From positions 4,472-68,471 of the forward strand of contig JAOTYD010000008.1 of assembly GCA_029862005.1 (NCBI GenBank): a stretch of DNA of 64,000 nt, written 5' to 3'. Of the stretch, positions 1 through 64,000 are shown piece by piece. The notes beneath the pieces were generated by a model that saw nothing but the letters and a program-made list of their open reading frames with translations, searched no databases and was not told where the DNA came from. How positions within the stretch are numbered: the first letter of the stretch is position 1; the number at the start of each line of letters is the position of its first letter. The position numbers and the translations under genes were made by a program. Origin of the DNA: Gammaproteobacteria bacterium (lineage in GTDB: Bacteria; Pseudomonadota; Gammaproteobacteria; GCA-001735895).

Positions 1-1067
<1,067 letters not shown>

Positions 1068-1076
1068 AATCTCGCC

Positions 1077-1853
1077 ATGCCCGCGATTCTTGACCAGTTC
1101 AAGCTAGCCGGTAGTAACTTTGTTGTGACCGGAGCAAGCTCCGGAATCGGTCGTGCCATGGCAGGTTTCCTGGCGCAGGCCGGTGCCGGTGTGGTGCTGG
1201 TGGCGCGACGCGAAACCGCGTTGGCCGAGGCCGTCGACGAAATTAATACCGGTGTTGACAAAGCCAGTTACGTGGTCGCCGACCTTGAACAGCGCGATCA
1301 GCTTGCGGAAATTGCCGCTCAATGCAAGTCGTCGATCAAGGGTGGGCATATCGATGGCATCGTTAATGCTGCCGGACTTAACCTGCGCGAACCGGTTGAG
1401 CAGGTATCGATCGAGAGCTGGGATGTCACGATAAACCTGAACCTTTCAGTTCCATTTTTCTTCACGCGCGAATTTATACCAGAGATGCGCAGTCGAAAAT
1501 TTGGCCGCATCATCAACATTGCCTCGTTGCAATCGACGCGCGCTTTTCCAAATGGTCTGCCCTATGGTGCTTCCAAGGGTGGCATCTGCCAGTTGACACG
1601 CGCCATGGCAGAAGCCTGGTCACGCCACGGTATTTGCTGCAACGCGCTGGCACCCGGATTTTTTCCGACCGAGCTCACGGCCCCGGTATTCGATAATCCC
1701 GAGAGCCGGGATCGGTTCGCGCAACAAACCGCGATCGGGCGTAACGGCGAACTCGAAGATTTATCGGGAGCTACCATATTTTTTGCCTCGCCGGCGTCGG
1801 GTTATATTACCGGCCAGACCCTGGCGGTCGATGGAGGATTCACCGCAAAATGA
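1077..1853 (+). CDS. Short-chain dehydrogenase/reductase (SDR) family oxidoreductase
   Basis: N-terminal Rossmann motif VTGASSGIGRAMA and a YGASK catalytic block. Starts 10 nt after the upstream stop. Confidence 0.85.
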   Translation: MPAILDQFKLAGSNFVVTGASSGIGRAMAGFLAQAGAGVVLVARRETALAEAVDEINTGVDKASYVVADLEQRDQLAEIAAQCKSSIKGGHIDGIVNAAGLNLREPVEQVSIESWDVTINLNLSVPFFFTREFIPEMRSRKFGRIINIASLQSTRAFPNGLPYGASKGGICQLTRAMAEAWSRHGICCNALAPGFFPTELTAPVFDNPESRDRFAQQTAIGRNGELEDLSGATIFFASPASGYITGQTLAVDGGFTAK

Positions 1854-2842
1854 AAGCACTAGTTTACACCGCCAACGAGGAGATGACTTACCGCGATGAG
1901 CCGGAACCGACGCCCGACCAGGGCGATGCGCTAATTGCAATCGAATCTGTCGGTATCTGTGGGTCCGACATGCACGCCTACCTTGGACACGACGAGAGGC
2001 GGGTGCCACCTTTGATACTGGGTCATGAGGCAGTAGGCACGGTCATCGAGGGTGGCAATAGCGGGCAACGGGTCGTGTTGAATCCACTCATCACCTGTGG
2101 GATCTGCGACGATTGTCTCGGCGGACGCCAGAACCTGTGCGCGAGTCGCGACTTGATCGGTATGTATCGCGCCGGCGCTTTCGCCGAGAAAATTGCGATT
2201 CCCGAGCGTAACCTGATCCCGGTACCGCAAGGAATGCCGAGTGAACACGCGGCGCTGACTGAACCGGGTGCGACCGGTCTGCATGCGGTTTTGCTCGCCG
2301 AGCGGATCGTCAGTCGGCCCTTGAGCGAATCGTGCGCGCTCGTCATTGGCGCCGGTTCGGTCGGTTTACTGACCGCGTTGATACTGCGTGACAAGGGCGT
2401 CGAAGAAATCGTGGTCGCCGAAACCAACCCGTTGAGGCGCGAACTGGTTGCACAACACTGCGATTTTGAGTTGATTGATCCGATTACTGAACAGCCAGCG
2501 GCACAACGCTTCGATTGCGTGTTTGACGCGGTCGGTGGAGCAGTCACGCGCGAGCAGGCGGTGCCGGCTACTCGATCTGGCGGGATTATCGTGCATATCG
2601 GTTTGATGGATAACAAGGGATCGATGGACGTGCGCGCGATGACTCTGCGCGAGATCACGTTTATCGGCACCTATACCTATACCCCGTTAGATTTGGGCGC
2701 CACGCTGCATAAATTAAACAGCGGTGCGCTTGGCAGCCTGAACTGGATTGAACAACGACCATTGGCCGATGGCGCCGAGGCATTCAGCGAGTTGCTACAT
2801 GGGCAATGTGCTGCGCCTAAGGTTGTTTTAAGTACCGTTTAA
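1850..2842 (+). CDS. Zn-dependent medium-chain alcohol/polyol dehydrogenase (MDR family)
   Basis: GICGSDMHAYLGHDE zinc-ADH signature and a GAGSVGL NAD-binding motif. Its ATG overlaps the SDR stop (ATGA). Confidence 0.85.
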   Translation: MKALVYTANEEMTYRDEPEPTPDQGDALIAIESVGICGSDMHAYLGHDERRVPPLILGHEAVGTVIEGGNSGQRVVLNPLITCGICDDCLGGRQNLCASRDLIGMYRAGAFAEKIAIPERNLIPVPQGMPSEHAALTEPGATGLHAVLLAERIVSRPLSESCALVIGAGSVGLLTALILRDKGVEEIVVAETNPLRRELVAQHCDFELIDPITEQPAAQRFDCVFDAVGGAVTREQAVPATRSGGIIVHIGLMDNKGSMDVRAMTLREITFIGTYTYTPLDLGATLHKLNSGALGSLNWIEQRPLADGAEAFSELLHGQCAAPKVVLSTV

Positions 2843-2876
2843 AGTCAGTAGTCAAACCGTCCGAACCGTACCAGCG

Positions 2877-2898
2877 GCCCGGGTTTCCACTCCCGGGC
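2877..2898 (+). terminator. GC-rich hairpin (GCCCGGG-N8-CCCGGGC) followed by a T-rich run; candidate intrinsic terminator between the ADH and glpK
   Basis: Perfect 7-bp stem read directly; CTTTGGCGGTTT follows. Confidence 0.35.
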
Positions 2899-2912
2899 TT
2901 TGGCGGTTTAGT

Positions 2913-4397
2913 TCAGGCGCTGGTCTTAACCTTGATCACGGCCTCGTGCCAGTCGGCCAGCAGCAGGCTGCGCTGATGGGCTTCCATTTCGGGATCAAAC
3001 TCCCGCTCCGCCTGCCAACGCCGCGCAACATCGTCAAGCGAGTCGAATAATCCGACCTGCAGGCCGGCGAGGTAGGCGGCACCCAGCGCGGTGGTTTCGG
3101 TCTCCACTGGCCGTTCGACAATGATGTCTAGCATGCTGGCGAGAAACTGGCACAGCCAGTTATTTTGTACCATGCCACCATCGACACGTAACCGGGTCGG
3201 GGTTATACCGTCGCGGCGCTTGGCCTCGAGCAGGTCGAAGGTCTGGTAGCAAATCGATTCGAGCGTGGCGCGCACCAGCTCGGCCGGCCCGGTATCGCGC
3301 GTAATGCCAAATATTGCACCACGAGCTTCGGGATCCCAGTGCGGGGCACCCAGACCGGTAAACGCCGGCACCAGGTAGACCCCATTATTGGAATCGAGCG
3401 ATTCGGCCATGGCCTCGGTTTGATGCGCCGTATCGATGATGCCGATGCCATCGCGCAGCCACTGCACCGCGGCACCGGCAACGAAGATCGAACCTTCCAG
3501 TGCATAAGTCGTTTTTCCGGCAAGCCGGTAGCCAACCGTAGTTAACAGCTTGTTGCTTGACGCCAGTGCCTGCGCACCGGTATTCAGCATCATGAAACAA
3601 CCGGTGCCATAGGTGCTCTTGATCATTCCGGTTTCGAAACAGGCCTGGCCGACGAGCGCGGCCTGTTGATCGCCAGCAACACCCGCGATTGGAATTTCGA
3701 CGCTCAGCAATGACTTGCTGGTTACCCCGTAGTCAGCAGCACAGTCGCGAACGTCGGGCAATAGTGACTCGGGAACGTCAAGCATGTCGAGTAGTTCGGT
3801 ATCCCATTGCTGTGTATGGATATCGAACATCAGCGTGCGAGAAGCGTTGGTAGCGTCGGTGGCATGAACCTTGCCGCCAGTCAGGCGCCAGATCAGGAAA
3901 CTGTCGATCGTACCGAAAGCCAGTTCTCCCTTGGCGGCACGGGCTCGTGCGCCCTCGACATTTTCGAGAATCCAGTTAACCTTGGTGCCGGAAAAATAAG
4001 GGTCTAGCAGTAGCCCGGTTTTTGCGGTAACCATAGCTTCCAGGTTTTGGGCGCGCAAGGTTTCGCAATAGTTGGCGGTGCGGCGATCCTGCCACACGAT
4101 CGCGTGGTAGATCGGCTCGCCGCTGGAACGGTCCCAGACCACGGTAGTTTCGCGCTGGTTGGTAATGCCGATCGCGGCGATTTCGCGATTGTCGGTACCC
4201 GCCTTTTCAAGAGCGTCACGCACTACTGTCAGTGTTGTCGTCCAGATTTCTTCTGCGTTATGCTCAACCCAGCCATCCCTCGGAAAATGCTGCGAAAATT
4301 CCTTTTGTGCGGTAAAGCAGGCATGCCCGTTTTCGTCGAACAGCATGGCCCGTGAACTGGTGGTGCCCTGGTCGATGCTGAGAATATACTGACTCAT
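2913..4397 (-). CDS. glpK: Glycerol kinase
   Basis: Full-length FGGY kinase; N-terminus [21 protein letters not shown] is typical of GlpK. Confidence 0.9.
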
Positions 4398-4465
4398 CTA
4401 AAAATCCTCTGTGCTGTCATCCCGAACTCGACTCGGGCTCTTGCAATCATCGCATTATATCGAGA

Positions 4466-4560
4466 TTCCGATATGTCGGACCACCGCTTATGCGGGAATG
4501 ACGGCAAAGTTTATGCGTCATCCCGGGCTTGACCGATACGTCGGACCGCCGGGATCTTGT
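4466..4560. repeat. REP-like hairpin repeat, site A (GCGGGAATGACG ... CGTCATCCCGGG)
   Basis: Intergenic between glpK and glpD. Shares the GCGGGAATGAC core with sites B, C, D, F and G. Confidence 0.45.
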
Positions 4561-4618
4561 AATGTCGCCGTGAATCAAATATTCCCGCCGGGCCGCGCAG
4601 GTTCGCGAGAGAATGAGA

Positions 4619-6220
4619 CTATTTCGCAAAATACTCATCGAAACGTGCCTTTGCCTCGTTGCCAAATAGCTTTTCGCAGGCCTCGAACAGACCTGCCGAT
4701 TGTTGCAGTGTCGTACGCGACACCAGCAACTCGATCTTGGAGCGGCGCCTGAGATAATCTTCGAGTTTGACGATCATTTCATTGTGCGCCAGGTATTCTA
4801 TTTCGCAACGGCGGATGCCGGTGTTTTCAATCAACGGCTCTGTCAGGGTGGGGTTCCGCTCAATCGCGTTGAGCAGGGTCTCGGCCTGTGCGCCATAGCG
4901 GCGCCACAAGCGCCTGCTTAAGGGTTCACAGGTGTCGTTGGCGAAAAATTCATCGAGCCCCAGCTTGCTTGCACGTTTGAAATAAGCCTGTTGTGCCTGA
5001 TCATCGGGTTCCCCATACCATTTCTCGACATGATCCAGTTTCAGGCCGAGTTCGGCGACGCAAGCACAAATCTCGTTGCCGACATTCAGGCAGTCAGTCA
5101 ATTTGCCACCAAAAATACTGATGTGACTCTGACCGGCGGACATCTCAATCACGTGTTTGCGCGATAGTTGCTGGACGTCAATCGAATTATCGCCGAGCTT
5201 GCGTGTTGCCAATGGCCGTACGCCACAGCGCTCGGCAATAATATCCCCGGGTACTAGCGGTGTGGGTAGATCGAGTCGGGCATTTATGTTCGATAGCACG
5301 AAATCACGATCCTCATCGGTTACCGCGGGGACAGGATCGTCAACCTTCGTGTCGGTAGTACCGATGCAGGTCCGGTTTGCCATGGGTATTGCAAAGAACA
5401 GGCGTTCATCGTCGGCAAAAAATGCAAGCACGCGATGATTTTCCGAAATCTGCGGTACGATCAGATGGATGCCTTTCGATAAAACGTGTTGGTATTCAGT
5501 CTCGACGCCGGTGAGCGCATTATGGCTGTCGACGAAGGCACCCGCCGCATTGATCAGGATTCTGGAGCGAATTTCAAACGAGTTGCCGTTGATCTGGTCC
5601 TGTGCCTGCGTGATCCAGTGGCCATTCGCATCGCGGGTCGCTCCTTCAGATTTGACATAGTTGGCCGCAACACAGCCGTTGTCGAGTGCGCTGCGCACGA
5701 AGTTGAATACAAAGCGAGCGTCGTTATCATGCAGAAACGCATCTGAGTACTCGATTCCGGCGCTGCTTATGCCCGTGTTGATTAAGGGTTCGATCTGCTT
5801 TAAACGACGCGGTGAAACCAGCTTTGGTGTGCGAGTTTTACCCCGGCCCAGCAACCAGTAGAGCCAGGTACTTGCCAAGATAATCCAGGGGTGAAATCGA
5901 AAACGTTTGTTGACCGTCATCAGGAAGCGAATTTCCTTGACGGTAGAGGGAAAGCTGTCGAGCAACTCGTTGCGCGACTTGCACAGTCCCGCAACCAGGC
6001 CGAACTCATAGCCTTCCATGTACTTGATACCGCCCCAGACCAGGTTGGAGGATTGCTGGCTGGTGAAACCGGCAAAGTCTCCGGCATCGATCAGCGCGAC
6101 GCTTGCCCCACGTGCTGCCAGTGCCGCAGCCGTTACCGCACCGTTGATGCCACCACCCACAATCAGAACTTCAAAGGCTTCATTTTCGAGGCGCGCAATA
6201 TTGCCGTTACGCAGGTCCAT
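4619..6220 (-). CDS. glpD: FAD-dependent sn-glycerol-3-phosphate dehydrogenase
   Basis: FAD dinucleotide-binding motif VGGGINGAVTAAALAARG; the length fits GlpD and it sits in the glycerol locus. Confidence 0.9.
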   Translation of the reverse strand: MDLRNGNIARLENEAFEVLIVGGGINGAVTAAALAARGASVALIDAGDFAGFTSQQSSNLVWGGIKYMEGYEFGLVAGLCKSRNELLDSFPSTVKEIRFLMTVNKRFRFHPWIILASTWLYWLLGRGKTRTPKLVSPRRLKQIEPLINTGISSAGIEYSDAFLHDNDARFVFNFVRSALDNGCVAANYVKSEGATRDANGHWITQAQDQINGNSFEIRSRILINAAGAFVDSHNALTGVETEYQHVLSKGIHLIVPQISENHRVLAFFADDERLFFAIPMANRTCIGTTDTKVDDPVPAVTDEDRDFVLSNINARLDLPTPLVPGDIIAERCGVRPLATRKLGDNSIDVQQLSRKHVIEMSAGQSHISIFGGKLTDCLNVGNEICACVAELGLKLDHVEKWYGEPDDQAQQAYFKRASKLGLDEFFANDTCEPLSRRLWRRYGAQAETLLNAIERNPTLTEPLIENTGIRRCEIEYLAHNEMIVKLEDYLRRRSKIELLVSRTTLQQSAGLFEACEKLFGNEAKARFDEYFAK

Positions 6221-6264
6221 CGATTTACCGACACGGCTCCCTGTGATTCAAATTTACAGCCAAT

Positions 6265-6549
6265 TCAGACTTTCCTGAAAACAAAGACGAACCAGCCAAT
6301 TGCCAACGCCAGCGCGCCCCATAGCGGGGTGCCGATAAAGGCCAGCCATCCCAGGTTGATAAATCCCGTGCCCAACCATGAAATGAAGAGGCGATCACCA
6401 CGAGTCGTATCGATGCCGAATATACCGCGGCGTGGATTACCCCCGGGGCTGAATTTTTCCCAGACGCCCATGGTGACGATTGACCCCACCAACGTTATGA
6501 AAAACGCGGCGGTCGGCCAGGTCCATGCCATCCAGGATAAATCTAACAC
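6265..6549 (-). CDS. Small integral membrane protein (DUF2160-like, GlpU-type component of glycerol ABC systems)
   Basis: 94 aa with two hydrophobic segments. Positioned between the permeases and glpD as in rhizobial glpSTPQUV loci. Confidence 0.6.
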   Translation of the reverse strand: MLDLSWMAWTWPTAAFFITLVGSIVTMGVWEKFSPGGNPRRGIFGIDTTRGDRLFISWLGTGFINLGWLAFIGTPLWGALALAIGWFVFVFRKV

Positions 6550-6564
6550 GGGGCACCCATCTGA

Positions 6565-7362
6565 CTAAACACGTCCCAGGGCAAAACCCTTGGCGATGTA
6601 GTTGCGCACGAAGTAAATGACAAACGCTCCCGGTATGATGGTGAGCGAACCCGCGGCGGCCAACAGTCCAAGTTCGTAACCCGAGGTACTTGCCGTTCGC
6701 GTCATGGTCGCTGCAATGGGCTTGGCTTCAACCGAGGTCAGGGTTTTTGCCAGTAACAGTTCCACCCACGAGTACATGAAGCAGAAGAACATGGCGACGC
6801 CGATACCGGCTGCGATGGTTGGGATAAAAATACGAATAAAAAATCGCCAGAAGGAGTAGCCGTCGAGATAGGCGGTTTCATCGAGCTCTTTCGGAATCCC
6901 GGACATGAAGCCCTCGAGAATCCATACCGCGAGCGGAATGTTAAACAGGCAATGCGCGAGCGCGACGGCGATATGCGTATCAAACAACTCGATCGATGAG
7001 TAAAGCTGGAAGAATGGCAGTGCAAACACGGCCGGGGGCGCCATACGATTGGTCAATAACCAGAAGAACAGATGCTTGTCACCGAGGAAACGATAGCGTG
7101 AAAACGCGTAAGCCGCGGGTAGCGCGACCGAAACCGAAATGAAAGTGTTGATGACCACGTAAATCAGCGAATTGATGTAACCGTTATACCAGGTTGGATC
7201 GGTAAAAATCTTGGTATAGTTTTCTAGCGTGAACTGTTGTGGAAAAAATGAAAACCCGCCCAGAATTTCGTTGGTCGTTTTAAACGACATCGACAGCAGC
7301 CCGTAGATCGGCAGCATCAGGAACAGGATATACAGGGTTGGCAAAACCCATTTTCTATTCAT
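6565..7362 (-). CDS. Carbohydrate-type ABC transporter permease (glycerol uptake)
   Basis: Multi-pass membrane protein with a binding-protein-dependent permease signature region. Confidence 0.8.
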   Translation of the reverse strand: MNRKWVLPTLYILFLMLPIYGLLSMSFKTTNEILGGFSFFPQQFTLENYTKIFTDPTWYNGYINSLIYVVINTFISVSVALPAAYAFSRYRFLGDKHLFFWLLTNRMAPPAVFALPFFQLYSSIELFDTHIAVALAHCLFNIPLAVWILEGFMSGIPKELDETAYLDGYSFWRFFIRIFIPTIAAGIGVAMFFCFMYSWVELLLAKTLTSVEAKPIAATMTRTASTSGYELGLLAAAGSLTIIPGAFVIYFVRNYIAKGFALGRV

Positions 7363-7366
7363 GCGG

Positions 7367-8254
7367 TCATTGCTCCTCGTTGCGCATCATCACGGTGTAA
7401 AAAACCCAGCAAATCAGCAACACGACCAGGAAGTAGATTAATGACATCGCCGCCGCGGGGCCGAGATCGAATTGCCCGAGCGCGATCTTGACCAGGTCGA
7501 TCGACAGGAAGGTGGTGGTGTTGCCCGGGCCGCCTCCGGTCAGTACGAAGGGTTCGGTGTATATCATGAAACTGTCCATGAAACGCAACAGGATCGCAAT
7601 GGTCAGTACCCGTTTCATTTTCGGCAACTGGATATAACGAAATACCGCCCAGCGACTGGCGCCATCGATGTGCGCAGCCTGGTAGTAGGCATCGGGAATC
7701 GAACACAACCCGGCATAACAAAGTAACACCACCAGGGAAGTCCAGTGCCAGACATCCATAACTACAGTCGTCATCCAGGCAGATACTGGTTGCTGGGTGA
7801 AATTGTAGTCAAAACCTATCGAGTTCAGGCTGTACCCGAGCAGGCCGATGTCGGGTAGCGCGAAAATGTTCCACATCGCACCGACGACGTTCCACGGGAT
7901 CAGCAACGGCAGCGCCATCAGCACCAGGCAGACCGAGACCCATGGTCCCTTGCGCGGCATCGACAGTGCGACCGCGATCCCGAGCGGGACCTCGATCGAG
8001 ATTATCATGCCGGTAAACAACAACTGTCGCAGTAGCGAATCGTGAAAACGTTCGGAACGCAGTACCTTCTCGAACCAGGTGACGCCTTCCCAGAAAAAAG
8101 CGTTATTACCGAAAGTTTCCTGCACCGAGTAATTGACGACCGTCATCAGCGGGATGAATGCGTTGAATGCCACCAGTAGTAATACCGGCACCACCAGCCA
8201 CCAGGCTTTTTGATTGGTGGTTTTACGCACCTTTCGCCTCCACCACCCAGTCAT
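7367..8254 (-). CDS. Carbohydrate-type ABC transporter permease (glycerol uptake)
   Basis: Six-TM permease topology, directly upstream of the second permease. Confidence 0.8.
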   Translation of the reverse strand: MTGWWRRKVRKTTNQKAWWLVVPVLLLVAFNAFIPLMTVVNYSVQETFGNNAFFWEGVTWFEKVLRSERFHDSLLRQLLFTGMIISIEVPLGIAVALSMPRKGPWVSVCLVLMALPLLIPWNVVGAMWNIFALPDIGLLGYSLNSIGFDYNFTQQPVSAWMTTVVMDVWHWTSLVVLLCYAGLCSIPDAYYQAAHIDGASRWAVFRYIQLPKMKRVLTIAILLRFMDSFMIYTEPFVLTGGGPGNTTTFLSIDLVKIALGQFDLGPAAAMSLIYFLVVLLICWVFYTVMMRNEEQ

Positions 8255-9299
8255 CGCGATAAATGTGGAGATTGGCGGGATCGAATTGAATCATCGGGCT
8301 TTCCGGGGGTATTGCCTGGTCTTCTGCAACCAGCATCTTGATTTGCTCGGATTCGTGTTTGACGGTCACCACCTGGAAGCGCCCGAGGTCTTCAACTTTC
8401 TGAATCTCGACCGGAATCCCGTCATCGCCGAAACGAACAAACTCCGGCCGAATACCGATTTCGAGTTTACCGCTCAAATCGGTATCGGCCGGATAATCCG
8501 ACGAGAGCGGATTATTCCCAAATACGGGTTGCCCGTTTTCTAGCCTGCAGGGCAGTACGTTCATCCCGGGTGAACCAATAAAGTAGCCAACGAATGTGTG
8601 TTTGGGCCTGGAAAATAATTCTACGGGGCTGCCGACCTGAACCACCCCGCCGTCATGCATGACGATGACCTGATCGGCAAAGGTTAGCGCCTCGACCTGA
8701 TCGTGGGTAACGTAAATCATCGTAACCCCGATCTGTTGATGCAGCTCCTTGAGCTTCGAGCGCAGCTGCCATTTCAAATGCGGGTCGATGACCGTCAGTG
8801 GCTCGTCGAACAGAATTGCGTTGACATCCTCGCGCACCAGACCCCGGCCCAGGGAAATTTTTTGCTTGCCGTCCGCAGTCAGACCCGAAGCACGCTGCTG
8901 CAATCGCTCGGACAGGTCCAGCATGTCGGCGATCTCGGTAACTCTTTCCCGGATCCTTGCTTCCGGCATACCTCGATTGCGCAGTGGAAATGCCAGGTTA
9001 TCGAACACGGTCATCGTGTCGTAGACCACCGGAAACTGGAAAACCTGTGCAATATGTCGACCGGCCGTAGGCAGCTGGGTCACCTCTTGATGGTCAAACA
9101 GAATCGAACCTTCTGACGGTGTCAGTAACCCCGAAATAATGTTTAACAAGGTCGTTTTGCCACAGCCTGAGGGACCGAGCAGCGCGTAAGCACCGCCATC
9201 TTCCCATACCTGGCTGACTTCCTTGAGCGCGTATACAGGTGCCTGGCCCGGTGGCGGGGGATAGGCATGGCGTACGTCCTTAAACTCGATTCGCGACAT
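8223..9299 (-). CDS. ABC transporter ATP-binding protein, MalK/UgpC-like, with a degenerate signature motif
   Basis: Walker A GPSGCGKTT and a C-terminal TOBE-like domain. The signature reads ISLGRG instead of LSGGQ. Confidence 0.8.
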   Translation of the reverse strand: MSRIEFKDVRHAYPPPPGQAPVYALKEVSQVWEDGGAYALLGPSGCGKTTLLNIISGLLTPSEGSILFDHQEVTQLPTAGRHIAQVFQFPVVYDTMTVFDNLAFPLRNRGMPEARIRERVTEIADMLDLSERLQQRASGLTADGKQKISLGRGLVREDVNAILFDEPLTVIDPHLKWQLRSKLKELHQQIGVTMIYVTHDQVEALTFADQVIVMHDGGVVQVGSPVELFSRPKHTFVGYFIGSPGMNVLPCRLENGQPVFGNNPLSSDYPADTDLSGKLEIGIRPEFVRFGDDGIPVEIQKVEDLGRFQVVTVKHESEQIKMLVAEDQAIPPESPMIQFDPANLHIYRDDWVVEAKGA

Positions 9300-9300
9300 G

Positions 9301-10365
9301 CTACACCTGTGTTTCGATTAACATTTCGTTGGCGTCGAAATACAGGCAGCGATTCGAATCGAAGAAAAAACTGGCGCTCTCCCCAAATTCGTAGCCGTGA
9401 ATACCGTGCGCCTCGCTAACCCAGTTATTGCCTTCGATAATGACGCGAATGATACTTTCAGAGCCGCTAATCTCGGCAATCTGAACCTCGCCATCGACTT
9501 CGACACCTTCGCCAACGGGTAATAAATGGTGCGGCCGCAAACCGATTTTATAGGCTCCGTCGGGCATCTCGGCGAGCCTGGGTGGCACGCTCCAGCTCAC
9601 CGCGTCACTGAGGTAGGCGGTCTCACCACGTTTCTCGATCGAGGCGATATTAACCGGCGGGTCGGAGAAAACCCGGGCGCTCGCAAGCGATTCGGGATGG
9701 CGATAAATGGTCGAGGTTTTGCCGAACTGTACCACCCGCCCCTCGTCCAGGGTCGCCGTGTAACCCCCGAGCATCAGTGCCTCGAGCGGCTCGCTGGTAG
9801 CATAGACGACCGTGGCACCGGTATCGGCAAACATCCTCGGGAGTTCGTCGCGCAGCTCTTCGCGTAACTTGTAATCGAGGTTCGCAAGCGGCTCGTCCAG
9901 TAACACCAGTTCGGCCCCCTTGACCAGTGCCCGCGCCAGCGCGGTGCGCTGTTGCTGACCACCTGAAAGTTCACTCGGCAGGCGGTCGAGCATGGGTGTC
10001 AGTTTCAACAGGTCGGCAAAGCGACGCACCTTTTCATTAATTTCCTGTCGGGGTAATCCGGCAACCTTTAACGGTGAAGCGATGTTGTCGTAAACGCTGA
10101 AACTCGGGTAATTGATAAAGGCCTGGTAAACCATTGCAACGCTGCGCTTTTGCACCGGTATTCCGGTGACGTTTTCACCATTGACCCAGAGTTCACCACG
10201 GGTCGGTTTTTCCAGTCCTGCCATCAGGCGCATCAGCGAGGTCTTGCCGCTTAACGTGGTACCCAGCAGGATATTGAACTGGCCGGGTTCTAGCGACAAA
10301 TCGGTTTCGTAGATATGGGTCTCAGCACCAACTCGCAGTGAAACCTGGCGTAATTCAATCGCCAT
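9301..10365 (-). CDS. ABC transporter ATP-binding protein, MalK/UgpC-like, canonical
   Basis: Walker A GTTLSGKTS, signature LSGGQQQR and Walker B LVLLDEP. Confidence 0.85.
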   Translation of the reverse strand: MAIELRQVSLRVGAETHIYETDLSLEPGQFNILLGTTLSGKTSLMRLMAGLEKPTRGELWVNGENVTGIPVQKRSVAMVYQAFINYPSFSVYDNIASPLKVAGLPRQEINEKVRRFADLLKLTPMLDRLPSELSGGQQQRTALARALVKGAELVLLDEPLANLDYKLREELRDELPRMFADTGATVVYATSEPLEALMLGGYTATLDEGRVVQFGKTSTIYRHPESLASARVFSDPPVNIASIEKRGETAYLSDAVSWSVPPRLAEMPDGAYKIGLRPHHLLPVGEGVEVDGEVQIAEISGSESIIRVIIEGNNWVSEAHGIHGYEFGESASFFFDSNRCLYFDANEMLIETQV

Positions 10366-11169
10366 TTAAGCGCTTCCCGCCAATTTTTCAGTCGCGTGGG
10401 CGCGTTTAATGATTTCAAGATTGACATCGTACTCGCGGCACAGCCGGATCGCTTCGTCGGGAATGCCGTCATCCGTAACCAGCGTTTCGATCGCCGAAAC
10501 ACCCGCAATTCGAATTGGCGCATGACGTTCAAACTTCATCGAGTCGGTGACCAGTATGACCGAGCGCGCATGCTGAATGATCGCCCGCGTGACGCGAACT
10601 TCCCTGAGGTCAAAGTCGAAAAACTCGCCCTCGCTGTCGATCGCCGAGCAACCGATAATGGCATAGTCAACCTTGAAGTTGTCGATAAATTCCTCGGCGC
10701 TGGAACCAACGATTCCGCCATCAGAGCTCCGAATTGCACCACCCGCGATCATGACGTCGAGGCTGGGGGCAGGCCACAGCATACTGGCGACGTTGATGTT
10801 ATTGGTAATCACCAGCATCCCGCTGCGGTCGTAAAGATATTCGGCGACGCGCTCGGTGGTGGTGCCGATGTTGATGAACAGTGAAGAATTGTCGGGTAGT
10901 AACTCGGCCGCACGGCGGGCAATCTCGGATTTTTCCTCGCGCATCAGGATTTTACGAGCACCGTAGCCGAGATTTTCGACATTGTCTTTGACCACTGCGC
11001 CACCGTGAACCCGCTGCAGCAGCTGTTGTTCATACAGCTGGTTCAGGTCACGGCGAATGGTTTGTGGCGTTACCCGCAGGTGATTCGATAACTGGTCGAC
11101 CTGAACCGATCCATGCTCACGGATATAGTCCATGATCAGATGCTGTCGACTGCTGATATCGGTGCTCAT
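10366..11169 (-). CDS. glpR: DeoR-family transcriptional regulator (GlpR-like)
   Basis: N-terminal HTH VSPQTIRRDL-type block and a C-terminal sugar-phosphate sensor domain. Start placed at MSTDISS; the ORF could extend to 11235. Confidence 0.75.
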   Translation of the reverse strand: MSTDISSRQHLIMDYIREHGSVQVDQLSNHLRVTPQTIRRDLNQLYEQQLLQRVHGGAVVKDNVENLGYGARKILMREEKSEIARRAAELLPDNSSLFINIGTTTERVAEYLYDRSGMLVITNNINVASMLWPAPSLDVMIAGGAIRSSDGGIVGSSAEEFIDNFKVDYAIIGCSAIDSEGEFFDFDLREVRVTRAIIQHARSVILVTDSMKFERHAPIRIAGVSAIETLVTDDGIPDEAIRLCREYDVNLEIIKRAHATEKLAGSA

Positions 11170-11263
11170 CGTGGTTTCACAGAAATTTGAGAGCAGACCA
11201 CCCCCGGAGCCCTGTTTAACGAGCCCCGGCGGCAATCATGTTCAACGGTCTATCCCCAGACCG

Positions 11264-12991
11264 TTAGTTCTTCCAGCGTTTGATTAACTCGTCGTAGTTG
11301 ACGGTCTGCCCCCTGGGCTTTTCGTTAACCTTGGCTTTCGGTGATCCGGGCTTGTTTAGCCAGACTGATGGATCCGATACCTTGTTGAGCCGTGGACCGC
11401 AGCCACCATAAGTACCCGCTTTCTCGTCCGCGGCCTGCATGCGCGACATGACGAGATCCATTTCCTCCGCGAGACGATCCATCGCCTGCTGCGGTGTGAA
11501 AGCGCCCGAGTTTACATCCCCGATTTGCTGCCACCAGATTTGGGCCAGCTTCGGGTAGTCGGGTACGTTGACACCGGTCGGTGACCACAACACGCGATCA
11601 GGCGAGCGATAGAATTCCACCAATCCTCCCAGTTTCGGGGCGCGCTCGGTGAACGACTCGTGGTTGATCGTGGTGTCGCGGATGAAGGTCAGTCCAACAT
11701 GGCTTTTCTTGACGTCGACTGTTTTTGAAACCACGAACTGGGCATACAGCCAGGCCGCCTTGCGACGATCAACCGGGGTTGACTTGAACAGGGTCCAGGA
11801 ACCTGCATCCTGGTAGCCGAGTTTTTGACCTTCTTCCCAGTAGGGTCCGTGGGGCGAAGGTGCCATCCGCCAGAGCAGATTTCCATCACCGTCAACGGTA
11901 TTGTTGCCGGCACTCTGCGGAGCCACCATGGATGCCGTAAACGCGGTGTACCAGAAGATCTGCTGGGCCACGTTGCCTTGCGAAAGCGCTGGCAGCGACT
12001 GGTAAAAGTCATAACTAGCGGCGCCCGGTGGTGCATATTTGCGCAGCCATTCGTCCCACTTGCGGATCGCGTAAACTGCAGCCGGGCCGTTGGCGGCACC
12101 ACCGCGGGAAACCGATGCGCCGACCGGGTTACAGCTGCCGGATTCCATGCGTATGCCCCATTCGTCGACGGGAATTCCGTTCGGCAGACTCTTGCTGCCG
12201 GCACCGGCCATCGATAGCCAGGCGTCGGTCATGCGCCAACCCAGGTCAGGTGCGCGCTTGCCGTAGTCCATGTGGCCATAGACCCGAACGCCATCGATTT
12301 CCTTGACGTGTACCGAGAAGAACTCGGCGATATCTTCATAGGCCGACCAGTTAACCGGAACGCCAAGGTCGTAACCGTACATGCTTTTGAATTTTTCCTG
12401 TAAATCCGCACGATCGAACCAGTCCTTGCGAAACCAGTACAGGTTCGCAAACTGCTGATCGGGCAACTGGTAAAGTTTGCCATCCGGTCCGGTGGTGAAG
12501 GATCGGCCAACGAAATCATCAACGTCAAGCATCGGATTGGTGACGTCTTTACCGTCGCCCGCCATCCAGTCCGACAGGTTCACCGCCAGCTGTAAGCGGG
12601 AATGAGTACCGATCAAATCCGAGTCATTGATGTAAGCATCGTACAAGTTACGTTGAGTTTGCATCTGGGTCTGCACTGCCTGCACCACCTCGCCTTCGCC
12701 GAGCAACTGGTGATTAACCTTGATCCCGGTGATTTCCTCGAACGCCTTGGTCAGGGTTTTGGACTCGTATTCGTGGGTTGGAATGGTTTCGGACAGAACG
12801 TTGATTTCCATACCCTGGAACGGCTTGGCAGCATTGATAAACCATTCCATTTCCTTCATCTGTTCTGATTTCGACAGTGAAGACGGCTGGAATTCGTTGT
12901 CCACCCAATTTTTTGCCTCGTCCATACCGGCATAGACGGATTGTGCACAGAACGCAGCAGCCGCAGCCACCAGCGCGATTCGCTTGATCAT
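11264..12991 (-). CDS. Large periplasmic ABC substrate-binding protein (glycerol-binding GlpV-like)
   Basis: Sec signal peptide MIKRIALVAAAAAFCAQSVYA. First gene of the minus-strand glycerol transporter unit. Confidence 0.75.
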   Translation of the reverse strand: MIKRIALVAAAAAFCAQSVYAGMDEAKNWVDNEFQPSSLSKSEQMKEMEWFINAAKPFQGMEINVLSETIPTHEYESKTLTKAFEEITGIKVNHQLLGEGEVVQAVQTQMQTQRNLYDAYINDSDLIGTHSRLQLAVNLSDWMAGDGKDVTNPMLDVDDFVGRSFTTGPDGKLYQLPDQQFANLYWFRKDWFDRADLQEKFKSMYGYDLGVPVNWSAYEDIAEFFSVHVKEIDGVRVYGHMDYGKRAPDLGWRMTDAWLSMAGAGSKSLPNGIPVDEWGIRMESGSCNPVGASVSRGGAANGPAAVYAIRKWDEWLRKYAPPGAASYDFYQSLPALSQGNVAQQIFWYTAFTASMVAPQSAGNNTVDGDGNLLWRMAPSPHGPYWEEGQKLGYQDAGSWTLFKSTPVDRRKAAWLYAQFVVSKTVDVKKSHVGLTFIRDTTINHESFTERAPKLGGLVEFYRSPDRVLWSPTGVNVPDYPKLAQIWWQQIGDVNSGAFTPQQAMDRLAEEMDLVMSRMQAADEKAGTYGGCGPRLNKVSDPSVWLNKPGSPKAKVNEKPRGQTVNYDELIKRWKN

Positions 12992-13035
12992 GAGAATTGC
13001 CTCCTCGGTTTTATGTTTATTTAGTTACTTCGACA

Positions 13036-13065
13036 CGCCCGCTGAATCTACGCCCGCGGATTCAG
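13036..13065. promoter_or_regulatory. Inverted repeat CTGAATC-N10-GATTCAG plus direct CGCCCGC repeats, then TTCGTTT-type repeats, in the AT-rich divergent promoter region
   Basis: Read directly. Lies upstream of the SBP gene and the flavodoxin-like gene; candidate GlpR/DeoR operator. Confidence 0.3.
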
Positions 13066-13151
13066 ATTGTCAATAATCTTTTTCGTTTGTTCGTATTAAT
13101 GTTCATTTTGACGTTATATTTTCGTTTTATCTGAAAACTAACGATAAATCG

Positions 13152-13673
13152 GTGTCGGCTTTTACTCTATTCAAGGCTGCTTTAAGCCTTTATGATCGCT
13201 TCATGCCGAATCCCAAGCACTTGCTCATTGTTGCCCATAATCCGTCGGCCAACACCCAGAAACTGGTGGATGCGACGCTGCGTGGCGCCAGGCATGAAGA
13301 TATCGAAGGGGTAGAGGTGAAGCATATTCCGCCGCTACAGGCAGTCGCCGATGACGTGCTCCGGGCGGACGCGATAATTCTTGGGACGACCGAGAATTTT
13401 GGCTATATGAGCGGTGCACTGAAAGATTTCTTCGATCGAATTTACTATCCCTGCCTGGAACATACCGAGGCAATGCCGTTTGCTGCGTATATCCGCGCGG
13501 GCCTTGACGGTACCGGCACCAAAATCGCGATCCGTAAAATCACGTCGGGATTGAAATGGAAAGCGGTGCAGGAATCGATCATATTGCATGGTGAATACCG
13601 GCCGGAGTTTGAAGCACAGTGCGAAGAGCTTGGCATGTTGATGGCCGCCAGTTTGGAATCAGGCATAATCTGA
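13152..13673 (+). CDS. Flavodoxin-like fold NAD(P)H-dependent FMN reductase family protein
   Basis: Flavodoxin-like loop pattern (LLIVAHNPSANT..., AIILGTTENFGY). Confidence 0.6.
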   Translation: MSAFTLFKAALSLYDRFMPNPKHLLIVAHNPSANTQKLVDATLRGARHEDIEGVEVKHIPPLQAVADDVLRADAIILGTTENFGYMSGALKDFFDRIYYPCLEHTEAMPFAAYIRAGLDGTGTKIAIRKITSGLKWKAVQESIILHGEYRPEFEAQCEELGMLMAASLESGII

Positions 13674-13683
13674 ATGAAATAAA

Positions 13684-13735
13684 TGGTCATTCCCGCGCAA
13701 GTTGCGGTCCGAAGTATCGGAATCTTGTATCGTGC
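13684..13735. repeat. REP-like hairpin repeat, site D (GTCATTCCCGCG + CGCAAGTTGCG hairpin)
   Basis: Shares the GTCATTCCCGC core (reverse complement of GCGGGAATGAC) with sites A, B and C. Confidence 0.4.
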
Positions 13736-13794
13736 GTATTTTAAAGGATCCCCGTTTGCACGTGGATCACATCATAGTCGTTGGGGGATTTTAA

Positions 13795-14490
13795 ATGGCG
13801 GACTTTAGTGGAAAAAAAGCAATTGTTTTAGGGGGTACATCCGGCATCGGGCTGGCGACCAGCGAAATGCTGCGTGACGGCGGCGCTGAAGTCATCGCCG
13901 GTAGCCGCAGCGAACGTGAAATCGACGGCATCGAGTGCGTGCAGGTCGACGTGCTCGATCGTCCGGTATTGAGCACACTGTTCGAAAAACACCAGGGATT
14001 TGATTACCTGGTCAATGCGGCCACCGGGGGCCCCCGCGCCATAGGGCCTTTCCTCGAAATGGATCTCGACGGATTTCAGAATTCATTCGCCAAGCTCTGG
14101 GGCTATGTGAACAGCGTGCGTCTCGGGGTTCCGCAGATGTCACCGGGAGGCGCGGTGGTATTGTTCAGCGGTTATCCCGCGCGCAAGTATCGTCCGGGCA
14201 CGCTCGCCATCGGCAGCGTCGGTGGTTCGGTTGAAGCCTTTATCCACCTGGTCGCCAACGAGGTCAGCCCGGTCCGTATCAACGGTGTTTGCCCCGGCCT
14301 TATCGATACGCCGATGTCGCCGCTGCAGGGTGACGAACGCAAGGCATACTATGACAAAGGCACTGCAGGTCATCTGATTCCGCGGGCCGGCACGGCTTCG
14401 GAATGCGCTGGCGCCGCAATCTTTCTGCTCGAAAACGAATTTGTAACCGGCACGATCATCGACGTCGATGGCGGTGCGATCGTGACATGA
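13795..14490 (+). CDS. SDR-family oxidoreductase
   Basis: GKKAIVLGGTSGIGLA Rossmann motif. Confidence 0.8.
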   Translation: MADFSGKKAIVLGGTSGIGLATSEMLRDGGAEVIAGSRSEREIDGIECVQVDVLDRPVLSTLFEKHQGFDYLVNAATGGPRAIGPFLEMDLDGFQNSFAKLWGYVNSVRLGVPQMSPGGAVVLFSGYPARKYRPGTLAIGSVGGSVEAFIHLVANEVSPVRINGVCPGLIDTPMSPLQGDERKAYYDKGTAGHLIPRAGTASECAGAAIFLLENEFVTGTIIDVDGGAIVT

Positions 14491-15626
14491 GTTTTGAAAA
14501 AATCAGTAAGCTGCTGACTGGAGATACCCCGGGGTGCACCACAGAACTGAACTATTTCCACATCGGGCCTGCTGATGCGGACAAAAAAGTCTACCTGCAG
14601 GCGGCCCTGCATGCCGATGAACAGCCTGGAATCCTGATTCTGCATCACCTGTTGCAATTATTACGTGACGCGGATACCGCCGGTGAACTGAATGCGCGCT
14701 TCGTGATTTTCCCGATGGTCAATCCACTCGGTATGGGCGATATCGAATTTGGTCAACACCAGGGCCGTTACAATCGCAGTACCGGGGTGAACCATAATCG
14801 TGCCTGGCCGGAACTTTATGATGCGGTCGGTGAAGCGCTTTTAAGCAAACTCGGTCCTGACGCCGACGAAAATCTCCGGCAGGTCCGCACAGCCTTGCTG
14901 GACTGGGTTGAAACCCTGCCGCAGGTTACCGTGCTGGATCAATGGCGCCGATGTCTAATCGGTGAAGCCTGCGACGCGGACTATGTTTTTGATGTGCATT
15001 GCGACGATGACTCGTTGGTCCATATTTTTACCGTGCCGCAGCTGGCGGAAACTATGCAACAGCTCGCCAACTGGACCGGGGCCGCGGCGACCTTGCTGGC
15101 AGAAGACAGCGGCGGTGGTTCCTTCGACGAGGTTTGGGCCGCTATCTGGTTGCGACTCGCATCCGAGTGCCCGGATAAACCTGTTCCCTTACCGGTCGTT
15201 TCTTGCACGCTGGAATACCGTGGTCGATTCGACACCTTTGACGAACTGAATCGACGAGACGCCGAAAATCTGTACGGTTATTTCCAGGAACAGGGTTTGA
15301 TTACCGGAAAGTGGATCGGTCAAAAACACGAGGCTCCCGCACCCACTGATCTACGTGCGACCGAAATGCTGCGAGCACCGCAAGCAGGATTACTCGCCTA
15401 TTGCGTGGAACTCGGGGACTGGGTCGAAAAGGGCGATCGCATCGCCGACCTGATCCGGCTCGACGGCGAGGGCGTGTTTGTTGAAAGAATCCCGTTGCTT
15501 GCGGGCACTTCTGGCCGGGTCATTTCACGTAAAGTCACGAAGTATGCCTGGGCTAATGCCAATGTTGCCAAGATTGTTGGTACTGAAATCCTCGAATCGC
15601 GCAGCGGCTACCTGCTCAGTGATTAA
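14487..15626 (+). CDS. Succinylglutamate desuccinylase/aspartoacylase (AstE/AspA) family Zn hydrolase
   Basis: LQAALHADEQPG metal-binding block. ATG at 14487 overlaps the SDR stop (ATGA); the long 14403 extension was rejected. Confidence 0.7.
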   Translation: MSFEKISKLLTGDTPGCTTELNYFHIGPADADKKVYLQAALHADEQPGILILHHLLQLLRDADTAGELNARFVIFPMVNPLGMGDIEFGQHQGRYNRSTGVNHNRAWPELYDAVGEALLSKLGPDADENLRQVRTALLDWVETLPQVTVLDQWRRCLIGEACDADYVFDVHCDDDSLVHIFTVPQLAETMQQLANWTGAAATLLAEDSGGGSFDEVWAAIWLRLASECPDKPVPLPVVSCTLEYRGRFDTFDELNRRDAENLYGYFQEQGLITGKWIGQKHEAPAPTDLRATEMLRAPQAGLLAYCVELGDWVEKGDRIADLIRLDGEGVFVERIPLLAGTSGRVISRKVTKYAWANANVAKIVGTEILESRSGYLLSD

Positions 15627-16036
15627 TCCTGGTTTTCCTGGGTCCAGTTGCTCACGGGCAGATGCTCGTCGACATGTAGCCAGCTGACCTTTTCTTCAAG
15701 GAAACTGTGATCCTGCGGTGCCAGTCGCTCGAGATCGTCAAACAGGCCGAGTTGCATGTGAATTTCATCCGGACGGTCGCTGGTTTCGTAGGCAACCGGT
15801 GATCCACAATGCCCGCAGAAACTTCGCGTAACGCCATCATCGGTGGTAAACCGTTTTGGCACTGCCGCGGTGAATATTACTTGTCCTGGCTTAAAACCGG
15901 CAAAGGTCGTCATGACCGAACCACTTTGCCGGCGACAGGATTCGCAATGACAGTGCCCGACCCAGTCTGATTCACCGTCGATTTCGAATTTGACTGCACC
16001 ACAGTAACAGTGGCCGGTTAATTTTTGTTCGTTCAT
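15623..16036 (-). CDS. GFA-family (glutathione-dependent formaldehyde-activating / CENP-V-like) Zn protein
   Basis: CYCGAV ... CHCESCRR ... CGHCGSP cysteine pattern. Confidence 0.75.
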   Translation of the reverse strand: MNEQKLTGHCYCGAVKFEIDGESDWVGHCHCESCRRQSGSVMTTFAGFKPGQVIFTAAVPKRFTTDDGVTRSFCGHCGSPVAYETSDRPDEIHMQLGLFDDLERLAPQDHSFLEEKVSWLHVDEHLPVSNWTQENQD

Positions 16037-16067
16037 TGAGGTTTTGCCGGAGGTCGATTGTATCCGG

Positions 16068-16493
16068 TTATTTAGAGTTCGATTTCATGACAAAGTCTTC
16101 GAGCTTCTTGTCAATGCCGAGGACATGCAGTTTAAGCCACTTGTATAGAAAATCGGAAAGCGAGATCTGTAGCGACGGGTGCATGCTCGGATCGGTTTCC
16201 AGCATCGCCTCTAGCTCCTCGCGGAAACGGTCATGCGCCTCGATGTGTTCTTCCTGATGGGGATATCCAAGTTCGACCATGTAGGTTTCTTCGAGGATGA
16301 AATGATGCTCGGCGTAAAGCTTGAGGCGAATCAGGATTTCGGGATCGAAGGGTACTTCCTTGATTTTATCGATCAGCTCGAACAAAACCTGGTGCTGCGT
16401 GTCCTGCCAGATGATGTCACTGGTTTTTTGCATTGCGCCGGATTCTGGGAAGATAGTCCGACCACGATAGATGAAAAGCTTGACCTTAGTCAA
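16068..16493 (-). CDS. Bacteriohemerythrin-like protein
   Basis: HHE cation-binding pattern (HF.LEE..M...YP...H...H). An alternative start at 16433 (MQKTSDIIW) is likely. Confidence 0.7.
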   Translation of the reverse strand: MTKVKLFIYRGRTIFPESGAMQKTSDIIWQDTQHQVLFELIDKIKEVPFDPEILIRLKLYAEHHFILEETYMVELGYPHQEEHIEAHDRFREELEAMLETDPSMHPSLQISLSDFLYKWLKLHVLGIDKKLEDFVMKSNSK

Positions 16494-16525
16494 GGGATCG
16501 AAGTTTTGTAACCTGAGGGCCCTGG

Positions 16526-17152
16526 TTATTGGGGAGTGGTCGCAGCCGGCGTAAATGACATGATCGAAATCGCTTCGTTGATCAGTAGTTTGGCCTGCTC
16601 ATGGTCGTTATACAAAAACAGCGTGTAGGCGTCGGCCATCTCGTTCCGATGCATGCCGATGATCAGCGCATTGCGATAGTCGGCGGCGAAATCAGGATTG
16701 ATATCGAATGCCGAGGCCGCGGCCCAGTTGGCGTTGAATTTATCCAGCGCCTCCGCCTCGGGAAAAGTACTGGTTGCGGTCTCACCGCCGACTGACAAGC
16801 GATTAGTGATCGATTCGAACAGCAGCGGGAACAGGTGGTTGGGTTCGGGCGCGGCATTATGTGGGTCGTTGTATTCGATCTCGATACGGTTCAGCGGGCG
16901 CACGATAAATCGGACTTCGAGCGCTCCCGATTCATGCCTTAACGCGTATTCGTAGGGCAGAATGGCGTTCGCCTGCGTCGGCTGGTCAATATATTGAGTT
17001 TGCCGATGCATGCGCAATCCAGCTTCCCGCAGCAGCCGATCGAAGGCTGCGCGGGCATCCTTTTCCGCCGCATCTGCGGCCGTGGGTGTGCCCAGGTGAA
17101 TCAGCACCAGCAGGGGCCCGAGCAACGAGGTTATGAATTTTCGGATTGCCAT
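16526..17152 (-). CDS. Secreted hypothetical protein
   Basis: Sec signal peptide MAIRKFITSLLGPLLVLIHLGTPTAADA. Last gene of the cytochrome operon. Confidence 0.5.
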   Translation of the reverse strand: MAIRKFITSLLGPLLVLIHLGTPTAADAAEKDARAAFDRLLREAGLRMHRQTQYIDQPTQANAILPYEYALRHESGALEVRFIVRPLNRIEIEYNDPHNAAPEPNHLFPLLFESITNRLSVGGETATSTFPEAEALDKFNANWAAASAFDINPDFAADYRNALIIGMHRNEMADAYTLFLYNDHEQAKLLINEAISIMSFTPAATTPQ

Positions 17153-17904
17153 TGTTTCAATAGGTCCTCGGCCACCTGCGCCCAACTCGCTTCCGGCGAC
17201 AGGGTCAGAAAGTGTTGCAGGTCTTTAACCGCGCTGTTCCGGTCGCCAAGGGCTTCGTGGGTCGAGGCGCGATTGAAATAGGCTGCCGGCACCTCCGGCT
17301 CGAGCTCGACGCAACGATTGAAATCAACCAGCGCCAGATCGTATTTTTCGGCTTCGAAATGCAGGCTACCGCGATTGAAATAGGCCGCGACAAATTTCTG
17401 GTCCAGCTCGATCGCACTATCCAGATCTCGCCGCGCATCGTCGTTGCGGCCGAACTGGCGATAGGCCTGGGCGCGATTGGTCAGCAGGATCGGGTCGTGC
17501 GGGTTCAATTCGACCGCGCGATTGAGATCGGCTAATGCCAGGCTGGTTTGCTGGTTTTGCAGAAACAGGCTCGAACGAACGCTCAACAGCATTGTATCGT
17601 TGGGGAATTTGCCGAGTGCCTCGTTTAATGTCTCCAGCGCCAGTGGTGCGCGCCCTTCGTCGAGATGCTGTAGCGCTACCTGAACGAGTTTGTCGGGACT
17701 CAGGCTGGCGTGCGGATCTTTCTGCTTATGTGCGCCGGCACCAGTAGTTTGTTGCCGGGGTGATTCGAGAAAAGACTTCATTTCCTCGCTTAACCCGGTT
17801 TCCTGGGCTAGCACAGCTTTATCCACGAGGACTGCGCCTGCAACGAATACCAGCATCCCTGCCGCAAACCACCCGGCAAAATGGGTTGAATCTCTGGCCG
17901 ACAT
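17131..17904 (-). CDS. Membrane-anchored TPR-repeat protein
   Basis: N-terminal TM helix, then at least five TPR units (AYFNRG/AYFNRA repeats). ATG lies 2 nt after the cytochrome stop. Confidence 0.7.
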   Translation of the reverse strand: MSARDSTHFAGWFAAGMLVFVAGAVLVDKAVLAQETGLSEEMKSFLESPRQQTTGAGAHKQKDPHASLSPDKLVQVALQHLDEGRAPLALETLNEALGKFPNDTMLLSVRSSLFLQNQQTSLALADLNRAVELNPHDPILLTNRAQAYRQFGRNDDARRDLDSAIELDQKFVAAYFNRGSLHFEAEKYDLALVDFNRCVELEPEVPAAYFNRASTHEALGDRNSAVKDLQHFLTLSPEASWAQVAEDLLKQWQSENS

Positions 17905-17906
17905 GT

Positions 17907-20285
17907 TTATTCCTTGCTGTAAGCCTGCAGCATCTTGTTCATCAACTCGATATGCTGCGCGTCGGTCAGGCGACCGGGCTCGGACACCTTGGACCACAGA
18001 TCGGCATTGGTCATTTCACGGTGGCAACCCATGCACAGTCCGGTGCGATCCATTGCATCGCGCACCTCTTGTGGCAGCGCGCGCGACAGCGGCCAGTGCG
18101 AGCCTACCGTTTGTGTCTGTTGGCCGTCCTTGATAATCGTGGACAAGTCAAAATCAAGCGCCTCGATTTTGGGTATCTGGATCTTGAAGTTGCTCGGAAT
18201 GGGTTTGCCGGTGCGCTGATCGATCAGGTCCTCAACCACGTTCTCGGTGTAGCGCAGCGAGAACACACCACCGGAGATACCGTAACCCTGGGCTTTCGGA
18301 TTGTTGTGGCAGCTTTCGCAGGTACGGGCCTTGCGCTGCGCCGAGTGTGGCTGCACCGGCGCCATGTCGAGGCCGAGCGGCACGCGCTCCTGTCCCAGTT
18401 CCTTCTGCTCGTCGTAGGCCATTGCGATCTGGTTATGCGCCACAGTGCTACCGTCGCGCGCCCGCACGGTCCAGATAACCTGGCATCCCGGCATCAGCGG
18501 AGTCACGCGACCCTCACCGTTGATGCCGAGCACTGGCTCTTCCCAACGCAGGTAGGAACGGGTTTCGGAGACCTTGCCCGGGCTCTGGATGCCCTTGGTG
18601 CCGAGCGGTGATTCCGCGGTGGAACCATCCGGGTAGCGCAGCGATCCGGAGGCGATCCAGTCGGTGTCTTGCTTCGGCTTGCCGTTTTTATCCGGGCCGT
18701 AGTCGACGTCGACGTGGCAGCCGTAACACTGCGGTACCCAGGACGCGTGGCAGGCGTAACACTCGAGGCTCTCGGCGTGTTTCTTGACGCTTGCCATCGC
18801 CACCATTGCCTGAGAGTTGCGCCAGGCATCATCTTCGGCCAGCTTTTTCAGCAGCGGCACCTTGAAATCGTTGCCGGTAGCCGAGTGCATGATGACCGTA
18901 TCGCCATCCTTGACCACGTTGCCGTAGGGGTTGCCGCGCGCGCTCAGCAGATAACCGTCCTTCTTGTCGTAAACGGTCGCAAATGCCGCGGTCTCCTGCA
19001 GCAGGCTGTTGGCGAGGCCGCGCGGCGAGTTACCAATCGACTTGGCGAATTCTTCGCCGTGACCGAGTGGCAGCTCCCATGGGTACTCTTCCGGCGTTCC
19101 ATGACAGTCCTGGCACTCGACCTCGACCTGCGCCAGCGTAGTGCCCGGGATATTGCCGTCACCGTGCATGTCGATCGTGGTGTGGCAATCCTGGCACAGC
19201 AAGCCGCCTTCAGGGTTTTCCGGACGGCTCTTGATCTGGTGATGCAGGTCGTCGGAAATAAACAGGTAATTCTTGGTATGCAGCTTGGGCTGCTTGCCGC
19301 CGGTCTCGCTGTAGGGTGAGCCGTAGGGGAATTCCATCAGGCCCTGGTAGGTCACGCCGATGCGCTTGCCGCGGTTATGGCACGAATTGCAGGTTTCGAC
19401 CGGGATACCGGAATAGGTCGTGTCGCCGACCGTGACCTTGGATTTACGCGTGGCCTGGATCTGATGGGTCAGCATGTGACCTTTCTGCGTCTTGTCGATG
19501 GTGGGATCACCGCCCTCGTATATGCCTTCGTTACCGTAGGGGATGTGGCAGGAAGAACAGCCCTGGCCGCGATAATCACCGCGCTTTTCACGCCCCTTGA
19601 CGGTGACGTGACAACGCTGGCACTGCTGGCGCTGATAGGTAAAGCCGGCCAGCTTCGGATCTTTCTCGATCTCGTCGACGCTGGGTTGCGGGATTTGCGC
19701 CAGTTCGGTCGGAAACTGTTCCTTATGTGCCGCAATCATGTCCTTCATGTAAGCCTTGTAGGCGTCGGTGCCGACGCTTGGAACAGGTCCGTCGCCGTCC
19801 TTGACGTCGTAATTACCCCACGGCACCTTGTGGTTTTGCACTTCGGGGATGCCCCAGGTGTGCAGATTACCCTGGATTTTACCGGCCTCGGTGTTCATCA
19901 GGGATTTTTCGAGGCGTTCTTCATAGCCGGCATGGCAAGCGCTTTGCCCACAGGTGAACTTGTTAATATCCATCGCGCCAGGGTCGGGGTAGAAGGTTTG
20001 CGGACCCTTGAAGTCGACCAGTGACTGAGGCGATCCTTCGTGTGCCTTGGCTGCGTCGCTGGCGGTGGGATCACCACCGTGGCACATCACGCAGCCGGCG
20101 GTATCGCCATGCACGGCGCTCAGCGAATTGATCAGTTGCAGCATCGCACTCGATTCCTCGCGAATCGACTCGATGCCGTTATGGCAGGCAAGACAGCCCG
20201 AGACAGCCGCAGGCGACGGGCCCGGATTGATCCAGAGAAGCGAAAATAAAATGATTACCCCAAGTGCCTTGCCGTACCGGTCCAT
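17907..20285 (-). CDS. Periplasmic multiheme cytochrome c (11 CXXCH motifs plus one CX4CH)
   Basis: Signal peptide; motifs CLACH, CVMCH, CGQSACH, CQRCH, CSSCH, CNSCH, CQDCH x2, CYACH, CYGCH, CESCH and CMGCH read from the translation. Confidence 0.85.
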   Translation of the reverse strand: MDRYGKALGVIILFSLLWINPGPSPAAVSGCLACHNGIESIREESSAMLQLINSLSAVHGDTAGCVMCHGGDPTASDAAKAHEGSPQSLVDFKGPQTFYPDPGAMDINKFTCGQSACHAGYEERLEKSLMNTEAGKIQGNLHTWGIPEVQNHKVPWGNYDVKDGDGPVPSVGTDAYKAYMKDMIAAHKEQFPTELAQIPQPSVDEIEKDPKLAGFTYQRQQCQRCHVTVKGREKRGDYRGQGCSSCHIPYGNEGIYEGGDPTIDKTQKGHMLTHQIQATRKSKVTVGDTTYSGIPVETCNSCHNRGKRIGVTYQGLMEFPYGSPYSETGGKQPKLHTKNYLFISDDLHHQIKSRPENPEGGLLCQDCHTTIDMHGDGNIPGTTLAQVEVECQDCHGTPEEYPWELPLGHGEEFAKSIGNSPRGLANSLLQETAAFATVYDKKDGYLLSARGNPYGNVVKDGDTVIMHSATGNDFKVPLLKKLAEDDAWRNSQAMVAMASVKKHAESLECYACHASWVPQCYGCHVDVDYGPDKNGKPKQDTDWIASGSLRYPDGSTAESPLGTKGIQSPGKVSETRSYLRWEEPVLGINGEGRVTPLMPGCQVIWTVRARDGSTVAHNQIAMAYDEQKELGQERVPLGLDMAPVQPHSAQRKARTCESCHNNPKAQGYGISGGVFSLRYTENVVEDLIDQRTGKPIPSNFKIQIPKIEALDFDLSTIIKDGQQTQTVGSHWPLSRALPQEVRDAMDRTGLCMGCHREMTNADLWSKVSEPGRLTDAQHIELMNKMLQAYSKE

Positions 20286-20375
20286 TGGTCATCCCCCTTG
20301 TAGCTATTTTTGTTAATTGGTACCCGCGCGCGACGAACGGATAACAGCAGGCTAGAGATTTTTTTTGCCGTCGAC

Positions 20376-20389
20376 TTGACATATGTCAA
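20376..20389. promoter_or_regulatory. FNR/FixK/Anr-type box TTGACATATGTCAA (TTGA-N6-TCAA)
   Basis: Perfect 14-bp palindrome about 95 nt upstream of the cytochrome start codon. Confidence 0.45.
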
Positions 20390-20469
20390 ATCGGAGCCTG
20401 TTTCAATTAAAATGCTTTATAACGGTGCAGAGAGGTAACTTTTGGTGCATGGTAGCGACTTAATCAACA

Positions 20470-20548
20470 AGATCCCCGCTGGTGCGGGGATGACGCCGAG
20501 TCGTTACGTCATTCCCGCCGGATGCGGAACACTTAGCGGGAATCTCAC
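20470..20548. repeat. REP-like hairpin repeat, site B (ATCCCCGC-TGGT-GCGGGGATGACG ... CGTCATTCCCGCCGGATGCGG ... GCGGGAAT)
   Basis: 8-bp stem hairpin plus repeated core motifs. Located between the aminotransferase 3' end and the cytochrome promoter. Confidence 0.45.
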
Positions 20549-20592
20549 AATGGTGATCGTGTATTAAAATCCCGGTTTAAATGGGGATGATT

Positions 20593-21915
20593 TCAGGATT
20601 GATTGAATTCGCGGCAGGCAGCGTCGAGGCCACGCAGGGTTTGTTCGAGATCCTGCGCGGTATGTACGGTGGATACGAAACGTCGCACGCCGGGCAACAC
20701 GTATTGCCCTTGCTTCATCAGCAGGGTATCGAACTTGCGCATTGAAGCCTGGTCGCTGGCGAGTATATCGGCCTGGTTGCGCGGGGTTTTATCCATGAAC
20801 AGGATTTGCCACAGCGAGCCGGTATGCTCGGCGATCGCCGGGATATCGTGCTGGTCGAGGACCTTTTGCGTTTCGCGACAGAGATCATCGGCAAAACCGT
20901 TCATGCGCTTGTAGACGCCGGGTTTGCCGAGTTCGTCGAGCATTGCCATGGTCGCAGCGGCCGCGACGGGGTTACCGTGCAGAGTGCCGTTGAAATAGGT
21001 ATACCCCGGTTGGCCTTTCAGTTTTGGATCGGACAGGCCGATGACGTCCGCGCGTCCGGCGATACAGGACAGGGGACCGCCACCGCCGACGACTTTGCCG
21101 TGGGTCGAGAGATCGGGCTTGACGTCGTACCGTTGCTGGGCGCCGCCGTAGCTCAGACGAAAACCGGTGACGACCTCGTCGAGCACGAACAGGATGTCGT
21201 ATTCATCGCAGATTTTTCGGATGCCATGCAGGAATTCGGGTTCGGCCGGGATGATGCGCTGTACCGGCTCGGCAAAAATGGCGGCGATATCGGCGTGATG
21301 TTCGGCAACAATCTTGCGCAGGGTTTCGAGGTCGTTGTAGGGGCAGACCAGCATCGTTGAAACCGTCGCTTCGGGCTGTCCATAGGAATCTGGCGTGCCC
21401 TGCGGGTAGGCGCCGGTTTCTTTCGGAAAAGTCGACACGATCGCGTAATCGTGGTTACCGTGGTAGGCGCCCTCGAACTTGAGGATCTTGTTACGCCCGG
21501 TAAACGCGCGTGCCAGACGCATCGCGTAGCCAGTTGCTTCCGAGCCAGTGGTTGCGTAGGCGATTTTCTCGGCGCAGGGTATATCGTTAACCAGACGCTC
21601 GGCCAGGTGCACGGCGATATCGTTCAAGGAGCCGAACATGTGCGCACCACGATCCAGCTGCGCCTTGGTGGCTTCGACCACGGCGGGGTGCGAATGTCCA
21701 AGAATCAGTGCGCCGGCACCGCCGACGTAATCGATATACTCGTTGCCGTCGACGTCCCACATGCGCGAACCCTTGCCATGCGAGTAAATCAGGCGAATGT
21801 CATCGGCCAGCGAATAGCTGCCGAGGCCCGAGCCGGGTAAAACACGGTCGGCAATTGCAAACAGGTCGCGTTGCGACATGCTGCCGGGTGATTGTTTAAC
21901 TGCATGTGATGACAT
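20593..21915 (-). CDS. Class III (omega) PLP-dependent aminotransferase
   Basis: GSA-aminomutase/omega-transaminase-like blocks (YVGGAGALILGHSHP, DEVVTGFR). Confidence 0.85.
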   Translation of the reverse strand: MSSHAVKQSPGSMSQRDLFAIADRVLPGSGLGSYSLADDIRLIYSHGKGSRMWDVDGNEYIDYVGGAGALILGHSHPAVVEATKAQLDRGAHMFGSLNDIAVHLAERLVNDIPCAEKIAYATTGSEATGYAMRLARAFTGRNKILKFEGAYHGNHDYAIVSTFPKETGAYPQGTPDSYGQPEATVSTMLVCPYNDLETLRKIVAEHHADIAAIFAEPVQRIIPAEPEFLHGIRKICDEYDILFVLDEVVTGFRLSYGGAQQRYDVKPDLSTHGKVVGGGGPLSCIAGRADVIGLSDPKLKGQPGYTYFNGTLHGNPVAAAATMAMLDELGKPGVYKRMNGFADDLCRETQKVLDQHDIPAIAEHTGSLWQILFMDKTPRNQADILASDQASMRKFDTLLMKQGQYVLPGVRRFVSTVHTAQDLEQTLRGLDAACREFNQS

Positions 21916-21942
21916 GATAGGGACTCCAGAAACCTGCTTGGT

Positions 21943-23040
21943 TTAGCCGACTGCCTCACGCAGCCATTGGTGTAGTTTAAAAATTGACAATTCGTTGTAT
22001 ATCCCGCCCTCGGGATTCAAGACCAGTGGCCCGGGTTTATAACCGCGCGAATTCATCCCGCGCTGAACTTCCCTGACGATATCCAGGTCTTCCTGGAACG
22101 TGGTTTCACGATCGTTCTCGATGACCTTTTGCAGGGTTTCGTCTACCTCGCCATCGTTCGAGTAAAATGTACGGAATACGCGCACGTCATCAACCGCGAG
22201 CGGGCGCCAGGAAAAGCTGTTGACCATCCCGCCGGGATAAAACTGGATCGAAGTGGCCGGCCACAGGTAAAAGCTGCCGTAAGCGGCACCGCTGACGTCA
22301 TACCAGGCATCTTCGCTGTGCGAGGCTTCGGAGGTATGGTGCAACACCTTGATATCTCCGTAAGGCATAATCGAGTAGGTATCGGGATCGATGATGCCCT
22401 TTGCAAACGAGGGATGGCAATTCGGGCAGTGGTAACACTCGTTATAGTTTTCGACCGCGACGAACCAGTTGCAGCCCTCGTCGGCGGTATGGTGGTAGGC
22501 ATACTTGCGTTGCTCGAGGTCAGGGCACAGTTTAAGCATTTCATCGCGAATTCCCGGGTAGGACTTATCCATGCTTGTAGCCTCTGGATCGAGGTTGATT
22601 AACAGGAAACCGAGAAAATTCTCGAGCCTGATTTCGGTCAAGCAGATCTTGGAAGCATTGAAACCGGGCACCTTGTTCGCATGGGGTGCAGCTTTTAACT
22701 GTCCCCGCAGGTCATAAGACCAGGCATGGTAAGGGCAGACCAGTAGCTTTTTATTACCGCTGCCCTCGGCAAGTTTGTGCCCACGATGCTGGCAGACGTT
22801 GTAAAACGCCTTGATCCCGCCCTCGCGGGTATGCGTGATGAGGATGTCCTGGTCGTAGATTTCGAGCGTCAGGAAATCACCGGGTTTACCGACCTGGCTC
22901 GAATGGCAGGCCATCAACCAGTTCTTGTAAAACACTTCGTCAACGATGCGCCGGTAAAGATTGGGATCGGTAAAGTATTTCGCATCGAGTCCCATTACCG
23001 GGACACCATCTGCAACCACTTTCAAATCAGGATTCGTCAT
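21943..23040 (-). CDS. Rieske [2Fe-2S] non-heme iron oxygenase, alpha subunit (GbcA/CntA/Stc2-like N-demethylase or C-N lyase type)
   Basis: Rieske CQHRGH ... CPYHAW and mononuclear iron site NECYHCPNCH. Start placed at MTNPDLK; the ORF could extend to 23103. Confidence 0.8.
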   Translation of the reverse strand: MTNPDLKVVADGVPVMGLDAKYFTDPNLYRRIVDEVFYKNWLMACHSSQVGKPGDFLTLEIYDQDILITHTREGGIKAFYNVCQHRGHKLAEGSGNKKLLVCPYHAWSYDLRGQLKAAPHANKVPGFNASKICLTEIRLENFLGFLLINLDPEATSMDKSYPGIRDEMLKLCPDLEQRKYAYHHTADEGCNWFVAVENYNECYHCPNCHPSFAKGIIDPDTYSIMPYGDIKVLHHTSEASHSEDAWYDVSGAAYGSFYLWPATSIQFYPGGMVNSFSWRPLAVDDVRVFRTFYSNDGEVDETLQKVIENDRETTFQEDLDIVREVQRGMNSRGYKPGPLVLNPEGGIYNELSIFKLHQWLREAVG

Positions 23041-23935
23041 AAATGTTTTCCTCCCAACGCGCGGAATGAAACGCTTCAACGGAGGCGCTTGCCGCGTCGC
23101 CACCGCGTACTACCAGCAGTGCGCACAGGCTTTCGAGCAGTGCGATCACCGCTGAATTGGAATGAAAGAACTGCGGGGTATGGGTTGGGGAGACCAGTCC
23201 CAGGTCGGCCTCGCGGCACAGCGTTGCCGCGTTGCTGTCGGTTACGCCAATGACTTTTGCCCCTTTCCTTTTTGCCAGCTTTACCGCGGCCAGCGTATCG
23301 CGGCGATAAGGCTGGAATGTCATCGCCAGCAGGCAGTCGCGCTCGTCCATGCGAATCAGGTCGTCCGACGGCAGGCTGCCGTGACGTGGTGACAGGATAA
23401 AATGATCGAAGCCCATGCGCGCGACATACCAGAAGTTGTAGGCGAGCGGATAGGCGAGGCCGAGGCCGAGCACGTAAACCCGGCGCGCGTTGATCATCCA
23501 GTCGACCGCGCGCTCGAGATCCTGCACCGATTGCTGCTCGAACATCTTTTCGGTGTTGTCGAGACAGGCCTCGGCCATGCTGCCGAACACCGCGGTGCTG
23601 CCGCCCTCGCGATCCATCTGTTGCAGCCAGCGGACGCGGTCGGGTGACGAGCCGGTACCGCCGCGTACGAAATCACGGAAACGCTCGCGCATGGCTTCGT
23701 AGCCTTCAAATCCCAGGTGACGTGCCAGGCGTACGAAACTGTTCGGATGAACCTCTGCATTCGTCGCCAGCGTGCGCATCGATTGCAGCCCGACTTCATG
23801 TGGATGATCGATGATATAGCGCGCGCACAACTGTAGCTGACCGGGCAGGTTATCGAACTCGGCCAGCAAGCGCTTGAGCACTTCTTCCTGGGACTGCGGC
23901 AATCCAGCTTCGAGAATCTTAAATTTTTGCTGCAT
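23027..23935 (-). CDS. RpiR/MurR-family transcriptional regulator (HTH + SIS domain)
   Basis: HTH_6 region (VGLQSMRTLATNAEVHPNSFVRLARHLGF) and a C-terminal SIS domain. Start at MQQKFKIL. Confidence 0.8.
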   Translation of the reverse strand: MQQKFKILEAGLPQSQEEVLKRLLAEFDNLPGQLQLCARYIIDHPHEVGLQSMRTLATNAEVHPNSFVRLARHLGFEGYEAMRERFRDFVRGGTGSSPDRVRWLQQMDREGGSTAVFGSMAEACLDNTEKMFEQQSVQDLERAVDWMINARRVYVLGLGLAYPLAYNFWYVARMGFDHFILSPRHGSLPSDDLIRMDERDCLLAMTFQPYRRDTLAAVKLAKRKGAKVIGVTDSNAATLCREADLGLVSPTHTPQFFHSNSAVIALLESLCALLVVRGGDAASASVEAFHSARWEENIYDES

Positions 23936-23965
23936 TTGTGACAATTGTGCACTTGATTTAAATAA

Positions 23966-23981
23966 TGATACAAGTGTATCA
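23966..23981. promoter_or_regulatory. Palindrome TGATACA-AG-TGTATCA in the RpiR / DMGDH-like divergent intergenic region; candidate operator
   Basis: Perfect 7-bp arms read directly. An ACAATTGT palindrome is 25 bp away. Confidence 0.4.
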
Positions 23982-24025
23982 TCAGCGGATCTTTCGATGC
24001 AACCAAATTTTATCGGAGTCAGCTG

Positions 24026-26459
24026 GATGCAAAGCAAGGCGAATATCGTCATTATCGGCGGCGGCGTTATGGGCTGTTCGCTTGCCTATCACCTGTGCAA
24101 GGAAGGCGAGACCGATATTGTGCTGCTGGAAAAGGCGGAGTTGACCAGTGGCTCGACCTGGCATGCGGCTGGCCAGATTACGCACTCGGTCAGTCACTAC
24201 AGCCTCGCCAAGATGGCGGCTTATGGCACCGAGCTCTACCCGCGCCTCGAGGACGAGACCGGGCAATCCTGTACCTGGCACGGCAGCGGCAGCCTGCGTA
24301 TCGCCTATACCCAGGACGAAGTCGACTGGATCAAGTACACGCTATCGGTGGGCAAGGGCCTCGGTCACGAAATGGAAATCATCGGGCCTGAGCGTATCGC
24401 CGAGCTGCACCCTTTCTATAATCTCGACGGTGTAATGGCCGCGCTCTATACCCCGCACGATGGGCATGTCGACCCGGCCGGTGTTACCTTTGCGATGGCC
24501 AGGGGGGCACGCATGATGGGTGGTACCGTGATTCGTCAAAATCGGGTCACGGGCATCACACGCACCGGCGATACTTTCGTGGTACACACCGGGCAGGGTG
24601 ACATCGAGGCCGACCGGGTGGTCAACTCGGGCGGTACCTACGCGCGTCAGATCGGGGAGTGGGTGGGGCTGAATTTACCGATCGCAAACATGCTGCACCA
24701 CTACCTGATCACCGACACGGTGCCCGAATTCCAGGCTCTTGAAAAAGAGTTGCCGGTAATTCGGGACGACTCGCAGGTTTCGGGTTATATCCGCATGGAG
24801 CAGAAGTCGGGCCTGATCGGGATTTATGAAAAGGCAAACGCGGCCTCGGTCTGGGATGACGGCACGCCGTGGGAATCCGAGAACGAACTGTTCGAGCCCG
24901 ATTACGACCGCATCATGCCGTGGCTTGAAAACGCGCTCGAGCGCATGCCGGTTCTCGCCGACAAGGGCATCAAGAGCGTCGTGCATGGGGCCATTACCCA
25001 TCCGCCAGACGGCAACATGCTGCTGGGGCCGTCCGGGGTAAAGAATTTCTGGGTTTGCTGTGGTTCGCAGGTCGGCATTGCCTGGGGCCCGGGCGCGGGG
25101 AAGTACCTCGCGCAGTGGATGGTGCACGGTGCCGCGGACGTATCGATGCGCAGTTTCGACCCACGCCGCTTCGGTGCCCGCATCGATGATGAATACCGCG
25201 TCAACAAGGCGAAGGAGGATTACCTGCTGCGCCACGAAATCCCGTTTCCGCATCTGGACCGTCCAGACCTGCGGCCGTCACATTCCAGGCTTTCGCCTCT
25301 CTACGAGATCCTGAAAGACAAGGGAGCAGTTTATGAAGATGTGTATGGCTGGGAACGTCCCTACTGGTTCGCGGTCAATGGCGTCGAGCAAAAGCATATC
25401 GAGAGTTTTCGGCGCAGTGCGTTATTCGACATCATCGGCAACGAGGTACGCGGTATGCGCGCCCACGCCGGTATCGCGGATTTGACCGCGTTTGCCAAGG
25501 TCGAGATCAGTGGCGCCGATGCCGAGGCTTACCTCGACCGAATCCAGTCGAACAAGGTGCCGCAAAAAGAGGGCAGTGTCACGTTGACCTACCTGGTGAT
25601 GGGTAACGGGCGCATCGAGGGCGAGGCCACGATCGTCAAGCTTGGCGATAATCATTACTACATGGTTTACGCCGCGGTACGCGAAGCCGCGCTGTTGAAC
25701 TGGATGCAGGAGGAGGTTCGGGCGGACGAAACGGTCACCTTTAGCAATGTTTCAGAAAACTACGGTGTCATAATGCTGGCCGGTCCGGCGTCACGCAGAA
25801 TTCTCGGCGGATGTACCGACGTCGCCCTCGATAATACAAGTTTCCGCTGGTTATCGACGCAACTTATCACCGTGGCCGGAATAACCGACGTGCGCGCACT
25901 GCGCGTAACTTATACCGGTGAACTCGGTTGGGAACTGCACGTGCCGATGGCGGGTATGCTCGATGTCTACAGCGCGCTGGTTTCGACCTCGCACAGTGAG
26001 GGAATGGTACATATCGGTTCGGCCACGCTGAACGCGGTGCGCATGGAGAAGGCTTATCGTTCCGGGTCGGAAATCACCAATGAAGTCACCATCACCGAGG
26101 CTGACGTGGCGCGTTTCGCGCGGGATGGCGAATTCCAGGGTGCCGAGTATTCACTCAAGTCTGCCGAGCGCTGGGTACTCGCTTATCTCCAGCTCGATGA
26201 GCCCGCTGCGGACGCAGTGCAGTGCGATCCACTGGGTTCCGAGTCGGTATGGCACCGGGGAAAGCCGGTAGGGCAGATCTCGTCCGGTGGCTATGGATAC
26301 GACCAGGGCAAGTATCTTGCCTTTGCCTATATCAGGCCCGAACTGAACCAGGTGGGTAATGAATTCGAAGTGCTGGTCATGGGTGAATCACGCCGCGCCG
26401 TAATCGTCGAGCAATGCGTGTATGATCCACAGAACCTTCTGCCTCGTTCGGAAGAATAA
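24026..26459 (+). CDS. Dimethylglycine/sarcosine dehydrogenase-family FAD-dependent N-demethylase with a folate-binding aminomethyltransferase domain
   Basis: FAD motif IVIIGGGVMGCSLAYHL and C-terminal GcvT-like domain; 810 aa. ATG 9 nt after a GGAG. Confidence 0.85.
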
Positions 26460-26468
26460 TACCGATTG

Positions 26469-26590
26469 TCGTTCCGCGGCTTGACCGCGGGACCCAGTCA
26501 AACAACATCGCGTGTAGCGCGAACATTTAAAGTAAGCTCTGCGAGCGTGATGGTTACACTGGATCCCGCGGTCAGGCCGCGGGATGACTA
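26469..26590. repeat. Tandem GC hairpins, REP-like site F (CCGCGG-CTTGA-CCGCGG; ATCCCGCGG-TCAGG-CCGCGGGAT followed by GAC)
   Basis: Perfect 9-bp stem in the second hairpin, followed by the GATGAC tail shared with the other sites. Confidence 0.45.
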
Positions 26591-26634
26591 ATAAGTGGTT
26601 AAGCCGCAGGGCGACAAGTTACCGAGGAGATGAA

Positions 26635-27015
26635 ATGGACAAAGATTTATTTGAAAAAGGCCTGGCCAAGCGCAAAGGCACGTTGGGCGCGGAGTATGTT
26701 GAAAAGAACCTGGCCGCGGCCGATGATTTCACGCGCCCTTTCCAGGAGGCAATGACCGCATGGTGCTGGGGTTTCGGCTGGGGCGACGAGGTAATCGAAC
26801 CGAAGACGCGTTCGATGATGAACCTGGCGATGATCGGCGCGCTCGGCAAGATGCATGAATGGGAAATCCACTGCCGTGGTGCGCTCAATAACGGCGTCAG
26901 CAAGGAGGAGATTCGAGCCATTATTCACGTGGTTGGAATTTACTGCGGTGTGCCGCAGTCGCTGGAGTGTTTTCGCGTGGCGCGCAAGGTGCTGGAAGAG
27001 GCTGGCGAGCTATAA
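26635..27015 (+). CDS. Carboxymuconolactone decarboxylase (CMD/AhpD-like) family protein
   Basis: Family-typical size and blocks (TAWCWGFGWGDEV, HCRGALNNGVSKEEI). GAGGAG Shine-Dalgarno upstream of the start. Confidence 0.7.
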   Translation: MDKDLFEKGLAKRKGTLGAEYVEKNLAAADDFTRPFQEAMTAWCWGFGWGDEVIEPKTRSMMNLAMIGALGKMHEWEIHCRGALNNGVSKEEIRAIIHVVGIYCGVPQSLECFRVARKVLEEAGEL

Positions 27016-27222
27016 CAAGGCTTTGCACATCGTTCGAACCAACCAGTCTGACCCCAGTTCTTCTGCCATAAACATGTATGGTCTTGTTGTTCCAGCTAGA
27101 CACCTGGGCACTCTGGTATCATCTAGGGGACAGATATATTTGCGGACCCCGGATGATTTCCATCAATCGAACTTTACCAGCCAAAGAGAAACTAAGGTTA
27201 ATCGATAACTTGACCACGAACC

Positions 27223-29028
27223 ATGCCTGAGCTGATCTGCAGACCCCGGATTTTGTTGCTGCTGTTAATTATCGCGTTACCCCGGGTATCGATTGCAGCC
27301 GGTGAAGACCAGGGTCTCGTCCAGTGGCAGGACTGGAGCAAAGACCTGTTTGACCAGGCAAGGCAGCAGCAGCGCATGGTGATCATGGACCTGGAAGCGG
27401 TCTGGTGTCACTGGTGTCATGTCATGGAAGCCAAAACCTACAGCCACCCGGACGTGGCACAATTAATCAATACGCATTTTATCCCGGTGCGAGTGGACGC
27501 GGACGCCAATCCGGATATCGCCGCCCGCTATGGGCGCTGGGGATGGCCCGCAACAATCGTGTTTTCGCCTGAAGGCGACGAAATCGTCAAGCGACGAGGA
27601 TACATCCCGATCATCGGCATGTTATCGATGCTTGAAGCAATAATTGCCGATCCGAGTCCAGGGCCATCGGTATGGAACGAACCGAAGGCGACACCCGCCA
27701 GCCAGGCGGCGCTTGCTCCTGCACTGCGTACCAGGCTGGAACAGGCCTTCTTTGACCTGTATGACCCCCGCTACGGTGGCTGGGGTCGTATTCACCGGTT
27801 TGTCAATTCACCTGCAACCGAGTATGCGCTCGAACAGGCACGTCTCGGCAAGCGAGAATATGAATTGATGGCGCGGCTCACACTGCACAATGGCCTGCAG
27901 CTGATCGATCCAGAATGGGGTGGTGTTTACCAGTATTCGGACCAGTTCGACTGGCGCTCGCCGCATTTCGAGAAAATCATGTTTTTCCAGGCCGAGAACT
28001 TACGCCTGTATTCGTTGGCATACTCACGTTGGCGGGACGATACTTTTCTCGAAGCAGCGCACGACATTTTTCGTTACCTTGAATCCTTCATGCTCGACGC
28101 CGGCGGCGGGTTCTATACCAGCCAGGATGCCGATCTCAGCCTCGAGGTCGATGGCCACGCATTTTTCACGCTTAGCGACAAGGAGCGGCGCGCACTGGGG
28201 ATGCCGCGTATCGACAAAAATATCTACACGCGGGAAAATGCGTGGTTGATTCGGGCGCTGTTGGATTATTACAACGCCAGCGATAACCAGGCGGCATTTG
28301 AGCGCGCACGGGATGCAACCCGTTTTATCCTGGAGCATCGAAGTTTGCCAGGAGGTGGATTCAGTCATGGGAACAACGATGTCGGTGGCCCTTATCTTGG
28401 AGACAATCAGGCGATGCTGCAGGCTTTTATCGCACTCTATCAGAATAGCGGTGACAGACACTGGTTGCCGCAAATTGCGGCAAGCCTGGAATTCATTGAT
28501 GCCCAGTTTCGAAATCCCGAGGGCGGTTATAATAGTGCTGCGGTTGAGCCAGCCAGCGATGGCGTATTTGCCGAACCGTTTCTACAGGTAGATGAAAATG
28601 CGGCGCTTGCGCGTAGTGCAAATATCGCCTAGCATTATATAGGGACAGAGACTTCGAAAAAAATCAGCGAACATGCAATGCGTTTTCTCGCGGCACCGGA
28701 ACTGAGCGAGCAGTTCAGTTTTCAGCCATCCATATTGCTCGCCGACTACGAGCTCAACACGGCGCCAGTGCATATTGCGATTATCGGTGCCAAAAAGGAT
28801 ACTGCAGCCCGGGAATTGTTCAATGCCGCTCGAGATTATCCTGCGAGCTACATGCGTCTGGACTGGTGGGATCGAAGCGAAGGACCGTTATCGAATAACA
28901 GCATCGTATATCCCGAGCTGGATCGTGCCGCAGCCTTTGTCTGCTCGAATTACGCCTGTTCATTGCCACTGTTTGCCGCCGACGAGATTGCGCCGAAGGT
29001 TGCCGAGCTCTACGCTACCGAAGATTAG
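27223..29028 (+). pseudogene. Secreted thioredoxin-like DUF255/YyaL-family protein interrupted by a single in-frame TAG at 28630-28632
   Basis: N-part has the VWCHWCHVM thioredoxin-like motif. The C-part (28678-29028) is the family C-terminus (VCSNYACSLP). Both are in the same frame with only one stop. Confidence 0.6.
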
Positions 29029-29096
29029 AATTTTCGATCGAGCATCGCGGCAATATTCGATTTACTTGCCCTGGTCCGGGGGGTAAATTACTTTGC

Positions 29097-30215
29097 ATGA
29101 AGATTACCGGCATTAGCGTTTGGCAGCTCGACCTGCCTTTGCACAAGCCTTACTGGCTCTCCGGCGGCAGGCTCAAGTTCGAGCAACTCGATTCCACCAT
29201 TGTTCGCATCGATACCGACGCTAACGTATCGGGTTGGGGCGAGGGTTGTCCCTGGGGTGTGACTTACCTGCCGGCCTTCGGCAAGGGTATACGCGCCGGT
29301 ATCGAGGAACTCGCACCCCTGCTTATCGGCAAAGATCCGCGCCAGGCCGATTCGATCAACCGTGTCATGGACCTGGCGTTGCCGGGACATCCGTATGTCA
29401 AGTCGGCGCTCGACATTGCCTGCTGGGACATCGCCGCAAAAGCAGCCGGTTTGCCTCTATGCGAACTGCTAGGCGCGCGCGAACCCGATCCGGTGCCCAT
29501 CGCATCGAGCGTATCCACCGGCGGCCCGCAGGAAATGCTCGACGAGGTGCAGCGTTTCCGCGACCTGGGTTATCGCGTGCATTCCTGTAAGGTCGGCGCC
29601 GATGTACACCAGGATATCGAGCGCATCAATTTACTCGCCGCCAACGAACGTGCCGGTGAGATTATTTTTTACGACGTCAACCGCGCCTGGCTGCCGCGCG
29701 AGGCAATCACGGTAATGAACGCGGTTTCCGGGCTGACTTCGTGGTTTGAGCAACCCTGCGAAACGCTCGACGAGATCGCACAGGTGCGTCGGCATACCAC
29801 TTATCCAATCGGGGTCGACGAGGGCTTGCACGGCATCGATGACCTGATTCGTATTCAGCGCGACGGTATCGCCGAGGTCGTGAATATCAAGATTAACCGC
29901 GTCGGCGGTCTGACCAAGACGCGACGCCTGCGTGATTTCTGCCTGGCAACCGGTATCACGATGCTGATCATGGATACCGGCGGTACCGTCGTATCCGACA
30001 CCGCCGTCGCGCATTTTGCACAAACTATCCCCGCGGCATTCTGCCAGGGTGTCTGGTCCTGCCAGGAGATGGTCAGCGTCCATCCGGCACCCGGACAAGG
30101 CGTGCGTAACGTGGAAGGCTGCTTCAGCGCGCCCGACCTGCCGGGTCTCGGGGTTGAACCGGAGCTCTCGCTGCTCGGAGACCCGATTGCCATGTATGGT
30201 CGGGAATCTGGCTGA
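29097..30215 (+). CDS. Enolase-superfamily enzyme (mandelate racemase / muconate lactonizing enzyme family)
   Basis: MR/MLE N-terminal capping domain and barrel blocks (KSALDIACWD, VNIKINRVGG). Confidence 0.8.
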   Translation: MKITGISVWQLDLPLHKPYWLSGGRLKFEQLDSTIVRIDTDANVSGWGEGCPWGVTYLPAFGKGIRAGIEELAPLLIGKDPRQADSINRVMDLALPGHPYVKSALDIACWDIAAKAAGLPLCELLGAREPDPVPIASSVSTGGPQEMLDEVQRFRDLGYRVHSCKVGADVHQDIERINLLAANERAGEIIFYDVNRAWLPREAITVMNAVSGLTSWFEQPCETLDEIAQVRRHTTYPIGVDEGLHGIDDLIRIQRDGIAEVVNIKINRVGGLTKTRRLRDFCLATGITMLIMDTGGTVVSDTAVAHFAQTIPAAFCQGVWSCQEMVSVHPAPGQGVRNVEGCFSAPDLPGLGVEPELSLLGDPIAMYGRESG

Positions 30216-30250
30216 ATTTCAACAGGCATCCCCGGTAAGCAACCTGCTTA

Positions 30251-31033
30251 CTAGATTGACTGCCAGACCTGGTACAGGTCAGGATCAGCCAGGATGCCGC
30301 GCAGCGCATCGTCCAGAATAGTCGCCCAGCGCTCGGCACCTTCCTCGGTGTCGACGAGATCCTGGCGGATTTCAATGGAAACATGTGGCAACCCGGCTGC
30401 CTCGGCGTGATGATCAATCGTATAGTCGGCGGGGTGTTTGCCCGAGTAAGGTTCGTTATCCCCGATGTTAAAACCTTCGGGATGCGCACGCAGGTTTGCC
30501 ATTAGTGGTACCGGAATGCGCGGGTCTTTGTCCCATAGAATTCCCGCATGCCAGGGGCGCACAAAACCGGCCATTTGTGGCGTGAAGCTATGTATCGAAA
30601 TGAATGCGGGCACCACCCCCTGTTCCCTGAAGCGATGCAGTTCCGAATCGATGGCTTTTCGATAGGGCGTGTAAAAGCAATGAATGCGCTCATTGCGATG
30701 CGCTTCCGACATGCTCTGATTACCCGGAATTACCCGATCATCACTGGTTTCCGGCATCACACTGGGATCCTCAAGGCTGCGATTGAGGTCGACAACAAGT
30801 CGGGAATAGCCAGCCAGTACGGCGGGTGCATCGAGATGCTCGGAAAGATGATTGATCAACTTGCGGGTGCCGATATCGTAGGCAATATGCTGTTGCAGTT
30901 CTGACTTGTCGAGACCGAGGCTGTCCAGCATTTTCGGCATGACGTTACTGACATGATCGCCGGTAAGCAGGACCTTGGCCTTTCCCTGGTCGTTGATTAC
31001 CGTGTATGGCGGAGGGTCATCGGGTCCGATCAT
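30251..31033 (-). CDS. N-formylglutamate amidohydrolase (FGase) family hydrolase
   Basis: FGase family pattern (LLTGDHVSN ... ISIHSFTP). Confidence 0.7.
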   Translation of the reverse strand: MIGPDDPPPYTVINDQGKAKVLLTGDHVSNVMPKMLDSLGLDKSELQQHIAYDIGTRKLINHLSEHLDAPAVLAGYSRLVVDLNRSLEDPSVMPETSDDRVIPGNQSMSEAHRNERIHCFYTPYRKAIDSELHRFREQGVVPAFISIHSFTPQMAGFVRPWHAGILWDKDPRIPVPLMANLRAHPEGFNIGDNEPYSGKHPADYTIDHHAEAAGLPHVSIEIRQDLVDTEEGAERWATILDDALRGILADPDLYQVWQSI

Positions 31034-31303
31034 TGATTCGATAGTGCTCGCTGGTCAAATTCGAGGTTTACATAATGCGCTTAAGCGGCATCGGGAATTC
31101 GGCAAGAATAAAGGCTCTTTCCGCGACGGTCCAGTATTCGCCGCAGGCCCGTTTGCGCACAATGCACGGGTCGATTCCCTTGTAACCCGGGTATTAGAGG
31201 CACGCGAACGCCTTGCTGCGTTAATCGATAGTGATCCGAATTCTGGTACTGCCATCGATCAGTGGTATATTAAGCGGCCCAGCCAGGGATTACCGAGCTC
31301 GCC

Positions 31304-32329
31304 ATGCACGCAGAACCGCAAGATCTAGACCAGCAACCGGTCGCCCGACAGGCCTCGATAGCGTGGCAGGTGCCCGTTATCGATGTTGCCGAGGTATTTG
31401 CGGATTCATCCAGTGATGCCGCGGTAAGTGCGATTGATCAAATTGCCGATGCTTGCAAGACCTGGGGATTCTTCCAGGTCGTTAATCACGATATACCTGC
31501 CACGCTTATCGACGACGTCTGGCAGCAAACCCATGCCCTGTTCGCGTTACCGGTCGAGGAAAAGCTAAAGATAGTCCGCAACAAGGACAACCCATGGGGT
31601 TTTTACAATAACGAATTGACCAAGAACCAGCGCGACAAGAAAGAAGTTTTCGATTTTACCCGCGAGGGCGTCGACCCGATTTATCATCAGAGCAATCGAT
31701 GGCCCGCACATCAGCCGGAATTCAAAGCCACGATGATGTCTTATCTCGAGGCCTGCACCGAACTTTCGCTGAATCTGCTCGAAGCTTTTTGCCTGGGGCT
31801 GGATTTACCCGCCAATTTCATGCATGACGATTTTGCGACCAACCACACCGGTTTCGTGCGGCTTAATTACTACCCGGTCAAGGATCCGATGGCCGGTCTG
31901 GCGATCGATCATCAGCCGACAGCAGACCTCGGTATCCATCATCACACCGATGCCGGAGCCTTGACGGTCTTGCTGCAGGATCAGGTCAGCGGTCTGCAGG
32001 TCTACCGCGACGGGTATTGGTATGACATCCCGACGGTTGACGGCGCGATGGTGATCAATACCGGTGACATGATGCAGGTCTGGTCCAACGATATCTACAA
32101 GGCCGCCATTCATCGCGTGCTGGCGATGGATACCCGTGAACGTTACAGTATTCCATTTTTCTTTAATCCGGCAGCAAACTGCAAAGTCTGTCCGTTACCC
32201 TCGGTGGTCAACGCGCAGAATCCTAGTCGCTATGACGCTATCGAGTGGGGCAGTTTTCGGGGCAAGCGCTCTGACGGTGACTATGCGGACTACGGTACCG
32301 AGGTTCAGATTTCGCAGTACCGAAAATAG
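31304..32329 (+). CDS. 2-oxoglutarate/Fe(II)-dependent dioxygenase (IPNS/DIOX_N type)
   Basis: HxD...H iron-binding triad (HHHTDAG ... AAIHRV) and RxS 2OG-binding region. Confidence 0.8.
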   Translation: MHAEPQDLDQQPVARQASIAWQVPVIDVAEVFADSSSDAAVSAIDQIADACKTWGFFQVVNHDIPATLIDDVWQQTHALFALPVEEKLKIVRNKDNPWGFYNNELTKNQRDKKEVFDFTREGVDPIYHQSNRWPAHQPEFKATMMSYLEACTELSLNLLEAFCLGLDLPANFMHDDFATNHTGFVRLNYYPVKDPMAGLAIDHQPTADLGIHHHTDAGALTVLLQDQVSGLQVYRDGYWYDIPTVDGAMVINTGDMMQVWSNDIYKAAIHRVLAMDTRERYSIPFFFNPAANCKVCPLPSVVNAQNPSRYDAIEWGSFRGKRSDGDYADYGTEVQISQYRK

Positions 32330-32365
32330 TATCAATTTCCAGATCGACGAATTCCATAGCAGCAG

Positions 32366-32857
32366 ATGAGTCGTTATCGCCCCCCGGGACCACCAAAATC
32401 GCCCTATATCACGCGTGCTGGTATGCAGGCGCTGGAAACGGAGCAAAAGGCAATCTGGTTAAAGCGCCGCGAAGTCGTCGCGGCCCTGTCGGCCGCTGCC
32501 GCGGAGGGTGATCGCTCGGAAAACGCCGAATATATCTATAGGAAAAAGGAACTTCGTGAACTCGATCGGCGGATTCGTTACCTGCAAAAACGCCTGCCGC
32601 AACTGAATGTTGTCGATCAAAAACCCGCGAACGCAGAGCGTGTATTTTTCGGTGCCACGGTCACGCTTGAAGATGAAGTCGGCACGGTAGTGACCTATCG
32701 TATTGTAGGCCCGGACGAATTTGATCACGCGGAAAACTATATCAGTGTCGATTCGCCACTGGCGCAATCTCTGTTGAAACGCGAACTGGGGGACGAGGTC
32801 AAAGTAGAGGTGCCCCGGGGGCGACTGGTTTACACTATCGTCGATATCAGCTATTGA
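32366..32857 (+). CDS. greB: Transcription elongation factor GreB
   Basis: Gre N-terminal coiled coil and a C-terminal FKBP-like domain (RIVGPDEFD ... ISVDSPLAQSLL). Confidence 0.8.
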   Translation: MSRYRPPGPPKSPYITRAGMQALETEQKAIWLKRREVVAALSAAAAEGDRSENAEYIYRKKELRELDRRIRYLQKRLPQLNVVDQKPANAERVFFGATVTLEDEVGTVVTYRIVGPDEFDHAENYISVDSPLAQSLLKRELGDEVKVEVPRGRLVYTIVDISY

Positions 32858-32872
32858 GAACGAGTTGCGGCA

Positions 32873-33955
32873 ATGAAGATTACCGGGTTTAAAACGACGC
32901 TCGTCGATGTACCGCTGCAGCGGCCGATCGCAACCTCCATCCACCAGATAAAAAGCATGGGTTTTGTGCTGCTGGAGCTCGAAACTGACCAGGGGCTTAT
33001 CGGCGAAAGCTGTGTGCTGACATTAAATGCCGTACGGATCAATGCGCTGCATGAAATGCTGCTCGGTTTCGCGCACCAGGTCGAGGGACGTGACCCGCAT
33101 TTTATAGCCGCCATCTGGCAGGATATCTGGAATGAACTGAATCCGATTGGTCACAAGGGCTTTTCGATAGCCGCACTCACCGCGATCGATACTGCCTGCT
33201 GGGACCTGGTGGGCAAGGCTGCAGAATTGCCCTTGCACAAGATATTCGGTGCCTGTCGCGAACGGGTAAAAACCTATGCCAGTGGTGGGCTGTGGCTATC
33301 GCAGCCGATCGACAGCCTGGTTGCAGAAGCCGCTGAACTGATCGACAGCGGATTCCGTGCCGTAAAGATCCGCCTGGGCAAGCCGAGCATACGCGAAGAT
33401 GTCGAGCGCGTGGCCGCGGTGCGAGATGCCATTGGCCCCGGCATCGAATTGCTCGCCGATGCCAACCAGGCACTCTCGGTAAAGCATGCCATTCAGCTCG
33501 GTCGGGAGCTCGAGGAATTCGAGCTTGCCTGGTTCGAAGAACCTGTGGTTTACCACAATCTTGTCGGCTGCGCCGAGGTGCGAGCCGCGCTCGACACGCC
33601 GATCGCGGCGGGTGAGACTGAGTATACGCACCTCGGTATGCGCGATATTCTCGAGTCGGGGGCAGTCGATGTTTTAATGCCTGATCTCCAGCGCATCGGT
33701 GGTTTGAGCGAAATGCGGCGAGTTGCGGCACTTGCCCTGGCCTATGAAATTCCGATCTCGACACATATCTTCACCGAGTACAGTCTGTGTATCGCCGCTA
33801 GCGAATCCAACTGTATTTCAGTTGAACACATGCCCTGGTGTGCTGCCCTGTTTAACGAGGAAATGGAACTTGCCGATGGCCTGATCACTGTTCCTGAGCG
33901 CCCGGGTACCGGTTTTAGTTTTGACAAGACGGCAATAAAACGCTTTAGTGTTTGA
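32873..33955 (+). CDS. Enolase-superfamily enzyme (MR/MLE family), second copy
   Basis: MR_MLE blocks (KGFSIAALTAIDTACWD, metal ligand region ELLADANQA). Confidence 0.8.
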   Translation: MKITGFKTTLVDVPLQRPIATSIHQIKSMGFVLLELETDQGLIGESCVLTLNAVRINALHEMLLGFAHQVEGRDPHFIAAIWQDIWNELNPIGHKGFSIAALTAIDTACWDLVGKAAELPLHKIFGACRERVKTYASGGLWLSQPIDSLVAEAAELIDSGFRAVKIRLGKPSIREDVERVAAVRDAIGPGIELLADANQALSVKHAIQLGRELEEFELAWFEEPVVYHNLVGCAEVRAALDTPIAAGETEYTHLGMRDILESGAVDVLMPDLQRIGGLSEMRRVAALALAYEIPISTHIFTEYSLCIAASESNCISVEHMPWCAALFNEEMELADGLITVPERPGTGFSFDKTAIKRFSV

Positions 33956-36153
33956 CTATGGGGGTACCAGACACGACCAAATTGCTCTTCCGGGAGATTG
34001 CACAGCTGTTGCTTTTTTCTGTGATGTTGCTGTGCCTCAATCCGGCGCATGCCTATCTCAACCGCAGCTATAGCACGCTTGCAGAATCAGTCGCTTTCGA
34101 TGGCGATTTCATCGAGATCCTGCAATCGGGGAAACTGCGTATTCTGTTAACGCGCGATTTTTCGAGCGCTGACTACCTACCGCGCCGTGCTTCACCCCTG
34201 GCGGAGCAACAGCGCATTGCAGAGGAGTTTGCGCTGTCGCACGGATTAATTCCAGAGCTGGTAATCGTCGATAATTTCTCCAAATTGATCCCGGCACTGG
34301 AAGCCGGTTTCGGCGATATTATCGTAGATAACCTGACGATTAATGATCAACGGCTCGAGAAGATTTCCTTCTCGGTGCCGGTCGACCACGTCAACGAACA
34401 GGTGGTCGTGGCCAAAAACAACAAATCAATACAGCGCGTGCGCGATCTGAATGGCAAGCGGGTGATGGTAAGCCGCGACTCGACTTTCTGGCATGCGCTC
34501 AAGTGGCTCAAGGACAACAGATATCCCGAGATCGAAATCCTGGAAACGCCCGATGGCGTTCTAATTGAAGACGTGCTGGACGATCTCGCTGCCGGCGAGA
34601 TTGATGCCACAATTATGGACAGTAACCTGGTCAGAATATATGAATCGTTTCGCGATGAAATCAGGGTGGCCACCAACTTCAGCAGCCAGCGCGATATCGG
34701 TTGGGGGGTACGTAAGAATGCTCCGCGATTGGTAAATGAAATCAATCGCTACCTGCAGCTTGAGTTCCAGGCCGAGGATCTGGATAAGCATTTTGTCGGT
34801 GATTTTGATGAAATAAAGAAGCGCCGCGTGCTGCGCGTTTTGCTACGTAACAACGCTGCTTCCTATTTCCTCTATCGCGGCGAGCTCATGGGATTCGAGT
34901 ACGAACTTGCGCGCGAGTTTGCCAACTACCATGGCTTGCGCATGGAAGTGGTGGTCCCGCCAAGTTACCGCGAGCTGACGACCTGGCTGCTCGAGGGCAG
35001 GGCAGATATCGCGCTCGGATTCCTTGAGCCCGATGACCTGCAGCGCCGGCTTGGCGTTGATTTTTCCGAACCCTATCACTATGCGCGACAACATATCGTG
35101 GTGCACAAAGACGATAGTACCTCTTCTCTAGCCGATCTGGATGGCCAGACTATTCTCGTACGTCACCAAAGTCATTACTGGAAAAGGCTTTCCTCGTTGC
35201 AAAATCAGGGCGCGGGTTTTAGCCTGCGCGCTGCCGATGATAACGTTGAAACAGAGCAATTAATTGAGCTGGTAGCGCACGGTAAGTACAAGGCAACCAT
35301 GGCCGATCAACATCTGCTTGATATCGAAATTGCCAAGTCGGTTCCGGTCCGTTCGACTTATTCCATGGAGCAGGAAGTCCCGCATTCGATCGCATTGCGT
35401 AAACGTAATCCAATGCTCAAACTGGCGCTAGACGAGTTTGTCAAACGAATCTACAAGAGCGAGTTTTACAACGTAACCTATATCGAGTACTTCAAGAATC
35501 GAAAATCGGTACAGCGCCTGGCGCGTGGGCGCGTCATTGATGCATTGAAAGGGCAGATTTCGCCCTACGATGAACTGGTACGCAAGTATTCTGATCGCTA
35601 TGGATTCGACTGGCGCCTGGTAACTGCGCAGATGTACCAGGAGAGTAGGTTCAATCCAGGCGCGAAATCGCAGTTCGGTGCTCGTGGTTTGATGCAATTA
35701 ATGCCGCGTACCGCCAAGGCAATGGGAGTTAAAGATATCAGTGATCCCGCCAGTAGCATCCGTGGCGGCATCAAGTATCTCGACTGGTTGCGCGACCGCT
35801 TTAATGCCGACCTGCCGATTTCGGATCGGCTCTGGTTTACGCTTGCGTCTTACAATGCGGGTTCGGGTCACGTACAGGATGCACGCCGTCTTGCTGCTCA
35901 GCTGGGGCGTGATCCGGATCGCTGGTTCGGGCATACCGAACAGGCAATGTTATTGCTGGAAAGAAAACAATACGCACAGAAAGCGCGTTACGGTTATGTC
36001 AATGGCAGTGAACCAGTCAACTACGTGCGGGATATCAAGCAGCGTTTCGAGGCCTATGTCGATCTCAGCCGGAACATCGCCTCGACTTCAGAGTTGATCG
36101 ATCCCCTGATCTCGCCAACCAGGGATTCGATTGTAACAACCAGGGCCGACTAG
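33952..36153 (+). CDS. mltF: Membrane-bound lytic murein transglycosylase F-like protein (tandem SBP_bac_3 domains + SLT domain)
   Basis: Signal peptide, periplasmic-binding family-3 domains, SLT catalytic block GLMQLMPRTA ... ASYNAGSG. Confidence 0.75.
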   Translation: MTMGVPDTTKLLFREIAQLLLFSVMLLCLNPAHAYLNRSYSTLAESVAFDGDFIEILQSGKLRILLTRDFSSADYLPRRASPLAEQQRIAEEFALSHGLIPELVIVDNFSKLIPALEAGFGDIIVDNLTINDQRLEKISFSVPVDHVNEQVVVAKNNKSIQRVRDLNGKRVMVSRDSTFWHALKWLKDNRYPEIEILETPDGVLIEDVLDDLAAGEIDATIMDSNLVRIYESFRDEIRVATNFSSQRDIGWGVRKNAPRLVNEINRYLQLEFQAEDLDKHFVGDFDEIKKRRVLRVLLRNNAASYFLYRGELMGFEYELAREFANYHGLRMEVVVPPSYRELTTWLLEGRADIALGFLEPDDLQRRLGVDFSEPYHYARQHIVVHKDDSTSSLADLDGQTILVRHQSHYWKRLSSLQNQGAGFSLRAADDNVETEQLIELVAHGKYKATMADQHLLDIEIAKSVPVRSTYSMEQEVPHSIALRKRNPMLKLALDEFVKRIYKSEFYNVTYIEYFKNRKSVQRLARGRVIDALKGQISPYDELVRKYSDRYGFDWRLVTAQMYQESRFNPGAKSQFGARGLMQLMPRTAKAMGVKDISDPASSIRGGIKYLDWLRDRFNADLPISDRLWFTLASYNAGSGHVQDARRLAAQLGRDPDRWFGHTEQAMLLLERKQYAQKARYGYVNGSEPVNYVRDIKQRFEAYVDLSRNIASTSELIDPLISPTRDSIVTTRAD

Positions 36154-36178
36154 GCCCGTGTCCGGTTTTTACCGGATA
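36143..36178 (+). terminator. Two tandem hairpins after mltF (GGGCC-GACTA-GGCCC and TCCGGT-TTTT-ACCGGA)
   Basis: Read directly. No clear U-tract, so possibly bidirectional or a weak terminator. Confidence 0.3.
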
Positions 36179-36222
36179 TCGCGGTTGAGCAACCGTATGC
36201 CAATGCTTACTGTAGTGCGAAA

Positions 36223-37443
36223 TTAACCCAGCGCCAGGACTTTCAAATCGGTTTCCGGGTCGGCGACCTCGGCGGGTGTTGGATTTTTGCCCGCCGCGAT
36301 AATCCGGGTGCCGAAGGCATATGATTTGGGCTCGTTCATCGCGTCGATTGCGAGTAATTCGTCATCACGGTAGTACCAGACCGACATAATCGAAGGATCG
36401 GCGCCGGGGCGAAACACGGTTTGATTGTGACCCTGGCTGAGGCCGACGATCTGCAGACGGCAATCGTACTGTTCCGACCAGAACCACGGTAACGCGGTAT
36501 AGGTCACTGCTTCTCCGGCCAGGACACGTGCCACCAGGTCTCCCTGGTCGGCTGCGTTTTGTACTGACTCGAGACGAATATGCTGACCGTTGCGGACAAA
36601 GTTGGTGCAATCGCCGGCAGCATAAATATTCGGATCGGAGGTCTGGCAGATTTCGTTGACACGGATCCCGTTGTCACAATCCAGCCCGGCTGCCTGCGCG
36701 AGCCCGGTATTGGGGCTGCTGCCGATACCCACCAGGACCAGGTCGGCATCGATCACTTCGCCGGTTTCGAGGGCGGCACCGCTTACGATACCGCCTTCGC
36801 CGAGCAGGCTGGTCATGCGCACAGACTCCCGTAAATCTACACCATGCCCAAGGTGCAGCTCACGAAAGTAACTTGACGTTGCCGCGGCAGCGACGCGTTG
36901 CAGGATACGCTCGGCCATTTCGAGCAGTGTGACTTCGAGCCCCATCTGGCGGGCGCTCGCGGCTGCCTCCAGTCCTATATATCCACCGCCGATAATGAGC
37001 AGCTTGCGTCCGGGCTGAAATTCGGGGGACATTTTGTCGGTATCATCGATGCTGCGTAACGTGAATACCCGGTCCAGGTCCCCACCATTTGCGACGGGAA
37101 GGCTGCGCGCACTGGAACCGGTGCATAACAGTAGCTTGTCATATTCGATCGATTCGCCGCTGGTGGTGACAACCTTGCGGTCATCACGATCGATCGCGTC
37201 AATGCGGGAGTTAAGGCGCAGGTTGATGTTCTGCTCCTGGTACCATTCCGGTGGGCGAATAAACAGGCGTTCACGGTCGAGTTCACCGATCAGGTATTTC
37301 TTGGAAAGCGGGGGGCGCTGATAGGGTAGATATGATTCTTCGCCAATCAGCAAGACCGGTTGCTTGCTGGCTAGCGCCACGTGGCGTGTTATGAAGGAGG
37401 CCGCCGCCTGACCCGCACCAACAATGACAATCGGGGCGGTCAC
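36223..37443 (-). CDS. FAD-dependent NAD(P)H:ferredoxin reductase (putidaredoxin/rubredoxin reductase type)
   Basis: IVIVGAGQAA FAD motif, a second GG dinucleotide fold and a C-terminal reductase dimerisation domain. Confidence 0.8.
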   Translation of the reverse strand: MTAPIVIVGAGQAAASFITRHVALASKQPVLLIGEESYLPYQRPPLSKKYLIGELDRERLFIRPPEWYQEQNINLRLNSRIDAIDRDDRKVVTTSGESIEYDKLLLCTGSSARSLPVANGGDLDRVFTLRSIDDTDKMSPEFQPGRKLLIIGGGYIGLEAAASARQMGLEVTLLEMAERILQRVAAAATSSYFRELHLGHGVDLRESVRMTSLLGEGGIVSGAALETGEVIDADLVLVGIGSSPNTGLAQAAGLDCDNGIRVNEICQTSDPNIYAAGDCTNFVRNGQHIRLESVQNAADQGDLVARVLAGEAVTYTALPWFWSEQYDCRLQIVGLSQGHNQTVFRPGADPSIMSVWYYRDDELLAIDAMNEPKSYAFGTRIIAAGKNPTPAEVADPETDLKVLALG

Positions 37444-37446
37444 GGA

Positions 37447-37767
37447 TTACTCCGGTTCGGGGACGTAGAGTATCAATCCATCCAGCGCCGACGAGGCAAC
37501 TATCTGGCAGCTCAGACGGCTATTATCCTCTCGTTCGACATCAGTCATTTCGAGCATGGTGTCTTCGATATCGTCGATCTCTCCTGTTTTCTCGAACCAT
37601 TCGGGATCGACAAACACGTGGCAGGTGGCGCAGGAAAGACAACCGCCACATTCGCCCTCGATGTGCGGAACGTTGTTCGCCGTCGCAGCTTCCATCAGGT
37701 TCAAGCCGTCTTTTACATCAGCGCTGATTTCGCTGCCATCTTCCATTTTCCAGGTGATATTGGCCAT
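37447..37767 (-). CDS. [2Fe-2S] ferredoxin, adrenodoxin/putidaredoxin type
   Basis: CGGCLSCATCH ... C cluster ligands; 106 aa. Starts 4 nt upstream of the reductase. Confidence 0.85.
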   Translation of the reverse strand: MANITWKMEDGSEISADVKDGLNLMEAATANNVPHIEGECGGCLSCATCHVFVDPEWFEKTGEIDDIEDTMLEMTDVEREDNSRLSCQIVASSALDGLILYVPEPE

Positions 37768-37854
37768 GTTTTACTGCATATCGTGGATATCAAAGTCGCG
37801 TAATGTATCCTTTTTTGATGTCGATGTCTTTTCGAATTTTGCGCATCTGCGCGG

Positions 37855-39312
37855 TTACAGAGCCGACTCGTTCACAGTTTGCCGTATCAGGGACCATAGC
37901 TTTTCAACATGCTCACGGGTGGTAGCTTCAACTCCGATCGAAACCCTTACCATCCAGCGATCGTCGAGCATCGATGGGCTCATAAAGGCTACCCCGGATT
38001 GATTGATGGCGTTAACCCAGGCGAGGGTATGGCGATCCAGCGCTTCACCTTCGATGCCGGGTGGTTCATGGCGAATGCAGACGGTTTGCAATTTGACCGG
38101 TGCCAGCACGTGCCAGTCTTCGGTGGCGGCAACCGTTTCGGCAAACCAGCGCGCGTTTTCGAGATCGCGTCGCAGGCGGGTGCGAATCGATTCGATACCA
38201 TCGATGCCGAGGTGATACCAGAGTTTGAGCGCGCGGAACCGACGCCCCAGCGGTATACCCCAGTCGCGGTATTGCCGGACTTCGTCATCGACGTTCGAAC
38301 GCAGGTAACTGGGATTGGTCGACATGACCCGCACCAGGTGCTGCACGTCACGCACGTACATCAGCGAGCAGTCGAGGATCGTTCCCATCCACTTATGAGG
38401 ATTCCAGGAGATGGAATCGGCTGCTTCTACACCCTCCCAGAGGTGACGGCATTCGGGTAACAGCATCGCACTGCCGGCCATGGCGGCGTCGACGTGTAAC
38501 CAGATATCGTATCCCGCCGTTATCTCGGCGATTTCGGCAACCGGGTCGAAAGCGGTGACACTGGTTGAGCCCACCGAAGCGACCACGGCCACCGGTAGGT
38601 ATCCGTTGGCGATGTCGGTTACAACTTGTTCCGCGAGACTCTCTGCTTGCATGGAGTGACTTTCGGGGTCCATTGCGACCATGCGCAGGTTGTCGCTACC
38701 GATTCCGGCCAGTAGCGCCGCCTTGACCACCGACGAGTGTGCCTCGGCAGTGGTATAGATCACAAGCGGTTTGTCAGCACCCTGCAGCCCTCCACGATTC
38801 TGCGCGTAGTTGCTGGCTCGTTCACGCGCCAGTAACAGTGAAGTCAGGCATGAAGTCGACGCGGTATCATGAATGCATCCCTCCCAGTTTTCGGAGAGCC
38901 CGGTGAGCTGGCGCATCCAGTCACAGACGACTTCCTCGACTTCGGTCAATGATGGGCAGCTTTCCCAGGAAATACCCAGCGCCCCAAGACCCGAACTCGC
39001 GATATCACCCAACACCGAGGCTAGTGCTGCGTTGGAGGGAAACCAGCCATAATGCATCGGGTGTTGTACCAGCGTGATTCCCGGCAATACACGCTGTTCC
39101 AGTTCACGCAGCAGTTGCTCGGGTGCCAACGGTGCTTCAGGTGCACTGGCGGGAAAGCTACGCCTGATGTTGCCGGGTTCAACCTGGGCTCGAACCGGCC
39201 GCTGCTCCAGGTTCGTACGGTAGTCGGCAATCCAGTCGATCAACTCGTGGCCGGCGTGGCGAAATTCTTCGGGTGTCATAAGTTTACTCGAATCGCTGTA
39301 GAAGGGTTTCAA
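37855..39312 (-). CDS. Group II PLP-dependent (aromatic) amino acid decarboxylase
   Basis: SWNPHKW PLP-lysine motif; 485 aa. Confidence 0.85.
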   Translation of the reverse strand: MKPFYSDSSKLMTPEEFRHAGHELIDWIADYRTNLEQRPVRAQVEPGNIRRSFPASAPEAPLAPEQLLRELEQRVLPGITLVQHPMHYGWFPSNAALASVLGDIASSGLGALGISWESCPSLTEVEEVVCDWMRQLTGLSENWEGCIHDTASTSCLTSLLLARERASNYAQNRGGLQGADKPLVIYTTAEAHSSVVKAALLAGIGSDNLRMVAMDPESHSMQAESLAEQVVTDIANGYLPVAVVASVGSTSVTAFDPVAEIAEITAGYDIWLHVDAAMAGSAMLLPECRHLWEGVEAADSISWNPHKWMGTILDCSLMYVRDVQHLVRVMSTNPSYLRSNVDDEVRQYRDWGIPLGRRFRALKLWYHLGIDGIESIRTRLRRDLENARWFAETVAATEDWHVLAPVKLQTVCIRHEPPGIEGEALDRHTLAWVNAINQSGVAFMSPSMLDDRWMVRVSIGVEATTREHVEKLWSLIRQTVNESAL

Positions 39313-39370
39313 ACTCCGGATTTTCAGGTATCGTTGGTTTTTGAGTCAATCAGTATTATTCAGCCAGACA

Positions 39371-40083
39371 TGAACCACGCTATCAGGGTTGCGATTCTGG
39401 ATGCGGTGCCCGAGAGTTTCTGGGCGGACGATCTTGGAATTACGGACGCGCAAAAATTCATAGATTTGTTGCAACCGTTGAACGCCTCCGCGCGTTTCGA
39501 GGTTTACTACACGTCGAAAAACCAGTTTCCCGATAGCATCGATGACTATGACGCAATCCTGGTGACTGGCAGTCCCTGCAGCGTCCACGATGATCATGAC
39601 TGGATTCGCGAATTGATTGATCTTACCCGGGTCGCGAACAGCAAGGGATTAAGGGTGATTGGATCCTGTTTCGGCCACCAGCTGGTGGCGCGGGCCTTTG
39701 GGGGTGAAGTAGGATTTAACGAGAATGGCTGGATGATTGGAAACTATTCTATGCGTATTACCAACCGTTATGACTGGATGCAGCCTGTTGCAAGCATCAC
39801 CGGCCTGTATCATTTTAACCAGGAACGCGTAACCCGTTTGCCGGAAGCGGCGGAGCCTTTTGCGCACACCGAGGAATATGTCGATTACGGCTTTACGCTG
39901 GGAGATAATATCATGTGTTTCCAGGGTCATCCCGAGCAACCCCTGCGCGCGATGGTAAATTTTCTGAAGGCAACCGATAGCCTTTCGCCCGATGAGCAAG
40001 CCAGGGCCACTCGCTATATTCATGACGGTGAGCCCGACTCGCACATCTGGGCGGAGTGGATGATGCGCTTTTTTATCGCCTGA
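39371..40083 (+). CDS. Class I glutamine amidotransferase-like protein (GATase1)
   Basis: GSCFGHQLVA Cys-His active-site block. Start at MNHAIRV, because the long upstream ORF overlaps the decarboxylase. Confidence 0.7.
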
Positions 40084-40112
40084 GTGCGATCGCTAACTAG
40101 CGGGAGATAACT

Positions 40113-40382
40113 ATGAAACGTTGTTACACAGTTGCAGTTCTGGTTTTGTGCCTTGGCTCGCTGCAGGCCGCGGATATCGACAACGGTGACGATCTGCATT
40201 TCTCGAATTGTACCGGTTGCCACGACCCATCGGTATACACGCGTGACAACCGGCGAGTCAGGGATCTTGCGCAACTCGGGACGCAGGTTCGCTTTTGCAA
40301 GGACACGCTCGAATTAACCTGGTTCGACGACGAGGTTGAAGACGTAGTCGGATACCTGAACCAAACTTACTACCACTTTTAA
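40113..40382 (+). CDS. Small secreted protein with a single CXXCH motif (putative monoheme c-type cytochrome)
   Basis: Signal peptide [19 protein letters not shown] and CTGCHD. Confidence 0.4.
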
Positions 40383-40402
40383 TTCGTGGGTGCTGATATT
40401 CC

Positions 40403-41980
40403 TTACCAGCGGCCGATGATGATACCCCGGGATTCATCCCGCCCGGGACCCATGGCTGCCAGGTCGTCATACGATGCACCAACGCGGGGTTTCAATCGAC
40501 GACGCGAATCGATCAGCAGTTGCCGCATATCCCTGCGAATTTTACTGTGGTCCAGGTCCTCGCCGAGATCGTTTAACTCATTCGGATCTCTCTGCATATC
40601 GAACAGCTGGGGTCGATACAGGTTATGGTGAATATATTTCCAGCGTTGATCACGGACCATGGTTGCGCGGCAATCATAGGGCGCGATATCGAGCAGGGTT
40701 CGAGGCCCGCGGTCCGAATAATCGATCTCACTTAAAGCGTACTGCCGCCAGTCGGCTGGCGCGCTATGTGATCGTAGTAGCGGCATCAGCGAACATCCTT
40801 CGACTCGCTCGTGGCAGATATTGCCACCAGCGAATTCGATAAACGTCGGCAACAGGTCAATCGCCTCGACCATCTCGTTGCAGACGCTACCGCGGGTTTC
40901 ATCGGCGGTCGCGTTTGGGTTGACGATGATCAACGGGATTTTTACCGAGGCTTCGTGGAACAGGTCTTTTTCTCCAAGCCAGTGATCACCCAGGTATTCA
41001 CCGTGATCACTGGTGAACACCAGCATCGTTTTTTCGAAGATACCGGTTTGTTTCATGTATTCGAACAGGCGCCCCAGTTGATCATCGATCTGTCGAACCA
41101 GGCCCATGTAAACCGGAATAACACGTTCGCGCACATCTTCACGCGCGAAGCTCTCGCTGTATTCCTGCTCCATAAAGGCCCGGTAAACCGGATGCGGGTT
41201 GTGTAACTCCTTGTCGGAACGCACCACAGCCTGGACATCCTCGCCGCTATAGAGGTCGTGATACGGTGCGGGAGCGATCAATGGCCAATGTGGCTTGATA
41301 TAGGAGAGGTGCAGACACCAGGGATTATCGTCCTCTTGCTGTTCCAGGAAATCGATCGCCCGGTTGGTTAAAAAAGTAGTCTCCGAATGCGCTTCGTCAA
41401 CCCGCGACGGGTAGACCGAGTTACGCAGTCTCCAGCCTGAGCGAATATTGCCATCTTTGTCTTCGCCGCTATTGGCGTATTCCTGCCACGGATTTTTGCC
41501 GGCGTAACCGGCGCGATTAAGAAATGTGGTATAGCCGTGGTTGTCAGGCAAACTTCCGTCCGGATATAAACCTTCGTGCAGCTCGAAAGGTTCGTAACCG
41601 CCGCTGCCGGAATGCCACATAGAGTCAGATTCGGATGTAACGCCGAGCGACTCCATTGCTGCGGCACTTTTCCGGTTGTGAGCTTTGCCTACCAATGCGC
41701 TGCGATATCCCGAGGGTCTCAGGTAATCGGCGATCGTCAGTTCGTCCACTCGCATCGGGTCTTCGTTGGCCATTACCCCGTGGCTGGACTGGTAACGCCC
41801 GGTATAAAAACTGGCACGCGACGGGCCGCAGATCGGCGCCTGGCAATATGCATTGTCAAAACGCACACCGCGTGCGGCCAGTGAATCGATGTTCGGAGTA
41901 TGGAGTTTCAGGTGCCCGTAGCAGGACAGGTAGTCCCACCGTAGCTGGTCGCACATGATGAACAGAATATTTCGCGGCAT
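40403..41980 (-). CDS. Cys-type sulfatase (arylsulfatase / choline-sulfatase-like)
   Basis: N-terminal LFIMCDQLRWD and formylglycine motif CGPSRASFYTGR. Confidence 0.85.
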   Translation of the reverse strand: MPRNILFIMCDQLRWDYLSCYGHLKLHTPNIDSLAARGVRFDNAYCQAPICGPSRASFYTGRYQSSHGVMANEDPMRVDELTIADYLRPSGYRSALVGKAHNRKSAAAMESLGVTSESDSMWHSGSGGYEPFELHEGLYPDGSLPDNHGYTTFLNRAGYAGKNPWQEYANSGEDKDGNIRSGWRLRNSVYPSRVDEAHSETTFLTNRAIDFLEQQEDDNPWCLHLSYIKPHWPLIAPAPYHDLYSGEDVQAVVRSDKELHNPHPVYRAFMEQEYSESFAREDVRERVIPVYMGLVRQIDDQLGRLFEYMKQTGIFEKTMLVFTSDHGEYLGDHWLGEKDLFHEASVKIPLIIVNPNATADETRGSVCNEMVEAIDLLPTFIEFAGGNICHERVEGCSLMPLLRSHSAPADWRQYALSEIDYSDRGPRTLLDIAPYDCRATMVRDQRWKYIHHNLYRPQLFDMQRDPNELNDLGEDLDHSKIRRDMRQLLIDSRRRLKPRVGASYDDLAAMGPGRDESRGIIIGRW

Positions 41981-42009
41981 TACACAGAATCCAATGACGT
42001 TATCTCCGC

Positions 42010-42110
42010 CGAAGCGGGGATCTCTAACTGATTGGCTACCAGTTTATACAAGATTCCCGCTTTCGCGGGAATGACTTTTTATGATCGTAAAGTCATTAAT
42101 CCTTGTATAG
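42010..42110. repeat. REP/MITE-like nested palindrome, site C (TATACAAG ... ATTCCCGC-TTTC-GCGGGAATGAC ... AATGACTTT-N10-AAAGTCATT ... CTTGTATA)
   Basis: Three nested perfect inverted repeats plus GCGGGGATC upstream. Lies between the permease and the sulfatase. Confidence 0.5.
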
Positions 42111-43025
42111 CCGCGGGTTGAATACATCGCGCAGGAAGTCTCCCATCAGGTTGATCGCGATGACGATGACGACCAGGAAGAAGCCGGGGATCAACGTGAT
42201 CCACCAGGATCCCGAGTAAAGGTACTCCTTGCCAATGCTGATCAGCGAGCCGAGGCTGGGCTCGGTGACCGGCATACCGAGGCCGAGAAATGAAAGAGCC
42301 GCTTCGGTAATAATCGCGTTGGCGATTTGTACGGTAGCGATGACAAATATTGGGGACAGGCAGTTCGGCAAAATGTGTTTGAACATGATGCGAATTGGCC
42401 CAAAGCCCATCACGTGCGCGGCATCGACATATTCCTTTTCTTTTTCTCCGAGCACCGATGAGCGCACCGTGCGGGCAACTTGCGGCCATTCGGCTAGTCC
42501 GATAACGAGAATCAGGATCAGCATCGCCCAGTTACTGTAGGTTTCGCCGCCGAAGGCATTTTTAACGATGGCAAGAACGATGATAGCCACCATCAGCGTC
42601 GAAAACGACAGCTGCACATCCGCGATTCGCATCAGTATGTTATCGACACGACCGCCGATGTAACCCGATACCAGGCCGATGACGATGCCAATTGCAGCCT
42701 GCAGTAATACCGCGAATATACCGATCAGCAGTGACACGCGCATGCCATAGAGAATCGTGCTCCAGAGGTCGCGTCCCTGGTCGTCGGTGCCGAGTAAAAA
42801 ACGTTGGTCCGCTCCCTCGAACCAGACTGGCGGCATTTCTGAATCCATCAGGTCGATTTGTGTCAGATCGTATGGATCGAACGGCGCGATCAGCGGCGAG
42901 AACAACGCCATCAGTGCCAAAATCAGGAACAGAGAACTCGCAGCAATTGCGATTTTGTCGCGCTTGTAATAATGCACCAGGTCGGATTGCAGCATTTGCT
43001 GCCATCGCGTCGTGACTGCGTTCAT
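42096..43025 (-). CDS. Opp/Dpp-type ABC transporter permease (DppC-like)
   Basis: N-terminal OppC-type extension and the permease signature region. Confidence 0.85.
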   Translation of the reverse strand: MNAVTTRWQQMLQSDLVHYYKRDKIAIAASSLFLILALMALFSPLIAPFDPYDLTQIDLMDSEMPPVWFEGADQRFLLGTDDQGRDLWSTILYGMRVSLLIGIFAVLLQAAIGIVIGLVSGYIGGRVDNILMRIADVQLSFSTLMVAIIVLAIVKNAFGGETYSNWAMLILILVIGLAEWPQVARTVRSSVLGEKEKEYVDAAHVMGFGPIRIMFKHILPNCLSPIFVIATVQIANAIITEAALSFLGLGMPVTEPSLGSLISIGKEYLYSGSWWITLIPGFFLVVIVIAINLMGDFLRDVFNPRLYKD

Positions 43026-44002
43026 TGCCTGCGCCCAACCAGATCAACCATTGGGTTGATCACACCATAAAGCAGATCGACTAGCGTATTGACAACGACG
43101 AACAGGAAACCGACAAACATAATGTAGGCGGTGATCAGCGGGATGTCGGAGCGGTTAACCGCTTCGAGAAACATGAATCCCATCCCCGGCCACTGAAACA
43201 CCGACTCGGTCAATATCGTGTAGGCGACCATGATGCCGATTTGCACACCGCCGACGGTAATCACCGGCAACATCGTATTTTTAAGGGCATGCTTGAGGTA
43301 AACCGGCATCGCGGACAGGCCCTTGGCGCGTGCGAACTTGACGTATTCGGAACTTAAGACTTCGAGCATTTCTGCACGTACCAGACGAATAAACAGCGGC
43401 AGCATGATGGATGACAGTGCAATTGCCGGCATGATGATATGCACGATGCCGTCCCAGCTGGCGAAATTGGTACTCCAGTAAGCCCACACCTGTACCACCT
43501 CACCGCGGCCGAAAGAGGGCATCCAGCCCAGCGTGATCGAAAAAATGAATATCATCGCCAGTGCGGTAAGGAATACCGGGATTGATATACCGACGACACT
43601 AACCGCCATGGTAAAACGGCTAAACCAGTGGCGCGGCTTGATCGCGCAAAAAACGCCCATCGGAATCGACACGAATATGATGATCAGCGACGCGGCGAAC
43701 GAAAGCTCGAGCGTAGCCGGCAGCTTTTTGAGGATGACGTCGAGTGTCGGCTCCTTGAAAAAATAGGAAGTACCGAGGTCCCCCTGCAGCGCGCGGGTGA
43801 TAAAACGGCCGTATTGTACCAGTAGTGGATCGTTGAGACCCAGTGATTCGCGCAGGTTGGCGCGCTCCACTTCCGACATCGACATGGCAGCCAGTTCCCG
43901 GGTCGGATCGCCCAGCGTGTCCTGGATCGAAAAACAGAACAGGCTGATGATGAGCATCACGATCGCCGCCTGCAAAACTCTTCTGAGCAGGAACTGGATC
44001 AT
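43022..44002 (-). CDS. Opp/Dpp-type ABC transporter permease (DppB-like)
   Basis: Typical DppB-like N-terminus MIQFLLRRVLQA; six TM helices. Confidence 0.85.
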   Translation of the reverse strand: MIQFLLRRVLQAAIVMLIISLFCFSIQDTLGDPTRELAAMSMSEVERANLRESLGLNDPLLVQYGRFITRALQGDLGTSYFFKEPTLDVILKKLPATLELSFAASLIIIFVSIPMGVFCAIKPRHWFSRFTMAVSVVGISIPVFLTALAMIFIFSITLGWMPSFGRGEVVQVWAYWSTNFASWDGIVHIIMPAIALSSIMLPLFIRLVRAEMLEVLSSEYVKFARAKGLSAMPVYLKHALKNTMLPVITVGGVQIGIMVAYTILTESVFQWPGMGFMFLEAVNRSDIPLITAYIMFVGFLFVVVNTLVDLLYGVINPMVDLVGRRQ

Positions 44003-44069
44003 GTTACGAGAAAATACTCCGGGCGGAAATCGCCCGGAGCAGGTTATCGGGAGCTGATGACGAAGTCAT

Positions 44070-45626
44070 CTAGTTGATGACGAGATCACCCAAGTACGGG
44101 AAGTTGAGCGCGTTTACGATTGGATCGATGTTAACGCCCTTGCGTGCCGCCCAGGCGAGGTTTTGCCAGTGCAGCGGGACAAACCCGGCGTCCTGGTAAA
44201 TCTTGGCCTCGATGTCCTGTAGCATTTTCGCGCGCTTGGTGGAATCGGTTTCAGCGTTTGCCATCATGGTATTCTTATCGACGTAGTCGCTACTATAGTT
44301 ACCCGAATTGTAAACACCCATGCCGGTGCTCTGATCCGGGGTCATCGCCAGGAACTCGAAAAAGTTGGCGCTGTCCTCGGTGTCGGAATGCCAGCCGATC
44401 ATCATGATATCCGCGGCGCGGTCGTCGAATGCAGGCCAGTATTGCGCCTTGGGCATGGTTTGCAGATCGACCTTGATGTTGATTTTTGACAGCATCGTGG
44501 CAACCGCCTGGGCGATTTTATCGTCATTAACGTAACGATTATTCGGCGCCATCATGGTGACGCTGAAGCCATTCTCGTAACCCGCGTCTTTCATCAGCTG
44601 TTGGGCGAGTTTTAGGTCAAAGCGGGGTTTGAGTTTGGGATTGTAACCGAGATAACCCGCGGGGCTCATCTGGCCGGCCGTGGTCGCAAAACCTTTCATG
44701 ATTTTTTGGACGATGGCCTCGTTATTAACCGCATGAACGATTGCCATGCGGACGCGCTGATCGCGAAACTCGGGACGACGTTCCTGGTTCATCTGAAACG
44801 TGATGATACGCGTGCCGGGCATTGTGACCAGATCAGCGTTGCTGGCTGAGCGAATCTGGTCGAAGTCATTTGGCGATACCGGCGCGATGAAATCTACATC
44901 ACCGGAGAGCAGCGCTGCAACCCGTGTTTGCTCATCCTTGATCGGTGTAAAGATAATGCGATCAACATTACCGGGAGAACCTTTGTCCCAGTAATTCGCA
45001 AAACGCTCGAAGACGATTTTAACGCCCTGTTCACGTGAAGTTACCTTAAACGGACCGGTTCCGGACAGGTTGGTTGAGGCAAACGATGCGCCATTTTTAA
45101 CGATCGCGCCCTTGTCGTTACCGTTGGCATCGGTTCCGGTGTAAAACTTGCTGTCCATCGGGAAAATGTAGGTCGCAGTATGCAATACCAACGGGTAAGG
45201 GCCGCTGGTTACCAGGTCGATGGTGTGATCGTCGATCACATTGAGCTCGGTGAAATTGGCAAATATGCCCTTGAAATCGGGACTCACCTTGAGGCGATCG
45301 AAGGTCCATTTAAAATCCGCTGCGGTCATCGGGTTGCCACTGTGGAACTTGACGCCCTTGCGCAGGTTAAAGCGCACCGTGGTCGGATTAAGGCGCTTGT
45401 AGCTGGTCGCCAGTCGATTTTCAAATGCCAGGTCCTTAGTCCAGCGGATCAGCGGATCAAAGGACATATGTGAGAGTTGTAAAATACCGCCGGATAATTG
45501 CTCGTGAATATCCAAAGTCACCGGATCGGCGTCATAAGCAAGCCTTAGATCTTTTGCATTTGCCGTGGTGAAGGATAGCAGGCTCGCCATCACCAGGCAG
45601 GTAGTAAGTAGAAAACGATTTTTCAT
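44070..45626 (-). CDS. Family-5 (peptide/opine/nickel) ABC substrate-binding protein
   Basis: Signal peptide; SBP_bac_5 length and blocks. AAGGAG Shine-Dalgarno upstream of the start. Confidence 0.85.
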   Translation of the reverse strand: MKNRFLLTTCLVMASLLSFTTANAKDLRLAYDADPVTLDIHEQLSGGILQLSHMSFDPLIRWTKDLAFENRLATSYKRLNPTTVRFNLRKGVKFHSGNPMTAADFKWTFDRLKVSPDFKGIFANFTELNVIDDHTIDLVTSGPYPLVLHTATYIFPMDSKFYTGTDANGNDKGAIVKNGASFASTNLSGTGPFKVTSREQGVKIVFERFANYWDKGSPGNVDRIIFTPIKDEQTRVAALLSGDVDFIAPVSPNDFDQIRSASNADLVTMPGTRIITFQMNQERRPEFRDQRVRMAIVHAVNNEAIVQKIMKGFATTAGQMSPAGYLGYNPKLKPRFDLKLAQQLMKDAGYENGFSVTMMAPNNRYVNDDKIAQAVATMLSKINIKVDLQTMPKAQYWPAFDDRAADIMMIGWHSDTEDSANFFEFLAMTPDQSTGMGVYNSGNYSSDYVDKNTMMANAETDSTKRAKMLQDIEAKIYQDAGFVPLHWQNLAWAARKGVNIDPIVNALNFPYLGDLVIN

Positions 45627-45706
45627 GGTGGATACTCCTTCAGTCATTTGTCATTGGTTATGCCTACAGCAGTTTTATTGAAAAAAACCGAAAAATTTTT
45701 ATATTA

Positions 45707-47425
45707 TTAGTGTGTTATATCTTCATGCTCATAAATACTATCGAATCGCGGCATTAGCGCAAGTAGCTCGATGCTGTATTCGTTTCGCGGGCTTTCGAAA
45801 AAATCTTCGCAATCCGCAGTCTCAAGTATGCGCCCACGGCGCATGATTGCAACCCGATCACACATTTGGCGGATGACTGGCAAGTCGTGACTTATAAACA
45901 GCATGGTCAGACCAAGTTCGTCCTGCAAGTCCTTCAACAGGTTCAATATCTGTGCCTGCACCGATACGTCGAGCGCCGAAGTCGGCTCGTCGCAAATTAA
46001 AAGTCGAGGCCTGCTCGCGAGTGCCCGGGCGATTGATATACGTTGGCGTTGACCACCCGAGAATTCGTGTGGGTAGCGACGCCCCATCTGGCGACCCAGG
46101 CCCACGTGGTCGAGCAGATCGCCGACGATCTGGCTGACTTCCTGGGGTGGCGCAAGTCGATGAAACAGGATCGGCTCGGCGATGATATCGTTAACCTTCA
46201 TGCGCCCATTGAGCGATGAGTAGGGATTCTGGAACACCATTTGCATTTGCAGTCTGGCTTGTTTTACGGCTTCATGGTCCGGGTTATTAAACAATTCAAC
46301 TCCGTCGAACCGGATCGAACCGCTGTTGGGTTGCTGCAATCCGGCCACCATGCGGGCAATCGTGGATTTGCCTGATCCGCTTTCGCCGACCAGCCCGAAT
46401 GACTCTCCCTGTTTGATGGTCAGATTGACATCCTGGGTGGCTTGCAGGTATCTACGGTTCTTTTCGAGAAACGCATCGCGTGTAATAAACCGCAGGTTCA
46501 GATTTTCGATTTCGAGGAGGTTTTCACCACCCCCATGTCTCGTGCTCTGCCCCAGCCAGTGGGTAGAGACATCGATATGCTTGAGACCCTTGGCGGTGGT
46601 TTCGATATATTCAACCAGTGGAAAGCGATCAACCTTGATCGTCGATCTAGGTACGGCGCTGATCAGGCTCTTGGTATAGTCGTGTTTTGGCGCGGTCAAA
46701 ACCTGAGCGGTCTTCCCGATCTCTACCAGCTTACCGCGATACATGACTGCGACGCGGTCGGTCACGCTTGCGATGACGCCCATATCGTGAGTTACCAACA
46801 GGCAACCGACCTGGCGTTCCTGGCACAGGCATCGAATCAATGAAAGGATCTGGTCTTGTACCGATACGTCCAGTGCAGTAGTGGGTTCGTCGGCGATCAA
46901 TAACTCGGGTTCGCCGGCGAGCGCGATCGCAATCACGACACGCTGACGCATGCCGCCCGAAAACTGATGCGGAAATTGCTTGATGCGAATTTCGGGATCG
47001 GGGATGCCAACCTGGTCGAGCAGATCGATCGCGATCCGCAAAGCTTCTTTCTGACTGTCAACGCTGAGATTGGTAAGAATGGTCTCGATCAACTGATTTT
47101 CAACGGTGAACAGCGGATTCAGCGATGTCATCGGGTCCTGAAAAATGAAACCCACGCGCGAGCCCCGAACCTTTAAAATTTCCTTGTCGGTGAAAGTAGA
47201 GATCTTGGTATCGTTGAGGTATATGTCGCCTTTTGACACCCGACCCGGTGGGCTAAGCAATTGTACGATACCGTTGCCGATAGTTGATTTACCGGCGCCT
47301 GATTCACCCACGAGCCCCAGAATTTCACCGGCTTCGAGATCAAAACTGACGTCTTCGACTGCATAATCGGTTTCGTATCGGCCGGGGAATTCGATACTTA
47401 GATTTTTTATACTTAACAGCGGCAT
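45707..47425 (-). CDS. Fused double ATPase subunit of an Opp/Dpp-type ABC transporter (DppD+DppF fusion)
   Basis: Two Walker A motifs (GLVGESGAGKST, GLVGESGSGKST) and two LSGG signatures. Confidence 0.85.
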   Translation of the reverse strand: MPLLSIKNLSIEFPGRYETDYAVEDVSFDLEAGEILGLVGESGAGKSTIGNGIVQLLSPPGRVSKGDIYLNDTKISTFTDKEILKVRGSRVGFIFQDPMTSLNPLFTVENQLIETILTNLSVDSQKEALRIAIDLLDQVGIPDPEIRIKQFPHQFSGGMRQRVVIAIALAGEPELLIADEPTTALDVSVQDQILSLIRCLCQERQVGCLLVTHDMGVIASVTDRVAVMYRGKLVEIGKTAQVLTAPKHDYTKSLISAVPRSTIKVDRFPLVEYIETTAKGLKHIDVSTHWLGQSTRHGGGENLLEIENLNLRFITRDAFLEKNRRYLQATQDVNLTIKQGESFGLVGESGSGKSTIARMVAGLQQPNSGSIRFDGVELFNNPDHEAVKQARLQMQMVFQNPYSSLNGRMKVNDIIAEPILFHRLAPPQEVSQIVGDLLDHVGLGRQMGRRYPHEFSGGQRQRISIARALASRPRLLICDEPTSALDVSVQAQILNLLKDLQDELGLTMLFISHDLPVIRQMCDRVAIMRRGRILETADCEDFFESPRNEYSIELLALMPRFDSIYEHEDITH

Positions 47426-47599
47426 TTGCTATTTGGCCTTGATTTTTAGCTGCTTGGGCGAAACGGGATGCTAACGCGCTCGTCAATAAATTGCTACTTC
47501 TCAGGGCTGCCGATCAACTGTGCCTTCAGGTTATAGGGCCAGGCATTTGTGATTCCGGTAAGCATTAAATAATTAGACCGGTAGAATCGAATCTTTAAA

Positions 47600-48337
47600 C
47601 TAGTACCGTAAACGGTGTTGGTACAGGATTTCATAGGATGGGCGTGCGTGTAACGCTATCTGTTTATCCTTGTCCGAAAGCGTATATTTTTGTTCGCGAT
47701 AGGGTGCGAACCCGGTCGAGTTGCAGACCGAATCATACCAGTACTTTGCCCAGACCCCGTCGCTATCGCGAGGACCTTTTGGCCAACTGAGCATTTCGGG
47801 TCCAAACTCGATGTCGAGCTTTGTACAGATTGCTTGCAGCATGGTAGCCGGGTCCAGCAGGAACTCGCGGCTATCGATGACCAGGGGGATCTCGCCGGTC
47901 ATGGCGCGCACCTGATCGAATAACTCGGCCTGCTGGATGAAGCCGATATCCTCCAGCGTCGCGTCACTGCGCACCGCGGCATAGGACGTTATTACCGCTT
48001 CGGGTTCGCGGATCAGGAAACAGTTGACCATTTCGGATAGCCAGTCACGCTCGATTTCCGGTAACAGGTGCAGGGTCATGTGTTTCTGGTAGAAGATCTG
48101 CTTACCTCCCGGTATGGCGCCGGTGCAACGCTCGATGATCGCGTCAACGTCGGTGCCCTGGGCTTCAATCACTTCAGCCGCGCCCGGGTGTGGTAAACCG
48201 GTTGCCTGCAGGTAATAACCATACAAGGGCTCATCCCACACGACGCAATCGTTTCGATTCTCCCAGGCGCGCATCAACGCGGTCGAGATATTGCGGGGTC
48301 CCGACCACATCGCAATACGCAGTGGGGTTACGCGCAT
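47600..48337 (-). CDS. Putative PAPS-dependent sulfotransferase-family protein
   Basis: 5'-PSB-like loop SGPRNISTALMR and 3'-PB-like REPEAVITS. Weak motif-level call only. Confidence 0.4.
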   Translation of the reverse strand: MRVTPLRIAMWSGPRNISTALMRAWENRNDCVVWDEPLYGYYLQATGLPHPGAAEVIEAQGTDVDAIIERCTGAIPGGKQIFYQKHMTLHLLPEIERDWLSEMVNCFLIREPEAVITSYAAVRSDATLEDIGFIQQAELFDQVRAMTGEIPLVIDSREFLLDPATMLQAICTKLDIEFGPEMLSWPKGPRDSDGVWAKYWYDSVCNSTGFAPYREQKYTLSDKDKQIALHARPSYEILYQHRLRY

Positions 48338-49248
48338 TCCTGCTCGAGCATCGCGAGGTAAAGCTGCTGCAGTTTTTCGACCATTGGGCCGCGTTTGCCG
48401 TCACCGATGGTGCGGCCATCGATTTCGCGCACCGGTGCCAGGCCTGCAAAAGTGCCGGTCACGAAGGCTTCGTTTGCGCTGTAAACATCGGTCAGGCTGA
48501 AATTTTTCTGCCTCACCGGGATCTGGTTCTGCTCGCACAACTCGATTACCTTGCCGCGGGTTATGCCACCCAGGCAGTAATCGCCTGTCGAGGTCCACAC
48601 CTCATCCTTGCACACGATAAAAAAATGGGTCGAGTTACAGGTGGCGACAAAGCCATGGGGGTCGAGCATTAACGCCTCGTCGGCCCCGGCCTTGGCGGCC
48701 TGGATGCAGGCGGTAATGCAGTTCAGCTTGGAGTGACTGTTGAGCTTCGGATCCTGCACGTCGGGATAGCCGCGGCGCACGTGGACCGTGAACAGCTTGA
48801 TGCCCTTGCACGCGGTCTCGGGGAGTGCCTGCTTGTACTCCGGAATAATCACGATGGTGGGGGCTGTGATCGTAACGCGGGGATCCTGGTAGGGTGTCGC
48901 CTTGATCCCGCGCGACACCATGAGCCGGATGTGAACGCCATCCTGCATGTTGTTTTTTTCAAGCAGGCGGTAGAGGCGTTCGCCGAGTTCCGCGGCAGTT
49001 AATTCCATTTCCATATCGAGCGCTTTTGCGCCTGCATATAACCGCTCGAGGTGTTGCTCGAGAAACGCGATCTTGCCCCGGTGTACGCGCAATCCTTCCC
49101 AGACGCCATCGCCAAGCACGAAGCCGCTGTCGAACACCGATACTCTGGCCTCGTCACGTGCAAAAAATTCACCATTGATATCGATGAAGATGTCCGCGTT
49201 GCGCGGATCGTCCTGATACTCGTGAGTACCCTTGGTCTGACTATTCAT
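48328..49248 (-). CDS. Class IV PLP-dependent aminotransferase (branched-chain / D-amino-acid type)
   Basis: Aminotran_4 fold blocks (EGLRVHRGKIAFL, catalytic region TCNSTHFF). Confidence 0.8.
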   Translation of the reverse strand: MNSQTKGTHEYQDDPRNADIFIDINGEFFARDEARVSVFDSGFVLGDGVWEGLRVHRGKIAFLEQHLERLYAGAKALDMEMELTAAELGERLYRLLEKNNMQDGVHIRLMVSRGIKATPYQDPRVTITAPTIVIIPEYKQALPETACKGIKLFTVHVRRGYPDVQDPKLNSHSKLNCITACIQAAKAGADEALMLDPHGFVATCNSTHFFIVCKDEVWTSTGDYCLGGITRGKVIELCEQNQIPVRQKNFSLTDVYSANEAFVTGTFAGLAPVREIDGRTIGDGKRGPMVEKLQQLYLAMLEQECA

Positions 49249-49798
49249 CGGTGCTTCCTAATTCAAATTCCTCGCCCATACTCGAAATGCTCAGGTAAAC
49301 GGCACCATCGCGTTCAGTTTCATCCGCGAGATTGAGCAGGTCGTAAAAAGCGCTGCGGCTGATCAGTGCATCCAGGCCTTCGCGAAAATGTACATAGGGT
49401 CGAGGTTGGTTGGTGTTCGTGTCGATATCGACACGAACAGGGTGATCGCGATCGACGATGATTTGTTCACTTGTGTTGGTGGTAAACACGATTGCCTGTT
49501 GACCATTTTCCTCGATGCGATCGACCAGGTTTGCAACAAACGGCGCATCGTCCACCTGGATGCGCAGTTTTTCGGCGGGCGTGACGAGGAAGTACTCGTC
49601 ACCTTCGCGACGCAGAATCCCGGCAAACAGCTTCACCATGGAATCGCGCCGGAATGGGCGCCCCTCATGAAACCAGTTGCCATCGGCTGCGATACGGATA
49701 TCGATCTCGCCCTGATTTCGAGGATTCCAGTCACGCCTCGCCGCCCGGGTTGTTTCACTGGTCCTGATATTGGCGAGAATTTGATCGAGTTGGGACAT
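49241..49798 (-). CDS. Hypothetical protein (possibly DUF1285-like)
   Basis: No recognisable catalytic motif. Overlaps the downstream aminotransferase by 8 nt. Confidence 0.45.
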   Translation of the reverse strand: MSQLDQILANIRTSETTRAARRDWNPRNQGEIDIRIAADGNWFHEGRPFRRDSMVKLFAGILRREGDEYFLVTPAEKLRIQVDDAPFVANLVDRIEENGQQAIVFTTNTSEQIIVDRDHPVRVDIDTNTNQPRPYVHFREGLDALISRSAFYDLLNLADETERDGAVYLSISSMGEEFELGSTDE

Positions 49799-49977
49799 GC
49801 GTGTTTGTTTAATTTAACCAGCCACGATGTTATCCCCGGCGTGGATTAATGTCATCCTGTGCTTCGAGCCGCTACAAATGATCGGTGCTCGCACTGAACT
49901 GCCGGTTTTTCGAGACGGCTCACGCGATCTATCGAAAACGAATCAGTTAATCTATACTTTTACCACTTGCGCCATCC

Positions 49978-50733
49978 ATGAGGAAACAATCCACCATGAA
50001 ACGCAGAGGATTCGTCAAGCTGTGTGCGTCAGCGCTCGCCAGCATTACCGCCAGTCCCCAGTTACTGGCCCGGGAGAATCATGTTTATCATCGATACGGC
50101 AAGGTTGCCCTGATCGATCCCAATAGTGGTGAACCGATGCGGGCGGCGTCGCTGAACGTGGGAGAGGCTTACCTGTTCCACTACCCGTTTGTGTCCACGC
50201 CGTGTTTTCTCATAGACCTGGGCAAGTCAGTCACAACCCGAAGTAATCTCAAGACCCGCGACGGCGAGCTCTATCGGTGGCAGGGCGGGTCGGGGCAAAA
50301 AAACTCGGTGGTTGCATTCTCCGCGATTTGTGCGCACAAGATGAGCCACCCGGCACCATCTGTAAGCTTTATCAACTATCGGCATGGAAAAGTCAGGTTT
50401 CGTAACAGCAATGATGAACTCGAACAACGCGCCGGCGTCATATACTGCTGTTCGGAAAACAGCGTGTATGATCCCGCACATGGGGGTCGAGTACTCGGGG
50501 GCCCGGCACCGCAGCCGCTGGCTTCAATTGAGCTGGAATACGACAGGAGTGAAGATATCTTTTACGCTACCGCCACGATTGGCGGCGAAATGTTCGACCG
50601 TTATTTCAGGAATTTCCACGATCGGCTGGTACTGCAACACGGTCGAACCGATATCGATCGGGCATTGACCGGGACCACCGACCTGGTGCGACTCAGGGAT
50701 TACACCGAAAACCAGGTGAGCTGCCAGGCTTGA
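49978..50733 (+). CDS. Tat-exported protein with a degenerate Rieske-like Cys/His pattern
   Basis: Twin-arginine motif KRRGFVKL; CAHKMSH but no canonical second CXXH box. Confidence 0.5.
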   Translation: MRKQSTMKRRGFVKLCASALASITASPQLLARENHVYHRYGKVALIDPNSGEPMRAASLNVGEAYLFHYPFVSTPCFLIDLGKSVTTRSNLKTRDGELYRWQGGSGQKNSVVAFSAICAHKMSHPAPSVSFINYRHGKVRFRNSNDELEQRAGVIYCCSENSVYDPAHGGRVLGGPAPQPLASIELEYDRSEDIFYATATIGGEMFDRYFRNFHDRLVLQHGRTDIDRALTGTTDLVRLRDYTENQVSCQA

Positions 50734-50866
50734 GAAAAAGCGGGACCGAATAAGACTCCTGCCTCCGCGCAAACAAGGCTTCAAAGTAAAATCAAATGCC
50801 TGAATCAAATTTCCGGACGCAATCCGGTGCTGCTACTATTGGCTATTGTTTCCACCTGGTTTAGCG

Positions 50867-52759
50867 ATGGCGGATAAGCGATTATCGGGCAAGCTCGCAG
50901 TGATTCTGCATGCGGATGTCGTGGGATCCACGATGCTGGTGCAACAGGATGAGCAAAAAGCTCACCAGCGCATCCAGGATTCTTTCCAGCGTTTCGGTAA
51001 AACCATTTCAAACTATCATGGCCAGGTTCGTGAACTCCGCGGCGATGCGCTACTGGCCGAGTTCGAACGTGCCTCGGATGCGATCTCCGCGGCGCTGTCT
51101 TTTCAATCAGACCAGGCGAATTACAACGCGCAACTCGATGACGATATCCGCCCACTGGTGCGGGTTGGGATCGCCATGGGTGAGGTCGTGATTGCCGATG
51201 ACACGATCACGGGTGCAGGTGTGGTGTTGGCACAAAGGCTGGAGCAATTGGCGGATCCCGGTGGGTTATGCATAACACCGGCAATCCGTGAAGCGATGCC
51301 GCGGCGCCTGCCGTTCGAGCTTGAGAATATCGGTGAACAGCAATTAAAGGGATTCGATGAGCCCATTGGCGTTTACCGGGTCGTATTGACCCCTGGGGCA
51401 GCGGTCCCATCTCCCGAGCCGGGCCGGAATAGTGACGCTGCGGTGGGCTCGCAAAAGCTCAGAATTGTGGCAACCGCAGTTGTACTGGCTGTTTTTGCTG
51501 CGGCTACCTATGGCTTTGTCACCTGGCAATCAAGGGAACCTGTCATTCCCGAATCCACAGATCAGATTTCATCCGAAAAACCCTCGATAGCGGTTTTACC
51601 TTTCGACAATATGAGCGGTGACCCTGAGCAGGAGTATTTCGCCGATGGAATTACCGAGGATCTGACCACCGATTTGTCGAGAATCTCGGGATTGTTCGTG
51701 GTTGCTCGTAATTCGGCTTTTTCCTACAAGGGCAGATCGGTCGACGTACGTACTGTCGCCCAGGAACTGGGCGTGCGTTATGTTCTCGAAGGCAGCATTC
51801 GACGCGCCGATAACCAGATTCGGATCAATGCGCAGCTGGTTGACGGATCCAATGGCGGTCATATCTGGGCCGAGCGTTTTGATGGCACTATGGCTGATGT
51901 GTTCGCCTTGCAGGACCAGGTCAACCGGAAGATTGTCGCCGCACTCGAGGTCAACTTGACCTCGGCAGATGAAAAAAGATTCGACCATGTCGAGACCAAA
52001 GTTCCGGAGGCTTATGACAGGTTGTTGCTCGGGATCGAGCAGTACAACACCTTTACCCCTGATGCTGTTGTCGAAGCCCGTGAGATTTTCAAACAAGCTG
52101 CGGCTCTCGATCCAAACTACGCGCGGGCCTATGCCAACATCGCGTTAACGCATGCGACAGAAGTCAATTTTTTCTGGTCGAAGGATCGTGAAGGATCCAT
52201 TCGGCTAGGGCTGGAGTTTGCGCGCAAGGCCCTGGAACTGGACGATACTATTCCACAGATATACCTGACGCGAAGCATTCTGTATCTGTCGCAGCGTCAA
52301 CACCAGACCGCGCTCGAGTCGGCCCAACGCACGATTGAGGTCCACCCGAATTATGTTGATGGATATGCAACGCTGGCGTTTATTTCGAGCTATTCGGGTA
52401 ACTTCGAAAAAGGGCTCGAAGCACTGGACCAAGCGATACGCATCAATCCGCAGGGCACCGGCGTTTATCTCGCCGTCAAAGGCCGCATTCTTTTTTTAAT
52501 GGAAAAATACGATGACGCCGTACCGGCACTCGAGGAAGCGCTTGATCGAAATCCGGGATTCGACCGGATTCATTTGCATCTCGCAGCAGTCTACGCTCAG
52601 CTCGGACGAATCGAGGACGCCGAATGGTCGGTGGAAGAGGCGCTCGCAATCAATCCGGATATCACGCTGGCGAAGGAACGCCGCGAGAGTATCTATCGGC
52701 GCGAAAGCGATCTTGAGCATTACGTGGATGCCTTGCGTAAGGCCGGGGTACCCGAGTGA
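50867..52759 (+). CDS. Class III adenylate/guanylate cyclase with a TM segment and C-terminal TPR domain
   Basis: N-terminal CHD domain (LAVILHADVVGST, RVGIAMGEVV), one TM helix, then TPR repeats. Confidence 0.75.
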   Translation: MADKRLSGKLAVILHADVVGSTMLVQQDEQKAHQRIQDSFQRFGKTISNYHGQVRELRGDALLAEFERASDAISAALSFQSDQANYNAQLDDDIRPLVRVGIAMGEVVIADDTITGAGVVLAQRLEQLADPGGLCITPAIREAMPRRLPFELENIGEQQLKGFDEPIGVYRVVLTPGAAVPSPEPGRNSDAAVGSQKLRIVATAVVLAVFAAATYGFVTWQSREPVIPESTDQISSEKPSIAVLPFDNMSGDPEQEYFADGITEDLTTDLSRISGLFVVARNSAFSYKGRSVDVRTVAQELGVRYVLEGSIRRADNQIRINAQLVDGSNGGHIWAERFDGTMADVFALQDQVNRKIVAALEVNLTSADEKRFDHVETKVPEAYDRLLLGIEQYNTFTPDAVVEAREIFKQAAALDPNYARAYANIALTHATEVNFFWSKDREGSIRLGLEFARKALELDDTIPQIYLTRSILYLSQRQHQTALESAQRTIEVHPNYVDGYATLAFISSYSGNFEKGLEALDQAIRINPQGTGVYLAVKGRILFLMEKYDDAVPALEEALDRNPGFDRIHLHLAAVYAQLGRIEDAEWSVEEALAINPDITLAKERRESIYRRESDLEHYVDALRKAGVPE

Positions 52760-52769
52760 AAATCTGCCG

Positions 52770-52814
52770 CCATCCCCGCGCCGAATCCCACGTTATCCCC
52801 GCTTGCGCGGGGTA
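52770..52814. repeat. REP-like hairpin, site E (ATCCCCGC-TTGC-GCGGGG), preceded by a second ATCCCCGCG copy
   Basis: Same stem sequence as site B. Lies between the convergent cyclase and moaD genes. Confidence 0.35.
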
Positions 52815-52820
52815 GACGGA

Positions 52821-53075
52821 TCAACCGCCGGTGACCGGGGGAAAGAAGGCGATTTCGTCGGTGTTGCTGATTTCTGCAGTCGGTTCGCTCATTTCCTGGT
52901 TGATTGCCACCAGTATTCGGGTGTCACCGTTAAACTCGCTATCAAAGGGCTCTCCACGTGCCCGCAATAGCGCAACCAGGTCGGCAACTGTCTTGCAATC
53001 CGCTGATAAATTTATTTCCTCTGATTTAATGCCCAGCGATTCGGCCAGTCGCGCAAAATAGAGAATATCAGCCAT
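52821..53075 (-). CDS. moaD: Molybdopterin synthase sulfur-carrier subunit MoaD
   Basis: 84 aa with a C-terminal Gly-Gly. Confidence 0.75.
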   Translation of the reverse strand: MADILYFARLAESLGIKSEEINLSADCKTVADLVALLRARGEPFDSEFNGDTRILVAINQEMSEPTAEISNTDEIAFFPPVTGG

Positions 53076-53080
53076 TACCC

Positions 53081-54349
53081 TTAAAGGGACCAGTCGAAGA
53101 ACTGGATATTGACTTCGTCACCGGCCTCGACGCCGTCGTTTTCATCGGGCAGTACGATAAAGCAGTTGGCGCGGCTCATCGACGTCAGGATACCGGATCC
53201 CTGTTTGCCGGTTTTGCTGACCTGCCATTCGTTATTGTCGTCCAGCATGGCGATACCGCGCTGGAACTCGTAGCGCCCCGGCTTCTTGCGCATCGCATCG
53301 AGTGCACGCGCGCGAAACAATGCCGGGCGTCTGGATTTGGCGCCGGCCAGAGCATCGATCGCGGGCACCACGAACTGGCTGAAGGTCACCATTACCGCGA
53401 CCGGGTTACCGGGTAAACCCATGAAAATGCTGGCGTCGATCTGGCCAAAGGTCAACGGTCGCCCCGGCTTGATCGCGATTTTCCAGAACTCGGTCGTACC
53501 GAGTTCTGACAGTGCCGGCCTGATGTAGTCGGCCTCCCCGACCGAAACACCACCGGTGCTGATGATCAAATCAGCCCGCTTCGATGCATTATCGAGCACT
53601 TCGCGCATGGCTGTGGGTTCATCCTTGACCACGCCGAGATCGATGATGTCGACTGCCATGGGCGATAGCATGCCGTGCAGGCTATAGCGATTACTGTCAT
53701 AAATCTTGCCCGGCTCGAGCTTTTCACCAATTGAGACCAGCTCGTCGCCGGTGGAGAAAAATGCGACTACGGGTTTGCGCTTGACCTGGAGTTGACCAAT
53801 GCCCAGCGATGCCAGCACGCCGATATCGGCCGGGCTGAGTCTGACGCCAGCGTCAATCACGATTTCACCGCGGGCAACGTCCTCGCCGGCCAGGCGGATA
53901 TTTTCACCGACCCGATGATCAGAATCGACCCGAATCCTGCCGGTTTCGGTAATTTCCACCTGCTCCTGCATGATCACCGCGTCGGTACCCTCGGGTACCA
54001 GTGCCCCGGTCATGATGCGCACGCATTGTCCTGGGCCACAGTCACCACTAAACGGGGTGCCCGCAAAAGCCGTGCCGACTTCTTCAAGCTCGGTAATTTC
54101 CCCTTTTGACAGGCTGTCGATGGCAACCGCAACCCCGTCCATTGCTGAATTAGGCAGCGGCGGAACGTCATGCGGGGACTTGACGGCTTCATTGTTTACG
54201 CGGTCAAGGCACTCACGAATCGGCAGGCGCTCGCAGGCGTGGACCGGTAGTACGCGTTCCTGGATTTTGTTTAACGCATCGCCGAGGCTGATCGATTCCG
54301 GGTCGAAGGGATCTGCACAGCTGGGCGCGGAAGAAATTTTGTTGCTCAT
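53081..54349 (-). CDS. moeA: Molybdopterin molybdenum/tungsten transferase MoeA
   Basis: MoeA N and C domains; ISTGGVSVGEADY motif. Confidence 0.85.
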   Translation of the reverse strand: MSNKISSAPSCADPFDPESISLGDALNKIQERVLPVHACERLPIRECLDRVNNEAVKSPHDVPPLPNSAMDGVAVAIDSLSKGEITELEEVGTAFAGTPFSGDCGPGQCVRIMTGALVPEGTDAVIMQEQVEITETGRIRVDSDHRVGENIRLAGEDVARGEIVIDAGVRLSPADIGVLASLGIGQLQVKRKPVVAFFSTGDELVSIGEKLEPGKIYDSNRYSLHGMLSPMAVDIIDLGVVKDEPTAMREVLDNASKRADLIISTGGVSVGEADYIRPALSELGTTEFWKIAIKPGRPLTFGQIDASIFMGLPGNPVAVMVTFSQFVVPAIDALAGAKSRRPALFRARALDAMRKKPGRYEFQRGIAMLDDNNEWQVSKTGKQGSGILTSMSRANCFIVLPDENDGVEAGDEVNIQFFDWSL

Positions 54350-54591
54350 GAAACGGAGTGTAGTCGCTTAGGAGCGTAATTGAGGCACAGACAGGGTAAA
54401 AATGGTAGGGGTAACACCATTTTTTTGTGGCTGCGGCCAATCCTTTTAGTAAAGTGGATTAAATTTAGGGCTTGGGGCTATAAAAGCAGCGGCGAGAGTG
54501 GTATTTTTACGCCTTGACCGAAAGCGTTCCAGCGGGATCAAAGAGCCGTGTTCCGGCGGGAATGACAATAACGACACAATCGGAGGATACA

Positions 54592-55071
54592 ATGCAGAAA
54601 TCCCTTAACATCGATCCCGGGAAGTGTACCGGCTGTCTCCAGTGCGAAATGGCCTGCTCCTACGAGCACACGGGGACCTTTAATCCATCTCGATCGTACA
54701 TCAAGGTATTCACTTTCCACCAGGAAGGGAGGTTTGCACCCTATACCTGCACCCAGTGCGATGAAGCCTGGTGTATGCGGGCCTGTCCGGTTGACGCCAT
54801 CAGCGTCGATATGGCCACCGGTGCCAAGGTAATCTCCGATGACAAGTGTGTCGGCTGCAAGGTCTGCACCATCGCCTGCCCGTTCGGTACCGTCAACTAC
54901 TCGCAAGCGACCGGCAAGGTCGTTAAATGCGACCTCTGTGGCGGTGACCCGCAGTGTGCGGCAGCCTGTCCTACCGGTGCGATCACCTATGTCGACGCAG
55001 ACTGGACCGGTTACGATCGCATGCTCGCCTCGGCAGCCAAGAGTCTGCCATCCGCCGAAGCAACCGCTTAA
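54592..55071 (+). CDS. aorA: Electron-transfer subunit with four [4Fe-4S] clusters (AorA-like)
   Basis: Four CxxCxxCxxxCP motifs. GGAGGA Shine-Dalgarno upstream of the start. Confidence 0.8.
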   Translation: MQKSLNIDPGKCTGCLQCEMACSYEHTGTFNPSRSYIKVFTFHQEGRFAPYTCTQCDEAWCMRACPVDAISVDMATGAKVISDDKCVGCKVCTIACPFGTVNYSQATGKVVKCDLCGGDPQCAAACPTGAITYVDADWTGYDRMLASAAKSLPSAEATA

Positions 55072-55089
55072 CAATGGGGGTAACGAATC

Positions 55090-56940
55090 ATGTCATGGAC
55101 AAGAAAAATCCTGAGGGTAGATCTCTCTAAAGGTACCTGTACTTCCGAACCGCTCAACATGGATTGGGCGAAACTATACCTGGGTCAGCGCGGACTGGCG
55201 TCAAAATACCTGACCGATGAAGTCGATCCGAAATGTGACGCACTCGGACCCGACAATAAACTGATCATGGCCACCGGTCCGCTGACCGGCACCATGGCTT
55301 CAACCGGTGGACGCTACTCCGTCATCTGCAAGAGCCCGCTGACCGGCGCTATCGCCTGCTCGAATTCTGGCGGTTTTTTCGGCGCGGAATTGAAATTTGC
55401 TGGCTGGGATATGATCATCTTCGAGGGCAAATCGGATAAGCCGGTCTACCTGCTGATCCAGGACGATAAGGCCGAGCTGCGCTCTGGAGACGGGATCTGG
55501 GGCAAGTCCGCCTGGGAAACCGATGATATCCTGCACCAGACCCACCAGGACCCGCAACTGCGAGTCGCCTGTGTCGGGCGTACTGCTGAACACGGTTGTC
55601 TTTATGCGGCGGTCATGAACGACAAGCACCGCGCTGCCGGACGCTCCGGTGTCGGTACCGTCATGGCTTCGAAAAACCTGAAGGCTGTCGCGGTACGCGG
55701 TACCGGTGGAATTGGTAACGTCCACGACGCCAAGGCCTTCATGGCGGCGACCAGTGACGGCAAGGCGATACTTGCCGAGAACGCGGTTACCGGCCAGGGA
55801 CTGCCGGCCTATGGCACCCAGGTGCTGATGAACGTCATCAACGGAGTAGGCGCCTTGCCGGCCCGCAATATGCGCGATGTCGGTTTCGAAGGCGCGGAGC
55901 ATATCTCTGCCGAGGCCATGGCCGAACCGCGCAAGAGCGACGGCAAGCCCAACCTGACCACGAATGGCGCCTGCTTCAGTTGCACCATCGCCTGTGGTCG
56001 CATCTCGACCGTCGATCCGACGCATTTTTCGGTCAAGGATAAACCGCAGTACCAGGGGGCATCCGGTGGTCTCGAGTACGAAGCCGCCTGGGCGCTGGGT
56101 GCCGATACCGGTGTCGATGACCTCGATGCGCTGACCTATGTGAATTTCCTTTGCAACGAGGATGGCATGGATCCGATTACCTACGGCGCAACCGTGGCCG
56201 CCGCGATGGAAATGTTCGAGGACGGGGTTATCACGACCAAGGAAACCGGGGGTATCGAACTCAAGTTCGGCGGCGCCGAGGCGTTTGTTGCGATTACCGA
56301 GCAATTTGTCACCGGCGAGGGATTTGCGAAAGACCTGGGATTAGGCTCGAAGCGACTGTGCGAAAAGTACAAGCGTCCGGAATTGTCGATGACGGTCAAG
56401 GGCCAGGAATTCCCAGCCTACGATCCGCGCGGTATCCAGGGCATCGGTCTCGCTTATGCCACTTCAAACCGGGGCGCCTGCCATCTCAGGGGTTACACCA
56501 TAGCCTCCGAAGTGCTGGGTATTCCGGTCAAGACCGAGATGAACGATACCGACGGCAAGGCCGAGCTGGTCAAGGCGTTCCAGGACGCGACCGCACTGGT
56601 CGATTCCGCTGGATTGTGCGTCTTCACGACTTTTGCCTGGGGCATGGATAATATCGCGCCGCAGATCGACGCGGCCTGTGAGGGCGACTGGAGCGTCGAA
56701 AACTGCCTCGAGACCGGTGAGCGCATCTGGAACATGGAGCGCCTGTTCAACGAGGCCGCCGGCTTTACCGCCGATGACGACACGTTGCCCAAGCGCCTGC
56801 TCAAGGAGATCATCAAGAGTGGCCCGACCGAGGGCCAGGTTAATCGCCTCGGTGAAATGCTGCCCAAGTACTACGAGGCCAGGGGCTGGACCGCCGACGG
56901 CAAGATCCCGGACGAAACCCGGCAACGTTTATCATTGTAA
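55090..56940 (+). CDS. aorB: Tungsten-containing aldehyde:ferredoxin oxidoreductase, catalytic subunit (AOR family)
   Basis: AOR_N start MSWTRKILRVDLSKG; full-length AFOR_N + AFOR_C at 616 aa. Confidence 0.9.
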   Translation: MSWTRKILRVDLSKGTCTSEPLNMDWAKLYLGQRGLASKYLTDEVDPKCDALGPDNKLIMATGPLTGTMASTGGRYSVICKSPLTGAIACSNSGGFFGAELKFAGWDMIIFEGKSDKPVYLLIQDDKAELRSGDGIWGKSAWETDDILHQTHQDPQLRVACVGRTAEHGCLYAAVMNDKHRAAGRSGVGTVMASKNLKAVAVRGTGGIGNVHDAKAFMAATSDGKAILAENAVTGQGLPAYGTQVLMNVINGVGALPARNMRDVGFEGAEHISAEAMAEPRKSDGKPNLTTNGACFSCTIACGRISTVDPTHFSVKDKPQYQGASGGLEYEAAWALGADTGVDDLDALTYVNFLCNEDGMDPITYGATVAAAMEMFEDGVITTKETGGIELKFGGAEAFVAITEQFVTGEGFAKDLGLGSKRLCEKYKRPELSMTVKGQEFPAYDPRGIQGIGLAYATSNRGACHLRGYTIASEVLGIPVKTEMNDTDGKAELVKAFQDATALVDSAGLCVFTTFAWGMDNIAPQIDAACEGDWSVENCLETGERIWNMERLFNEAAGFTADDDTLPKRLLKEIIKSGPTEGQVNRLGEMLPKYYEARGWTADGKIPDETRQRLSL

Positions 56941-56991
56941 CCTCGAACCCCTCGCCGCAAGGCGGGGGGTTTTTCCTTAAAGAGCACTGAC

Positions 56992-58242
56992 ATGCAACAT
57001 ATCATCATAGGTGCAGGGCCCGCGGGCGTGGTAGCAGCGGAAACCCTGCGTAAAACAGACCCTGAAGCACAAATCACGATTATCGGCGATGAGCCGGAAC
57101 CGCCGTACTCGCGCATGGCGATCCCGTATTATCTCATTAGAAATATCGATGAAACCGGAACCTACCTGCGTGATCCCGGGACGCATTTCGGCGCCCTGAA
57201 TATCGAAGTCGTGCAGCAGCGCGTCGACAAGATCGACGCCAAGGCGAAATCGGTAACACTGGCCGATGGTAGCTCACACGCTTACGACAAGCTATTGATT
57301 GCCACGGGTTCACATCCAATCAGTCCGCCGATACCGGGGCTCGATTTGCCGCAGGTACATTCCTGCTGGACACTCGAAGACGCGCGCAACATCGTCAAGC
57401 TGGCGCAGTCCGGGTCCAACGTGGTGCTCATCGGCGCCGGCTTTATCGGCTGTATTATCCTTGAGGCACTGGTCAAGTGCGACGTGCATCTTGCCGTGGT
57501 AGAAATGGGTAACCGCATGGTACCCCGCATGCTGGACGAAAAGGCCGGCGGATTGCTTGAATCCTGGTGCAAGAACCAGGGCATCGATGTGCATACCTCC
57601 TGCAGCGTTGACGGGATTGCCGAAGCCGGGGACGAGGTCGAAGTGTCGTTAAGCGATGGCAGCAAGCTGAGTGCCGCGCTGGTGATTACCGCGACCGGGG
57701 TCAAGGCGAATACCGACCTGGTGGAAGATACCGATATCAATATCGACCAGGGCATACTGGTGAACCGGCGCATGCAGACCAGTAATCCGGACGTCTACGC
57801 GGCGGGCGATGTTGCGCAAGGCGTAGATTTTTCTACCGGTAACTTCGAGGTACAGGCGATCCAGCCTACCGCGACCGATCACGGACGTATTGCCGCGCTC
57901 AACATGGCGGGACAGGGCGATGAACATCATGGTACGCTGAACATGAATGTCCTCGATACCGTGGGTTTGGTTTCGTGCTCGTTTGGTCTGTGGATGGGGG
58001 TTGATGGCGGTGAAAGCGCCGAGCTCTATAATCCCGACGAATTTCAGTATATCAACCTGCAGTTCGATGGCGATCACCTGGTTGGCGCCAGCAGCGTCGG
58101 CAAGACCCAGCACGTCGGTGTGCTGCGAGGATTGATCGAGTCGAAGATTCACCTGGGTGAATGGAAAGCCCGATTGATGCAGGATCCGACCGCGATCATG
58201 GAAGCCTATGTCGGCTGTACCCAGGAACTCGGGTATGCCTGA
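56992..58242 (+). CDS. aorC: FAD-containing NAD(P)-binding oxidoreductase subunit (AorC-like)
   Basis: IIGAGPAGVVAAETL and a second Rossmann fold (VVLIGAGFIGCI). Confidence 0.75.
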   Translation: MQHIIIGAGPAGVVAAETLRKTDPEAQITIIGDEPEPPYSRMAIPYYLIRNIDETGTYLRDPGTHFGALNIEVVQQRVDKIDAKAKSVTLADGSSHAYDKLLIATGSHPISPPIPGLDLPQVHSCWTLEDARNIVKLAQSGSNVVLIGAGFIGCIILEALVKCDVHLAVVEMGNRMVPRMLDEKAGGLLESWCKNQGIDVHTSCSVDGIAEAGDEVEVSLSDGSKLSAALVITATGVKANTDLVEDTDINIDQGILVNRRMQTSNPDVYAAGDVAQGVDFSTGNFEVQAIQPTATDHGRIAALNMAGQGDEHHGTLNMNVLDTVGLVSCSFGLWMGVDGGESAELYNPDEFQYINLQFDGDHLVGASSVGKTQHVGVLRGLIESKIHLGEWKARLMQDPTAIMEAYVGCTQELGYA

Positions 58243-58493
58243 TGCAGATCAGCATCGAGTTTTATGCATCGTTGATGAAATACCTGCCGCCGGGTAAGAG
58301 CCGTTTCAGACGCGAAATAAAGGTCGACCAGGGGCTCAAGCTCGCCCGCCTGATTGAACAGTTTCATATCTCGCCCGAGGAGGCACATCTGGTGCTCGTT
58401 AACGGGTTATTCGTCTGTGGCGAAGATCGCGCGGGGTGCGAACTGGTTGAAGGCGACGTCGTCTCGATCTGGCCGCCAGTTGCGGGTGGCTAG
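58242..58493 (+). CDS. MoaD/ThiS-like sulfur-carrier protein dedicated to the AOR cluster (AorD-like)
   Basis: 83 aa ending in GG. ATG overlaps the aorC stop (TGATG). Confidence 0.65.
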   Translation: MQISIEFYASLMKYLPPGKSRFRREIKVDQGLKLARLIEQFHISPEEAHLVLVNGLFVCGEDRAGCELVEGDVVSIWPPVAGG

Positions 58494-58498
58494 GCAAC

Positions 58499-58813
58499 GT
58501 GCCCGAGTCGACCGTGGTCGAATATGAAATGGGTTACGGCGCTGAAGAATTCGGCAATGTACTCAACGGGCCCTTCAGCGGAGACCAATCAGGATATCTC
58601 TGCAGGCAGATAGAAAGCCATCACTGGGCGCTCGAACAGCCGGGCGCGACATTTGATCTGACCATTAAAGCCATCGAGAAACCGCCGCGCAAACTCGGCC
58701 TGTTCAACCTGCCCGTGCTGGATGTACGTTTTACTTTTACCGATACCGAGACCCCTTTGCGCGATCAATTTTTCCATCGCTTTCACCAGTATTTTCACAA
58801 GGGTGGCGGATGA
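58499..58813 (+). CDS. Hypothetical protein, translationally coupled to moeB
   Basis: No recognisable motif. GTG start; its stop overlaps the moeB ATG (ATGA). Confidence 0.4.
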   Translation: MPESTVVEYEMGYGAEEFGNVLNGPFSGDQSGYLCRQIESHHWALEQPGATFDLTIKAIEKPPRKLGLFNLPVLDVRFTFTDTETPLRDQFFHRFHQYFHKGGG

Positions 58814-59553
58814 ACCCGGCGCAGAAAGATCGCTACGCGCGTCATATCCGCCTGTCGCAGATCGGCGAAAAGGGTCAGCAGGCGATCCTCGATGCGAGCG
58901 CACTGATTGTCGGCGTTGGCGGTCTCGGCTCCCCTGCAGCCATGTACCTGGCCGCGGCGGGCATCGGTAAGCTCATTCTGAGCGATTACGATGTCGTCGA
59001 AACCTCGAATCTGCAGCGCCAGATTATTCATAACAATGCTTCGGTGGGAGAAAACAAGGTCGATTCGGGTCGGCAAACCGTGCAGGCGTTGAATCCCGAC
59101 TGCAAAGTCGAAGTGATCGGCTATCAACTCGAAGGCGAAGAATTAAAGCAGGTCATCGAATCGGTCGATATCGTACTCGATTGCACCGACAATTACCCAA
59201 CCCGCTTCGAGATCAATCGCTATTGCGTCGAGACCGACACGCGCCTGGTAATCGGTGCGGCGATCAGGCTCGAGGGTCAGATCATGAATTACCAGCCGGA
59301 TGCCAACAGCTCTTGTTACCAGTGTCTGTACTCGCATGCCTACGGCGCCGAGGAATCCTGTGAGTTTGAAGGCGTACTGGGCCCGGTGGCTGGCCTCATC
59401 GGTACCCTACAGGCCGTGCAAACCCTGCTGATCCTGGCCGGTCAGGGTGAAGGATTGGTTAATCGGTTGTTACTGTTCGATGCCTTCGCGATGCAGTGGC
59501 AATCCGTAACCCTGCCCAAAAACCCGAACTGCCCGGTCTGCAGCAAGAATTGA
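58810..59553 (+). CDS. moeB: Molybdopterin-synthase adenylyltransferase MoeB/ThiF-family E1
   Basis: GVGGLGSPAAMYLAAAGIG nucleotide fold; CxxC ... CPVC zinc motif. Confidence 0.85.
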   Translation: MNPAQKDRYARHIRLSQIGEKGQQAILDASALIVGVGGLGSPAAMYLAAAGIGKLILSDYDVVETSNLQRQIIHNNASVGENKVDSGRQTVQALNPDCKVEVIGYQLEGEELKQVIESVDIVLDCTDNYPTRFEINRYCVETDTRLVIGAAIRLEGQIMNYQPDANSSCYQCLYSHAYGAEESCEFEGVLGPVAGLIGTLQAVQTLLILAGQGEGLVNRLLLFDAFAMQWQSVTLPKNPNCPVCSKN

Positions 59554-59578
59554 TCTTCACCGTTTCGCTTGCAGTTCG

Positions 59579-60112
59579 TTAGGTAGTTTCGGTTGTGGAA
59601 TAGAAATCCACGTAGATGAATTCTGCGATTGCATTGACATCGTTAATATCGAGCACCGGGATTTCAATCTCCGCGGGTGGGTTTGCATCGCAGGCCAGCG
59701 CGATCACGGATGCATCGTTCTGGTAAAGGAAAGGTTTGCCCAGGGTTTCGCGATGCAGTTCTATTTTCGGGAACTGGATGTCCTTGTAACCTTCAACCAG
59801 GATGATGTCGGCGCGCTCGGTATCGAGCATGTCGATGATTTCATGCAATTCCGGTTCATCGGCGGGTTCGTCGAACTCGGTGATGAGCGCCATGCGGGTG
59901 GTCGTGCAGATGACCGTCTGGTCGGCACCGGCCTTGCGCAATTCGTAGCTGTCCTTGCCCGGGAAGTCGAGTTCAAAGTGGTGGTGGGCATGCTTGATCA
60001 CCGAAATCCGCAATTCGCGCGCCTTGAGCAGCGGGATCAGTTGTCGCAACAGCGTGGTTTTGCCGGTTCCGCTGTAGGCGCTAAAGCCGAGAATGGGTAT
60101 CGAGGTGCTCAT
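59579..60112 (-). CDS. mobB: Molybdopterin-guanine dinucleotide biosynthesis adapter MobB
   Basis: Walker A GFSAYSGTGKTTLL. Start at MSTSIPIL overlaps the mobA stop. Confidence 0.8.
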   Translation of the reverse strand: MSTSIPILGFSAYSGTGKTTLLRQLIPLLKARELRISVIKHAHHHFELDFPGKDSYELRKAGADQTVICTTTRMALITEFDEPADEPELHEIIDMLDTERADIILVEGYKDIQFPKIELHRETLGKPFLYQNDASVIALACDANPPAEIEIPVLDINDVNAIAEFIYVDFYSTTETT

Positions 60113-60702
60113 TGCCGGGCCTGCAGCTGTTGCTGATCCGTGGGTGTGTTGATATTGCGAAACATGTCCGCGCAATCCGAGAAATCGGTTTGCACAAAGC
60201 CATGCGAAGCATACCAGCGGTCGATCTTGCGGTCGCCGCTATCGAGAAATTCGAGCAGGCTCGGCCGCAGATCAACCTTGATCAGCGCGTGCACCGGTTG
60301 CAGTCGCTTACCGTCGAAGGCGACGTGGATAGGGGCATTAGTTTGCTCGTGGCTCAGGATAAATCGAGCAACGTAGTCATTTACCAGCAGCGGGCTATCG
60401 CAGGGTAGCGTCACGATATAGTCGCTTGCAACCGCGGCCATGGCGCTGGCAAAGCCGGCCAGCGGACCCTGGTAATCCTCGAGCTGGTCACTGATGACCG
60501 GGTGGCCGAAATTTCGGTAACGATCGTGATTGCGATTTGCATTGATTATAATGTCAACCGACTGCTGTTCGAGATTGTCAATCAGAAGAGATACCAGCGG
60601 CTGACCATTGAACTCGATCAGGCCCTTGTCCTGACCGCCCATGCGCCTGCCCTGACCGCCGGCGAGAATCACCGCGGTGATGTCTCTGGTGCCTATGCTC
60701 AT
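60109..60702 (-). CDS. mobA: Molybdenum cofactor guanylyltransferase MobA
   Basis: AVILAGGQGRRMGG nucleotidyltransferase motif. Confidence 0.85.
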   Translation of the reverse strand: MSIGTRDITAVILAGGQGRRMGGQDKGLIEFNGQPLVSLLIDNLEQQSVDIIINANRNHDRYRNFGHPVISDQLEDYQGPLAGFASAMAAVASDYIVTLPCDSPLLVNDYVARFILSHEQTNAPIHVAFDGKRLQPVHALIKVDLRPSLLEFLDSGDRKIDRWYASHGFVQTDFSDCADMFRNINTPTDQQQLQARQ

Positions 60703-60947
60703 CGCATTTTGGACTGACGTACCGAATCCAGTTCAACCACTGTAGAAATGGAGATTGCTGTTTCCTCGCCAGTTACCGGAAAATTCATGATCAGAAAAGG
60801 CCTGGTGCGTAAAATGGGGTTTGTCCTGCTGTGTTTGAAATCGAGCTGCAGTGTACCAATCCGCGTCGGGTTGCGTCGAATTTTCGTTGGGGTGGTCAGG
60901 TAAAACGGTTAAACTGCCAGCTCCAGCTTAATCAATACGAGGTAGTA

Positions 60948-61148
60948 ATGGACGAAGAAGCCCTGAACATGTCGATACGCAAATTTCTGAAGAAAGTCGG
61001 TATTACATCGCAGCGCGAAATCGAACGTGCAATAGATATCGCCAATACCGAGGGACGCCTAGACGGCAATCCGGTCAGGGTCAAGATCACGCTGGAATGC
61101 GATCTGATCGACGACGCCCTGTCGATCGAAGACGAAATCAAGTACTAG
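60948..61148 (+). CDS. Small hypothetical protein (66 aa)
   Basis: Internal ATG with a GGTAGTAATG context. The longer ORF from 60831 lacks a ribosome-binding site. Confidence 0.35.
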   Translation: MDEEALNMSIRKFLKKVGITSQREIERAIDIANTEGRLDGNPVRVKITLECDLIDDALSIEDEIKY

Positions 61149-61163
61149 CAGCGGGCGCGAACC

Positions 61164-61685
61164 ATGAGTCAGGATCGAGAATTCGTGCCCTTGAGGATAG
61201 CGGTATTGACCGTGTCTGACTCGCGCGACGAGGCAACCGACAAGTCGGGCGCCTTACTGGTTAAAATGCTTGGCGCATCGGGCCACCCGCTCGCCGAGAA
61301 AGCCATCGTTCCGGACAACAAGTATCGCATTCGTGAAGTGGTCTCGCGCTGGATTGCCGATGAATCGCTGCCGGTTGTTTTAACCACCGGGGGTACTGGT
61401 GTTACCGGCCGTGACGGTACCCCCGAAGCGGTCACGCCGTTGCTCGATAAGGTTATCGACGGTTTTGGTGAAACCTTTCGCAGCCTTTCCTACCAGACTA
61501 TCGGCACCTCGACCCTGCAATCGCGTGCGATAGCGGGCGTGGCCAACGGTACCTATATATTTTGCCTGCCGGGTTCTGCGGGAGCCTGCAAGGATGCCTG
61601 GACGCAGTTGATCAGTAGCCAGCTTGATTACCGAACTCGTCCCTGTAACCTGGTTGAGTTGATGCCGCGATTACGCGAAACCTAG
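61164..61685 (+). CDS. moaB: Molybdenum cofactor biosynthesis protein MoaB/MogA family
   Basis: LTTGGTGVTGRD motif. Confidence 0.8.
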   Translation: MSQDREFVPLRIAVLTVSDSRDEATDKSGALLVKMLGASGHPLAEKAIVPDNKYRIREVVSRWIADESLPVVLTTGGTGVTGRDGTPEAVTPLLDKVIDGFGETFRSLSYQTIGTSTLQSRAIAGVANGTYIFCLPGSAGACKDAWTQLISSQLDYRTRPCNLVELMPRLRET

Positions 61686-61733
61686 AATTCAGATACTTCG
61701 GTTTCATCGTGGTCAGTTGTCTGCTAGTATCGG

Positions 61734-62597
61734 CTAGCTTGCGCTCTTGCGTACCGGCCGGGCTGGCGGAATCTCGTCGAACTCGATCAGTTCGCCACCG
61801 TGGTAAACCAGGAAATGCCGACCCTTGGCCCGGGCGATCAGGGTTACCCCGACCTGCTGTGCAATCTCGAGACCCATGGCAGTAATCCCGGAACGCGACA
61901 GTAAAACCGGTATCTCCATTAACGCGACCTTGATGACCATTTCCGATGTCAGGCGCCCGGTAGTGTAAAAGAGCTTGTCATGTCCCTGCAGGTCGTTGAG
62001 CCACATGTAACCCGCGATCGCATCGACCGCATTGTGCCGGCCGACATCCTCGATAAACTGTTCGATACCCTGGGATTCACTGCACAGGGCGCAACCGTGT
62101 ACGGCACCGGCATTCTTGTAAATTTCGTTGAATTCATTGAGCTGGTTGAGCAGCGCGTAAATCGCAGATTGCCTGAGTGCCGGCGGTTGCAGCGATATCT
62201 TGTCGATGTCCTCCATCAAGTCGCCAAATACTGTTCCCTGGCCGCATCCGGTGGTGACCGTTTTACGACCGAGCTTGGCGTCGAGATCTTCGATACCATC
62301 GTGCGTGGTAATTGCGACCGCCTCGGCCTCCCAGTCAACCTGGATCGCCTTGATCGCCTCGATATCATCGATCATCCGCTGGTTACGCAGCCAACCCAGG
62401 ATCAGTAACTCGGGGTGATTGCCGAGCGTCATCAGGGTAACGATTTCACGCTTGTCGAGATATATCGTGAGCGCGCGTTCCACGGCTATCGCGCCTTCCA
62501 CCGGCTCGTTGTATTCGTTGCAGGCGATAACATTGGCCGTGGCCTTGAGGCCGGCATTACTGAGTTGGGGAAGGCGTCGCTGCGGGACGGAAGTCAT
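61734..62597 (-). CDS. fdhD: Sulfurtransferase FdhD (formate dehydrogenase accessory protein)
   Basis: FdhD/NarQ fold blocks (GRHNAVD, conserved Cys in TGCGQG). Confidence 0.85.
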   Translation of the reverse strand: MTSVPQRRLPQLSNAGLKATANVIACNEYNEPVEGAIAVERALTIYLDKREIVTLMTLGNHPELLILGWLRNQRMIDDIEAIKAIQVDWEAEAVAITTHDGIEDLDAKLGRKTVTTGCGQGTVFGDLMEDIDKISLQPPALRQSAIYALLNQLNEFNEIYKNAGAVHGCALCSESQGIEQFIEDVGRHNAVDAIAGYMWLNDLQGHDKLFYTTGRLTSEMVIKVALMEIPVLLSRSGITAMGLEIAQQVGVTLIARAKGRHFLVYHGGELIEFDEIPPARPVRKSAS

Positions 62598-62622
62598 GGG
62601 ATAGGCCCTTGGGTAAAAGGTA

Positions 62623-63660
62623 CTAACCGCCGGTGAGATTCATGTGGCGCAGCAGTATTTCCTGGGAATTGAGGTTGAAATCATGTCCCTTCGGCTTGAT
62701 TTGCATCGAGTCGATGATAGCCTGCTCGAGCGCTTCCGGATTACCGGGATTGGCCCGAATAACATGGCGCAGATCAAGCGAATGCTCCTGCCCCAGGCAT
62801 AACAGCAGGCGCCCCTCTGCAGTCACACGCACGCGATTGCAGGATTCGCAGAAGTTATGGCTGTGCGGCGAAATAAAGCCAACCCGGGTATTGTCTTGTT
62901 GGGTGAGCTGATAATAGCGAGACGGGCCTGCAGTAGTCATTGTGCTGGGTACGATCTCGAAGTGTTGTTCGAGATCTTCGAGAATCTGGTCGCTAGAATA
63001 ATAGGCAACGGCACGGTCATGATGGTCGTTCTGGCCGAGTGGCATTTCCTCGATAAAGCTGATGTCGATGCCGCGATCGATACAATAGTTTACCAGGTCG
63101 AGAATTTCGTCATGGTTGTGGTTTCTCAGTACCACGGTATTTATCTTGATCTGATCGAAATTGCAGGCGATTGCCGCGTCGATGCCATCGAGTGTCTTTT
63201 TGAGTTCGCCAACCCGCGTCATTTCACGGAAGCGTTCCGGGCGTAGCGTATCCAGGCTGACATTAATGCGCGTCACACCGGCGTCCTTTAAAGGGCGCGC
63301 ATACTTCTCGAGCTGGGTTGCATTGGTGGTCAGCGTCAGGTCACGCAGGCCTTCGCTGGCACCCAGGTTGTTGAACAATTGCATAATATTTCTTCGCACC
63401 AGTGGCTCGCCACCCGTGATACGAATCTTGTCCACGCCGAGTTTGATAAAGGCCCTGCCCACGCTTTCCATTTCTTCGAGCGTCAACAACTGTGTGCGCG
63501 GCACGAATTTCATCTTTTCCGGCATGCAGTAAACACAGCGCAGGTCACAGCGGTCAGTAACCGACAGACGCACGTAACTGACCGTGCGCCCGTAGCGGTC
63601 GATGAGCTGGTTCTGTGGAGTTGTCTCGGCCATGGGACGAGCTATTCTAGCAACGATCAC
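62623..63660 (-). CDS. moaA: GTP 3',8-cyclase MoaA (radical SAM)
   Basis: CDLRCVYCMP radical-SAM cluster motif and a C-terminal second cluster (CESCNRVR). Confidence 0.9.
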   Translation of the reverse strand: MIVARIARPMAETTPQNQLIDRYGRTVSYVRLSVTDRCDLRCVYCMPEKMKFVPRTQLLTLEEMESVGRAFIKLGVDKIRITGGEPLVRRNIMQLFNNLGASEGLRDLTLTTNATQLEKYARPLKDAGVTRINVSLDTLRPERFREMTRVGELKKTLDGIDAAIACNFDQIKINTVVLRNHNHDEILDLVNYCIDRGIDISFIEEMPLGQNDHHDRAVAYYSSDQILEDLEQHFEIVPSTMTTAGPSRYYQLTQQDNTRVGFISPHSHNFCESCNRVRVTAEGRLLLCLGQEHSLDLRHVIRANPGNPEALEQAIIDSMQIKPKGHDFNLNSQEILLRHMNLTGG

Positions 63661-63827
63661 GTGATTTAGAAACGGCAGAATTGTTAGGGTCTTTACCCGG
63701 TTGAGTCCGCGTCAATGGTGGAATTCACAAGCCCTGGTTCTGGTACAGTAAATTAAATTTGCTGGCACTAGTTCGCATCTGGTAGCTCCATATACTTTGC
63801 GCATTCTTACCCACCAGGACCGGAGTC

Positions 63828-64000
63828 ATGTTGATAGGTGTTCCCAAGGAAATCAAGAACCACGAGTACCGCGTCGGGATGGCACCCGCGAGTGTGCGCG
63901 AGGCGATAAAACACGGCCATAAAGTGATGGTCGAAACCAATGCCGGCGACGGTATCGGTGTTAGCGATGCCGAGTACGAAAAAATCGGCGCACAAGTCGT
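63828..64000 (+). CDS. ald: Alanine dehydrogenase (3' end lies outside the window)
   Basis: MLIGVPKEIKNHEYRVGMAP ... GHKVMVE is the conserved alanine dehydrogenase / PNT N-terminus. Confidence 0.65.
   Translation, partial: MLIGVPKEIKNHEYRVGMAPASVREAIKHGHKVMVETNAGDGIGVSDAEYEKIGAQV

Follow-up and report, generated by a model that had tools for sequence, protein, structure and literature searches.

The window, i.e., the whole 64,000-nt stretch of DNA analysed here, carries between its genes a family of short hairpin repeats, which an earlier note on the same DNA had described as dispersed and REP-like. The family is real. The 11-mer GCGGGAATGAC or its reverse complement occurs exactly at five sites (4492, 13686, 20508, 42065 and 54556), against a mean of 0.09 and a maximum of 1 in shuffled sequences; allowing one mismatch, eight matches were found against 2.26 expected, and the oriented pattern GTCATYCCCGC-N3-33-GGRATCT gave five matches against 0 in shuffles. 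The exact motif is therefore present at five sites only and not at the seven or more formerly proposed, although site F, which carries the stem variant GCGGGATGAC, is a clear member. Eight well-formed units (GTCATYCC(C)GC-loop-GCGGGRATC(T/C)NG) and about four degenerate ones were recognised, and 12 of 12 copies are intergenic, in a window where the gene map (annotation) leaves about 9% of the sequence between genes. The repeat is directional, the meaningful strand being the one with 5' GTCAT and a 3' tail ATC(T/C)NG. On this strand, an 8–9-bp GC-rich stem starts at the AT of the head and closes on a 4–5-nt loop, with a C immediately past the stem, followed by (T/C)NG; compound units have an extra small hairpin inside the 3' arm or the loop.

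A1, 4416–4443, forward strand: GTCATCCCGAACTCGACTCGGGCTCTTG, 5-bp stem CCCGA/TCGGG, ssDNA fold -3.9 kcal/mol, found by head scan and absent from the earlier list.
A2, 4461–4502, reverse strand: compound unit GTCATTCCCGC-ATAA-GCGG-TGG-TCCGA-CATA-TCGGAATCTCG, two adjacent hairpins, fold -8.7 kcal/mol, pattern match.
Doublet A1/A2, 4416–4502 (87 nt): inverted, A1 being the left half.
A3, 4517–4559, forward strand: GTCATCCCGGG...CCGGGATCTTG, internal CCGA-TACG-TCGG hairpin within an enlarged loop; head-to-head with A2, gap 14 nt.
D, 13686–13727, forward strand: solo compound unit GTCATTCCCGCGCAAGTTGCGGTCCGAAGTATCGGAATCTTG, oriented-pattern match, beginning 12 nt downstream of an FMN-reductase stop codon.
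B1, 20468–20494, reverse strand: simple unit GTCATCCCCGC-ACCA-GCGGGGATCTTG, 8-bp stem, 4-nt loop, -9.8 kcal/mol (z = -3.8), match to the published SRM pattern (see below).
B2, 20508–20547, forward strand: GTCATTCCCGC-[CGGATGCGGAACACTTA]-GCGGGAATCTCA, enlarged loop, oriented-pattern match; head-to-head with B1, gap 13 nt.
F1, 26468–26497, forward strand: diverged CCGCGG-subtype unit GTCGTTCCGCGG-CTTGA-CCGCGGGACCCAG, left half of doublet F.
F2, 26559–26588, reverse strand: GTCATCCCGCGG-CCTGA-CCGCGGGATCCAG, 9-bp stem, -11.9 kcal/mol (z = -4.6), SRM-pattern match; followed by a half unit at 26597–26615.
Doublet F1/F2, 26468–26588 (121 nt): F2 being the right half, whole-doublet fold -42.2 kcal/mol (z = -7.1).
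C1, 41996–42025, forward strand: degenerate unit GACGTTATCTCCGC-CGAA-GCGGGGATCTCT, head decayed to CGTTAT.
C2, 42049–42075, reverse strand: the most canonical unit, aGTCATTCCCGCGAAAGCGGGAATCTTG, -9.4 kcal/mol (z = -5.0), oriented and SRM pattern match.
Doublet C1/C2, 41996–42075 (80 nt): inverted, C1 being the left half.
E, 52795–52814, forward strand: hairpin ATCCCCGC-TTGC-GCGGGGTA, between convergent TPR and moaD-like genes.
G, 54556–54566, reverse strand: half unit with the GTCATTCCCGC head and 5' arm only, no hairpin (z = -0.3), located in the spacer of a divergent gene pair, some 26 nt before the start of a ferredoxin gene.

Sites A, B, C and F hold two or three units each. As ssDNA, the simple units form hairpins with z of -3.8 to -5, and the three perfect stem-loops quoted earlier were all located (20472–20491, 42053–42072 and 26564–26586). 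Site C, previously taken for a single nested palindrome, is actually made of two inverted units, one of them degenerate, plus a small central hairpin; the true long palindrome among the sites is F. The GCCGGATGCGG sequence likened to enterobacterial REPs is present at site B but sits within the enlarged loop of B2. The proposed convergent or tandem settings apply to E (convergent) and to the remaining sites (tandem), but not to G, which is flanked by divergent genes. E lacks both the GTCAT head and the ATC tail and is a doubtful member, being a decayed copy at best or an unrelated hairpin. Truncated heads like G are common near complete units in relatives.

The motif is not confined to these positions: it is frequent both outside the window, in a genome that is probably the same one, and across many others, and units identical to those of the window were found on other contigs and in other genomes. 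A relative (L148) has the A3 unit minus its internal insertion, and in another (L150, 86% GlpK relative) the spacer orthologous to D holds a simple unit at the same position and in the same orientation. A2 and D have in common a compound unit of about 40 nt (83% complementary), a type also flanking the ssn gene (see below) in L014/L143, and the unit that lies upstream of ssn in L136–L140 has the same tail as B2, CTCACAATG.

These units match a recently described family. The Neisseria Transformation Sequence (NTS, CGTCATTCCCGCGMAVGCGGGAATCYRG) is the founding member of the wider family of Ssn-related motifs (SRM) in the account of Chenal et al. (2025, Nat Commun; PMC11893778), in which only 2% of NTS lie inside genes and SsnA mutagenesis marks as important the GTC just 5' and the C just 3' of the palindrome. 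Both elements are kept in 8/8 well-formed units of the window, and the intergenic position of all 12 copies agrees with the low genic share of NTS. C2 differs at two positions from the 28-nt NTS consensus of that paper (PMC11893778), and the published SRM pattern finds three matches in the window (B1, F2 and C2) against 0.34 expected and a shuffle maximum of 2. The likeness extends to the nearly identical sequence GTCATTCCCGCGAAAGCGGGAATC, the directional head and tail, the 8–9-bp ssDNA hairpin, the intergenic siting with high local density, and a single-domain GIY-YIG gene of about 95–100 aa flanked by units. As for differences, the host is here an uncultured gammaproteobacterium of estuarine sediment, most tails read CTTG instead of the published CYRG, and several stem subtypes occur side by side; moreover, A2, A3, D and B2 have loops or insertions exceeding the published pattern, although this compound type nonetheless directly flanks ssn in L143. 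The match thus indicates a further instance of an already described system, and neither REP/RAYT elements nor terminators.

According to the same work, Ssn is a single-strand-specific, single-domain GIY-YIG nuclease of about 95 aa, its mechanism being shown for Neisseria and Wolbachia homologues, that binds the hairpin with head and tail in ssDNA and nicks a few nucleotides 5' of GTCAT, is inactive on duplex DNA, RNA and the opposite strand and, in Neisseria meningitidis, shortens incoming transforming ssDNA and lowers integration near the repeats (PMC11893778). No ssn gene was found within the 64,000 nt of the window, and Ssn activity on its units is predicted. An Ssn homologue of 98 aa, P0001, comes from a separate contig, where its gene is nested between two inverted units of the types seen in the window. 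P0001 is present in ERZ28013244, ERZ27296376, ERZ27296363 and 3300022220, that is, in 4/5 samples containing the glpK gene of the window, and two other ssn variants come from entirely different samples. The tetranucleotide correlation of its contig with the window (r = 0.98) is the highest of all loci, the quarters of the window giving 0.95–0.97 against the rest of it; GC content is 0.555 in the ssn contig and 0.553 in the window, and the same unit subtypes, compound one included, surround the gene. Tyr9, Tyr20 and Glu67 of P0001 are spaced exactly as Y6, Y17 and E64, the catalytic residues of SsnA from N. meningitidis, and the family link passes via a Kingella homologue (52% identity) and its Neisseria relatives. 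Co-occurrence and composition, across separate contigs, indicate that P0001 is very probably the cognate nuclease and belongs to the same organism as the window.

The association of ssn with the units was reproduced independently in this analysis and is not limited to this organism. GIY-YIG genes of 98–103 aa with units within 100 nt were found in a gammaproteobacterial MAG (L014/L143), two further gammaproteobacterial lineages (L126–L142), an Ignavibacteriales MAG (L102) and Kingella pumchi (L108); in every lineage examined the gene beside or inside the repeats is an Ssn-family nuclease of about 98 aa, and in four lineages it is nested inside an inverted unit pair. We favour, with a probability of roughly 0.75, that the window contains about a dozen oriented SRM-family hairpin repeats acted on by an Ssn nuclease, with P0001 as the probable partner. 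By analogy with the Neisseria and Wolbachia homologues, Ssn would bind the hairpin together with head and tail whenever the motif strand is exposed as ssDNA, and would nick this strand a few nucleotides 5' of GTCAT.

A main role of the hairpins in RNA, as intrinsic terminators or as 3'-end stabilisers against exonucleases, in line with the earlier proposal of termination or mRNA stabilisation, appears unlikely. Several units do lie just past stop codons (D at 12 nt; B1, F1 and C2 near gene ends), the stable GC-rich stems would form in RNA as well, and such side effects on transcripts are documented for enterobacterial REPs. Nevertheless, the window shows no enrichment of terminator-like sites (24, 24 and 24 against 22.4, 19.1 and 21.5 expected); in a lenient terminator scan B1 is the only unit to score in the sense direction, whereas the score of C2 is antisense to the genes on either side. 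A U-tract is missing from most units, the T-rich-looking tail CTTGT belonging to the conserved repeat, both orientations relative to transcription are represented, and G lies in a divergent promoter region. Furthermore, SsnA is reported not to bind the RNA form (PMC11893778). Among the matches listed by a genome-collection scan, a biased sample for both taxa and stem statistics as the pattern was taken from the window itself, the non-palindromic head and tail are kept from Patescibacteria to Proteobacteria; an RNA hairpin needs neither, so that a hairpin-only role is an insufficient explanation.

Very improbable is also that these are classical REPs or REPINs, recognised, cut and spread by a once-encoded RAYT of the IS200/IS605 type, the earlier note having proposed RAYT/IS200-like transposase targets. 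The general look is the same, with short extragenic GC-rich palindromes, a conserved asymmetric flank, BIME-like clusters and inverted pairs able to form long hairpins, and in both systems an ssDNA hairpin is recognised by a single-copy host enzyme whose gene the repeats flank; the analogy with REPs is also made in the Ssn paper (PMC11893778). However, the head is GTCAT here and GTAG in REPs, and the gene adjoining or inside the repeat pairs in five lineages codes for a GIY-YIG nuclease instead of an HUH/Y1 transposase. With E. coli RayT as tblastn query, no match (E <= 1) was retrieved from the window or from 1.12 Mb of repeat-bearing loci, a search that very distant RAYTs might escape, and none of the scanned window proteins showed a Y1-transposase domain; of the probable host genome, about 95 kb were covered. 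The term REP-like is fair and a partner enzyme dedicated to cutting DNA is the right direction, whereas the RAYT and the termination or stabilisation proposals are less well supported. IS200/IS605 elements and their MITE derivatives likewise have subterminal hairpins recognised in ssDNA, no target-site duplications and short non-autonomous derivatives, and ssn is nested between inverted units as in an insertion sequence. In those elements both ends are processed on one strand, whereas the inverted units described here would be cleaved 5' of their heads on opposite strands, outside the pair. Ssn is not known to drive transposition.

It is scarcely tenable that the units serve a phage or a site-specific recombinase as attachment or target sites. 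C2 and B2 share a 20-nt core, ATTCCC-N8-GGGAAT, that meets the definition of dRS3, which is reported as a phage recombinase target, its Neisseria core being used by the filamentous Nf prophage integrase (cited in PMC11893778). However, genes for integrases, transposases or prophages are absent from the window, viral contigs rarely carry the pattern (nine stretches in IMG/VR), and the phylum-wide spread and the oriented, conserved GTC head and C tail go beyond the dRS3 core. Chance similarity among unrelated GC-rich terminator hairpins, which could be argued for weak members such as E and G taken one by one, is ruled out by the shuffle controls and further contradicted by the compound unit common to A2 and D and by the identical units in other contigs and genomes.

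Under the SRM/Ssn interpretation, the arrangement of the units can also be considered. They mostly form inverted tail-to-tail doublets of about 60–121 nt, three of which (A1/A2, C1/C2 and F1/F2) are in the window; among adjacent heads in 120 loci of many phyla, 75 pairs are tail-to-tail (63 spanning 60–120 nt) and eight head-to-head. The inverted doublets with a 20–60-nt spacer may resemble the neisserial intergenic mosaic elements (NIMEs), in which repeat segments are bounded by dRS3; DNA uptake sequences and RS segments of the Neisseria type appear to be absent here. The intergenic doublets may well be ssn-less, MITE-like derivatives of a unit-ssn-unit element, which spacers acquire, lose or exchange in the course of evolution, in which case any effect on transcripts would be secondary. 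Neither a target-site duplication nor a precise excision footprint was seen at the doublets, so that their mobility is deduced from presence and absence only, and the MITE likeness formerly noted is plausible for the inverted doublets in this respect. Indeed, spacers ranging from empty to differing doublets in relatives suggest a MITE-like turnover: the glpD–glpK spacer measures 221 nt with three units here, against 59–79 nt and no units in relatives of 86–87% identity, and the spacer orthologous to site F varies in 31 relatives from 8 nt (empty) up to doublets of differing subtypes.

The 11-mer GCGGGAATGAC or its complement, which the earlier note had reported at seven sites, was found exactly at five positions of the window (4492, 13686, 20508, 42065 and 54556), against a mean of 0.09 and a maximum of 1 in dinucleotide-preserving shuffles; with one mismatch admitted, 8 matches were retrieved, against 2.26 expected. 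The hairpin ATYCCCGC-N4-GCGGGRAT occurs without mismatch at 20472 and 42053, and ATCCCGCGG-TCAGG-CCGCGGGAT lies at 26564–26586. When all sites were read on both strands, the family resulted to be directional, with a 5' GTCAT (the head), a stem-loop-stem and then ATC(T/C)NG (the tail) on one strand, and the pattern GTCATYCCCGC-N3-33-GGRATCT had 5 matches in the window and 0 in the shuffles. The repeat family is genuine, chance similarity being excluded by the shuffle controls. Its copies in the window are the following:

A1, 4416–4443, plus strand: well-formed unit
A2, 4461–4502, minus strand: well-formed compound unit
A3, 4517–4559, plus strand: well-formed unit
D, 13686–13727, plus strand: well-formed compound unit
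B1, 20468–20494, minus strand: well-formed simple unit
B2, 20508–20547, plus strand: well-formed unit
F1, 26468–26497, plus strand: diverged unit, head decayed
F2, 26559–26588, minus strand: well-formed simple unit
C1, 41996–42025, plus strand: diverged unit, head decayed
C2, 42049–42075, minus strand: well-formed simple unit
E, 52795–52814: doubtful hairpin
G, 54556–54566: half unit, head only, without a fold

According to the gene map and the annotations, all 12 copies are intergenic, in a window whose intergenic share is ≈9%. G was found in a divergent spacer rather than between convergent or tandem genes as previously described; site C, formerly taken for a triple-nested palindrome, consists of two inverted units, and E, having neither head nor tail, is unconvincing as a member. 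A GTC directly 5' of the palindrome and a C directly 3' of it are present in 8/8 well-formed units. Folded as ssDNA with DNA parameters, B1, F2 and C2 gave −9.8, −11.9 and −9.4 kcal/mol, respectively (z from −3.8 to −5.0), while two hairpins form in each of the compound units, A2 and D sharing a 40-nt compound form (83%) with the two hairpins adjacent. Scans of the window against Rfam (gathering thresholds) and for tRNAs did not retrieve any result, and no further unit, nor any gene for the small GIY-YIG ssDNA nuclease discussed below, was found in ≈10.6 Kb beyond the window.

A full-text literature search with GTCATTCCCGC led to the work of Chenal et al. (Nat Commun 2025; PMC11893778), which describes the Neisseria Transformation Sequence (NTS), CGTCATTCCCGCGMAVGCGGGAATCYRG, which extends the old dRS3 repeat and gives it an orientation, and also defines a degenerate Ssn-related motif (SRM), HGTCWY-N0-2-YYVSBRH-N0-5-WNVSBRG-N0-2-RNCYNB, present across phyla. 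Across bacteria, the repeats are associated with ssnA, coding for a 94-aa single-domain GIY-YIG protein. SsnA binds the hairpin exclusively as ssDNA and on the strand carrying the motif, and its cut falls a few nucleotides upstream; the GTC preceding the palindrome matters for cleavage and the C following it for binding, and in N. meningitidis SsnA lowers the integration of repeat-carrying transforming DNA (PMC11893778). In the window, C2 reads aGTCATTCCCGCGAAAGCGGGAATCTTG, with 2 mismatches to the NTS consensus, and the published SRM pattern is fully matched at 20468–20495 (B1), 26559–26589 (F2) and 42049–42076 (C2), that is 3 matches against 0.34 expected and a shuffle maximum of 2. Units A1, A2, A3, D and B2 carry the SRM head and tail with longer or different interiors, thus leaving the strict pattern unmatched. 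Judged by these sequence features, the window repeats are of a known kind, namely SRM/NTS targets of Ssn nucleases, so that anonymous repeats of an uncultured sediment gammaproteobacterium are now placed in the recently described Ssn/SRM system, with several stem subtypes and compound units coexisting in one genome. By analogy, the putative Ssn of this organism would nick the single-stranded hairpin 5' of GTCAT in a strand-specific manner, as was demonstrated for the Neisseria and Wolbachia homologues. Any new pair of Ssn and motif is a candidate sequence-specific ssDNA-cutting reagent.

The term REP-like, used in the earlier note, is apt as a description, and the assignment to REP elements with a REP-associated tyrosine transposase (RAYT) as partner was natural but probably wrong. 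Indeed, the GTAG-type tetranucleotide that marks REPs 5' of the hairpin is absent, the head of the window units being GTCAT, and E. coli RayT (tblastn, E ≤ 1) gave no match either in the window or across 1.12 Mb of loci that bear the repeat; no transposase or integrase was found in the window annotations. A role as terminators is not supported either, terminator-like sites being not enriched in the window in comparison with shuffles: under lenient settings B1 was the only unit passing in the sense direction, C2 passed in antisense, and the T-rich tail belongs to the consensus of the repeat itself. The repeat pattern is rare in viral contigs (9 stretches). A strong terminator-like hairpin, unrelated to the repeats, was detected after the peptide-binding-protein gene (44015–44041, minus strand; 11 bp with 8 GC pairs and a T-run), and shows what a canonical terminator of this genome looks like. 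The surroundings are an ordinary metabolic context, without mobile-element genes, as exemplified by a molybdenum-cofactor biosynthesis cluster beside an aldehyde:ferredoxin oxidoreductase gene (53081–64000) and by a 792-aa multihaem cytochrome (17907–20285).

The association between the repeats and ssn was also found independently in other genomes. One genome per species was scanned with a pattern taken from the window; as it ends in CTTG, the canonical Neisseria tail is left out. At least 120 loci were returned, and the matches listed include Gammaproteobacteria, Alphaproteobacteria, Neisseriaceae, Bacteroidota, Ignavibacteriota, Chloroflexota, Patescibacteria, Planctomycetota and others. Three blocks among the matches listed contain a small GIY-YIG gene: L014, from the gammaproteobacterial MAG 21_Jan_SF_Bin30, coding for a 98-aa GIY-YIG protein (P0001), L102, from an Ignavibacteriales MAG, and L108, from Kingella pumchi. 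At each of these loci units of the SRM family flank the gene within 100 nt, and two further gammaproteobacterial homologues, P0038 and P0027 (70% identity), are likewise flanked by units. P0001 matches Pfam PF01541 over residues 7–80 (E = 9e-14), and its Tyr9, Tyr20 and Glu67, invariant in the homologue alignment, have the same spacing as the catalytic Y6, Y17 and E64 of SsnA. It shares 52% identity with the Kingella pumchi homologue, whose gene is flanked by NTS-type pairs and whose product is 75% identical to the Neisseria sicca and Alysiella proteins. No match to P0001 was found in NCBIfam, PADLOC or PHROGs, with no defence or phage family among them, and a PDB sequence search gave spurious WD40 matches only. 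Covariation was inspected on 28 distinct perfectly paired stems, a set biased by the search pattern and therefore providing no independent evidence. Two other gammaproteobacterial ssn homologues (L126–L137) occur in the conserved order rmuC, dnaJ-like, degP, moaC, [ssn], DUF2333, asmA, mutY, a conserved chromosomal place indicating that ssn is not always in a variable region. Contigs bearing ssn homologues are mostly shorter than 2 Kb, which fits with flanking repeats breaking short-read assemblies; ssn is thus easily lost from MAGs, and its absence from a MAG is weak evidence.

No GIY-YIG gene was found in the window by motif regex or by tblastn with P0001. P0001 was retrieved from samples ERZ28013244, ERZ27296376, ERZ27296363 and JGI 3300022220, and the glpK gene of the window from these four plus 3300022201 (4/5 in common). 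In tetranucleotide composition L143, the 20-Kb segment of the P0001 contig, correlates with the window best of all loci (r = 0.98; window quarters against the rest of the window, r 0.95–0.97), and the GC content is 0.555 in L143 vs 0.553 in the window. On L143, P0001 is flanked by the same units as those of the window, and the unit subtypes are the same, including the compound unit GTCATCCCCGCGTAAGCGGCGGTCCGACGTATCGGGATCTTG and the CCGCGG subtype; ≈11 more units are present in these 20 Kb, probably of the same genome. Sample co-occurrence, composition and common subtypes make it very likely that P0001 is encoded in the genome of the window. P0038 and P0027 were ruled out as partners of the window repeats, coming from other, unrelated samples. 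On L143 (10001–14590) the P0001 gene is directly beside pilM-N-O-P-Q (secretin), a type IV pilus/competence-type machinery; given the role of SsnA in transformation this neighbourhood is suggestive, and may be a coincidence.

As for the architecture, inverted tail-to-tail pairs (doublets) are formed in the window by A1/A2 (87 nt), C1/C2 (80 nt) and F1/F2 (121 nt), the last folding into one long hairpin (−42 kcal/mol, z = −7), while A2/A3 and B1/B2 are head-to-head neighbours 13–14 nt apart. Adjacent heads in the 120 genome loci listed are arranged tail-to-tail in 75 cases (63 of them spanning 60–120 nt) and head-to-head in 8, making inverted doublets the usual architecture across phyla among the matches listed. 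The ssn gene itself lies inside an inverted pair in L143, L126, L136 and L102, with the upstream head ≈77 nt before the start codon, and because of this nesting the short doublets look like ssn-less versions of a unit-ssn-unit element.

Comparison with relatives pointed to turnover of the units. The glpD-glpK spacer spans 221 nt in the window and holds three units; it carries diverged units in relatives at 94% and 91% GlpK identity, whereas in those at 87% and 86% it measures only 79 and 59 nt and contains an unrelated palindrome. In the 86% relative a simple counterpart occupies the position of unit D, so that some copies are old. In a metagenome scan, the spacer of site F ranged among 31 relatives from 8 nt (TAAGCATG, empty) to 257 nt; ≈21 of the 31 have a doublet, with subtypes differing by lineage, and the others have an unrelated palindrome or nothing. 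At site A, contigs from the same population did not differ and were thus uninformative for polymorphism. The unrelated palindromes in the same spacers of relatives, GACCCAGAGTAAAAACTC...GAGTTTTTACTCTGGGTC (L149 2422–2500; L150 2442–2500) and a GGGTCAGATCTAAATT-type repeat (spacers of L184–L186), indicate that different hairpin families use the same intergenic niches.

The MITE idea is conceivable for the doublets: inverted units form their boundaries and both empty and filled spacers were seen, with no target-site duplication observed at either. A more specific possibility, which we regard as tentative and rather doubtful, is that A1/A2, C1/C2 and F1/F2 are non-autonomous mobile elements that arose from a unit-ssn-unit 'insertion sequence' and are mobilised in trans by Ssn. 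The nesting of ssn in four lineages, the dominance of doublets across phyla and the empty and filled spacers of relatives allow for it, and mobility driven by Ssn was raised, as a hypothesis only, in the published work (PMC11893778). If true, Ssn would be the nuclease of a hitherto unrecognised class of mobile elements, ssDNA-dependent and GIY-YIG-driven, in functional parallel to REPIN/RAYT; cleavage by Ssn and the ensuing repair would then have left the compound units and the tandem truncated-head arrays behind as by-products. The observations on coexisting subtypes and compound units, doublets, the nesting of ssn, turnover and truncated heads could help to explain the spread of the repeats and the role of Ssn outside Neisseria.

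Truncated half units, consisting of the GTCAT head and the 5' arm, were observed in tandem just outside complete units in L136–L142 (e.g. L138 802–1011), L193, L158, L159, L161, L173 and L176, for example as 19-nt (GTCATCCCCGACTCTCTCG)n arrays beside ssn and, at the F-type spacer, as 22-nt repeats. In the window, the solo head G and the half unit at 26597–26615, right of F2, resemble them. Speculatively, these arrays might be scars left by successive rounds of cleavage and repair.

The tail of B2 (GGGAATCTCACAATG...GTATTAAAAT, 20540–20575) resembles the unit and promoter-like stretch found before ssn in relatives (GGGAATCTCACAATGATTCCATGCTAGTATT, L136 99–150); it may be what is left of an element that bore ssn, or the tail may contain a −10-like box. 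Finally, in the stretch 26584–26634, the longest ORF of the CMD-family gene starts at an ATG within the ATGAC of the F2 head, and the true start is likely the ATG at 26635, behind GAGGAG; the repeats can thus produce false N-terminal extensions in gene calls.

Follow-up and report, generated by a model that had tools for sequence, protein, structure and literature searches.

A conserved three-gene unit with a predicted 12-haem cytochrome c and an upstream FNR-type box

The genes for a multihaem cytochrome c, a TPR protein and a secreted protein (SEC) lie next to each other in the 64,000-nt stretch of gammaproteobacterial DNA analysed here (the window), with coupled translation and joint inheritance across phyla. 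The reading that we favour, with confidence that falls a little short of even, is that they form a respiratory module induced by oxygen limitation, which would work on the periplasmic side of the inner membrane, kept there by two accessory subunits.

Gene arrangement and promoter region

The three genes are on the minus strand. The cytochrome gene (17907..20285) encodes a protein of 792 aa with 11 CXXCH motifs and one CGQSACH, as an earlier note on this DNA had claimed, and it has a Sec signal peptide. Its TAA is followed after only 2 nt, again in agreement with that note, by the ATG (17904) of the TPR gene (17131..17904, 257 aa), which has an AAGGA Shine-Dalgarno sequence. The ATG of the SEC gene (16526..17152, 208 aa, with a signal peptide) is at 17152, inside the 3' end of the TPR gene, so that both overlap by 22 nt; in other loci this overlap is 4 nt. 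No compositional anomaly hinting at horizontal transfer was found. Profiling of the three-gene unit, which the note had proposed, showed that it recurs in most of 80 related loci and across phyla (TPR in 66 and SEC in 58 of the 80, the triad in about 58-66), including Gamma-, Alpha- and Betaproteobacteria and Thermaceae. Six of the eight SEC-negative, TPR-positive loci were checked, and these six end within ~1.4 kb downstream.

The presence of a perfect palindrome before the cytochrome gene was confirmed: TTGACATATGTCAA occupies 20376..20389 and ends 91 nt before the ATG (about 95 in the earlier note). TTGA-N6-TCAA precedes the cytochrome gene in 39 of 75 related upstream regions, with different spacers and with most copies between about -94 and -153 (range -85 to -249), while the background is ~0.027 per 400 nt, a figure that includes the box sites themselves. 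Since the box is kept with variable spacers against so low a background, there is strong footprinting evidence for a putative site of the FNR/ANR/DNR class, and this conserved footprint bears out its proposed role as a regulatory element. Within the window alone, the three TTGA-N6-TCAA sites (0.99 expected) were not significant, as at least three appeared in 13 of 100 shuffles.

The half-sites are perfect, as in the class II promoters of FNR/ANR/DNR/FixK systems, and the box is conserved across loci. A candidate -10 hexamer, TAGCCT (20349..20354, minus strand), read from the sequence and not called in a sigma-70 scan, would lie 28.5 nt from the box centre, a geometry plausible for a class II FNR promoter. 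A GC-rich hairpin with a weak T-tail, ATCCCCGC-ACCA-GCGGGGAT (20472..20491, minus strand), separates the upstream aminotransferase gene from the box and is a possible insulating terminator. The three-gene unit is probably induced at low oxygen. FNR itself may be the regulator, ANR, DNR and NnrR having an identical box that does not tell O2-sensing from NO-sensing members of the family. No gene for an FNR-family regulator is present in the window or beside the triad, and in this the locus differs from FNR/ANR/DNR/FixK systems in that its regulator would be encoded outside the window. Sensor kinase or sigma-54 activator genes, instead or in addition, adjoin the cytochrome gene in about 15 related loci. 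The conserved FNR-type box makes it possible to test directly under which conditions the module is in use.

The cytochrome and its relatives

The CXXCH motifs are at Cys31, 65, 222, 243, 299, 364, 391, 509, 520, 656 and 751, the CX4CH motif spans residues 112-118, and the 792-aa protein contains no CXXCK. The spacing given earlier as CYACH-x7-CYGCH had to be corrected, because six residues, not seven, separate these motifs. Many homologues carry plain CXXCH (CGQCH) at the position of the CX4CH, which, judged by sequence, is a two-residue insertion into a haem site that is plain in many homologues. Several Pfam multihaem models matched above cutoff and, having 12 motifs, an export signal and conserved candidate distal ligands, the predicted protein shows the general features of a c-type multihaem cytochrome; it has 12 predicted haem sites and must be exported. 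In the most divergent full-length homologues aligned (~38% identity), the haem motifs were invariant save the ninth (Cys520, lost in five homologues) and the twelfth (Cys751, lost in one). The conserved non-haem residues include H82, H274, H348, H374, H503, H647, M130, M497 and C601, the last being a free Cys that is mostly conserved and missing from divergent members.

The conserved His and Met would suffice for six-coordination of all 12 haems, and this counts against an enzyme with an open catalytic site. It favours instead the possibility that the cytochrome is a pure relay or capacitor, that is, an ExtM-like 12-haem wire without a catalytic site, placed between inner-membrane quinol oxidoreductases and further partners in the periplasm or outer membrane, which might include a porin-based conduit for extracellular electron transfer. 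We consider this possible, albeit on the unlikely side. The very high conservation across phyla, which extends to a beta-rich non-haem domain of ~260 aa, speaks against it, while it gains from the nearest named family being ExtM. The best HMM match was indeed ExtM (NF040943), with 205 bits (E 1.7e-60) over residues 203-529. ExtM (GSU2935) is, like the window protein, a 12-haem periplasmic c-type cytochrome; it belongs to the extHIJKLMNOPQS cluster of Geobacter sulfurreducens, is encoded in the operon of a bc-type complex with Rieske and cytochrome b genes, has no demonstrated function in the literature and is usually discussed as an electron carrier. We rejected membership in favour of distant homology: the 205 bits compare with an equivalog cutoff of 800, only positions 130-406 of the 599 in the profile are covered, the window protein has ~190 additional residues and, at its C-terminus, a conserved beta-rich domain, and there is no ext/Cbc5 bc-type cluster, Rieske, cytochrome b and ExtN genes being absent from the window and the related loci. 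ExtM-like proteins form a continuum between ExtM and the family studied here.

A relay would also agree with the match to the pentahaem domain of MtrC/MtrF/OmcA (PF22113, domains II/IV), which covers residues 219-397 and profile positions 6-165 of 176 with 37.4 bits (cutoff 30). Membership in the MtrC/OmcA/MtrF family of decahaem outer-surface cytochromes, for which two pentahaem domains interspersed with two beta-barrel domains, a lipoprotein signal and a score above the TIGR03507 cutoff are diagnostic, was nevertheless rejected. NrfA was discarded for the lack of CXXCK and of any NrfA/c552 match in Pfam or NCBIfam. HAO, judged by an HAO-type HMM match and an octahaem core, was discarded too. 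The octahaem tetrathionate reductase OTR (Shewanella oneidensis, PDB 1sp3), which has 8 haems against 12 and a Lys-ligated haem in its active site, gave no match in NCBIfam, Pfam or PDB searches with phmmer and hmmsearch, and nothing with Foldseek. NapC/NirT/CymA had no Pfam or NCBIfam match either; these quinol dehydrogenases have an N-terminal TM helix and a tetrahaem NapC/NirT domain, whereas the N-terminus here is a signal peptide and distant homologues carry their TM helix at the C-terminus. Thus HMM, PDB-sequence and fold searches agreed with the earlier view that NrfA, OTR, HAO, MtrA/C and NapC do not fit, and the protein did not fall cleanly into a characterised cytochrome family. For the family to which it belongs, we found no characterised member, dedicated HMM or solved structure, and no description in the full-text literature. 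The Tenderiales uet cluster (undecahaem UetJ plus an NrfG-like TPR protein) is a different system.

Accessory proteins and a proposed module

The TPR protein begins with a 19-aa hydrophobic segment, either a long signal peptide or an anchor that stays uncleaved, continues with a linker bearing invariant H59/P63-H64/L67, and has its repeats from about residue 100 to 250. A lipobox, in whose place the window copy has its hydrophobic segment, was detected in 20 of 52 orthologues, with Asp at +2 in 12 of those 20, and many orthologues have cleavable-looking signal peptides and are apparently soluble in the periplasm. The earlier description of this protein as membrane-anchored suits the window copy and the lipoprotein orthologues but not these soluble-looking forms.

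It is known that NrfG and CcmI, which are TPR proteins, assist haem attachment at non-standard sites. The TPR and SEC proteins might likewise be dedicated maturation factors for attachment of the CX4CH haem rather than subunits of a working complex, an explanation to which the one CX4CH of the window cytochrome and the ccm genes near the triad in about six loci would lend themselves. However, both proteins are equally frequent with plain CGQCH (L035-37, L041, L042, L048, L054, L056, L059, L060, L067 and L068), CX4CH copies occur without TPR or SEC (L049, L055, L070 and L079), and the TPR protein matched generic TPR models only, with no NrfG or CcmI HMM match. A further point against it is that System I handles CX4CH in cytochromes c3. 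Because the presence of TPR and SEC does not covary with the motif, an adaptor for a CX4CH-specific haem lyase was rejected; the maturation role is largely refuted and in our opinion highly improbable.

The SEC protein had no sequence match in Pfam, NCBIfam or PDB and, by these searches, is an orphan family. Its invariant motif is R85-P86...Y94-x-D96-P97-H98...P102-x-P104-N105, and modelling confidently predicted an alpha/beta sandwich of the PsbP/Mog1/DcrB type. The same type of fold is found in PsbP/CyanoP/PnsL1, Mog1, DcrB, LpqN and MTC28, at merely 5-11% identity, while the invariant DPH...PxPN distinguishes SEC from PsbP/Mog1/DcrB-type proteins. In look-ups anchored on SEC, its gene was always 3' of the cytochrome and TPR genes, and in the loci inspected it was found only beside this cytochrome. 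Our searches gave no earlier description of a multihaem cytochrome that is paired with a PsbP-like extrinsic protein.

In Campylobacterota, Aquificota and Bacteroidota, distant homologues with 12 plain CXXCH and a C-terminal membrane helix are encoded by stand-alone genes, in no case with a TPR or SEC partner. Such a helix, with a basic cytoplasmic tail, was found in six homologues, all of them without TPR and SEC, and in every locus with TPR/SEC the cytochrome lacked it; five loci (L049, L055, L066, L070 and L079) had neither helix nor partners. In Nitratiruptor, Persephonella and a 2.25-Mb contig, the stand-alone homologues have unrelated neighbours. This lack of conserved neighbours argues against a relay, and so do the helix and tail, which resemble an inner-membrane tether and do not suggest surface exposure.

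In the oxygen-limitation module that we favour, a regulator of the CRP/FNR family, of the FNR, ANR or DNR type and with its gene elsewhere, would bind TTGA-N6-TCAA and activate a class II promoter, Sec would export the three translationally coupled products and the Ccm system would attach 12 haems to the cytochrome. The latter, an ExtM-related multihaem protein with an extra conserved beta-rich C-terminal domain, would be the redox-active subunit. On the periplasmic side of the inner membrane, it would exchange electrons with the quinol-linked pool of c-type cytochromes and hand them on to an acceptor in the periplasm; its most likely role is that of a terminal reductase comparable to OTR. In one family member (P0136), the cytochrome is fused to class I cytochrome c domains of the CcoP-like type, which is in keeping with electron exchange between the family and soluble c-type cytochromes. 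As extrinsic scaffold or tether subunits, the TPR protein (with a TM or lipid anchor) and the PsbP-like protein would replace the C-terminal TM helix of the stand-alone homologues. The analysis establishes the gene anatomy, the number of haem sites, the conservation of triad and box, the complementarity of helix and partners and the PsbP-like fold, and we infer the identity of the regulator, complex formation, the direction of electron flow and catalysis. The carrier-type context of ExtM, the non-universal anchoring of TPR, the five partnerless and helixless loci and the porin neighbours are points against it.

A more specific version, which we hold to be doubtful, is that the triad is a three-subunit periplasmic enzyme, in which the 12-haem cytochrome would be catalytic, the PsbP-like protein extrinsic and the TPR protein a tether, for an anaerobic respiratory or detoxifying reaction without an assigned enzyme in marine sulfur-oxidisers and vent chemolithotrophs. 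It may, for example, act as a new terminal reductase whose substrate is an oxyanion of sulfur, nitrogen, selenium or iodine, and the C-terminally anchored stand-alone form of Campylobacterota and Aquificota would be the same enzyme in a related form with one subunit.

Carriers and neighbouring genes

The cytochrome family is, on sequence searches, very widespread and unusually conserved, with 149 matching stretches in a collection of one genome per species, over 2,400 clusters at the 90% identity level and 208 representatives at the 50% level (E below 1e-30). The carriers are mainly sulfur-oxidising chemolithotrophs (the Olavius Gamma3 symbiont, Thiosymbion, Sedimenticola, Thiolapillus, Chromatiales, Campylobacterota and Hydrogenothermaceae). 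Symbionts of gutless worms and nematodes, Sedimenticola, Thiolapillus and vent Campylobacterota and Aquificota are ecologically important, and they inhabit the boundary between oxic and anoxic zones, for which the range of electron acceptors is incompletely understood. Cultured carriers (Thiolapillus brandeum, Nitratiruptor sp. YY09-18, Persephonella hydrogeniphila and Hydrogenimonas thermophila) put the biochemistry within reach.

The dominance of sulfur-oxidisers could also mean that the cytochrome is an oxidative enzyme which, at low oxygen, passes electrons from a reduced inorganic compound (a sulfur intermediate or hydroxylamine) to the c-type cytochrome pool. His/Cys-ligated haems occur in TsdA, SoxA and DsrJ, so that the free Cys601 would be in keeping with this idea, and the CcoP-like fusion is compatible with donation to high-potential cytochromes. 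We nonetheless judge it improbable, since Cys601 is missing in divergent members, the family is also carried by Bacteroidales, Thermaceae, Hyphomicrobiales, Poribacteria and Nitrospinaceae, reductive pathways are the commoner context of FNR-type induction, and in the loci inspected the cytochrome gene was not linked to sox, dsr or hao.

When the ORFs of the 80 loci were clustered all-against-all, no universal neighbour was found beyond the triad, and only subsets shared Porin_5 (9 loci), sensor kinase/sigma-54 activator (15), ccm (about 6) or GGDEF genes. The Porin_5 beta-barrel gene adjoins the cytochrome gene in three arrangements, and among its nine loci are those of Poribacteria, whose cytochrome is a lipoprotein. 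This hints at an outer-membrane connection and would favour a relay, although in most loci neither a porin nor a second cytochrome is encoded nearby. A cytochrome b561-like gene adjoins the triad in just two closely related loci.

As the earlier note had stated, a bacteriohemerythrin gene (16433..16068, minus strand; 121 aa from the ATG at 16433) and a GFA-family (CENP-V/GFA) gene (16036..15623, minus strand; 137 aa) lie downstream of the triad. A second FNR-type box, TTGACCTTAGTCAA (16480..16493), is placed 47-60 nt upstream of the hemerythrin ATG and is conserved before the hemerythrin gene in L003, L004, L006, L007, L010, L030 and L062. By its predicted box, hemerythrin is a separate unit and not simply part of the operon. 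Its linkage to the triad was restricted to the closest clade, in which the cytochrome is at least 86% identical, and that of GFA is loose and clade-specific.

Organization and inheritance of the gene triad

Motif reading of the cytochrome ORF (20285 to 17907, minus strand, 792 aa) placed CXXCH motifs at Cys31, 65, 222, 243, 299, 364, 391, 509, 520, 656 and 751 and a CX4CH motif, CGQSACH, at residues 112-118, with no CXXCK anywhere in the protein. The TPR gene (within 17131-17904, minus strand, 257 aa) follows with its ATG at 17904, 2 nt past the cytochrome TAA and preceded by an AAGGA Shine-Dalgarno, and its product displays an N-terminal hydrophobic segment of 19 residues before the TPR repeats. 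The gene for the secreted PsbP-like protein (within 16526-17152, minus strand, 208 aa with a signal peptide) starts at 17152, 22 nt within the 3' end of the TPR gene, and an FNR-type box, TTGACATATGTCAA, lies at 20376-20389, 91 nt 5' of the cytochrome ATG. Since the genes and the box lie where an earlier note had placed them, its description of the operon is correct, apart from details such as the gap between CYACH and CYGCH, which is of 6 residues and not 7.

We examined 80 fetched genome loci encoding cytochrome relatives by tblastn. The TPR gene was directly 3' of the cytochrome in 66 and the secreted-protein gene came next in 58; eight loci had the former and not the latter, and in the six of them that were checked the contig ended within about 1.4 kb. 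Reciprocal look-ups anchored on the secreted protein recovered the cytochrome-TPR-secreted protein order in 4/4 cases, including the cultured Thiolapillus brandeum (AP012273.1, about 3,086,785-3,090,738), with a 4 nt overlap between the last two genes. This agreement bears out the three-gene unit proposed before and indicates, on the evidence of gene order, that the triad is one inherited unit. Carriers were found in the Gammaproteobacteria (the Olavius algarvensis Gamma3 symbiont, at 87% identity, Sedimenticola, Chromatiales, Thiotrichales and Ruthturnera), in Hyphomicrobiales and further Alphaproteobacteria, in one Burkholderiales MAG and in Thermaceae; cultured carriers exist, which makes the triad directly testable. 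An oxidative, lithotrophic role of the cytochrome would agree with the sulfur-oxidiser bias among these carriers, but it fits the wider distribution poorly and we consider it improbable. Two triad copies were present within a single MAG in ES_Gamma_071 (loci L012 and L014, 91% identity) and in MFD03551.bin.3.65 (loci L065 and L069, about 95%), and may be paralogues or else reflect strain heterogeneity in the bins; in L065 and L069 the ORF of the cytochrome looks interrupted.

Family and haem sites of the cytochrome

By sequence, the cytochrome belongs to a large, closely conserved family that has no name. Its relatives formed 2,475 clusters at 90% identity (E 1e-3), the best 120 of which each shared no less than 71% identity with it and had a length of about 790-800 aa, and among representatives at 50% identity, searched exhaustively, there were 1,212 matches, 208 of them below 1e-30; the source names were generic only ('cytochrome C', 'multiheme c-type cytochrome'). 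The top family match was NCBIfam ExtM but, at 205 bits and over profile positions 130-406 of 599, it was partial and fell well under the equivalog cutoff of 800 bits. Distant representatives scored 120-330 bits against this model, so that a broad ExtM-like superfamily is apparent. ExtM (GSU2935) is a 12-haem cytochrome encoded beside Rieske and cytochrome b genes and present in all Geobacter species, without demonstrated function (PMC5877670). Pfam contributed a match to the MtrC/MtrF pentahaem domain at cytochrome residues 219-397; no PDB chain matched the window cytochrome by sequence, and the family profile disclosed only marginal matches to ACIII ActA in the same database. The AlphaFold2 model, built from an alignment of 52 sequences from two clades, was moderate (pLDDT 71, pTM 0.75) and poor at 296-374. 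The link between the cytochrome and the octaheme tetrathionate reductase is a lead, not a classification.

In an alignment of divergent full-length family members, 10 of the 12 haem motifs were invariant, whereas five of the most divergent sequences lacked the ninth (Cys520) and one lacked the twelfth (Cys751). In the window clade, the CX4CH results from two residues inserted where other members have CGQCH or CGMCH; it is therefore a genuine haem site, completing the twelve, and not a special one. Outside the motifs, H82, H274, H348, H374, H503, H647, M130 and M497 were invariant, H730 and H778 were so within the 52-sequence set, and C601 was mostly conserved. This set of His and Met residues would supply ligands enough for six-coordination of every haem; a catalytic haem with an open site may or may not be among the twelve. 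Conservation also extended to long non-haem stretches, such as those with RGN (450-452) and LRWEEPVLGINGEGR (579-593).

FNR-type boxes and neighbouring genes

Within the window alone, the number of TTGA-N6-TCAA sites is statistically unremarkable (three versus 0.99 expected, with at least three in 13 of 100 shuffles). The comparative evidence for the box claimed upstream of the cytochrome is strong, as the motif was found in 39 of the 75 loci with adequate upstream sequence, mostly at -94 to -153 and with its half-sites kept and its six spacer bases freely variable, versus a background of 0.027 per 400 nt (81 occurrences in the 1.2 Mb of fetched loci, true sites counted in). A TAGCCT read 28.5 nt from the box centre has the spacing expected of a class II FNR-type promoter and is a candidate -10. 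The box alone would fit oxygen-sensing FNR/ANR and NO-sensing DNR/NnrR regulators alike, and no gene for its regulator is encoded within the window. In about 15 loci (including L036, L041, L042, L065, L067, L068 and L069), genes for a PAS sensor kinase and an NtrC-type sigma-54 activator lie directly 5' of the cytochrome, which suggests that this subclade has a signal-specific control in addition to, or in place of, the box.

A second perfect TTGA-N6-TCAA, TTGACCTTAGTCAA, is located at 16480-16493, 47-60 nt 5' of the real ATG (16433) of a hemerythrin gene (16068-16433, minus strand) that, like a GFA protein gene, lies downstream of the triad. A counterpart of this box was found in seven related loci, and on these grounds the hemerythrin is probably a separate FNR-activated unit. 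The TTG start given by the ORF finder, at 16493, falls within the box and is probably wrong. The third site of the window (40920-40933) probably arose by chance, as it falls within a sulfatase-like ORF (minus strand, 40403-41980). On the other side of the triad, the 307 nt AT-rich spacer between an aminotransferase gene and the box contains a GC-rich hairpin at 20472-20491 and, around it (20440-20560), a longer imperfect inverted repeat (gggaatgacg...cgtcatcccc); the two may represent a terminator or an element of the REP type. The upstream genes at 20593-26459 (class III aminotransferase, Rieske oxygenase, RpiR/SIS regulator and FAD/GcvT-type dehydrogenase), provisionally assigned by reading the sequence, resemble a catabolic cluster of the glycine-betaine/dimethylglycine type, and only the closest MAGs keep this block in synteny with the triad.

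Membrane attachment, partner proteins and possible function

Stand-alone homologues of 45-48% identity (Bacteroidales, Hydrogenothermaceae, Hydrogenimonas and Helicobacteraceae), whose neighbours are unrelated, end in a hydrophobic helix plus a basic tail, a predicted type I anchor that would keep the haem domain periplasmic, on the inner membrane. The TPR and secreted-protein genes were absent from all six loci with this helix, and the helix from all loci with the partners. TPR orthologues appear to be often tethered: 20 of 52 carry a lipobox (12 with Asp at +2), the window copy has its 19-residue hydrophobic segment instead, and others resemble soluble periplasmic proteins. We tentatively propose that the cytochrome is a multihaem oxidoreductase induced by oxygen limitation, most likely a terminal reductase, which the two accessory subunits would hold at the periplasmic face of the inner membrane. 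The components are of known kinds (multihaem cytochrome, TPR repeats, PsbP-like fold, FNR box). The combination, and the alternation of a C-terminal anchor with two partners, are new within the literature searched, in which no account of the family or the triad was found, its full-text coverage being incomplete and an earlier description possible. That the TPR and secreted proteins are maturation factors is very improbable and largely refuted; a dedicated haem-lyase role is disfavoured, as the partners occur irrespective of whether the site reads CX4CH or CXXCH.

The secreted protein had no sequence match in Pfam, NCBIfam or PDB, profile included, and its family comprises 301 clusters, all unnamed. 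Its model, from a 40-sequence alignment, was confident (pLDDT 87, pTM 0.81). Several proteins of PsbP-like fold serve membranes from their outer face as extrinsic subunits or adaptors, which suits a scaffold role better than a catalytic one. A DPH motif with an invariant His occurs in both accessory proteins, within the invariant H...PH..L of the TPR linker (residues 59-67, KDPHASLSP) and the invariant RP...Y-x-DPH...P-x-PN of the PsbP-like protein (residues 85-105, YNDPHNAAPEPNH), and could provide ligands or interface residues.

The chief alternative, somewhat less likely than the proposed oxidoreductase, is that the cytochrome is a non-catalytic ExtM-like relay, possibly linked to the outer membrane. 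This would agree with its kinship to ExtM and with a gene for a Porin_5 barrel (an outer-membrane beta-barrel of about 400 aa, C-terminal ...YKF) that adjoins the cytochrome in nine loci and three arrangements: divergent upstream (L012, L014, L015, L073, L077), fourth gene downstream (L040, L043, L044) or directly upstream (L055). One of the nine loci comes from a Poribacteria MAG; its cytochrome is a lipoprotein, and it lacks both partners. As to redox partners of the cytochrome, a 1061 aa protein from the representative search (P0136), in which the family is fused to N-terminal CcoP-like/class I cytochrome c domains, hints that ordinary soluble cytochromes c are the partners with which it exchanges electrons. 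In locus L084 (1-7511, from a 2.25-Mb contig), a stand-alone homologue directly adjoins a gene for a phage integrase and a series of small ORFs without annotation, a setting that would agree with horizontal movement of the cytochrome gene.

Follow-up and report, generated by a model that had tools for sequence, protein, structure and literature searches.

We report that the window, the whole stretch of 64,000 nucleotides that was analysed, probably (at a rough probability of 0.6) contains the central part of a conserved catabolic cluster that is horizontally mobile and serves to break down a carboxylate-bearing N-methylated ammonium compound, i.e., a betaine, most plausibly of the proline or hydroxyproline betaine kind. 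Its gene families are recognisable, their linkage extends across phyla, the clade of its Rieske oxygenase has an invariant substrate pocket of its own, and a cis-element in its promoter region is conserved. The original prediction described a divergent unit with an RpiR regulator, a Rieske oxygenase and an aminotransferase on the minus strand, opposite an 810-aa DMGDH-like flavoprotein; domain searches confirmed the position and identity of all four genes, and the divergent arrangement is correct. The extent given for the unit (20593–26459) was too narrow, as a CMD gene and an enolase-superfamily gene also belong to the conserved set. The features are as follows.

20472..20491, minus strand: terminator-like hairpin, about 100 nt past the aminotransferase stop codon
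20593..21915, minus strand: class III aminotransferase (fold-type I, GSA-aminomutase-like branch), 440 aa, last gene of the rpiR-rieske-AT operon
21943..23040, minus strand: Rieske non-haem iron oxygenase alpha subunit, 365 aa, Rieske and Ring_hydroxyl_A domains
23027..23935, minus strand: RpiR/MurR-family regulator, 302 aa, HTH_6 and SIS domains, first gene of the minus-strand operon
23938..23953, no strand assigned: second conserved block, GTGACAATTGTGCACT on the plus strand, core ACA-NN-TGT, 28 bp from the palindrome
23965..23982, no strand assigned: candidate RpiR operator (by position and conservation), perfect palindrome ATGATACA-AG-TGTATCAT
24027..26459, plus strand: DMGDH-family FAD- and folate-dependent N-demethylase, 810 aa, DAO, FAO_M, GCV_T and GCV_T_C domains, divergent
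26635..27015, plus strand: CMD/PcaC-like protein, 126 aa, downstream of the DMGDH-like gene, member of the conserved set
29097..30215, plus strand: enolase-superfamily (MLE subgroup) enzyme, MR_MLE_N and MR_MLE_C domains, member of the conserved set
36223-37443, minus strand: HcaD/AndAa-type ferredoxin-NAD+ reductase, candidate partner, Pyr_redox_2 and Reductase_C domains
37447-37767, minus strand: [2Fe-2S] ferredoxin, candidate electron-transfer partner, Fer2 domain

The Rieske reading frame spans 21943-23103 on the minus strand, and 23040 is most likely the true start because the resulting 365 aa fit both the homologue lengths and the independent gene calls. The RpiR gene, called independently at 302 aa, overlaps this start by 14 nt; an alternative GTG lies at 23881, leaving its own start codon uncertain. 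The hairpin beyond the aminotransferase gene has 8 pairs, 6 of them G-C, followed by a T-rich tail (a consensus match only).

In our comparisons, the Rieske protein falls among the quaternary-amine (group V) oxygenases and not among the aromatic ring-hydroxylating dioxygenases, the grouping that had been named beforehand as refuting the original prediction. The best solved relative is CntA (6y8j; 194 bits, near full length), while Stc2 reaches 136 bits, chiefly over the N-terminal half, and aromatic dioxygenases at most 94 bits, over the Rieske half only. The cofactor residues are C83, H85, C102, H105, E201, C202, H204, C205, H209 and D318, and the bridging Glu, the Cys-x-x-Cys pair and the equivalent of CntA Tyr203 are all present. 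Positions aligned to the CntA substrate contacts, mapped by sequence alignment and not by structure, define a pocket of Y199, Y222, Y254, Q266, R290, D310 and T314, which is almost invariant in the 70 clade members; this Y-Y-Y-Q-R-D-T pattern is kept among members down to 34% identity and differs in all neighbouring clades. Judged from these alignments, the protein is a group V oxygenase of a new subfamily with a clade of its own. Thus, the proposed GbcA/CntA/Stc2 type stands as far as group V membership is concerned, but with its own clade and pocket the protein is neither CntA, GbcA nor Stc2.

A carnitine- or gamma-butyrobetaine-type system, in which a CntA-like cut would give trimethylamine and an aldehyde that is then oxidised or transaminated, with the DMGDH-like gene a mere neighbour, is an unlikely alternative. 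It would account for CntA being the best solved relative, for the retained Tyr203 equivalent, and for the ALDH gene directly after the Rieske gene in alphaproteobacterial versions, as in the YeaW cluster. However, five of the seven CntA substrate-contact positions are replaced, and the replacements are invariant (F258Y, N270Q, Y295R, Y315D and F319T); in a neighbor-joining tree the clade stands apart from CntA/YeaW, with about 33% identity to YeaW, and on these grounds CntA identity was rejected. No CntB adjoins the Rieske gene, and BCCT transporter, carnitine dehydrogenase and BKACE genes are absent, unlike in the CntA-like cluster L086 (loci are given by their L numbers where needed). Moreover, the DMGDH-like gene shares the operator region and is found linked in 44 of the 70 clade loci, and is therefore no chance neighbour.

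The DMGDH-like flavoprotein aligns with rat DMGDH over its full length (558 bits, residues 3-797), including the SGSTWHAAG flavinylation motif. This alignment, together with GbcA as the top NCBIfam match of the Rieske protein, would suit a glycine betaine pathway, with the Rieske protein replacing GbcA (betaine to dimethylglycine) and the 810-aa enzyme a true dimethylglycine dehydrogenase. We consider such a pathway very unlikely, since the Rieske protein reaches 156 bits on the GbcA model (cut-off 670), over the N-terminal half only, and has a CntA-type Tyr where GbcA, BmoA, Stc2 and 3n0q have Asn; GbcA identity was rejected on the score and this residue. Furthermore, the aminotransferase, the enolase-type enzyme, the CMD protein and the aminoaldehyde ALDH would have no role in converting betaine to glycine, and neither sarcosine oxidase nor GbcB is present. 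Glycine betaine and carnitine had both been put forward as substrates; because the Rieske protein is neither GbcA nor CntA, both are poor candidates. The Tyr signature belongs to the C-N-cleaving and hydroxylating clade Va, whereas the known demethylases are in clade Vb, and so the first step may not be demethylation.

The linkage of the Rieske, DMGDH-like, aminotransferase and RpiR genes, proposed from this one genome, is conserved across phyla. In 44 of the 70 clade loci an orthologue of the DMGDH-like gene (47-91% identity) is found no more than 9 kb from the Rieske gene, nearly always in divergent orientation, and RpiR orthologues (34-88%) are directly upstream of the Rieske gene in 36; aminotransferase orthologues (51-92%) adjoin it in 29, and the CMD gene is found in 19 and an MR_MLE gene of the same type in 15. 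Among the other 20 Rieske entries, cluster genes occur only around paralogues in or beside cluster loci (e.g., L007.1). The wider set, with the CMD and enolase-superfamily genes, recurs in about 40 loci from Gammaproteobacteria, Alphaproteobacteria and Acidimicrobiia. The carriers include many marine, often sponge-associated, bacteria and some plasmids; complete annotated versions are present on plasmids from cultured Roseovarius, Sulfitobacter, Ruegeria and Mesorhizobium. In other genomes the cluster also has genes for an aminoaldehyde-type ALDH and an MDR alcohol dehydrogenase; the ALDH adjoining the Rieske gene is of the betaine-aldehyde/aminobutyraldehyde type (about 400 bits). The Mesorhizobium version has extra ETF genes and a GbdR-like regulator, and in L007 the cluster is accompanied by an MttB-family gene and by another Rieske gene, of the Vb type. 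Literature searches found no published description of the cluster and no experiments on any of its members.

The aminotransferase matches Aminotran_3 (E 5e-60) and falls below the HemL cut-offs (362 vs 398 and 348 vs 527); among solved structures it matches GSA aminomutases best, and D-phenylglycine and beta-amino-acid transaminases next. L007 has another class III aminotransferase in its place, and we take this non-orthologous swap to argue that a transaminase function is needed. The CMD protein (CMD domain, E 1e-18; PcaC model, 118 bits, under the 155.7 cut-off) is 83-85% identical to alphaproteobacterial plasmid copies, and its gene lies in the cluster in all three classes named above. The enolase-superfamily enzyme scores 356 bits on the cis-3-hydroxy-L-proline dehydratase model, under the cut-off of 500, and 435, 408, 304 and 186 bits against the solved relatives 3eez, 2qdd, 4mgg and HpbD (4e8g), respectively, with K165, K265, D193, E218 and D241 conserved. 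It is a relative of HpbD, a betaine racemase, and of cis-3-hydroxy-L-proline dehydratase. In many loci, and on the plasmids, its orthologues are placed either between the genes for the Rieske protein and the aminotransferase or next to the DMGDH-like gene, and the MR_MLE genes of different clusters are of at least two types (53% and 36-37% identity).

The MR_MLE and CMD family names come from aromatic catabolism, and RefSeq and MAG product names call the Rieske protein an 'aromatic ring-hydroxylating dioxygenase'. An aromatic-compound pathway, in which MLE-type and CMD-type enzymes would act as they do in the beta-ketoadipate route, nevertheless merits hardly any credence: the Rieske protein has all the group V hallmarks and matches aromatic dioxygenases as weakly as described above, the MR_MLE enzyme is closest to HpbD and hydroxyproline dehydratase and not to CatB, and neither a beta subunit nor a ring-cleavage dioxygenase is present among the genes annotated in the four plasmid clusters or the scanned window ORFs of at least 150 aa. 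A DMGDH-like demethylase and ETF, moreover, suit amine metabolism.

The perfect palindrome noted in the shared DMGDH/RpiR promoter region is present, in the 91-bp spacer between the two ATG codons (23936-24026); TGATACAAGTGTATCA lies at 23966-23981, and the arms extend to 8 bp at 23965-23982. Palindromes with 7-bp arms are not rare (37 in the window vs 21 ± 6 in shuffles), and the significance of this one, which occurs once in the window, comes from position and conservation and not from arm length. A search of 1.63 Mb from related loci, allowing up to two mismatches, gave 22 matches, of which 21 fall in promoter regions of the DMGDH, RpiR or Rieske genes; their distance to the DMGDH start codon is mostly 41-48 bp, and the core is TACA-NN-TGTA. 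In L010, L011 and L022, where the Rieske gene is apart from rpiR, the motif reappears upstream of Rieske. The palindrome abuts and overlaps the -10 element of a promoter-like sequence ahead of the DMGDH-like gene (GTGACA-17-AATAAT, 23938-23966; a consensus match). The second block (23938..23953) is conserved in the window, L001, L002 and L006, with variants in L007, L010, L011 and L022, and the -35-like hexamers of both strands fall within it; in L010, L011, L022, L023, L025, L027, L033 and L040, sites paired at a spacing of about 29-30 bp are also found upstream of the Rieske or RpiR gene. The block may act as a second operator of half strength, reflect overlapping -35 elements, or combine the two. 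The palindrome is a candidate RpiR operator, and we infer repression by RpiR from its position only.

An RpiR regulator had been considered unexpected here, a sugar-phosphate sensor being the norm for the family. It is no oddity of one genome but belongs to the conserved cluster. Its SIS domain (59 bits; HTH_6, 30.4 bits) is non-canonical and lacks the usual phosphosugar loop: the GxGxS and SxSGxT of canonical RpiR proteins are replaced by GLGLAY and TFQPYRRDT.

Electrons for the Rieske oxygenase would come from a reductase outside the conserved core, and the ferredoxin and reductase at 36.2-37.8 kb, which have a PLP decarboxylase upstream, had been proposed for this role. Indirectly in their favour, the reductase (331 bits on AndAa, 312 bits on HcaD) is of the same type as, and 45% and 49% identical to, copies within the Mesorhizobium cluster L082 and the CntA-like cluster L086, respectively, and no other client oxygenase was recognised among the annotated window ORFs. 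However, the pair is syntenic with the cluster in no other locus, and the cluster reductase itself is not conserved, as it is of the PDR type in L018 and of the HcaD type in L082, and the other loci searched have none. The pair at 36223-37767 is thus a candidate, unproven partner.

As a plausible mechanism for betaine catabolism, the Rieske oxygenase would hold the quaternary nitrogen by a pi-cation contact with Tyr199 and the carboxylate by Arg290, and would carry out the first, O2-dependent oxidative N-dealkylation, in which either a methyl group is lost as formaldehyde or, in a CntA-like variant, a ring or chain C-N bond is cleaved to give an amino-aldehyde. The DMGDH-like flavoprotein would strip the remaining N-methyl group(s), passing the one-carbon unit to tetrahydrofolate; release of trimethylamine would leave this enzyme without an obvious substrate. 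The enolase-superfamily enzyme may racemise, epimerise or dehydrate the alpha-carbon, as HpbD and cis-3-hydroxyproline dehydratase do, and the aminotransferase would form a carbonyl compound, either from the primary amine that has been set free or from an amino-keto acid produced by ring opening. A proline-type substrate needs ring opening or dehydration first, because the aminotransferase cannot act on proline itself. The ALDH and the MDR dehydrogenase would finish the route in other genomes, and the CMD protein is possibly a decarboxylase. RpiR bound to the palindrome, which overlaps the DMGDH-like promoter and lies upstream of the rpiR operon, would repress both transcription units until a pathway metabolite binds the non-canonical SIS domain.

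Among known systems, the proline and hydroxyproline betaine (Hpb/Stc) pathway comes closest, and the alcohol dehydrogenase and MR_MLE pair of the cluster mirrors hpbM-hpbD of the proline betaine system.

The window derives from a contig of an uncultured gammaproteobacterial MAG, and its ORF list, translations and domain scans bear out the gene order of the original prediction, in which an RpiR regulator, a Rieske oxygenase and an aminotransferase on the minus strand stand opposite a divergent gene of the dimethylglycine dehydrogenase (DMGDH) family. The genes of that unit, which had been placed at 20593-26459, are present as described, whereas its extent has to be revised, because the conserved set also holds the CMD and enolase-superfamily genes, listed here with the others considered.

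20593-21915, minus strand: class III aminotransferase
21943-23103, minus strand: ORF of the Rieske oxygenase alpha subunit; probable gene 21943-23040, 365 aa
23027-23935, minus strand: RpiR/MurR regulator, HTH_6 and SIS domains
24027-26459, plus strand: DMGDH-like protein, 810 aa, domains DAO, FAO_M, GCV_T and GCV_T_C
26635-27015: CMD/PcaC-like gene, member of the conserved set
29097-30215: enolase-superfamily gene, member of the conserved set
36223-37767, minus strand: candidate ferredoxin and HcaD/AndAa-type reductase (reductase at 36223-37443), downstream of a PLP decarboxylase

The Rieske gene almost certainly begins at the ATG at 23040, since its homologues are 360-366 aa long and a length of 365 aa also results from independent gene calling on this contig. 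The RpiR gene overlaps this start by 14 nt, a gap of 27 nt leads from the Rieske gene to the aminotransferase gene, and a terminator-like hairpin lies ~100 nt past the latter, so the three genes look like one operon. The divergent ATG-ATG spacer measures 91 bp. For RpiR itself the start is ambiguous: the ATG at 23935, which agrees with an independent gene call, has no Shine-Dalgarno sequence, and the GTG at 23881, preceded by AGGAAG, has the better one; N-terminal length varies among the RpiR homologues, and with the ATG start the promoter-like TTGTCA-17-TAAGAT would fall within the RpiR ORF.

Several other gene groups of the window can be recognized. Directly downstream of the aminotransferase gene, on the minus strand at 16526-20285, lie genes for a 792-aa multihaem c-type cytochrome with ExtM/MtrC-like domains and then a TPR protein, a neighbourhood kept in close relatives only (loci L002, L003 and L090). 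The four genes at 30251-33955, between the enolase-type gene and an SBP-SLT fusion, encode, besides a second enolase-superfamily (MR_MLE) protein, a distant member of the N-formylglutamate amidohydrolase family, a GreA/GreB-like factor and a 2OG-Fe(II) oxygenase. The MR_MLE gene (32873-33955) was rejected as a member of the unit: its product falls in the mandelate racemase/acid-sugar dehydratase subgroup, and it is Rieske-linked in one locus only, L008, where an orthologue (66% identity) lies near Rieske and aminotransferase genes. Further on, at 40403-48337, genes for a sulfatase and a sulfotransferase-domain protein accompany those of an Opp/Dpp-type ABC transporter, which consists of two permeases, a fused double ATPase and an SBP_bac_5 binding protein; the group could form an uptake unit for sulfated compounds. 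Within 53081-63660, a gene for an AOR-family aldehyde:ferredoxin oxidoreductase (55090-56940), a family that normally carries tungsten or molybdenum, adjoins that for a Pyr_redox_2 flavoprotein and is surrounded by a full molybdopterin cofactor set (MoeA, ThiF/MoeB, MobA, MobB, MoaB-like, FdhD and MoaA).

Among solved structures, the best relative of the Rieske protein is CntA, a carnitine monooxygenase, which scores 194 bits in an alignment of nearly full length. The stachydrine demethylase Stc2 and 3n0q score ~135 bits, chiefly over the Rieske half (in the Stc2 alignment, residues 17-230 give 125 bits and the C-terminal part ~10 bits), and aromatic dioxygenases reach at most 94 bits. The Rieske ligands (CxH...CxxH) and the 2-His-1-carboxylate site align with those of CntA, and the residues concerned (C83, H85, C102, H105, H204, H209 and D318) are conserved in all 90 locus-derived Rieske sequences aligned. 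Also present are the bridging Glu and the Cys-x-x-Cys pair (N-Y-N-E201-C202-Y-H204-C205; CntA E205, C206 and C209), and Tyr199 stands at the position of CntA Tyr203, a column in which Stc2 (3vca) and 3n0q have Asn. Such hallmarks of group V quaternary-amine oxygenases have been set out by Quareshy et al. (2021/2023; PMC7948474, PMC10952381), according to whom the trimethylammonium group is bound in CntA through a pi-cation contact with Tyr203, and the residue at this position splits clade Va (CntA, choline monooxygenase, OxyBAC) from clade Vb, which has Asn and comprises the demethylases GbcA, BmoA and Stc2. By its signature residues, the window protein is a group V enzyme of clade Va, which upholds its separation from the aromatic dioxygenases, as assumed in the original prediction. 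Public annotations do name the cluster oxygenase an aromatic ring-hydroxylating dioxygenase, and an aromatic pathway would match that name; however, the group V hallmarks are all present and neither a beta subunit nor a ring-cleavage enzyme is found among the annotated genes of the plasmid clusters or the scanned window ORFs of at least 150 aa, so that we regard such a pathway as extremely improbable and the public name as probably misleading.

Among NCBIfam models, the top match of the Rieske protein is GbcA, with 155.8 bits over residues 37-240 only, against an equivalog cut-off of 670 bits (NF058607), and its identification as GbcA is rejected. A glycine betaine pathway, the reading to which this top match would point, is very unlikely, because the GbcA cut-off is missed by a wide margin and no role would remain for the additional conserved enzymes. 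Among the seven substrate contacts of CntA (Y203, Y225, F258, N270, Y295, Y315 and F319), five differ in the window protein. Y225 is kept as Y222, whereas F258 corresponds to Y254, N270 to Q266, Y295 to R290, Y315 to D310 and F319 to T314. The resulting signature, Y-Y-Y-Q-R-D-T, is almost invariant in 70 clade members, down to 34% identity, and gives way to other residues in all neighbouring clades, CntA/YeaW and a Ruegeria clade among them. In a neighbour-joining tree, a rough one built from HSP translations and partial PDB sequences, the Rieske clade stands apart from both CntA/YeaW and Stc2. An assignment to CntA/YeaW is rejected on the five pocket residues, the separate clade and the lack of an adjacent CntB/YeaX gene, and one to Stc2/HpbB1 on the Tyr in place of Asn and the ~10 bits of C-terminal similarity. 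Carnitine-type cleavage, for which the full-length relationship with CntA could be cited, is accordingly an unlikely reading, as both pocket and clade differ and the linkage to the DMGDH-like gene goes unexplained. From the conserved pocket we infer that the Rieske clade is an isofunctional subfamily whose predicted substrate carries a quaternary nitrogen and a carboxylate: Arg290 aligns where CntA has the carboxylate-contacting Tyr295, and the nearby Asp could pair with a hydroxyl or a second amine of the substrate. A conserved pocket unlike that of every characterised relative probably means an unrecognised substrate or route.

To follow the gene neighbourhood, we searched 80 genomic loci encoding Rieske relatives with the window proteins and clustered all ORFs. 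The recurring set reads CMD <- DMGDH-like <-> RpiR -> Rieske -> (MDR alcohol dehydrogenase) -> (enolase-superfamily enzyme) -> aminotransferase. In the 70 loci of the clade, the stretch up to 9 kb from the Rieske gene contains a DMGDH-like gene in 44 cases, RpiR in 36, the aminotransferase in 29, CMD in 19 and an enolase enzyme of the same type in 15, all of these counts being lower bounds because many loci lie on incomplete contigs. The other 20 Rieske rows have no cluster neighbours, apart from paralogues in or beside cluster loci; the gene association is specific to one Rieske clade. Carriers are uncultured Gammaproteobacteria, many of them of sponge symbiont lineages (Poriferihabitaceae, Arenicellales, Granulosicoccaceae), together with Alphaproteobacteria (Pelagibius, Paralimibaculum aggregatum) and Acidimicrobiia. 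In a search of annotated plasmids, the closest annotated relatives (42-45% identity) are found on plasmids of the cultured bacteria Mesorhizobium sp. 131-2-5, Roseovarius sp. THAF8 (plasmid pTHAF8_b), Ruegeria sp. SCSIO 43209 and Sulfitobacter sp. SK012, the last plasmid being conjugative. The order there is aminotransferase <- enolase-type <- (ADH) <- FAD oxidoreductase (DMGDH-like) <-> RpiR -> Rieske -> ALDH -> CMD; RpiR and ALDH are both missing from the version in Ruegeria, that of Mesorhizobium is extended by a ferredoxin reductase, a GbdR-like regulator and ETF genes, and that of Roseovarius by a PotD-like ABC transporter. In the searchable literature, itself limited, we found no description of the cluster or of the enolase clade of 3eez and 2qdd. 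An Arenicellales sponge MAG (locus L007) carries its version of the cluster at 3947-19652, flanked by MttB-family (quaternary-amine methyltransferase-like), EamA transporter, isochorismatase-like and amidinotransferase-like genes; a second Rieske gene of this locus has the Asn (clade Vb) signature.

The DMGDH-like protein matches rat dimethylglycine dehydrogenase with 558 bits over residues 3-797 and has the domain order DAO-FAO_M-GCV_T-GCV_T_C. The alignment includes ELTSGSTWHAAG, with the flavinylation motif SGSTWHAAG, the His of which carries covalent FAD; among curated models, the protein has no equivalog-level match. The aminotransferase belongs to a branch resembling GSA aminomutase, its next relatives being D-phenylglycine and beta-amino-acid transaminases. 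It was rejected as HemL because it scores below both model cut-offs (362.4 versus 398 for NF000818 and 347.8 versus 527 for TIGR00713), and its catabolic operon context also speaks against that function. In the Arenicellales sponge MAG, a different class III aminotransferase takes its place, which argues for transamination as the function needed and against aminomutase chemistry. The enolase-superfamily enzyme has its nearest structures in 3eez (Ruegeria pomeroyi) and 2qdd (Roseovarius), followed by cis-3-hydroxy-L-proline dehydratase (4mgg) and the betaine racemase/epimerase HpbD. Its two catalytic lysines and metal ligands are conserved; in a comparison with the betaine-binding residues Asp293 and Trp312 of HpbD (P. 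denitrificans numbering), to which the alignment is uncertain, the putative cage residues (D293, W320) are kept in the closest subgroup only. An MDR alcohol dehydrogenase gene pairs with the enolase-type gene in several clusters, as hpbM does with hpbD in Paracoccus. The ALDH that follows the Rieske gene in alphaproteobacterial versions matches best, at ~400 bits and under the cut-off, the models for betaine-aldehyde and aminobutyraldehyde dehydrogenases, enzymes that accept aldehydes with a cationic nitrogen. The CMD protein is PcaC-like, also under the model cut-off, and is 83-85% identical between the window and the alphaproteobacterial plasmids, compared with 39-56% for the other cluster proteins. 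Its sequence constraint is unusually strong, the copies lying at 26635-27015 in the window, 14511-14891 in L081, 14531-14911 in L082 (the Mesorhizobium cluster), 13285-13668 in L083 and 14575-14958 in L084.

The perfect palindrome reported for the shared divergent spacer is present as ATGATACA-AG-TGTATCAT at 23965-23982. Taken alone it is insignificant, since such palindromes are common (37 perfect ones with 7-bp arms in the window, compared with 21 +/- 6 in shuffles), and its significance comes from the comparative data only. At two mismatches or fewer, TGATACANNTGTATCA has 22 sites in 1.63 Mb of fetched loci plus the window, 21 of which lie in cluster promoter regions, mostly in the divergent DMGDH/RpiR spacer and 41-48 bp from the DMGDH start codon. 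Where other genes stand between rpiR and the Rieske gene (loci L010, L011 and L022), the motif recurs ahead of the latter. More distant loci, some Acidimicrobiia and the plasmid versions among them, have weaker (G)TACA-NN-TGTA(C) variants, often paired 29-30 bp apart, and in the window a second conserved block with an ACA-NN-TGT core (23938-23953) lies 28 bp from the palindrome. The window has no further copy at two mismatches or fewer, whether ahead of the enolase gene, ahead of the ferredoxin operon or elsewhere, and its lone three-mismatch match, at 11030, is at chance level. For the DMGDH-like gene, a promoter-like GTGACA-17-AATAAT (a consensus match only) extends as far as 23966, and with it the -10 element and the transcription start would be covered by the palindrome. 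This layout suggests repression by RpiR of the DMGDH-like operon and probably of its own.

As a regulator, the RpiR protein (HTH_6 at 30.4 bits, with a cut-off of 28.3; SIS at 59 bits) is built like NanR (4ivn), HexR and MurR, with HTH_6 and SIS domains, and resembles them in its position at the head of the regulated operon and in having a palindromic candidate operator within a divergent promoter; similarity to NanR is weak, at 41 bits. In canonical SIS proteins, the GxGxS and SxSGxT loops hold the sugar phosphate. The NanR sequences GVGASS and SSSGSTKE correspond to GLGLAY and TFQPYRRDT, respectively, in the window protein, and this replacement is conserved among the cluster-linked RpiR proteins, which marks the regulator as a stable part of the system. 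Unlike the phosphosugar-responsive RpiR/MurR systems, the cluster has no sugar or kinase genes. RpiR had been called unexpected in this setting, a view that does not hold for a regulator conserved in 36 of 70 clade loci with its canonical phosphosugar loops replaced; judged by these loops, it may sense a ligand other than a sugar phosphate.

The conserved core has no reductase, and the search for a cognate one gave a divided answer: nothing within the core, and the ferredoxin/reductase pair at 36223-37767, the candidate named in the original prediction, as a plausible partner. Ferredoxin/ferredoxin reductase or YeaX-like genes occur in only two fetched loci, L018 (PDR type) and the Mesorhizobium locus (HcaD type), which shows that different lineages have recruited different reductase types; neither the window nor any fetched clade locus except L018 has a YeaX homologue. 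In L018, the YeaX/CntB-like PDR reductase (4350-5294, 38% identity to Klebsiella YeaX) is encoded just downstream of the DMGDH-like gene. The window reductase scores 331 bits on AndAa and is 45% identical to the Mesorhizobium cluster reductase and 49% identical to one in a CntA-like carnitine-type cluster of M. amorphae. What makes the window pair plausible is that its reductase is of the same type as in Mesorhizobium and that no other oxygenase client was recognised among the scanned ORFs of at least 150 aa, all but a few of those in the window. The pair is part of an operon-like group on the minus strand (36223-39312) of PLP decarboxylase, [2Fe-2S] ferredoxin and HcaD/AndAa-type reductase with no adjoining oxygenase. 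The decarboxylase is a group II PLP enzyme, weakly similar to diaminobutyrate/aspartate decarboxylases; members of the same family (26-27% identity) adjoin the cluster in L016, where the ORFs RpiR-Rieske-ADH-decarboxylase overlap, and lie near it in the Arenicellales locus.

We propose, with a probability of roughly 0.6, that the cluster encodes a catabolic pathway for a carboxylated N-methylated ammonium compound, any specific substrate being held at a much lower level. The betaine-type amine catabolism of the original prediction thus stands in its general form, and two of its named examples fare worse, glycine betaine on the failed GbcA test and carnitine on the differing pocket and clade; the Hpb-like module favours, by analogy, a substrate of the proline or hydroxyproline betaine type. 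In the proposed pathway, the Rieske enzyme would carry out oxidative N-dealkylation, the DMGDH-like enzyme folate-dependent demethylation, the enolase-type enzyme alpha-carbon chemistry and the aminotransferase removal of the amine, with RpiR controlling the whole set. The first step could be a demethylation, as in Stc2/HpbB1, followed by a second demethylation and by transamination of a primary amine or a ring-opened keto-amine. Alternatively, a CntA-like attack on the ring or chain carbon beside the nitrogen would yield a dimethylamino-aldehyde, to be taken over by the aminoaldehyde-type ALDH and the DMGDH-like enzyme; this second route is favoured by the Tyr signature and the Rieske-ALDH coupling.

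A fuller account, which as a whole we offer tentatively and with the odds against it, would combine these elements. The Rieske protein would found a new specificity class of group V oxygenases, attacking, in CntA-like fashion and not by demethylation, the ring or chain carbon beside the quaternary nitrogen of a cyclic or hydroxylated betaine. The product, an N,N-dimethyl amino-aldehyde or amino acid, would be processed by the aminoaldehyde-type ALDH or the transaminase, the DMGDH-like enzyme would be an N,N-dimethyl-amino-acid demethylase, and RpiR, its SIS phosphosugar loop lost, would sense the carboxylated amine. If true, betaine breakdown would gain a new route, one prominent among the symbionts of sponges and corals. 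Marine animals, algae and bacteria use methylated amines and betaines as major currencies of carbon and nitrogen, and to our knowledge only a few catabolic routes for them are known (glycine betaine, carnitine, choline, proline betaine and, lately, homarine). The cluster is widespread: several bacterial classes have it, many MAGs associated with sponges contain it, and plasmids carry it in cultured roseobacters and a rhizobium. The cultured carriers allow the pathway to be tested, and Y-Y-Y-Q-R-D-T offers a signature for finding the Rieske enzyme in metagenomes. Also of use is the pairing of a candidate operator with a regulator whose SIS domain may have been adapted to a ligand other than a sugar phosphate.

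Among known systems, the Hpb (Paracoccus denitrificans, Rhodobacter sphaeroides, Pelagibaca bermudensis) and Stc (Sinorhizobium meliloti) pathways of proline/hydroxyproline betaine catabolism share with the cluster an HpbD-related enolase-superfamily enzyme and, by analogy, the use of a group V Rieske enzyme in the initial N-dealkylation and of a flavoprotein in the N-demethylation after it; an MDR alcohol dehydrogenase gene beside the enolase gene (hpbM-hpbD) and, in some versions, ALDH and ETF are also common to both. The cluster differs in the Tyr of its Rieske enzyme (clade Va) as against the Asn of Stc2 (clade Vb), in a second demethylase of DMGDH type (FAD plus folate domain) where Hpb/Stc have the HpbA/StcD type, in a conserved class III aminotransferase and CMD that Hpb/Stc lack, in an RpiR/SIS regulator where Hpb has the LysR-type HpbR, and in having no dedicated reductase such as HpbC1. 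Thus the HpbD relative and the Rieske enzyme are present, whereas HpbA, HpbC1 and HpbR are replaced by other families. With CntA/CntB (YeaW/YeaX), the cluster has in common an alpha3-type Rieske enzyme that lacks a beta subunit and has the pi-cation Tyr, the Cys pair and the bridging Glu, as well as an ALDH after the oxygenase gene in some versions. However, its Rieske enzyme forms a separate clade (~33% identity) in which five pocket residues are changed, among them Tyr295 (to Arg) and Tyr315 (to Asp); CntB, a BCCT transporter and a LysR regulator are missing, and the oxygenase is linked to a folate-dependent demethylase and a transaminase. GbcAB with dimethylglycine/sarcosine demethylation follows the same logic of a Rieske enzyme and then a flavin- and folate-dependent N-demethylase, and the GbdR-like regulator near the Mesorhizobium version adds to this likeness; in contrast, the cluster oxygenase lies far under the GbcA cut-off and has Tyr for Asn, the demethylase is of DMGDH type in place of DgcAB, extra enzymes are conserved, and the regulator is RpiR. 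The cluster therefore follows the logic of betaine catabolism with a Rieske subfamily, a second demethylase, a transaminase, a CMD protein and a regulator type that all differ from those of the known systems.

Follow-up and report, generated by a model that had tools for sequence, protein, structure and literature searches.

The stretch between positions 27223 and 29028 of the window (the whole 64-kb stretch of DNA analysed here) carries a 601-codon DUF255 gene that is, very probably, a nascent pseudogene, disrupted by a recent TGG to TAG nonsense mutation which is still segregating as a polymorphism. The event would be a single, very recent G-to-A transition at position 28631, turning codon 470 from TGG (Trp) into TAG; translation would then stop at this codon and give a product of 469 residues. 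The intact gene product is predicted to be a secreted or periplasmic protein of three domains: a thioredoxin-like DUF255 domain bearing the CHWC motif, then an (α/α)6 barrel and, at the C-terminus, an α/β domain. The sequence-only reading of this locus had named three possible causes of the interruption, namely a nonsense mutation, a sequencing error or readthrough. The first is borne out by a TGG allele on near-identical contigs; an error is unlikely, and readthrough is unsupported. The coordinates of the locus are collected in Table 1.

Table 1. Features of the interrupted DUF255 gene and of the region directly upstream of it (window coordinates).
Feature	Position	Strand	Remarks
DAO + GCV_T fusion (similar to dimethylglycine/sarcosine dehydrogenase), then CMD-family gene	23874-27015		Directly upstream of the DUF255 gene
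N-terminal ORF of the DUF255 gene, 469 codons, ATG start	27223-28632 (codons 27223..28629)	+	NCBI MDH3634534.1, 'DUF255 domain-containing protein'
Signal-peptide-like N-terminus, aa 1-26	27223..27300	+	Basic n-region, LLLLLIIAL, then SIA/AG; read by eye
CHWC redox motif (C62-H-W-C65) of the thioredoxin-like domain	27406..27417	+	Invariant in 117 homologs
Synonymous polymorphic site, codon Ala460	28602	+	GCG in the window, GCA in L005
In-frame amber codon TAG, codon 470	28630-28632	+	Derived base A at 28631; ancestral codon TGG (Trp)
Codons stranded past the stop (131)	28633..29025	+	Last barrel helix and C-terminal α/β domain with invariant C574/C579
Second ORF, 116 aa	28678-29028	+	NCBI MDH3634535.1, 'hypothetical protein OES20_07505'
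Natural stop of the full-length gene, also TAG	29026-29028	+	

The two open reading frames of the locus share one frame, and 15 stop-free codons lie between the TAG at 28630-28632 and the ATG at 28678. Joined, they make 601 codons with the amber codon counted, and contain the motif VWCHWCHVM as well as VCSNYACSLP near the C-terminus; this arrangement, first described in the sequence-only reading, was confirmed when coordinates and motifs were read again in the sequence. In Pfam, the joined product matches PF03190 (Thioredox_DsbH/DUF255) at residues 33-129 with 88.3 bits, the gathering cut-off of the family being 27 bits, and there are weaker matches to thioredoxin families. The 116-residue piece, compared alone with Pfam, matched no family. 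The N-terminal 469 codons encode the signal-peptide-like segment, the thioredoxin-like domain and the greater part of the (α/α)6 barrel.

A search of the joined sequence against 5.8 billion proteins returned thousands of matches, the best of which are 600-610 residues long with 95-100% query coverage. Homologs of about 600 residues match the joined product end to end (E = 0, up to 89% identity, 100% coverage), and the in-frame arrangement around the TAG is therefore not a matter of chance. The part past the stop aligns with the homologs without gaps, column by column, in an alignment of 26 sequences (A1), whose only short entries are the window's own 469-residue fragment (P0003) and two fragments that lack the N-terminus (P0012 and P0020), both of them covering the C-terminal part. 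A protein-based scan of representative genomes found 80 loci that match over most of the length of the protein, all of them uninterrupted and at most 51% identical; they include Proteobacteria, Acidobacteriota, Verrucomicrobiota, Planctomycetota and lineages related to Melainabacteria. No complete homolog examined (about 600 residues) stops at codon 470. The comparison with orthologs that had been proposed on first reading thus has a uniform outcome: all read through, and none ends at the TAG site. Judged by its sequence, 27223-29028 is one DUF255 (Thioredox_DsbH, YyaL-like) gene. The subfamily of about 600 residues with a signal peptide to which it belongs is very widespread, with more than 4800 hits in Proteobacteria, Acidobacteriota, Verrucomicrobiota, Planctomycetota and Melainabacteria-related MAGs, and carries an invariant C574-x4-C579 pair besides the CHWC motif.

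Starting from the ATG at 28678, a 116-codon ORF is annotated by gene callers and by NCBI, as would be expected if polypeptides of 469 and 116 residues were translated separately and assembled into a functional split protein. Such an arrangement is extremely unlikely. The ATG is the Met codon of a conserved motif, EHAMR(Y/F)LAA, found in each of the 25 homologs that span this region in alignment A1; going by this conservation, it is not an evolved start codon. No Shine-Dalgarno-like match was found ahead of 28678, which is weak evidence, since the DUF255 gene itself also has none; in a crude survey of the window, 18 of 47 genes had a match. A scan of 26900-29300 for promoters and terminators gave no more matches than expected by chance, and nothing in it indicated a promoter for the second ORF. 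The smaller polypeptide would also lack the signal peptide that takes its partner out of the cytoplasm, residues 470-485, which form parts of two barrel helices in the structural model (see below), would be missing from the assembly, and no homolog is split in this way. The split-gene reading was rejected on two of these points, the conserved internal Met and the lack of an export signal on the 116-residue piece. The second ORF is best regarded as a remnant of the DUF255 gene, a by-product of gene calling and not a gene of its own.

An intact form of the gene is represented in the databases. The 90% cluster of the window fragment includes MDH3634534.1 (469 aa), MDH3634535.1 (116 aa) and an intact protein of 601 residues, MDH3857572.1 (P0122), which has W470 and is otherwise identical to the joined protein of the window. 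At the nucleotide level, contig L006 (ENA ERZ27296363) differs from the window, over 4935 nt compared, solely by G instead of A at 28631; contig L005 (JGI 3300022201, also in NCBI) differs, over 6852 nt compared, at the same base (G for A) and at the synonymous site 28602. The three domains that characterize the DUF255 family lie in one uninterrupted frame in the allele of L005 and L006, and are broken up by the stop in that of the window. The closest diverged orthologs, L003 and L004 (86-87% nucleotide identity), read GCC TGG CAT where the window reads GCC TAG CAT. The presence of TGG in L003 to L006, together with the single-base contrast to the intact allele, indicates that the ancestral codon was TGG and that the change was one G-to-A transition. 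Across the 117 homologs, residue 470 is mostly aromatic yet variable (Y 37, F 17, W 15, H 12, S 11, A 9, and others, N and Q among them), and is never a stop.

The TAG allele, for its part, was found on two further contigs, L001 (ENA ERZ27296365, 2364 nt) and L002 (JGI 3300022202, 1752 nt), both 100% identical to the window. Both alleles therefore occur on contigs that, apart from this site, are identical or differ by one more base and that come from different sample accessions, which is the signature of a segregating nonsense polymorphism. A pattern of 36 nt over the site, in the form of either allele, had zero matches in the metagenome and representative-genome collections.

A consensus error of sequencing or assembly would mean that the organism has TGG and that the A at 28631 arose as an artefact. 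A single base separates the two alleles, and the contigs of this locus in individual sample assemblies are short (1.7-7.6 kb), as would fit low coverage or mixtures of strains. An error is nevertheless unlikely. The A is present in three or more assemblies whose contigs bear different names (the 135-kb MAG contig of the window, a JGI contig and an ENA contig) and the G in two, although the accessions suggest neighbouring samples, possibly re-assemblies of the same reads, so that the TAG contigs may share one read set. The occurrence of the TAG allele on two further contigs from other assemblies makes an assembler artefact unlikely, and position 28631 lies outside any homopolymer or repeat. In addition, the polymorphic site 29 nt away creates three haplotypes within 30 nt, which points to real micro-diversity: at 28602 and 28631, respectively, the window, L001 and L002 have G and A, L006 has G and G, and L005 has A and G. 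These haplotypes suggest a standing micro-diversity of the population at the DUF255 locus. The outgroups disagree at 28602, where L003 has GCA and L004 has GCG.

The age of the mutation was approached through dN/dS, calculated by the Nei-Gojobori method. Comparison of the window with L003 gave 0.076 upstream of the stop and 0.096 downstream, while the values with L004 were 0.081 and 0.079. The similarity of dN/dS on both sides shows no decay downstream of the stop and fits a very young mutation; on these sequence comparisons, strong purifying selection had acted on the stranded C-terminal part just as on the remainder of the protein. Almost nothing else separates the two alleles, so that the change must be very recent.

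A downstream part of 131 fully intact codons would also be seen if the amber codon were read through, by a suppressor tRNA or by leakiness of TAG followed by C; a useful full-length protein would then be made, and the allele would be tolerated or even regulated. The base right after the TAG of codon 470 is indeed a C, and TAG followed by C is a relatively weak termination context in E. coli, so that near-cognate readthrough might yield full-length protein in small quantity. The ancestral Trp, moreover, occupies a non-invariant position, where the protein would probably accept Gln, Tyr or Trp. Even so, readthrough is very unlikely as an explanation. An intact downstream part is equally expected from so young a mutation, the protein being otherwise identical to that of the intact allele. 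No homolog has TAG at this site, whereas in the 64-kb window TAG is the normal stop of 12 of the 54 long ORFs (the natural end of the DUF255 gene among them), and three of these ordinary stops also have C as the next base. Neither a tRNA gene nor a further gene split at TAG was found in the window.

Only one other pair of ORFs in the window is separated by a TAG in the same frame (60813-61148 and 61149-61685), and these are two complete, unrelated genes: within 60813-61685, the TAG terminates a DUF6494 gene, and the start of a MoCF_biosynth (MoaB/MogA-like) gene follows six codons further on. Since each of them matches its Pfam profile end to end, they are separate genes and not a second amber interruption. 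Elsewhere in the window, at 37855-40092, the minus strand has three abutting stop-to-stop stretches in one frame, of 147, 100 and 496 codons, parted by TAA and TGA; an ORF of 343 codons on the plus strand (39052-40083) overlaps these open stretches, which may be a further interrupted gene or merely frames open by chance.

A variant of the readthrough explanation holds that the amber allele is kept because of low-level readthrough of TAG-C or a suppressor tRNA, and would be a dose-reducing or on/off variant and not a dead gene. The chance of this is slimmer again; if it were true, the allele would still give some full-length periplasmic DUF255 protein. The preferred reading remains that of a nonsense polymorphism, and the consequences of the stop are considered below on that basis.

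The hydrophobic segment at the N-terminus of the DUF255 protein is MPELICRPRILLLLLIIALPRVSIAAGED, with a putative cleavage pattern, seen by eye, of MPELICRPRILLLLLIIALPRVSIA/AG. A signal peptide had been regarded as unusual for the family, a view that does not stand for the subfamily to which the protein belongs: a comparable hydrophobic N-terminus is present in 107 of the 117 homologs, from which export would appear to be the rule among these proteins of about 600 residues. Only next to the cytoplasmic YyaL and SSP411 proteins could a signal peptide be called unusual. The Pfam family also takes its name from DsbH, a periplasmic reductase.

The structure of the intact allele (P0122) was modelled with AlphaFold2 using the 117 homologs, with a mean pLDDT of 93.6 and a pTM of 0.92. 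Residues 1 to ~27 have low pLDDT, as expected of a leader. The thioredoxin-like domain (residues ~35-142) is followed by the paired helices of the (α/α)6 barrel (residues 166-489) and by the C-terminal α/β domain (516-598), which is made up of three strands (516-521, 544-549 and 570-575) and two helices (527-537 and 586-598). In a Foldseek search the model matches PDB ID 7TKV over its full length (E = 2.6e-30, TM 0.72); this is the structure of Brucella abortus Bab1_2064, an uncharacterized protein with a Thioredox_DsbH domain. The barrel matches cellobiose and glucose 2-epimerases. A sequence search of the PDB agrees with these matches.

In the model, residue 470 lies inside helix 456-473 of the barrel. 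With the stop, the chain would break off before this helix is complete and would lack helix 476-489, the final one of the barrel, together with the whole C-terminal domain, including C574 and C579, which are invariant in the homologs. An incomplete barrel is unlikely to fold, and loss of function is the most probable outcome; going by the model, the truncated product of 469 residues is probably misfolded or inactive.

The DUF255 gene is followed downstream by the gene for an MR_MLE enolase-superfamily protein and by an FGase gene on the opposite strand. The same neighbours are found in L005, L006 and the diverged contig L087, and the upstream arrangement of DAO + GCV_T and CMD is found in L006 and L087. 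The neighbouring genes point to no function for the DUF255 protein. It is conceivable that the premature stop exerts a polar effect on the downstream MR_MLE gene.

Contig L087 (ENA ERZ23491227 scaffold_1554) also encodes an ortholog of the DUF255 protein, P0123 (437 aa, ~90% identical), whose frame leaves the family after FRNP (at about codon 432) and ends in SVSCM followed by a stop. The region concerned (5290-5436 of the contig) corresponds in position to the window from about 28515 onward, and the last ~120 nt of the contig are AT-rich and unrelated. Either the end of L087 is chimeric, or it marks the junction of an insertion or mobile element that has interrupted this gene in a sister lineage too.

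As for the annotation, MDH3634534.1 and MDH3634535.1 are fragments of one gene and need to be marked as a pseudogene, or as a disrupted allele, of MDH3857572.1. The locus neatly illustrates a loss-of-function polymorphism of one base between near-identical metagenomic contigs, and suggests that an uncultured gammaproteobacterium can do, at least temporarily, without a widespread secreted DUF255 protein. The literature on DUF255, YyaL, SSP411 and SPATA20 yielded nothing on what the bacterial proteins do.

The protein shares with the known DUF255/Thioredox_DsbH proteins (of the YyaL and SSP411/SPATA20 type, and 7TKV) a thioredoxin-like domain with CHWCH, an epimerase-like (α/α)6 barrel and a small C-terminal domain. 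Its identity to 7TKV is only 20-21%. The subfamily differs from these known proteins in its length of about 600 residues and in its N-terminal signal-peptide-like segment, and the window allele in being truncated at codon 470.

Programmed amber recoding (pyrrolysine or TAG reassignment) resembles the present case in that an in-frame TAG lies within a conserved gene. This candidate was rejected on account of the absence of TAG at the site in homologs and its use as a normal stop in the window. The differences from recoding are that the TAG is unconserved here and is a frequent normal stop, that no other genes are interrupted and that nothing in the window hints at recoding machinery. With ordinary nonsense polymorphisms of bacteria, on the other hand, the locus shares a single transition, an ancestral allele on near-identical contigs, no decay of the sequence and a gene split by the gene callers. 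It has no distinctive difference from these, and is notable only in that the two alleles were caught on contigs as little as one base apart.
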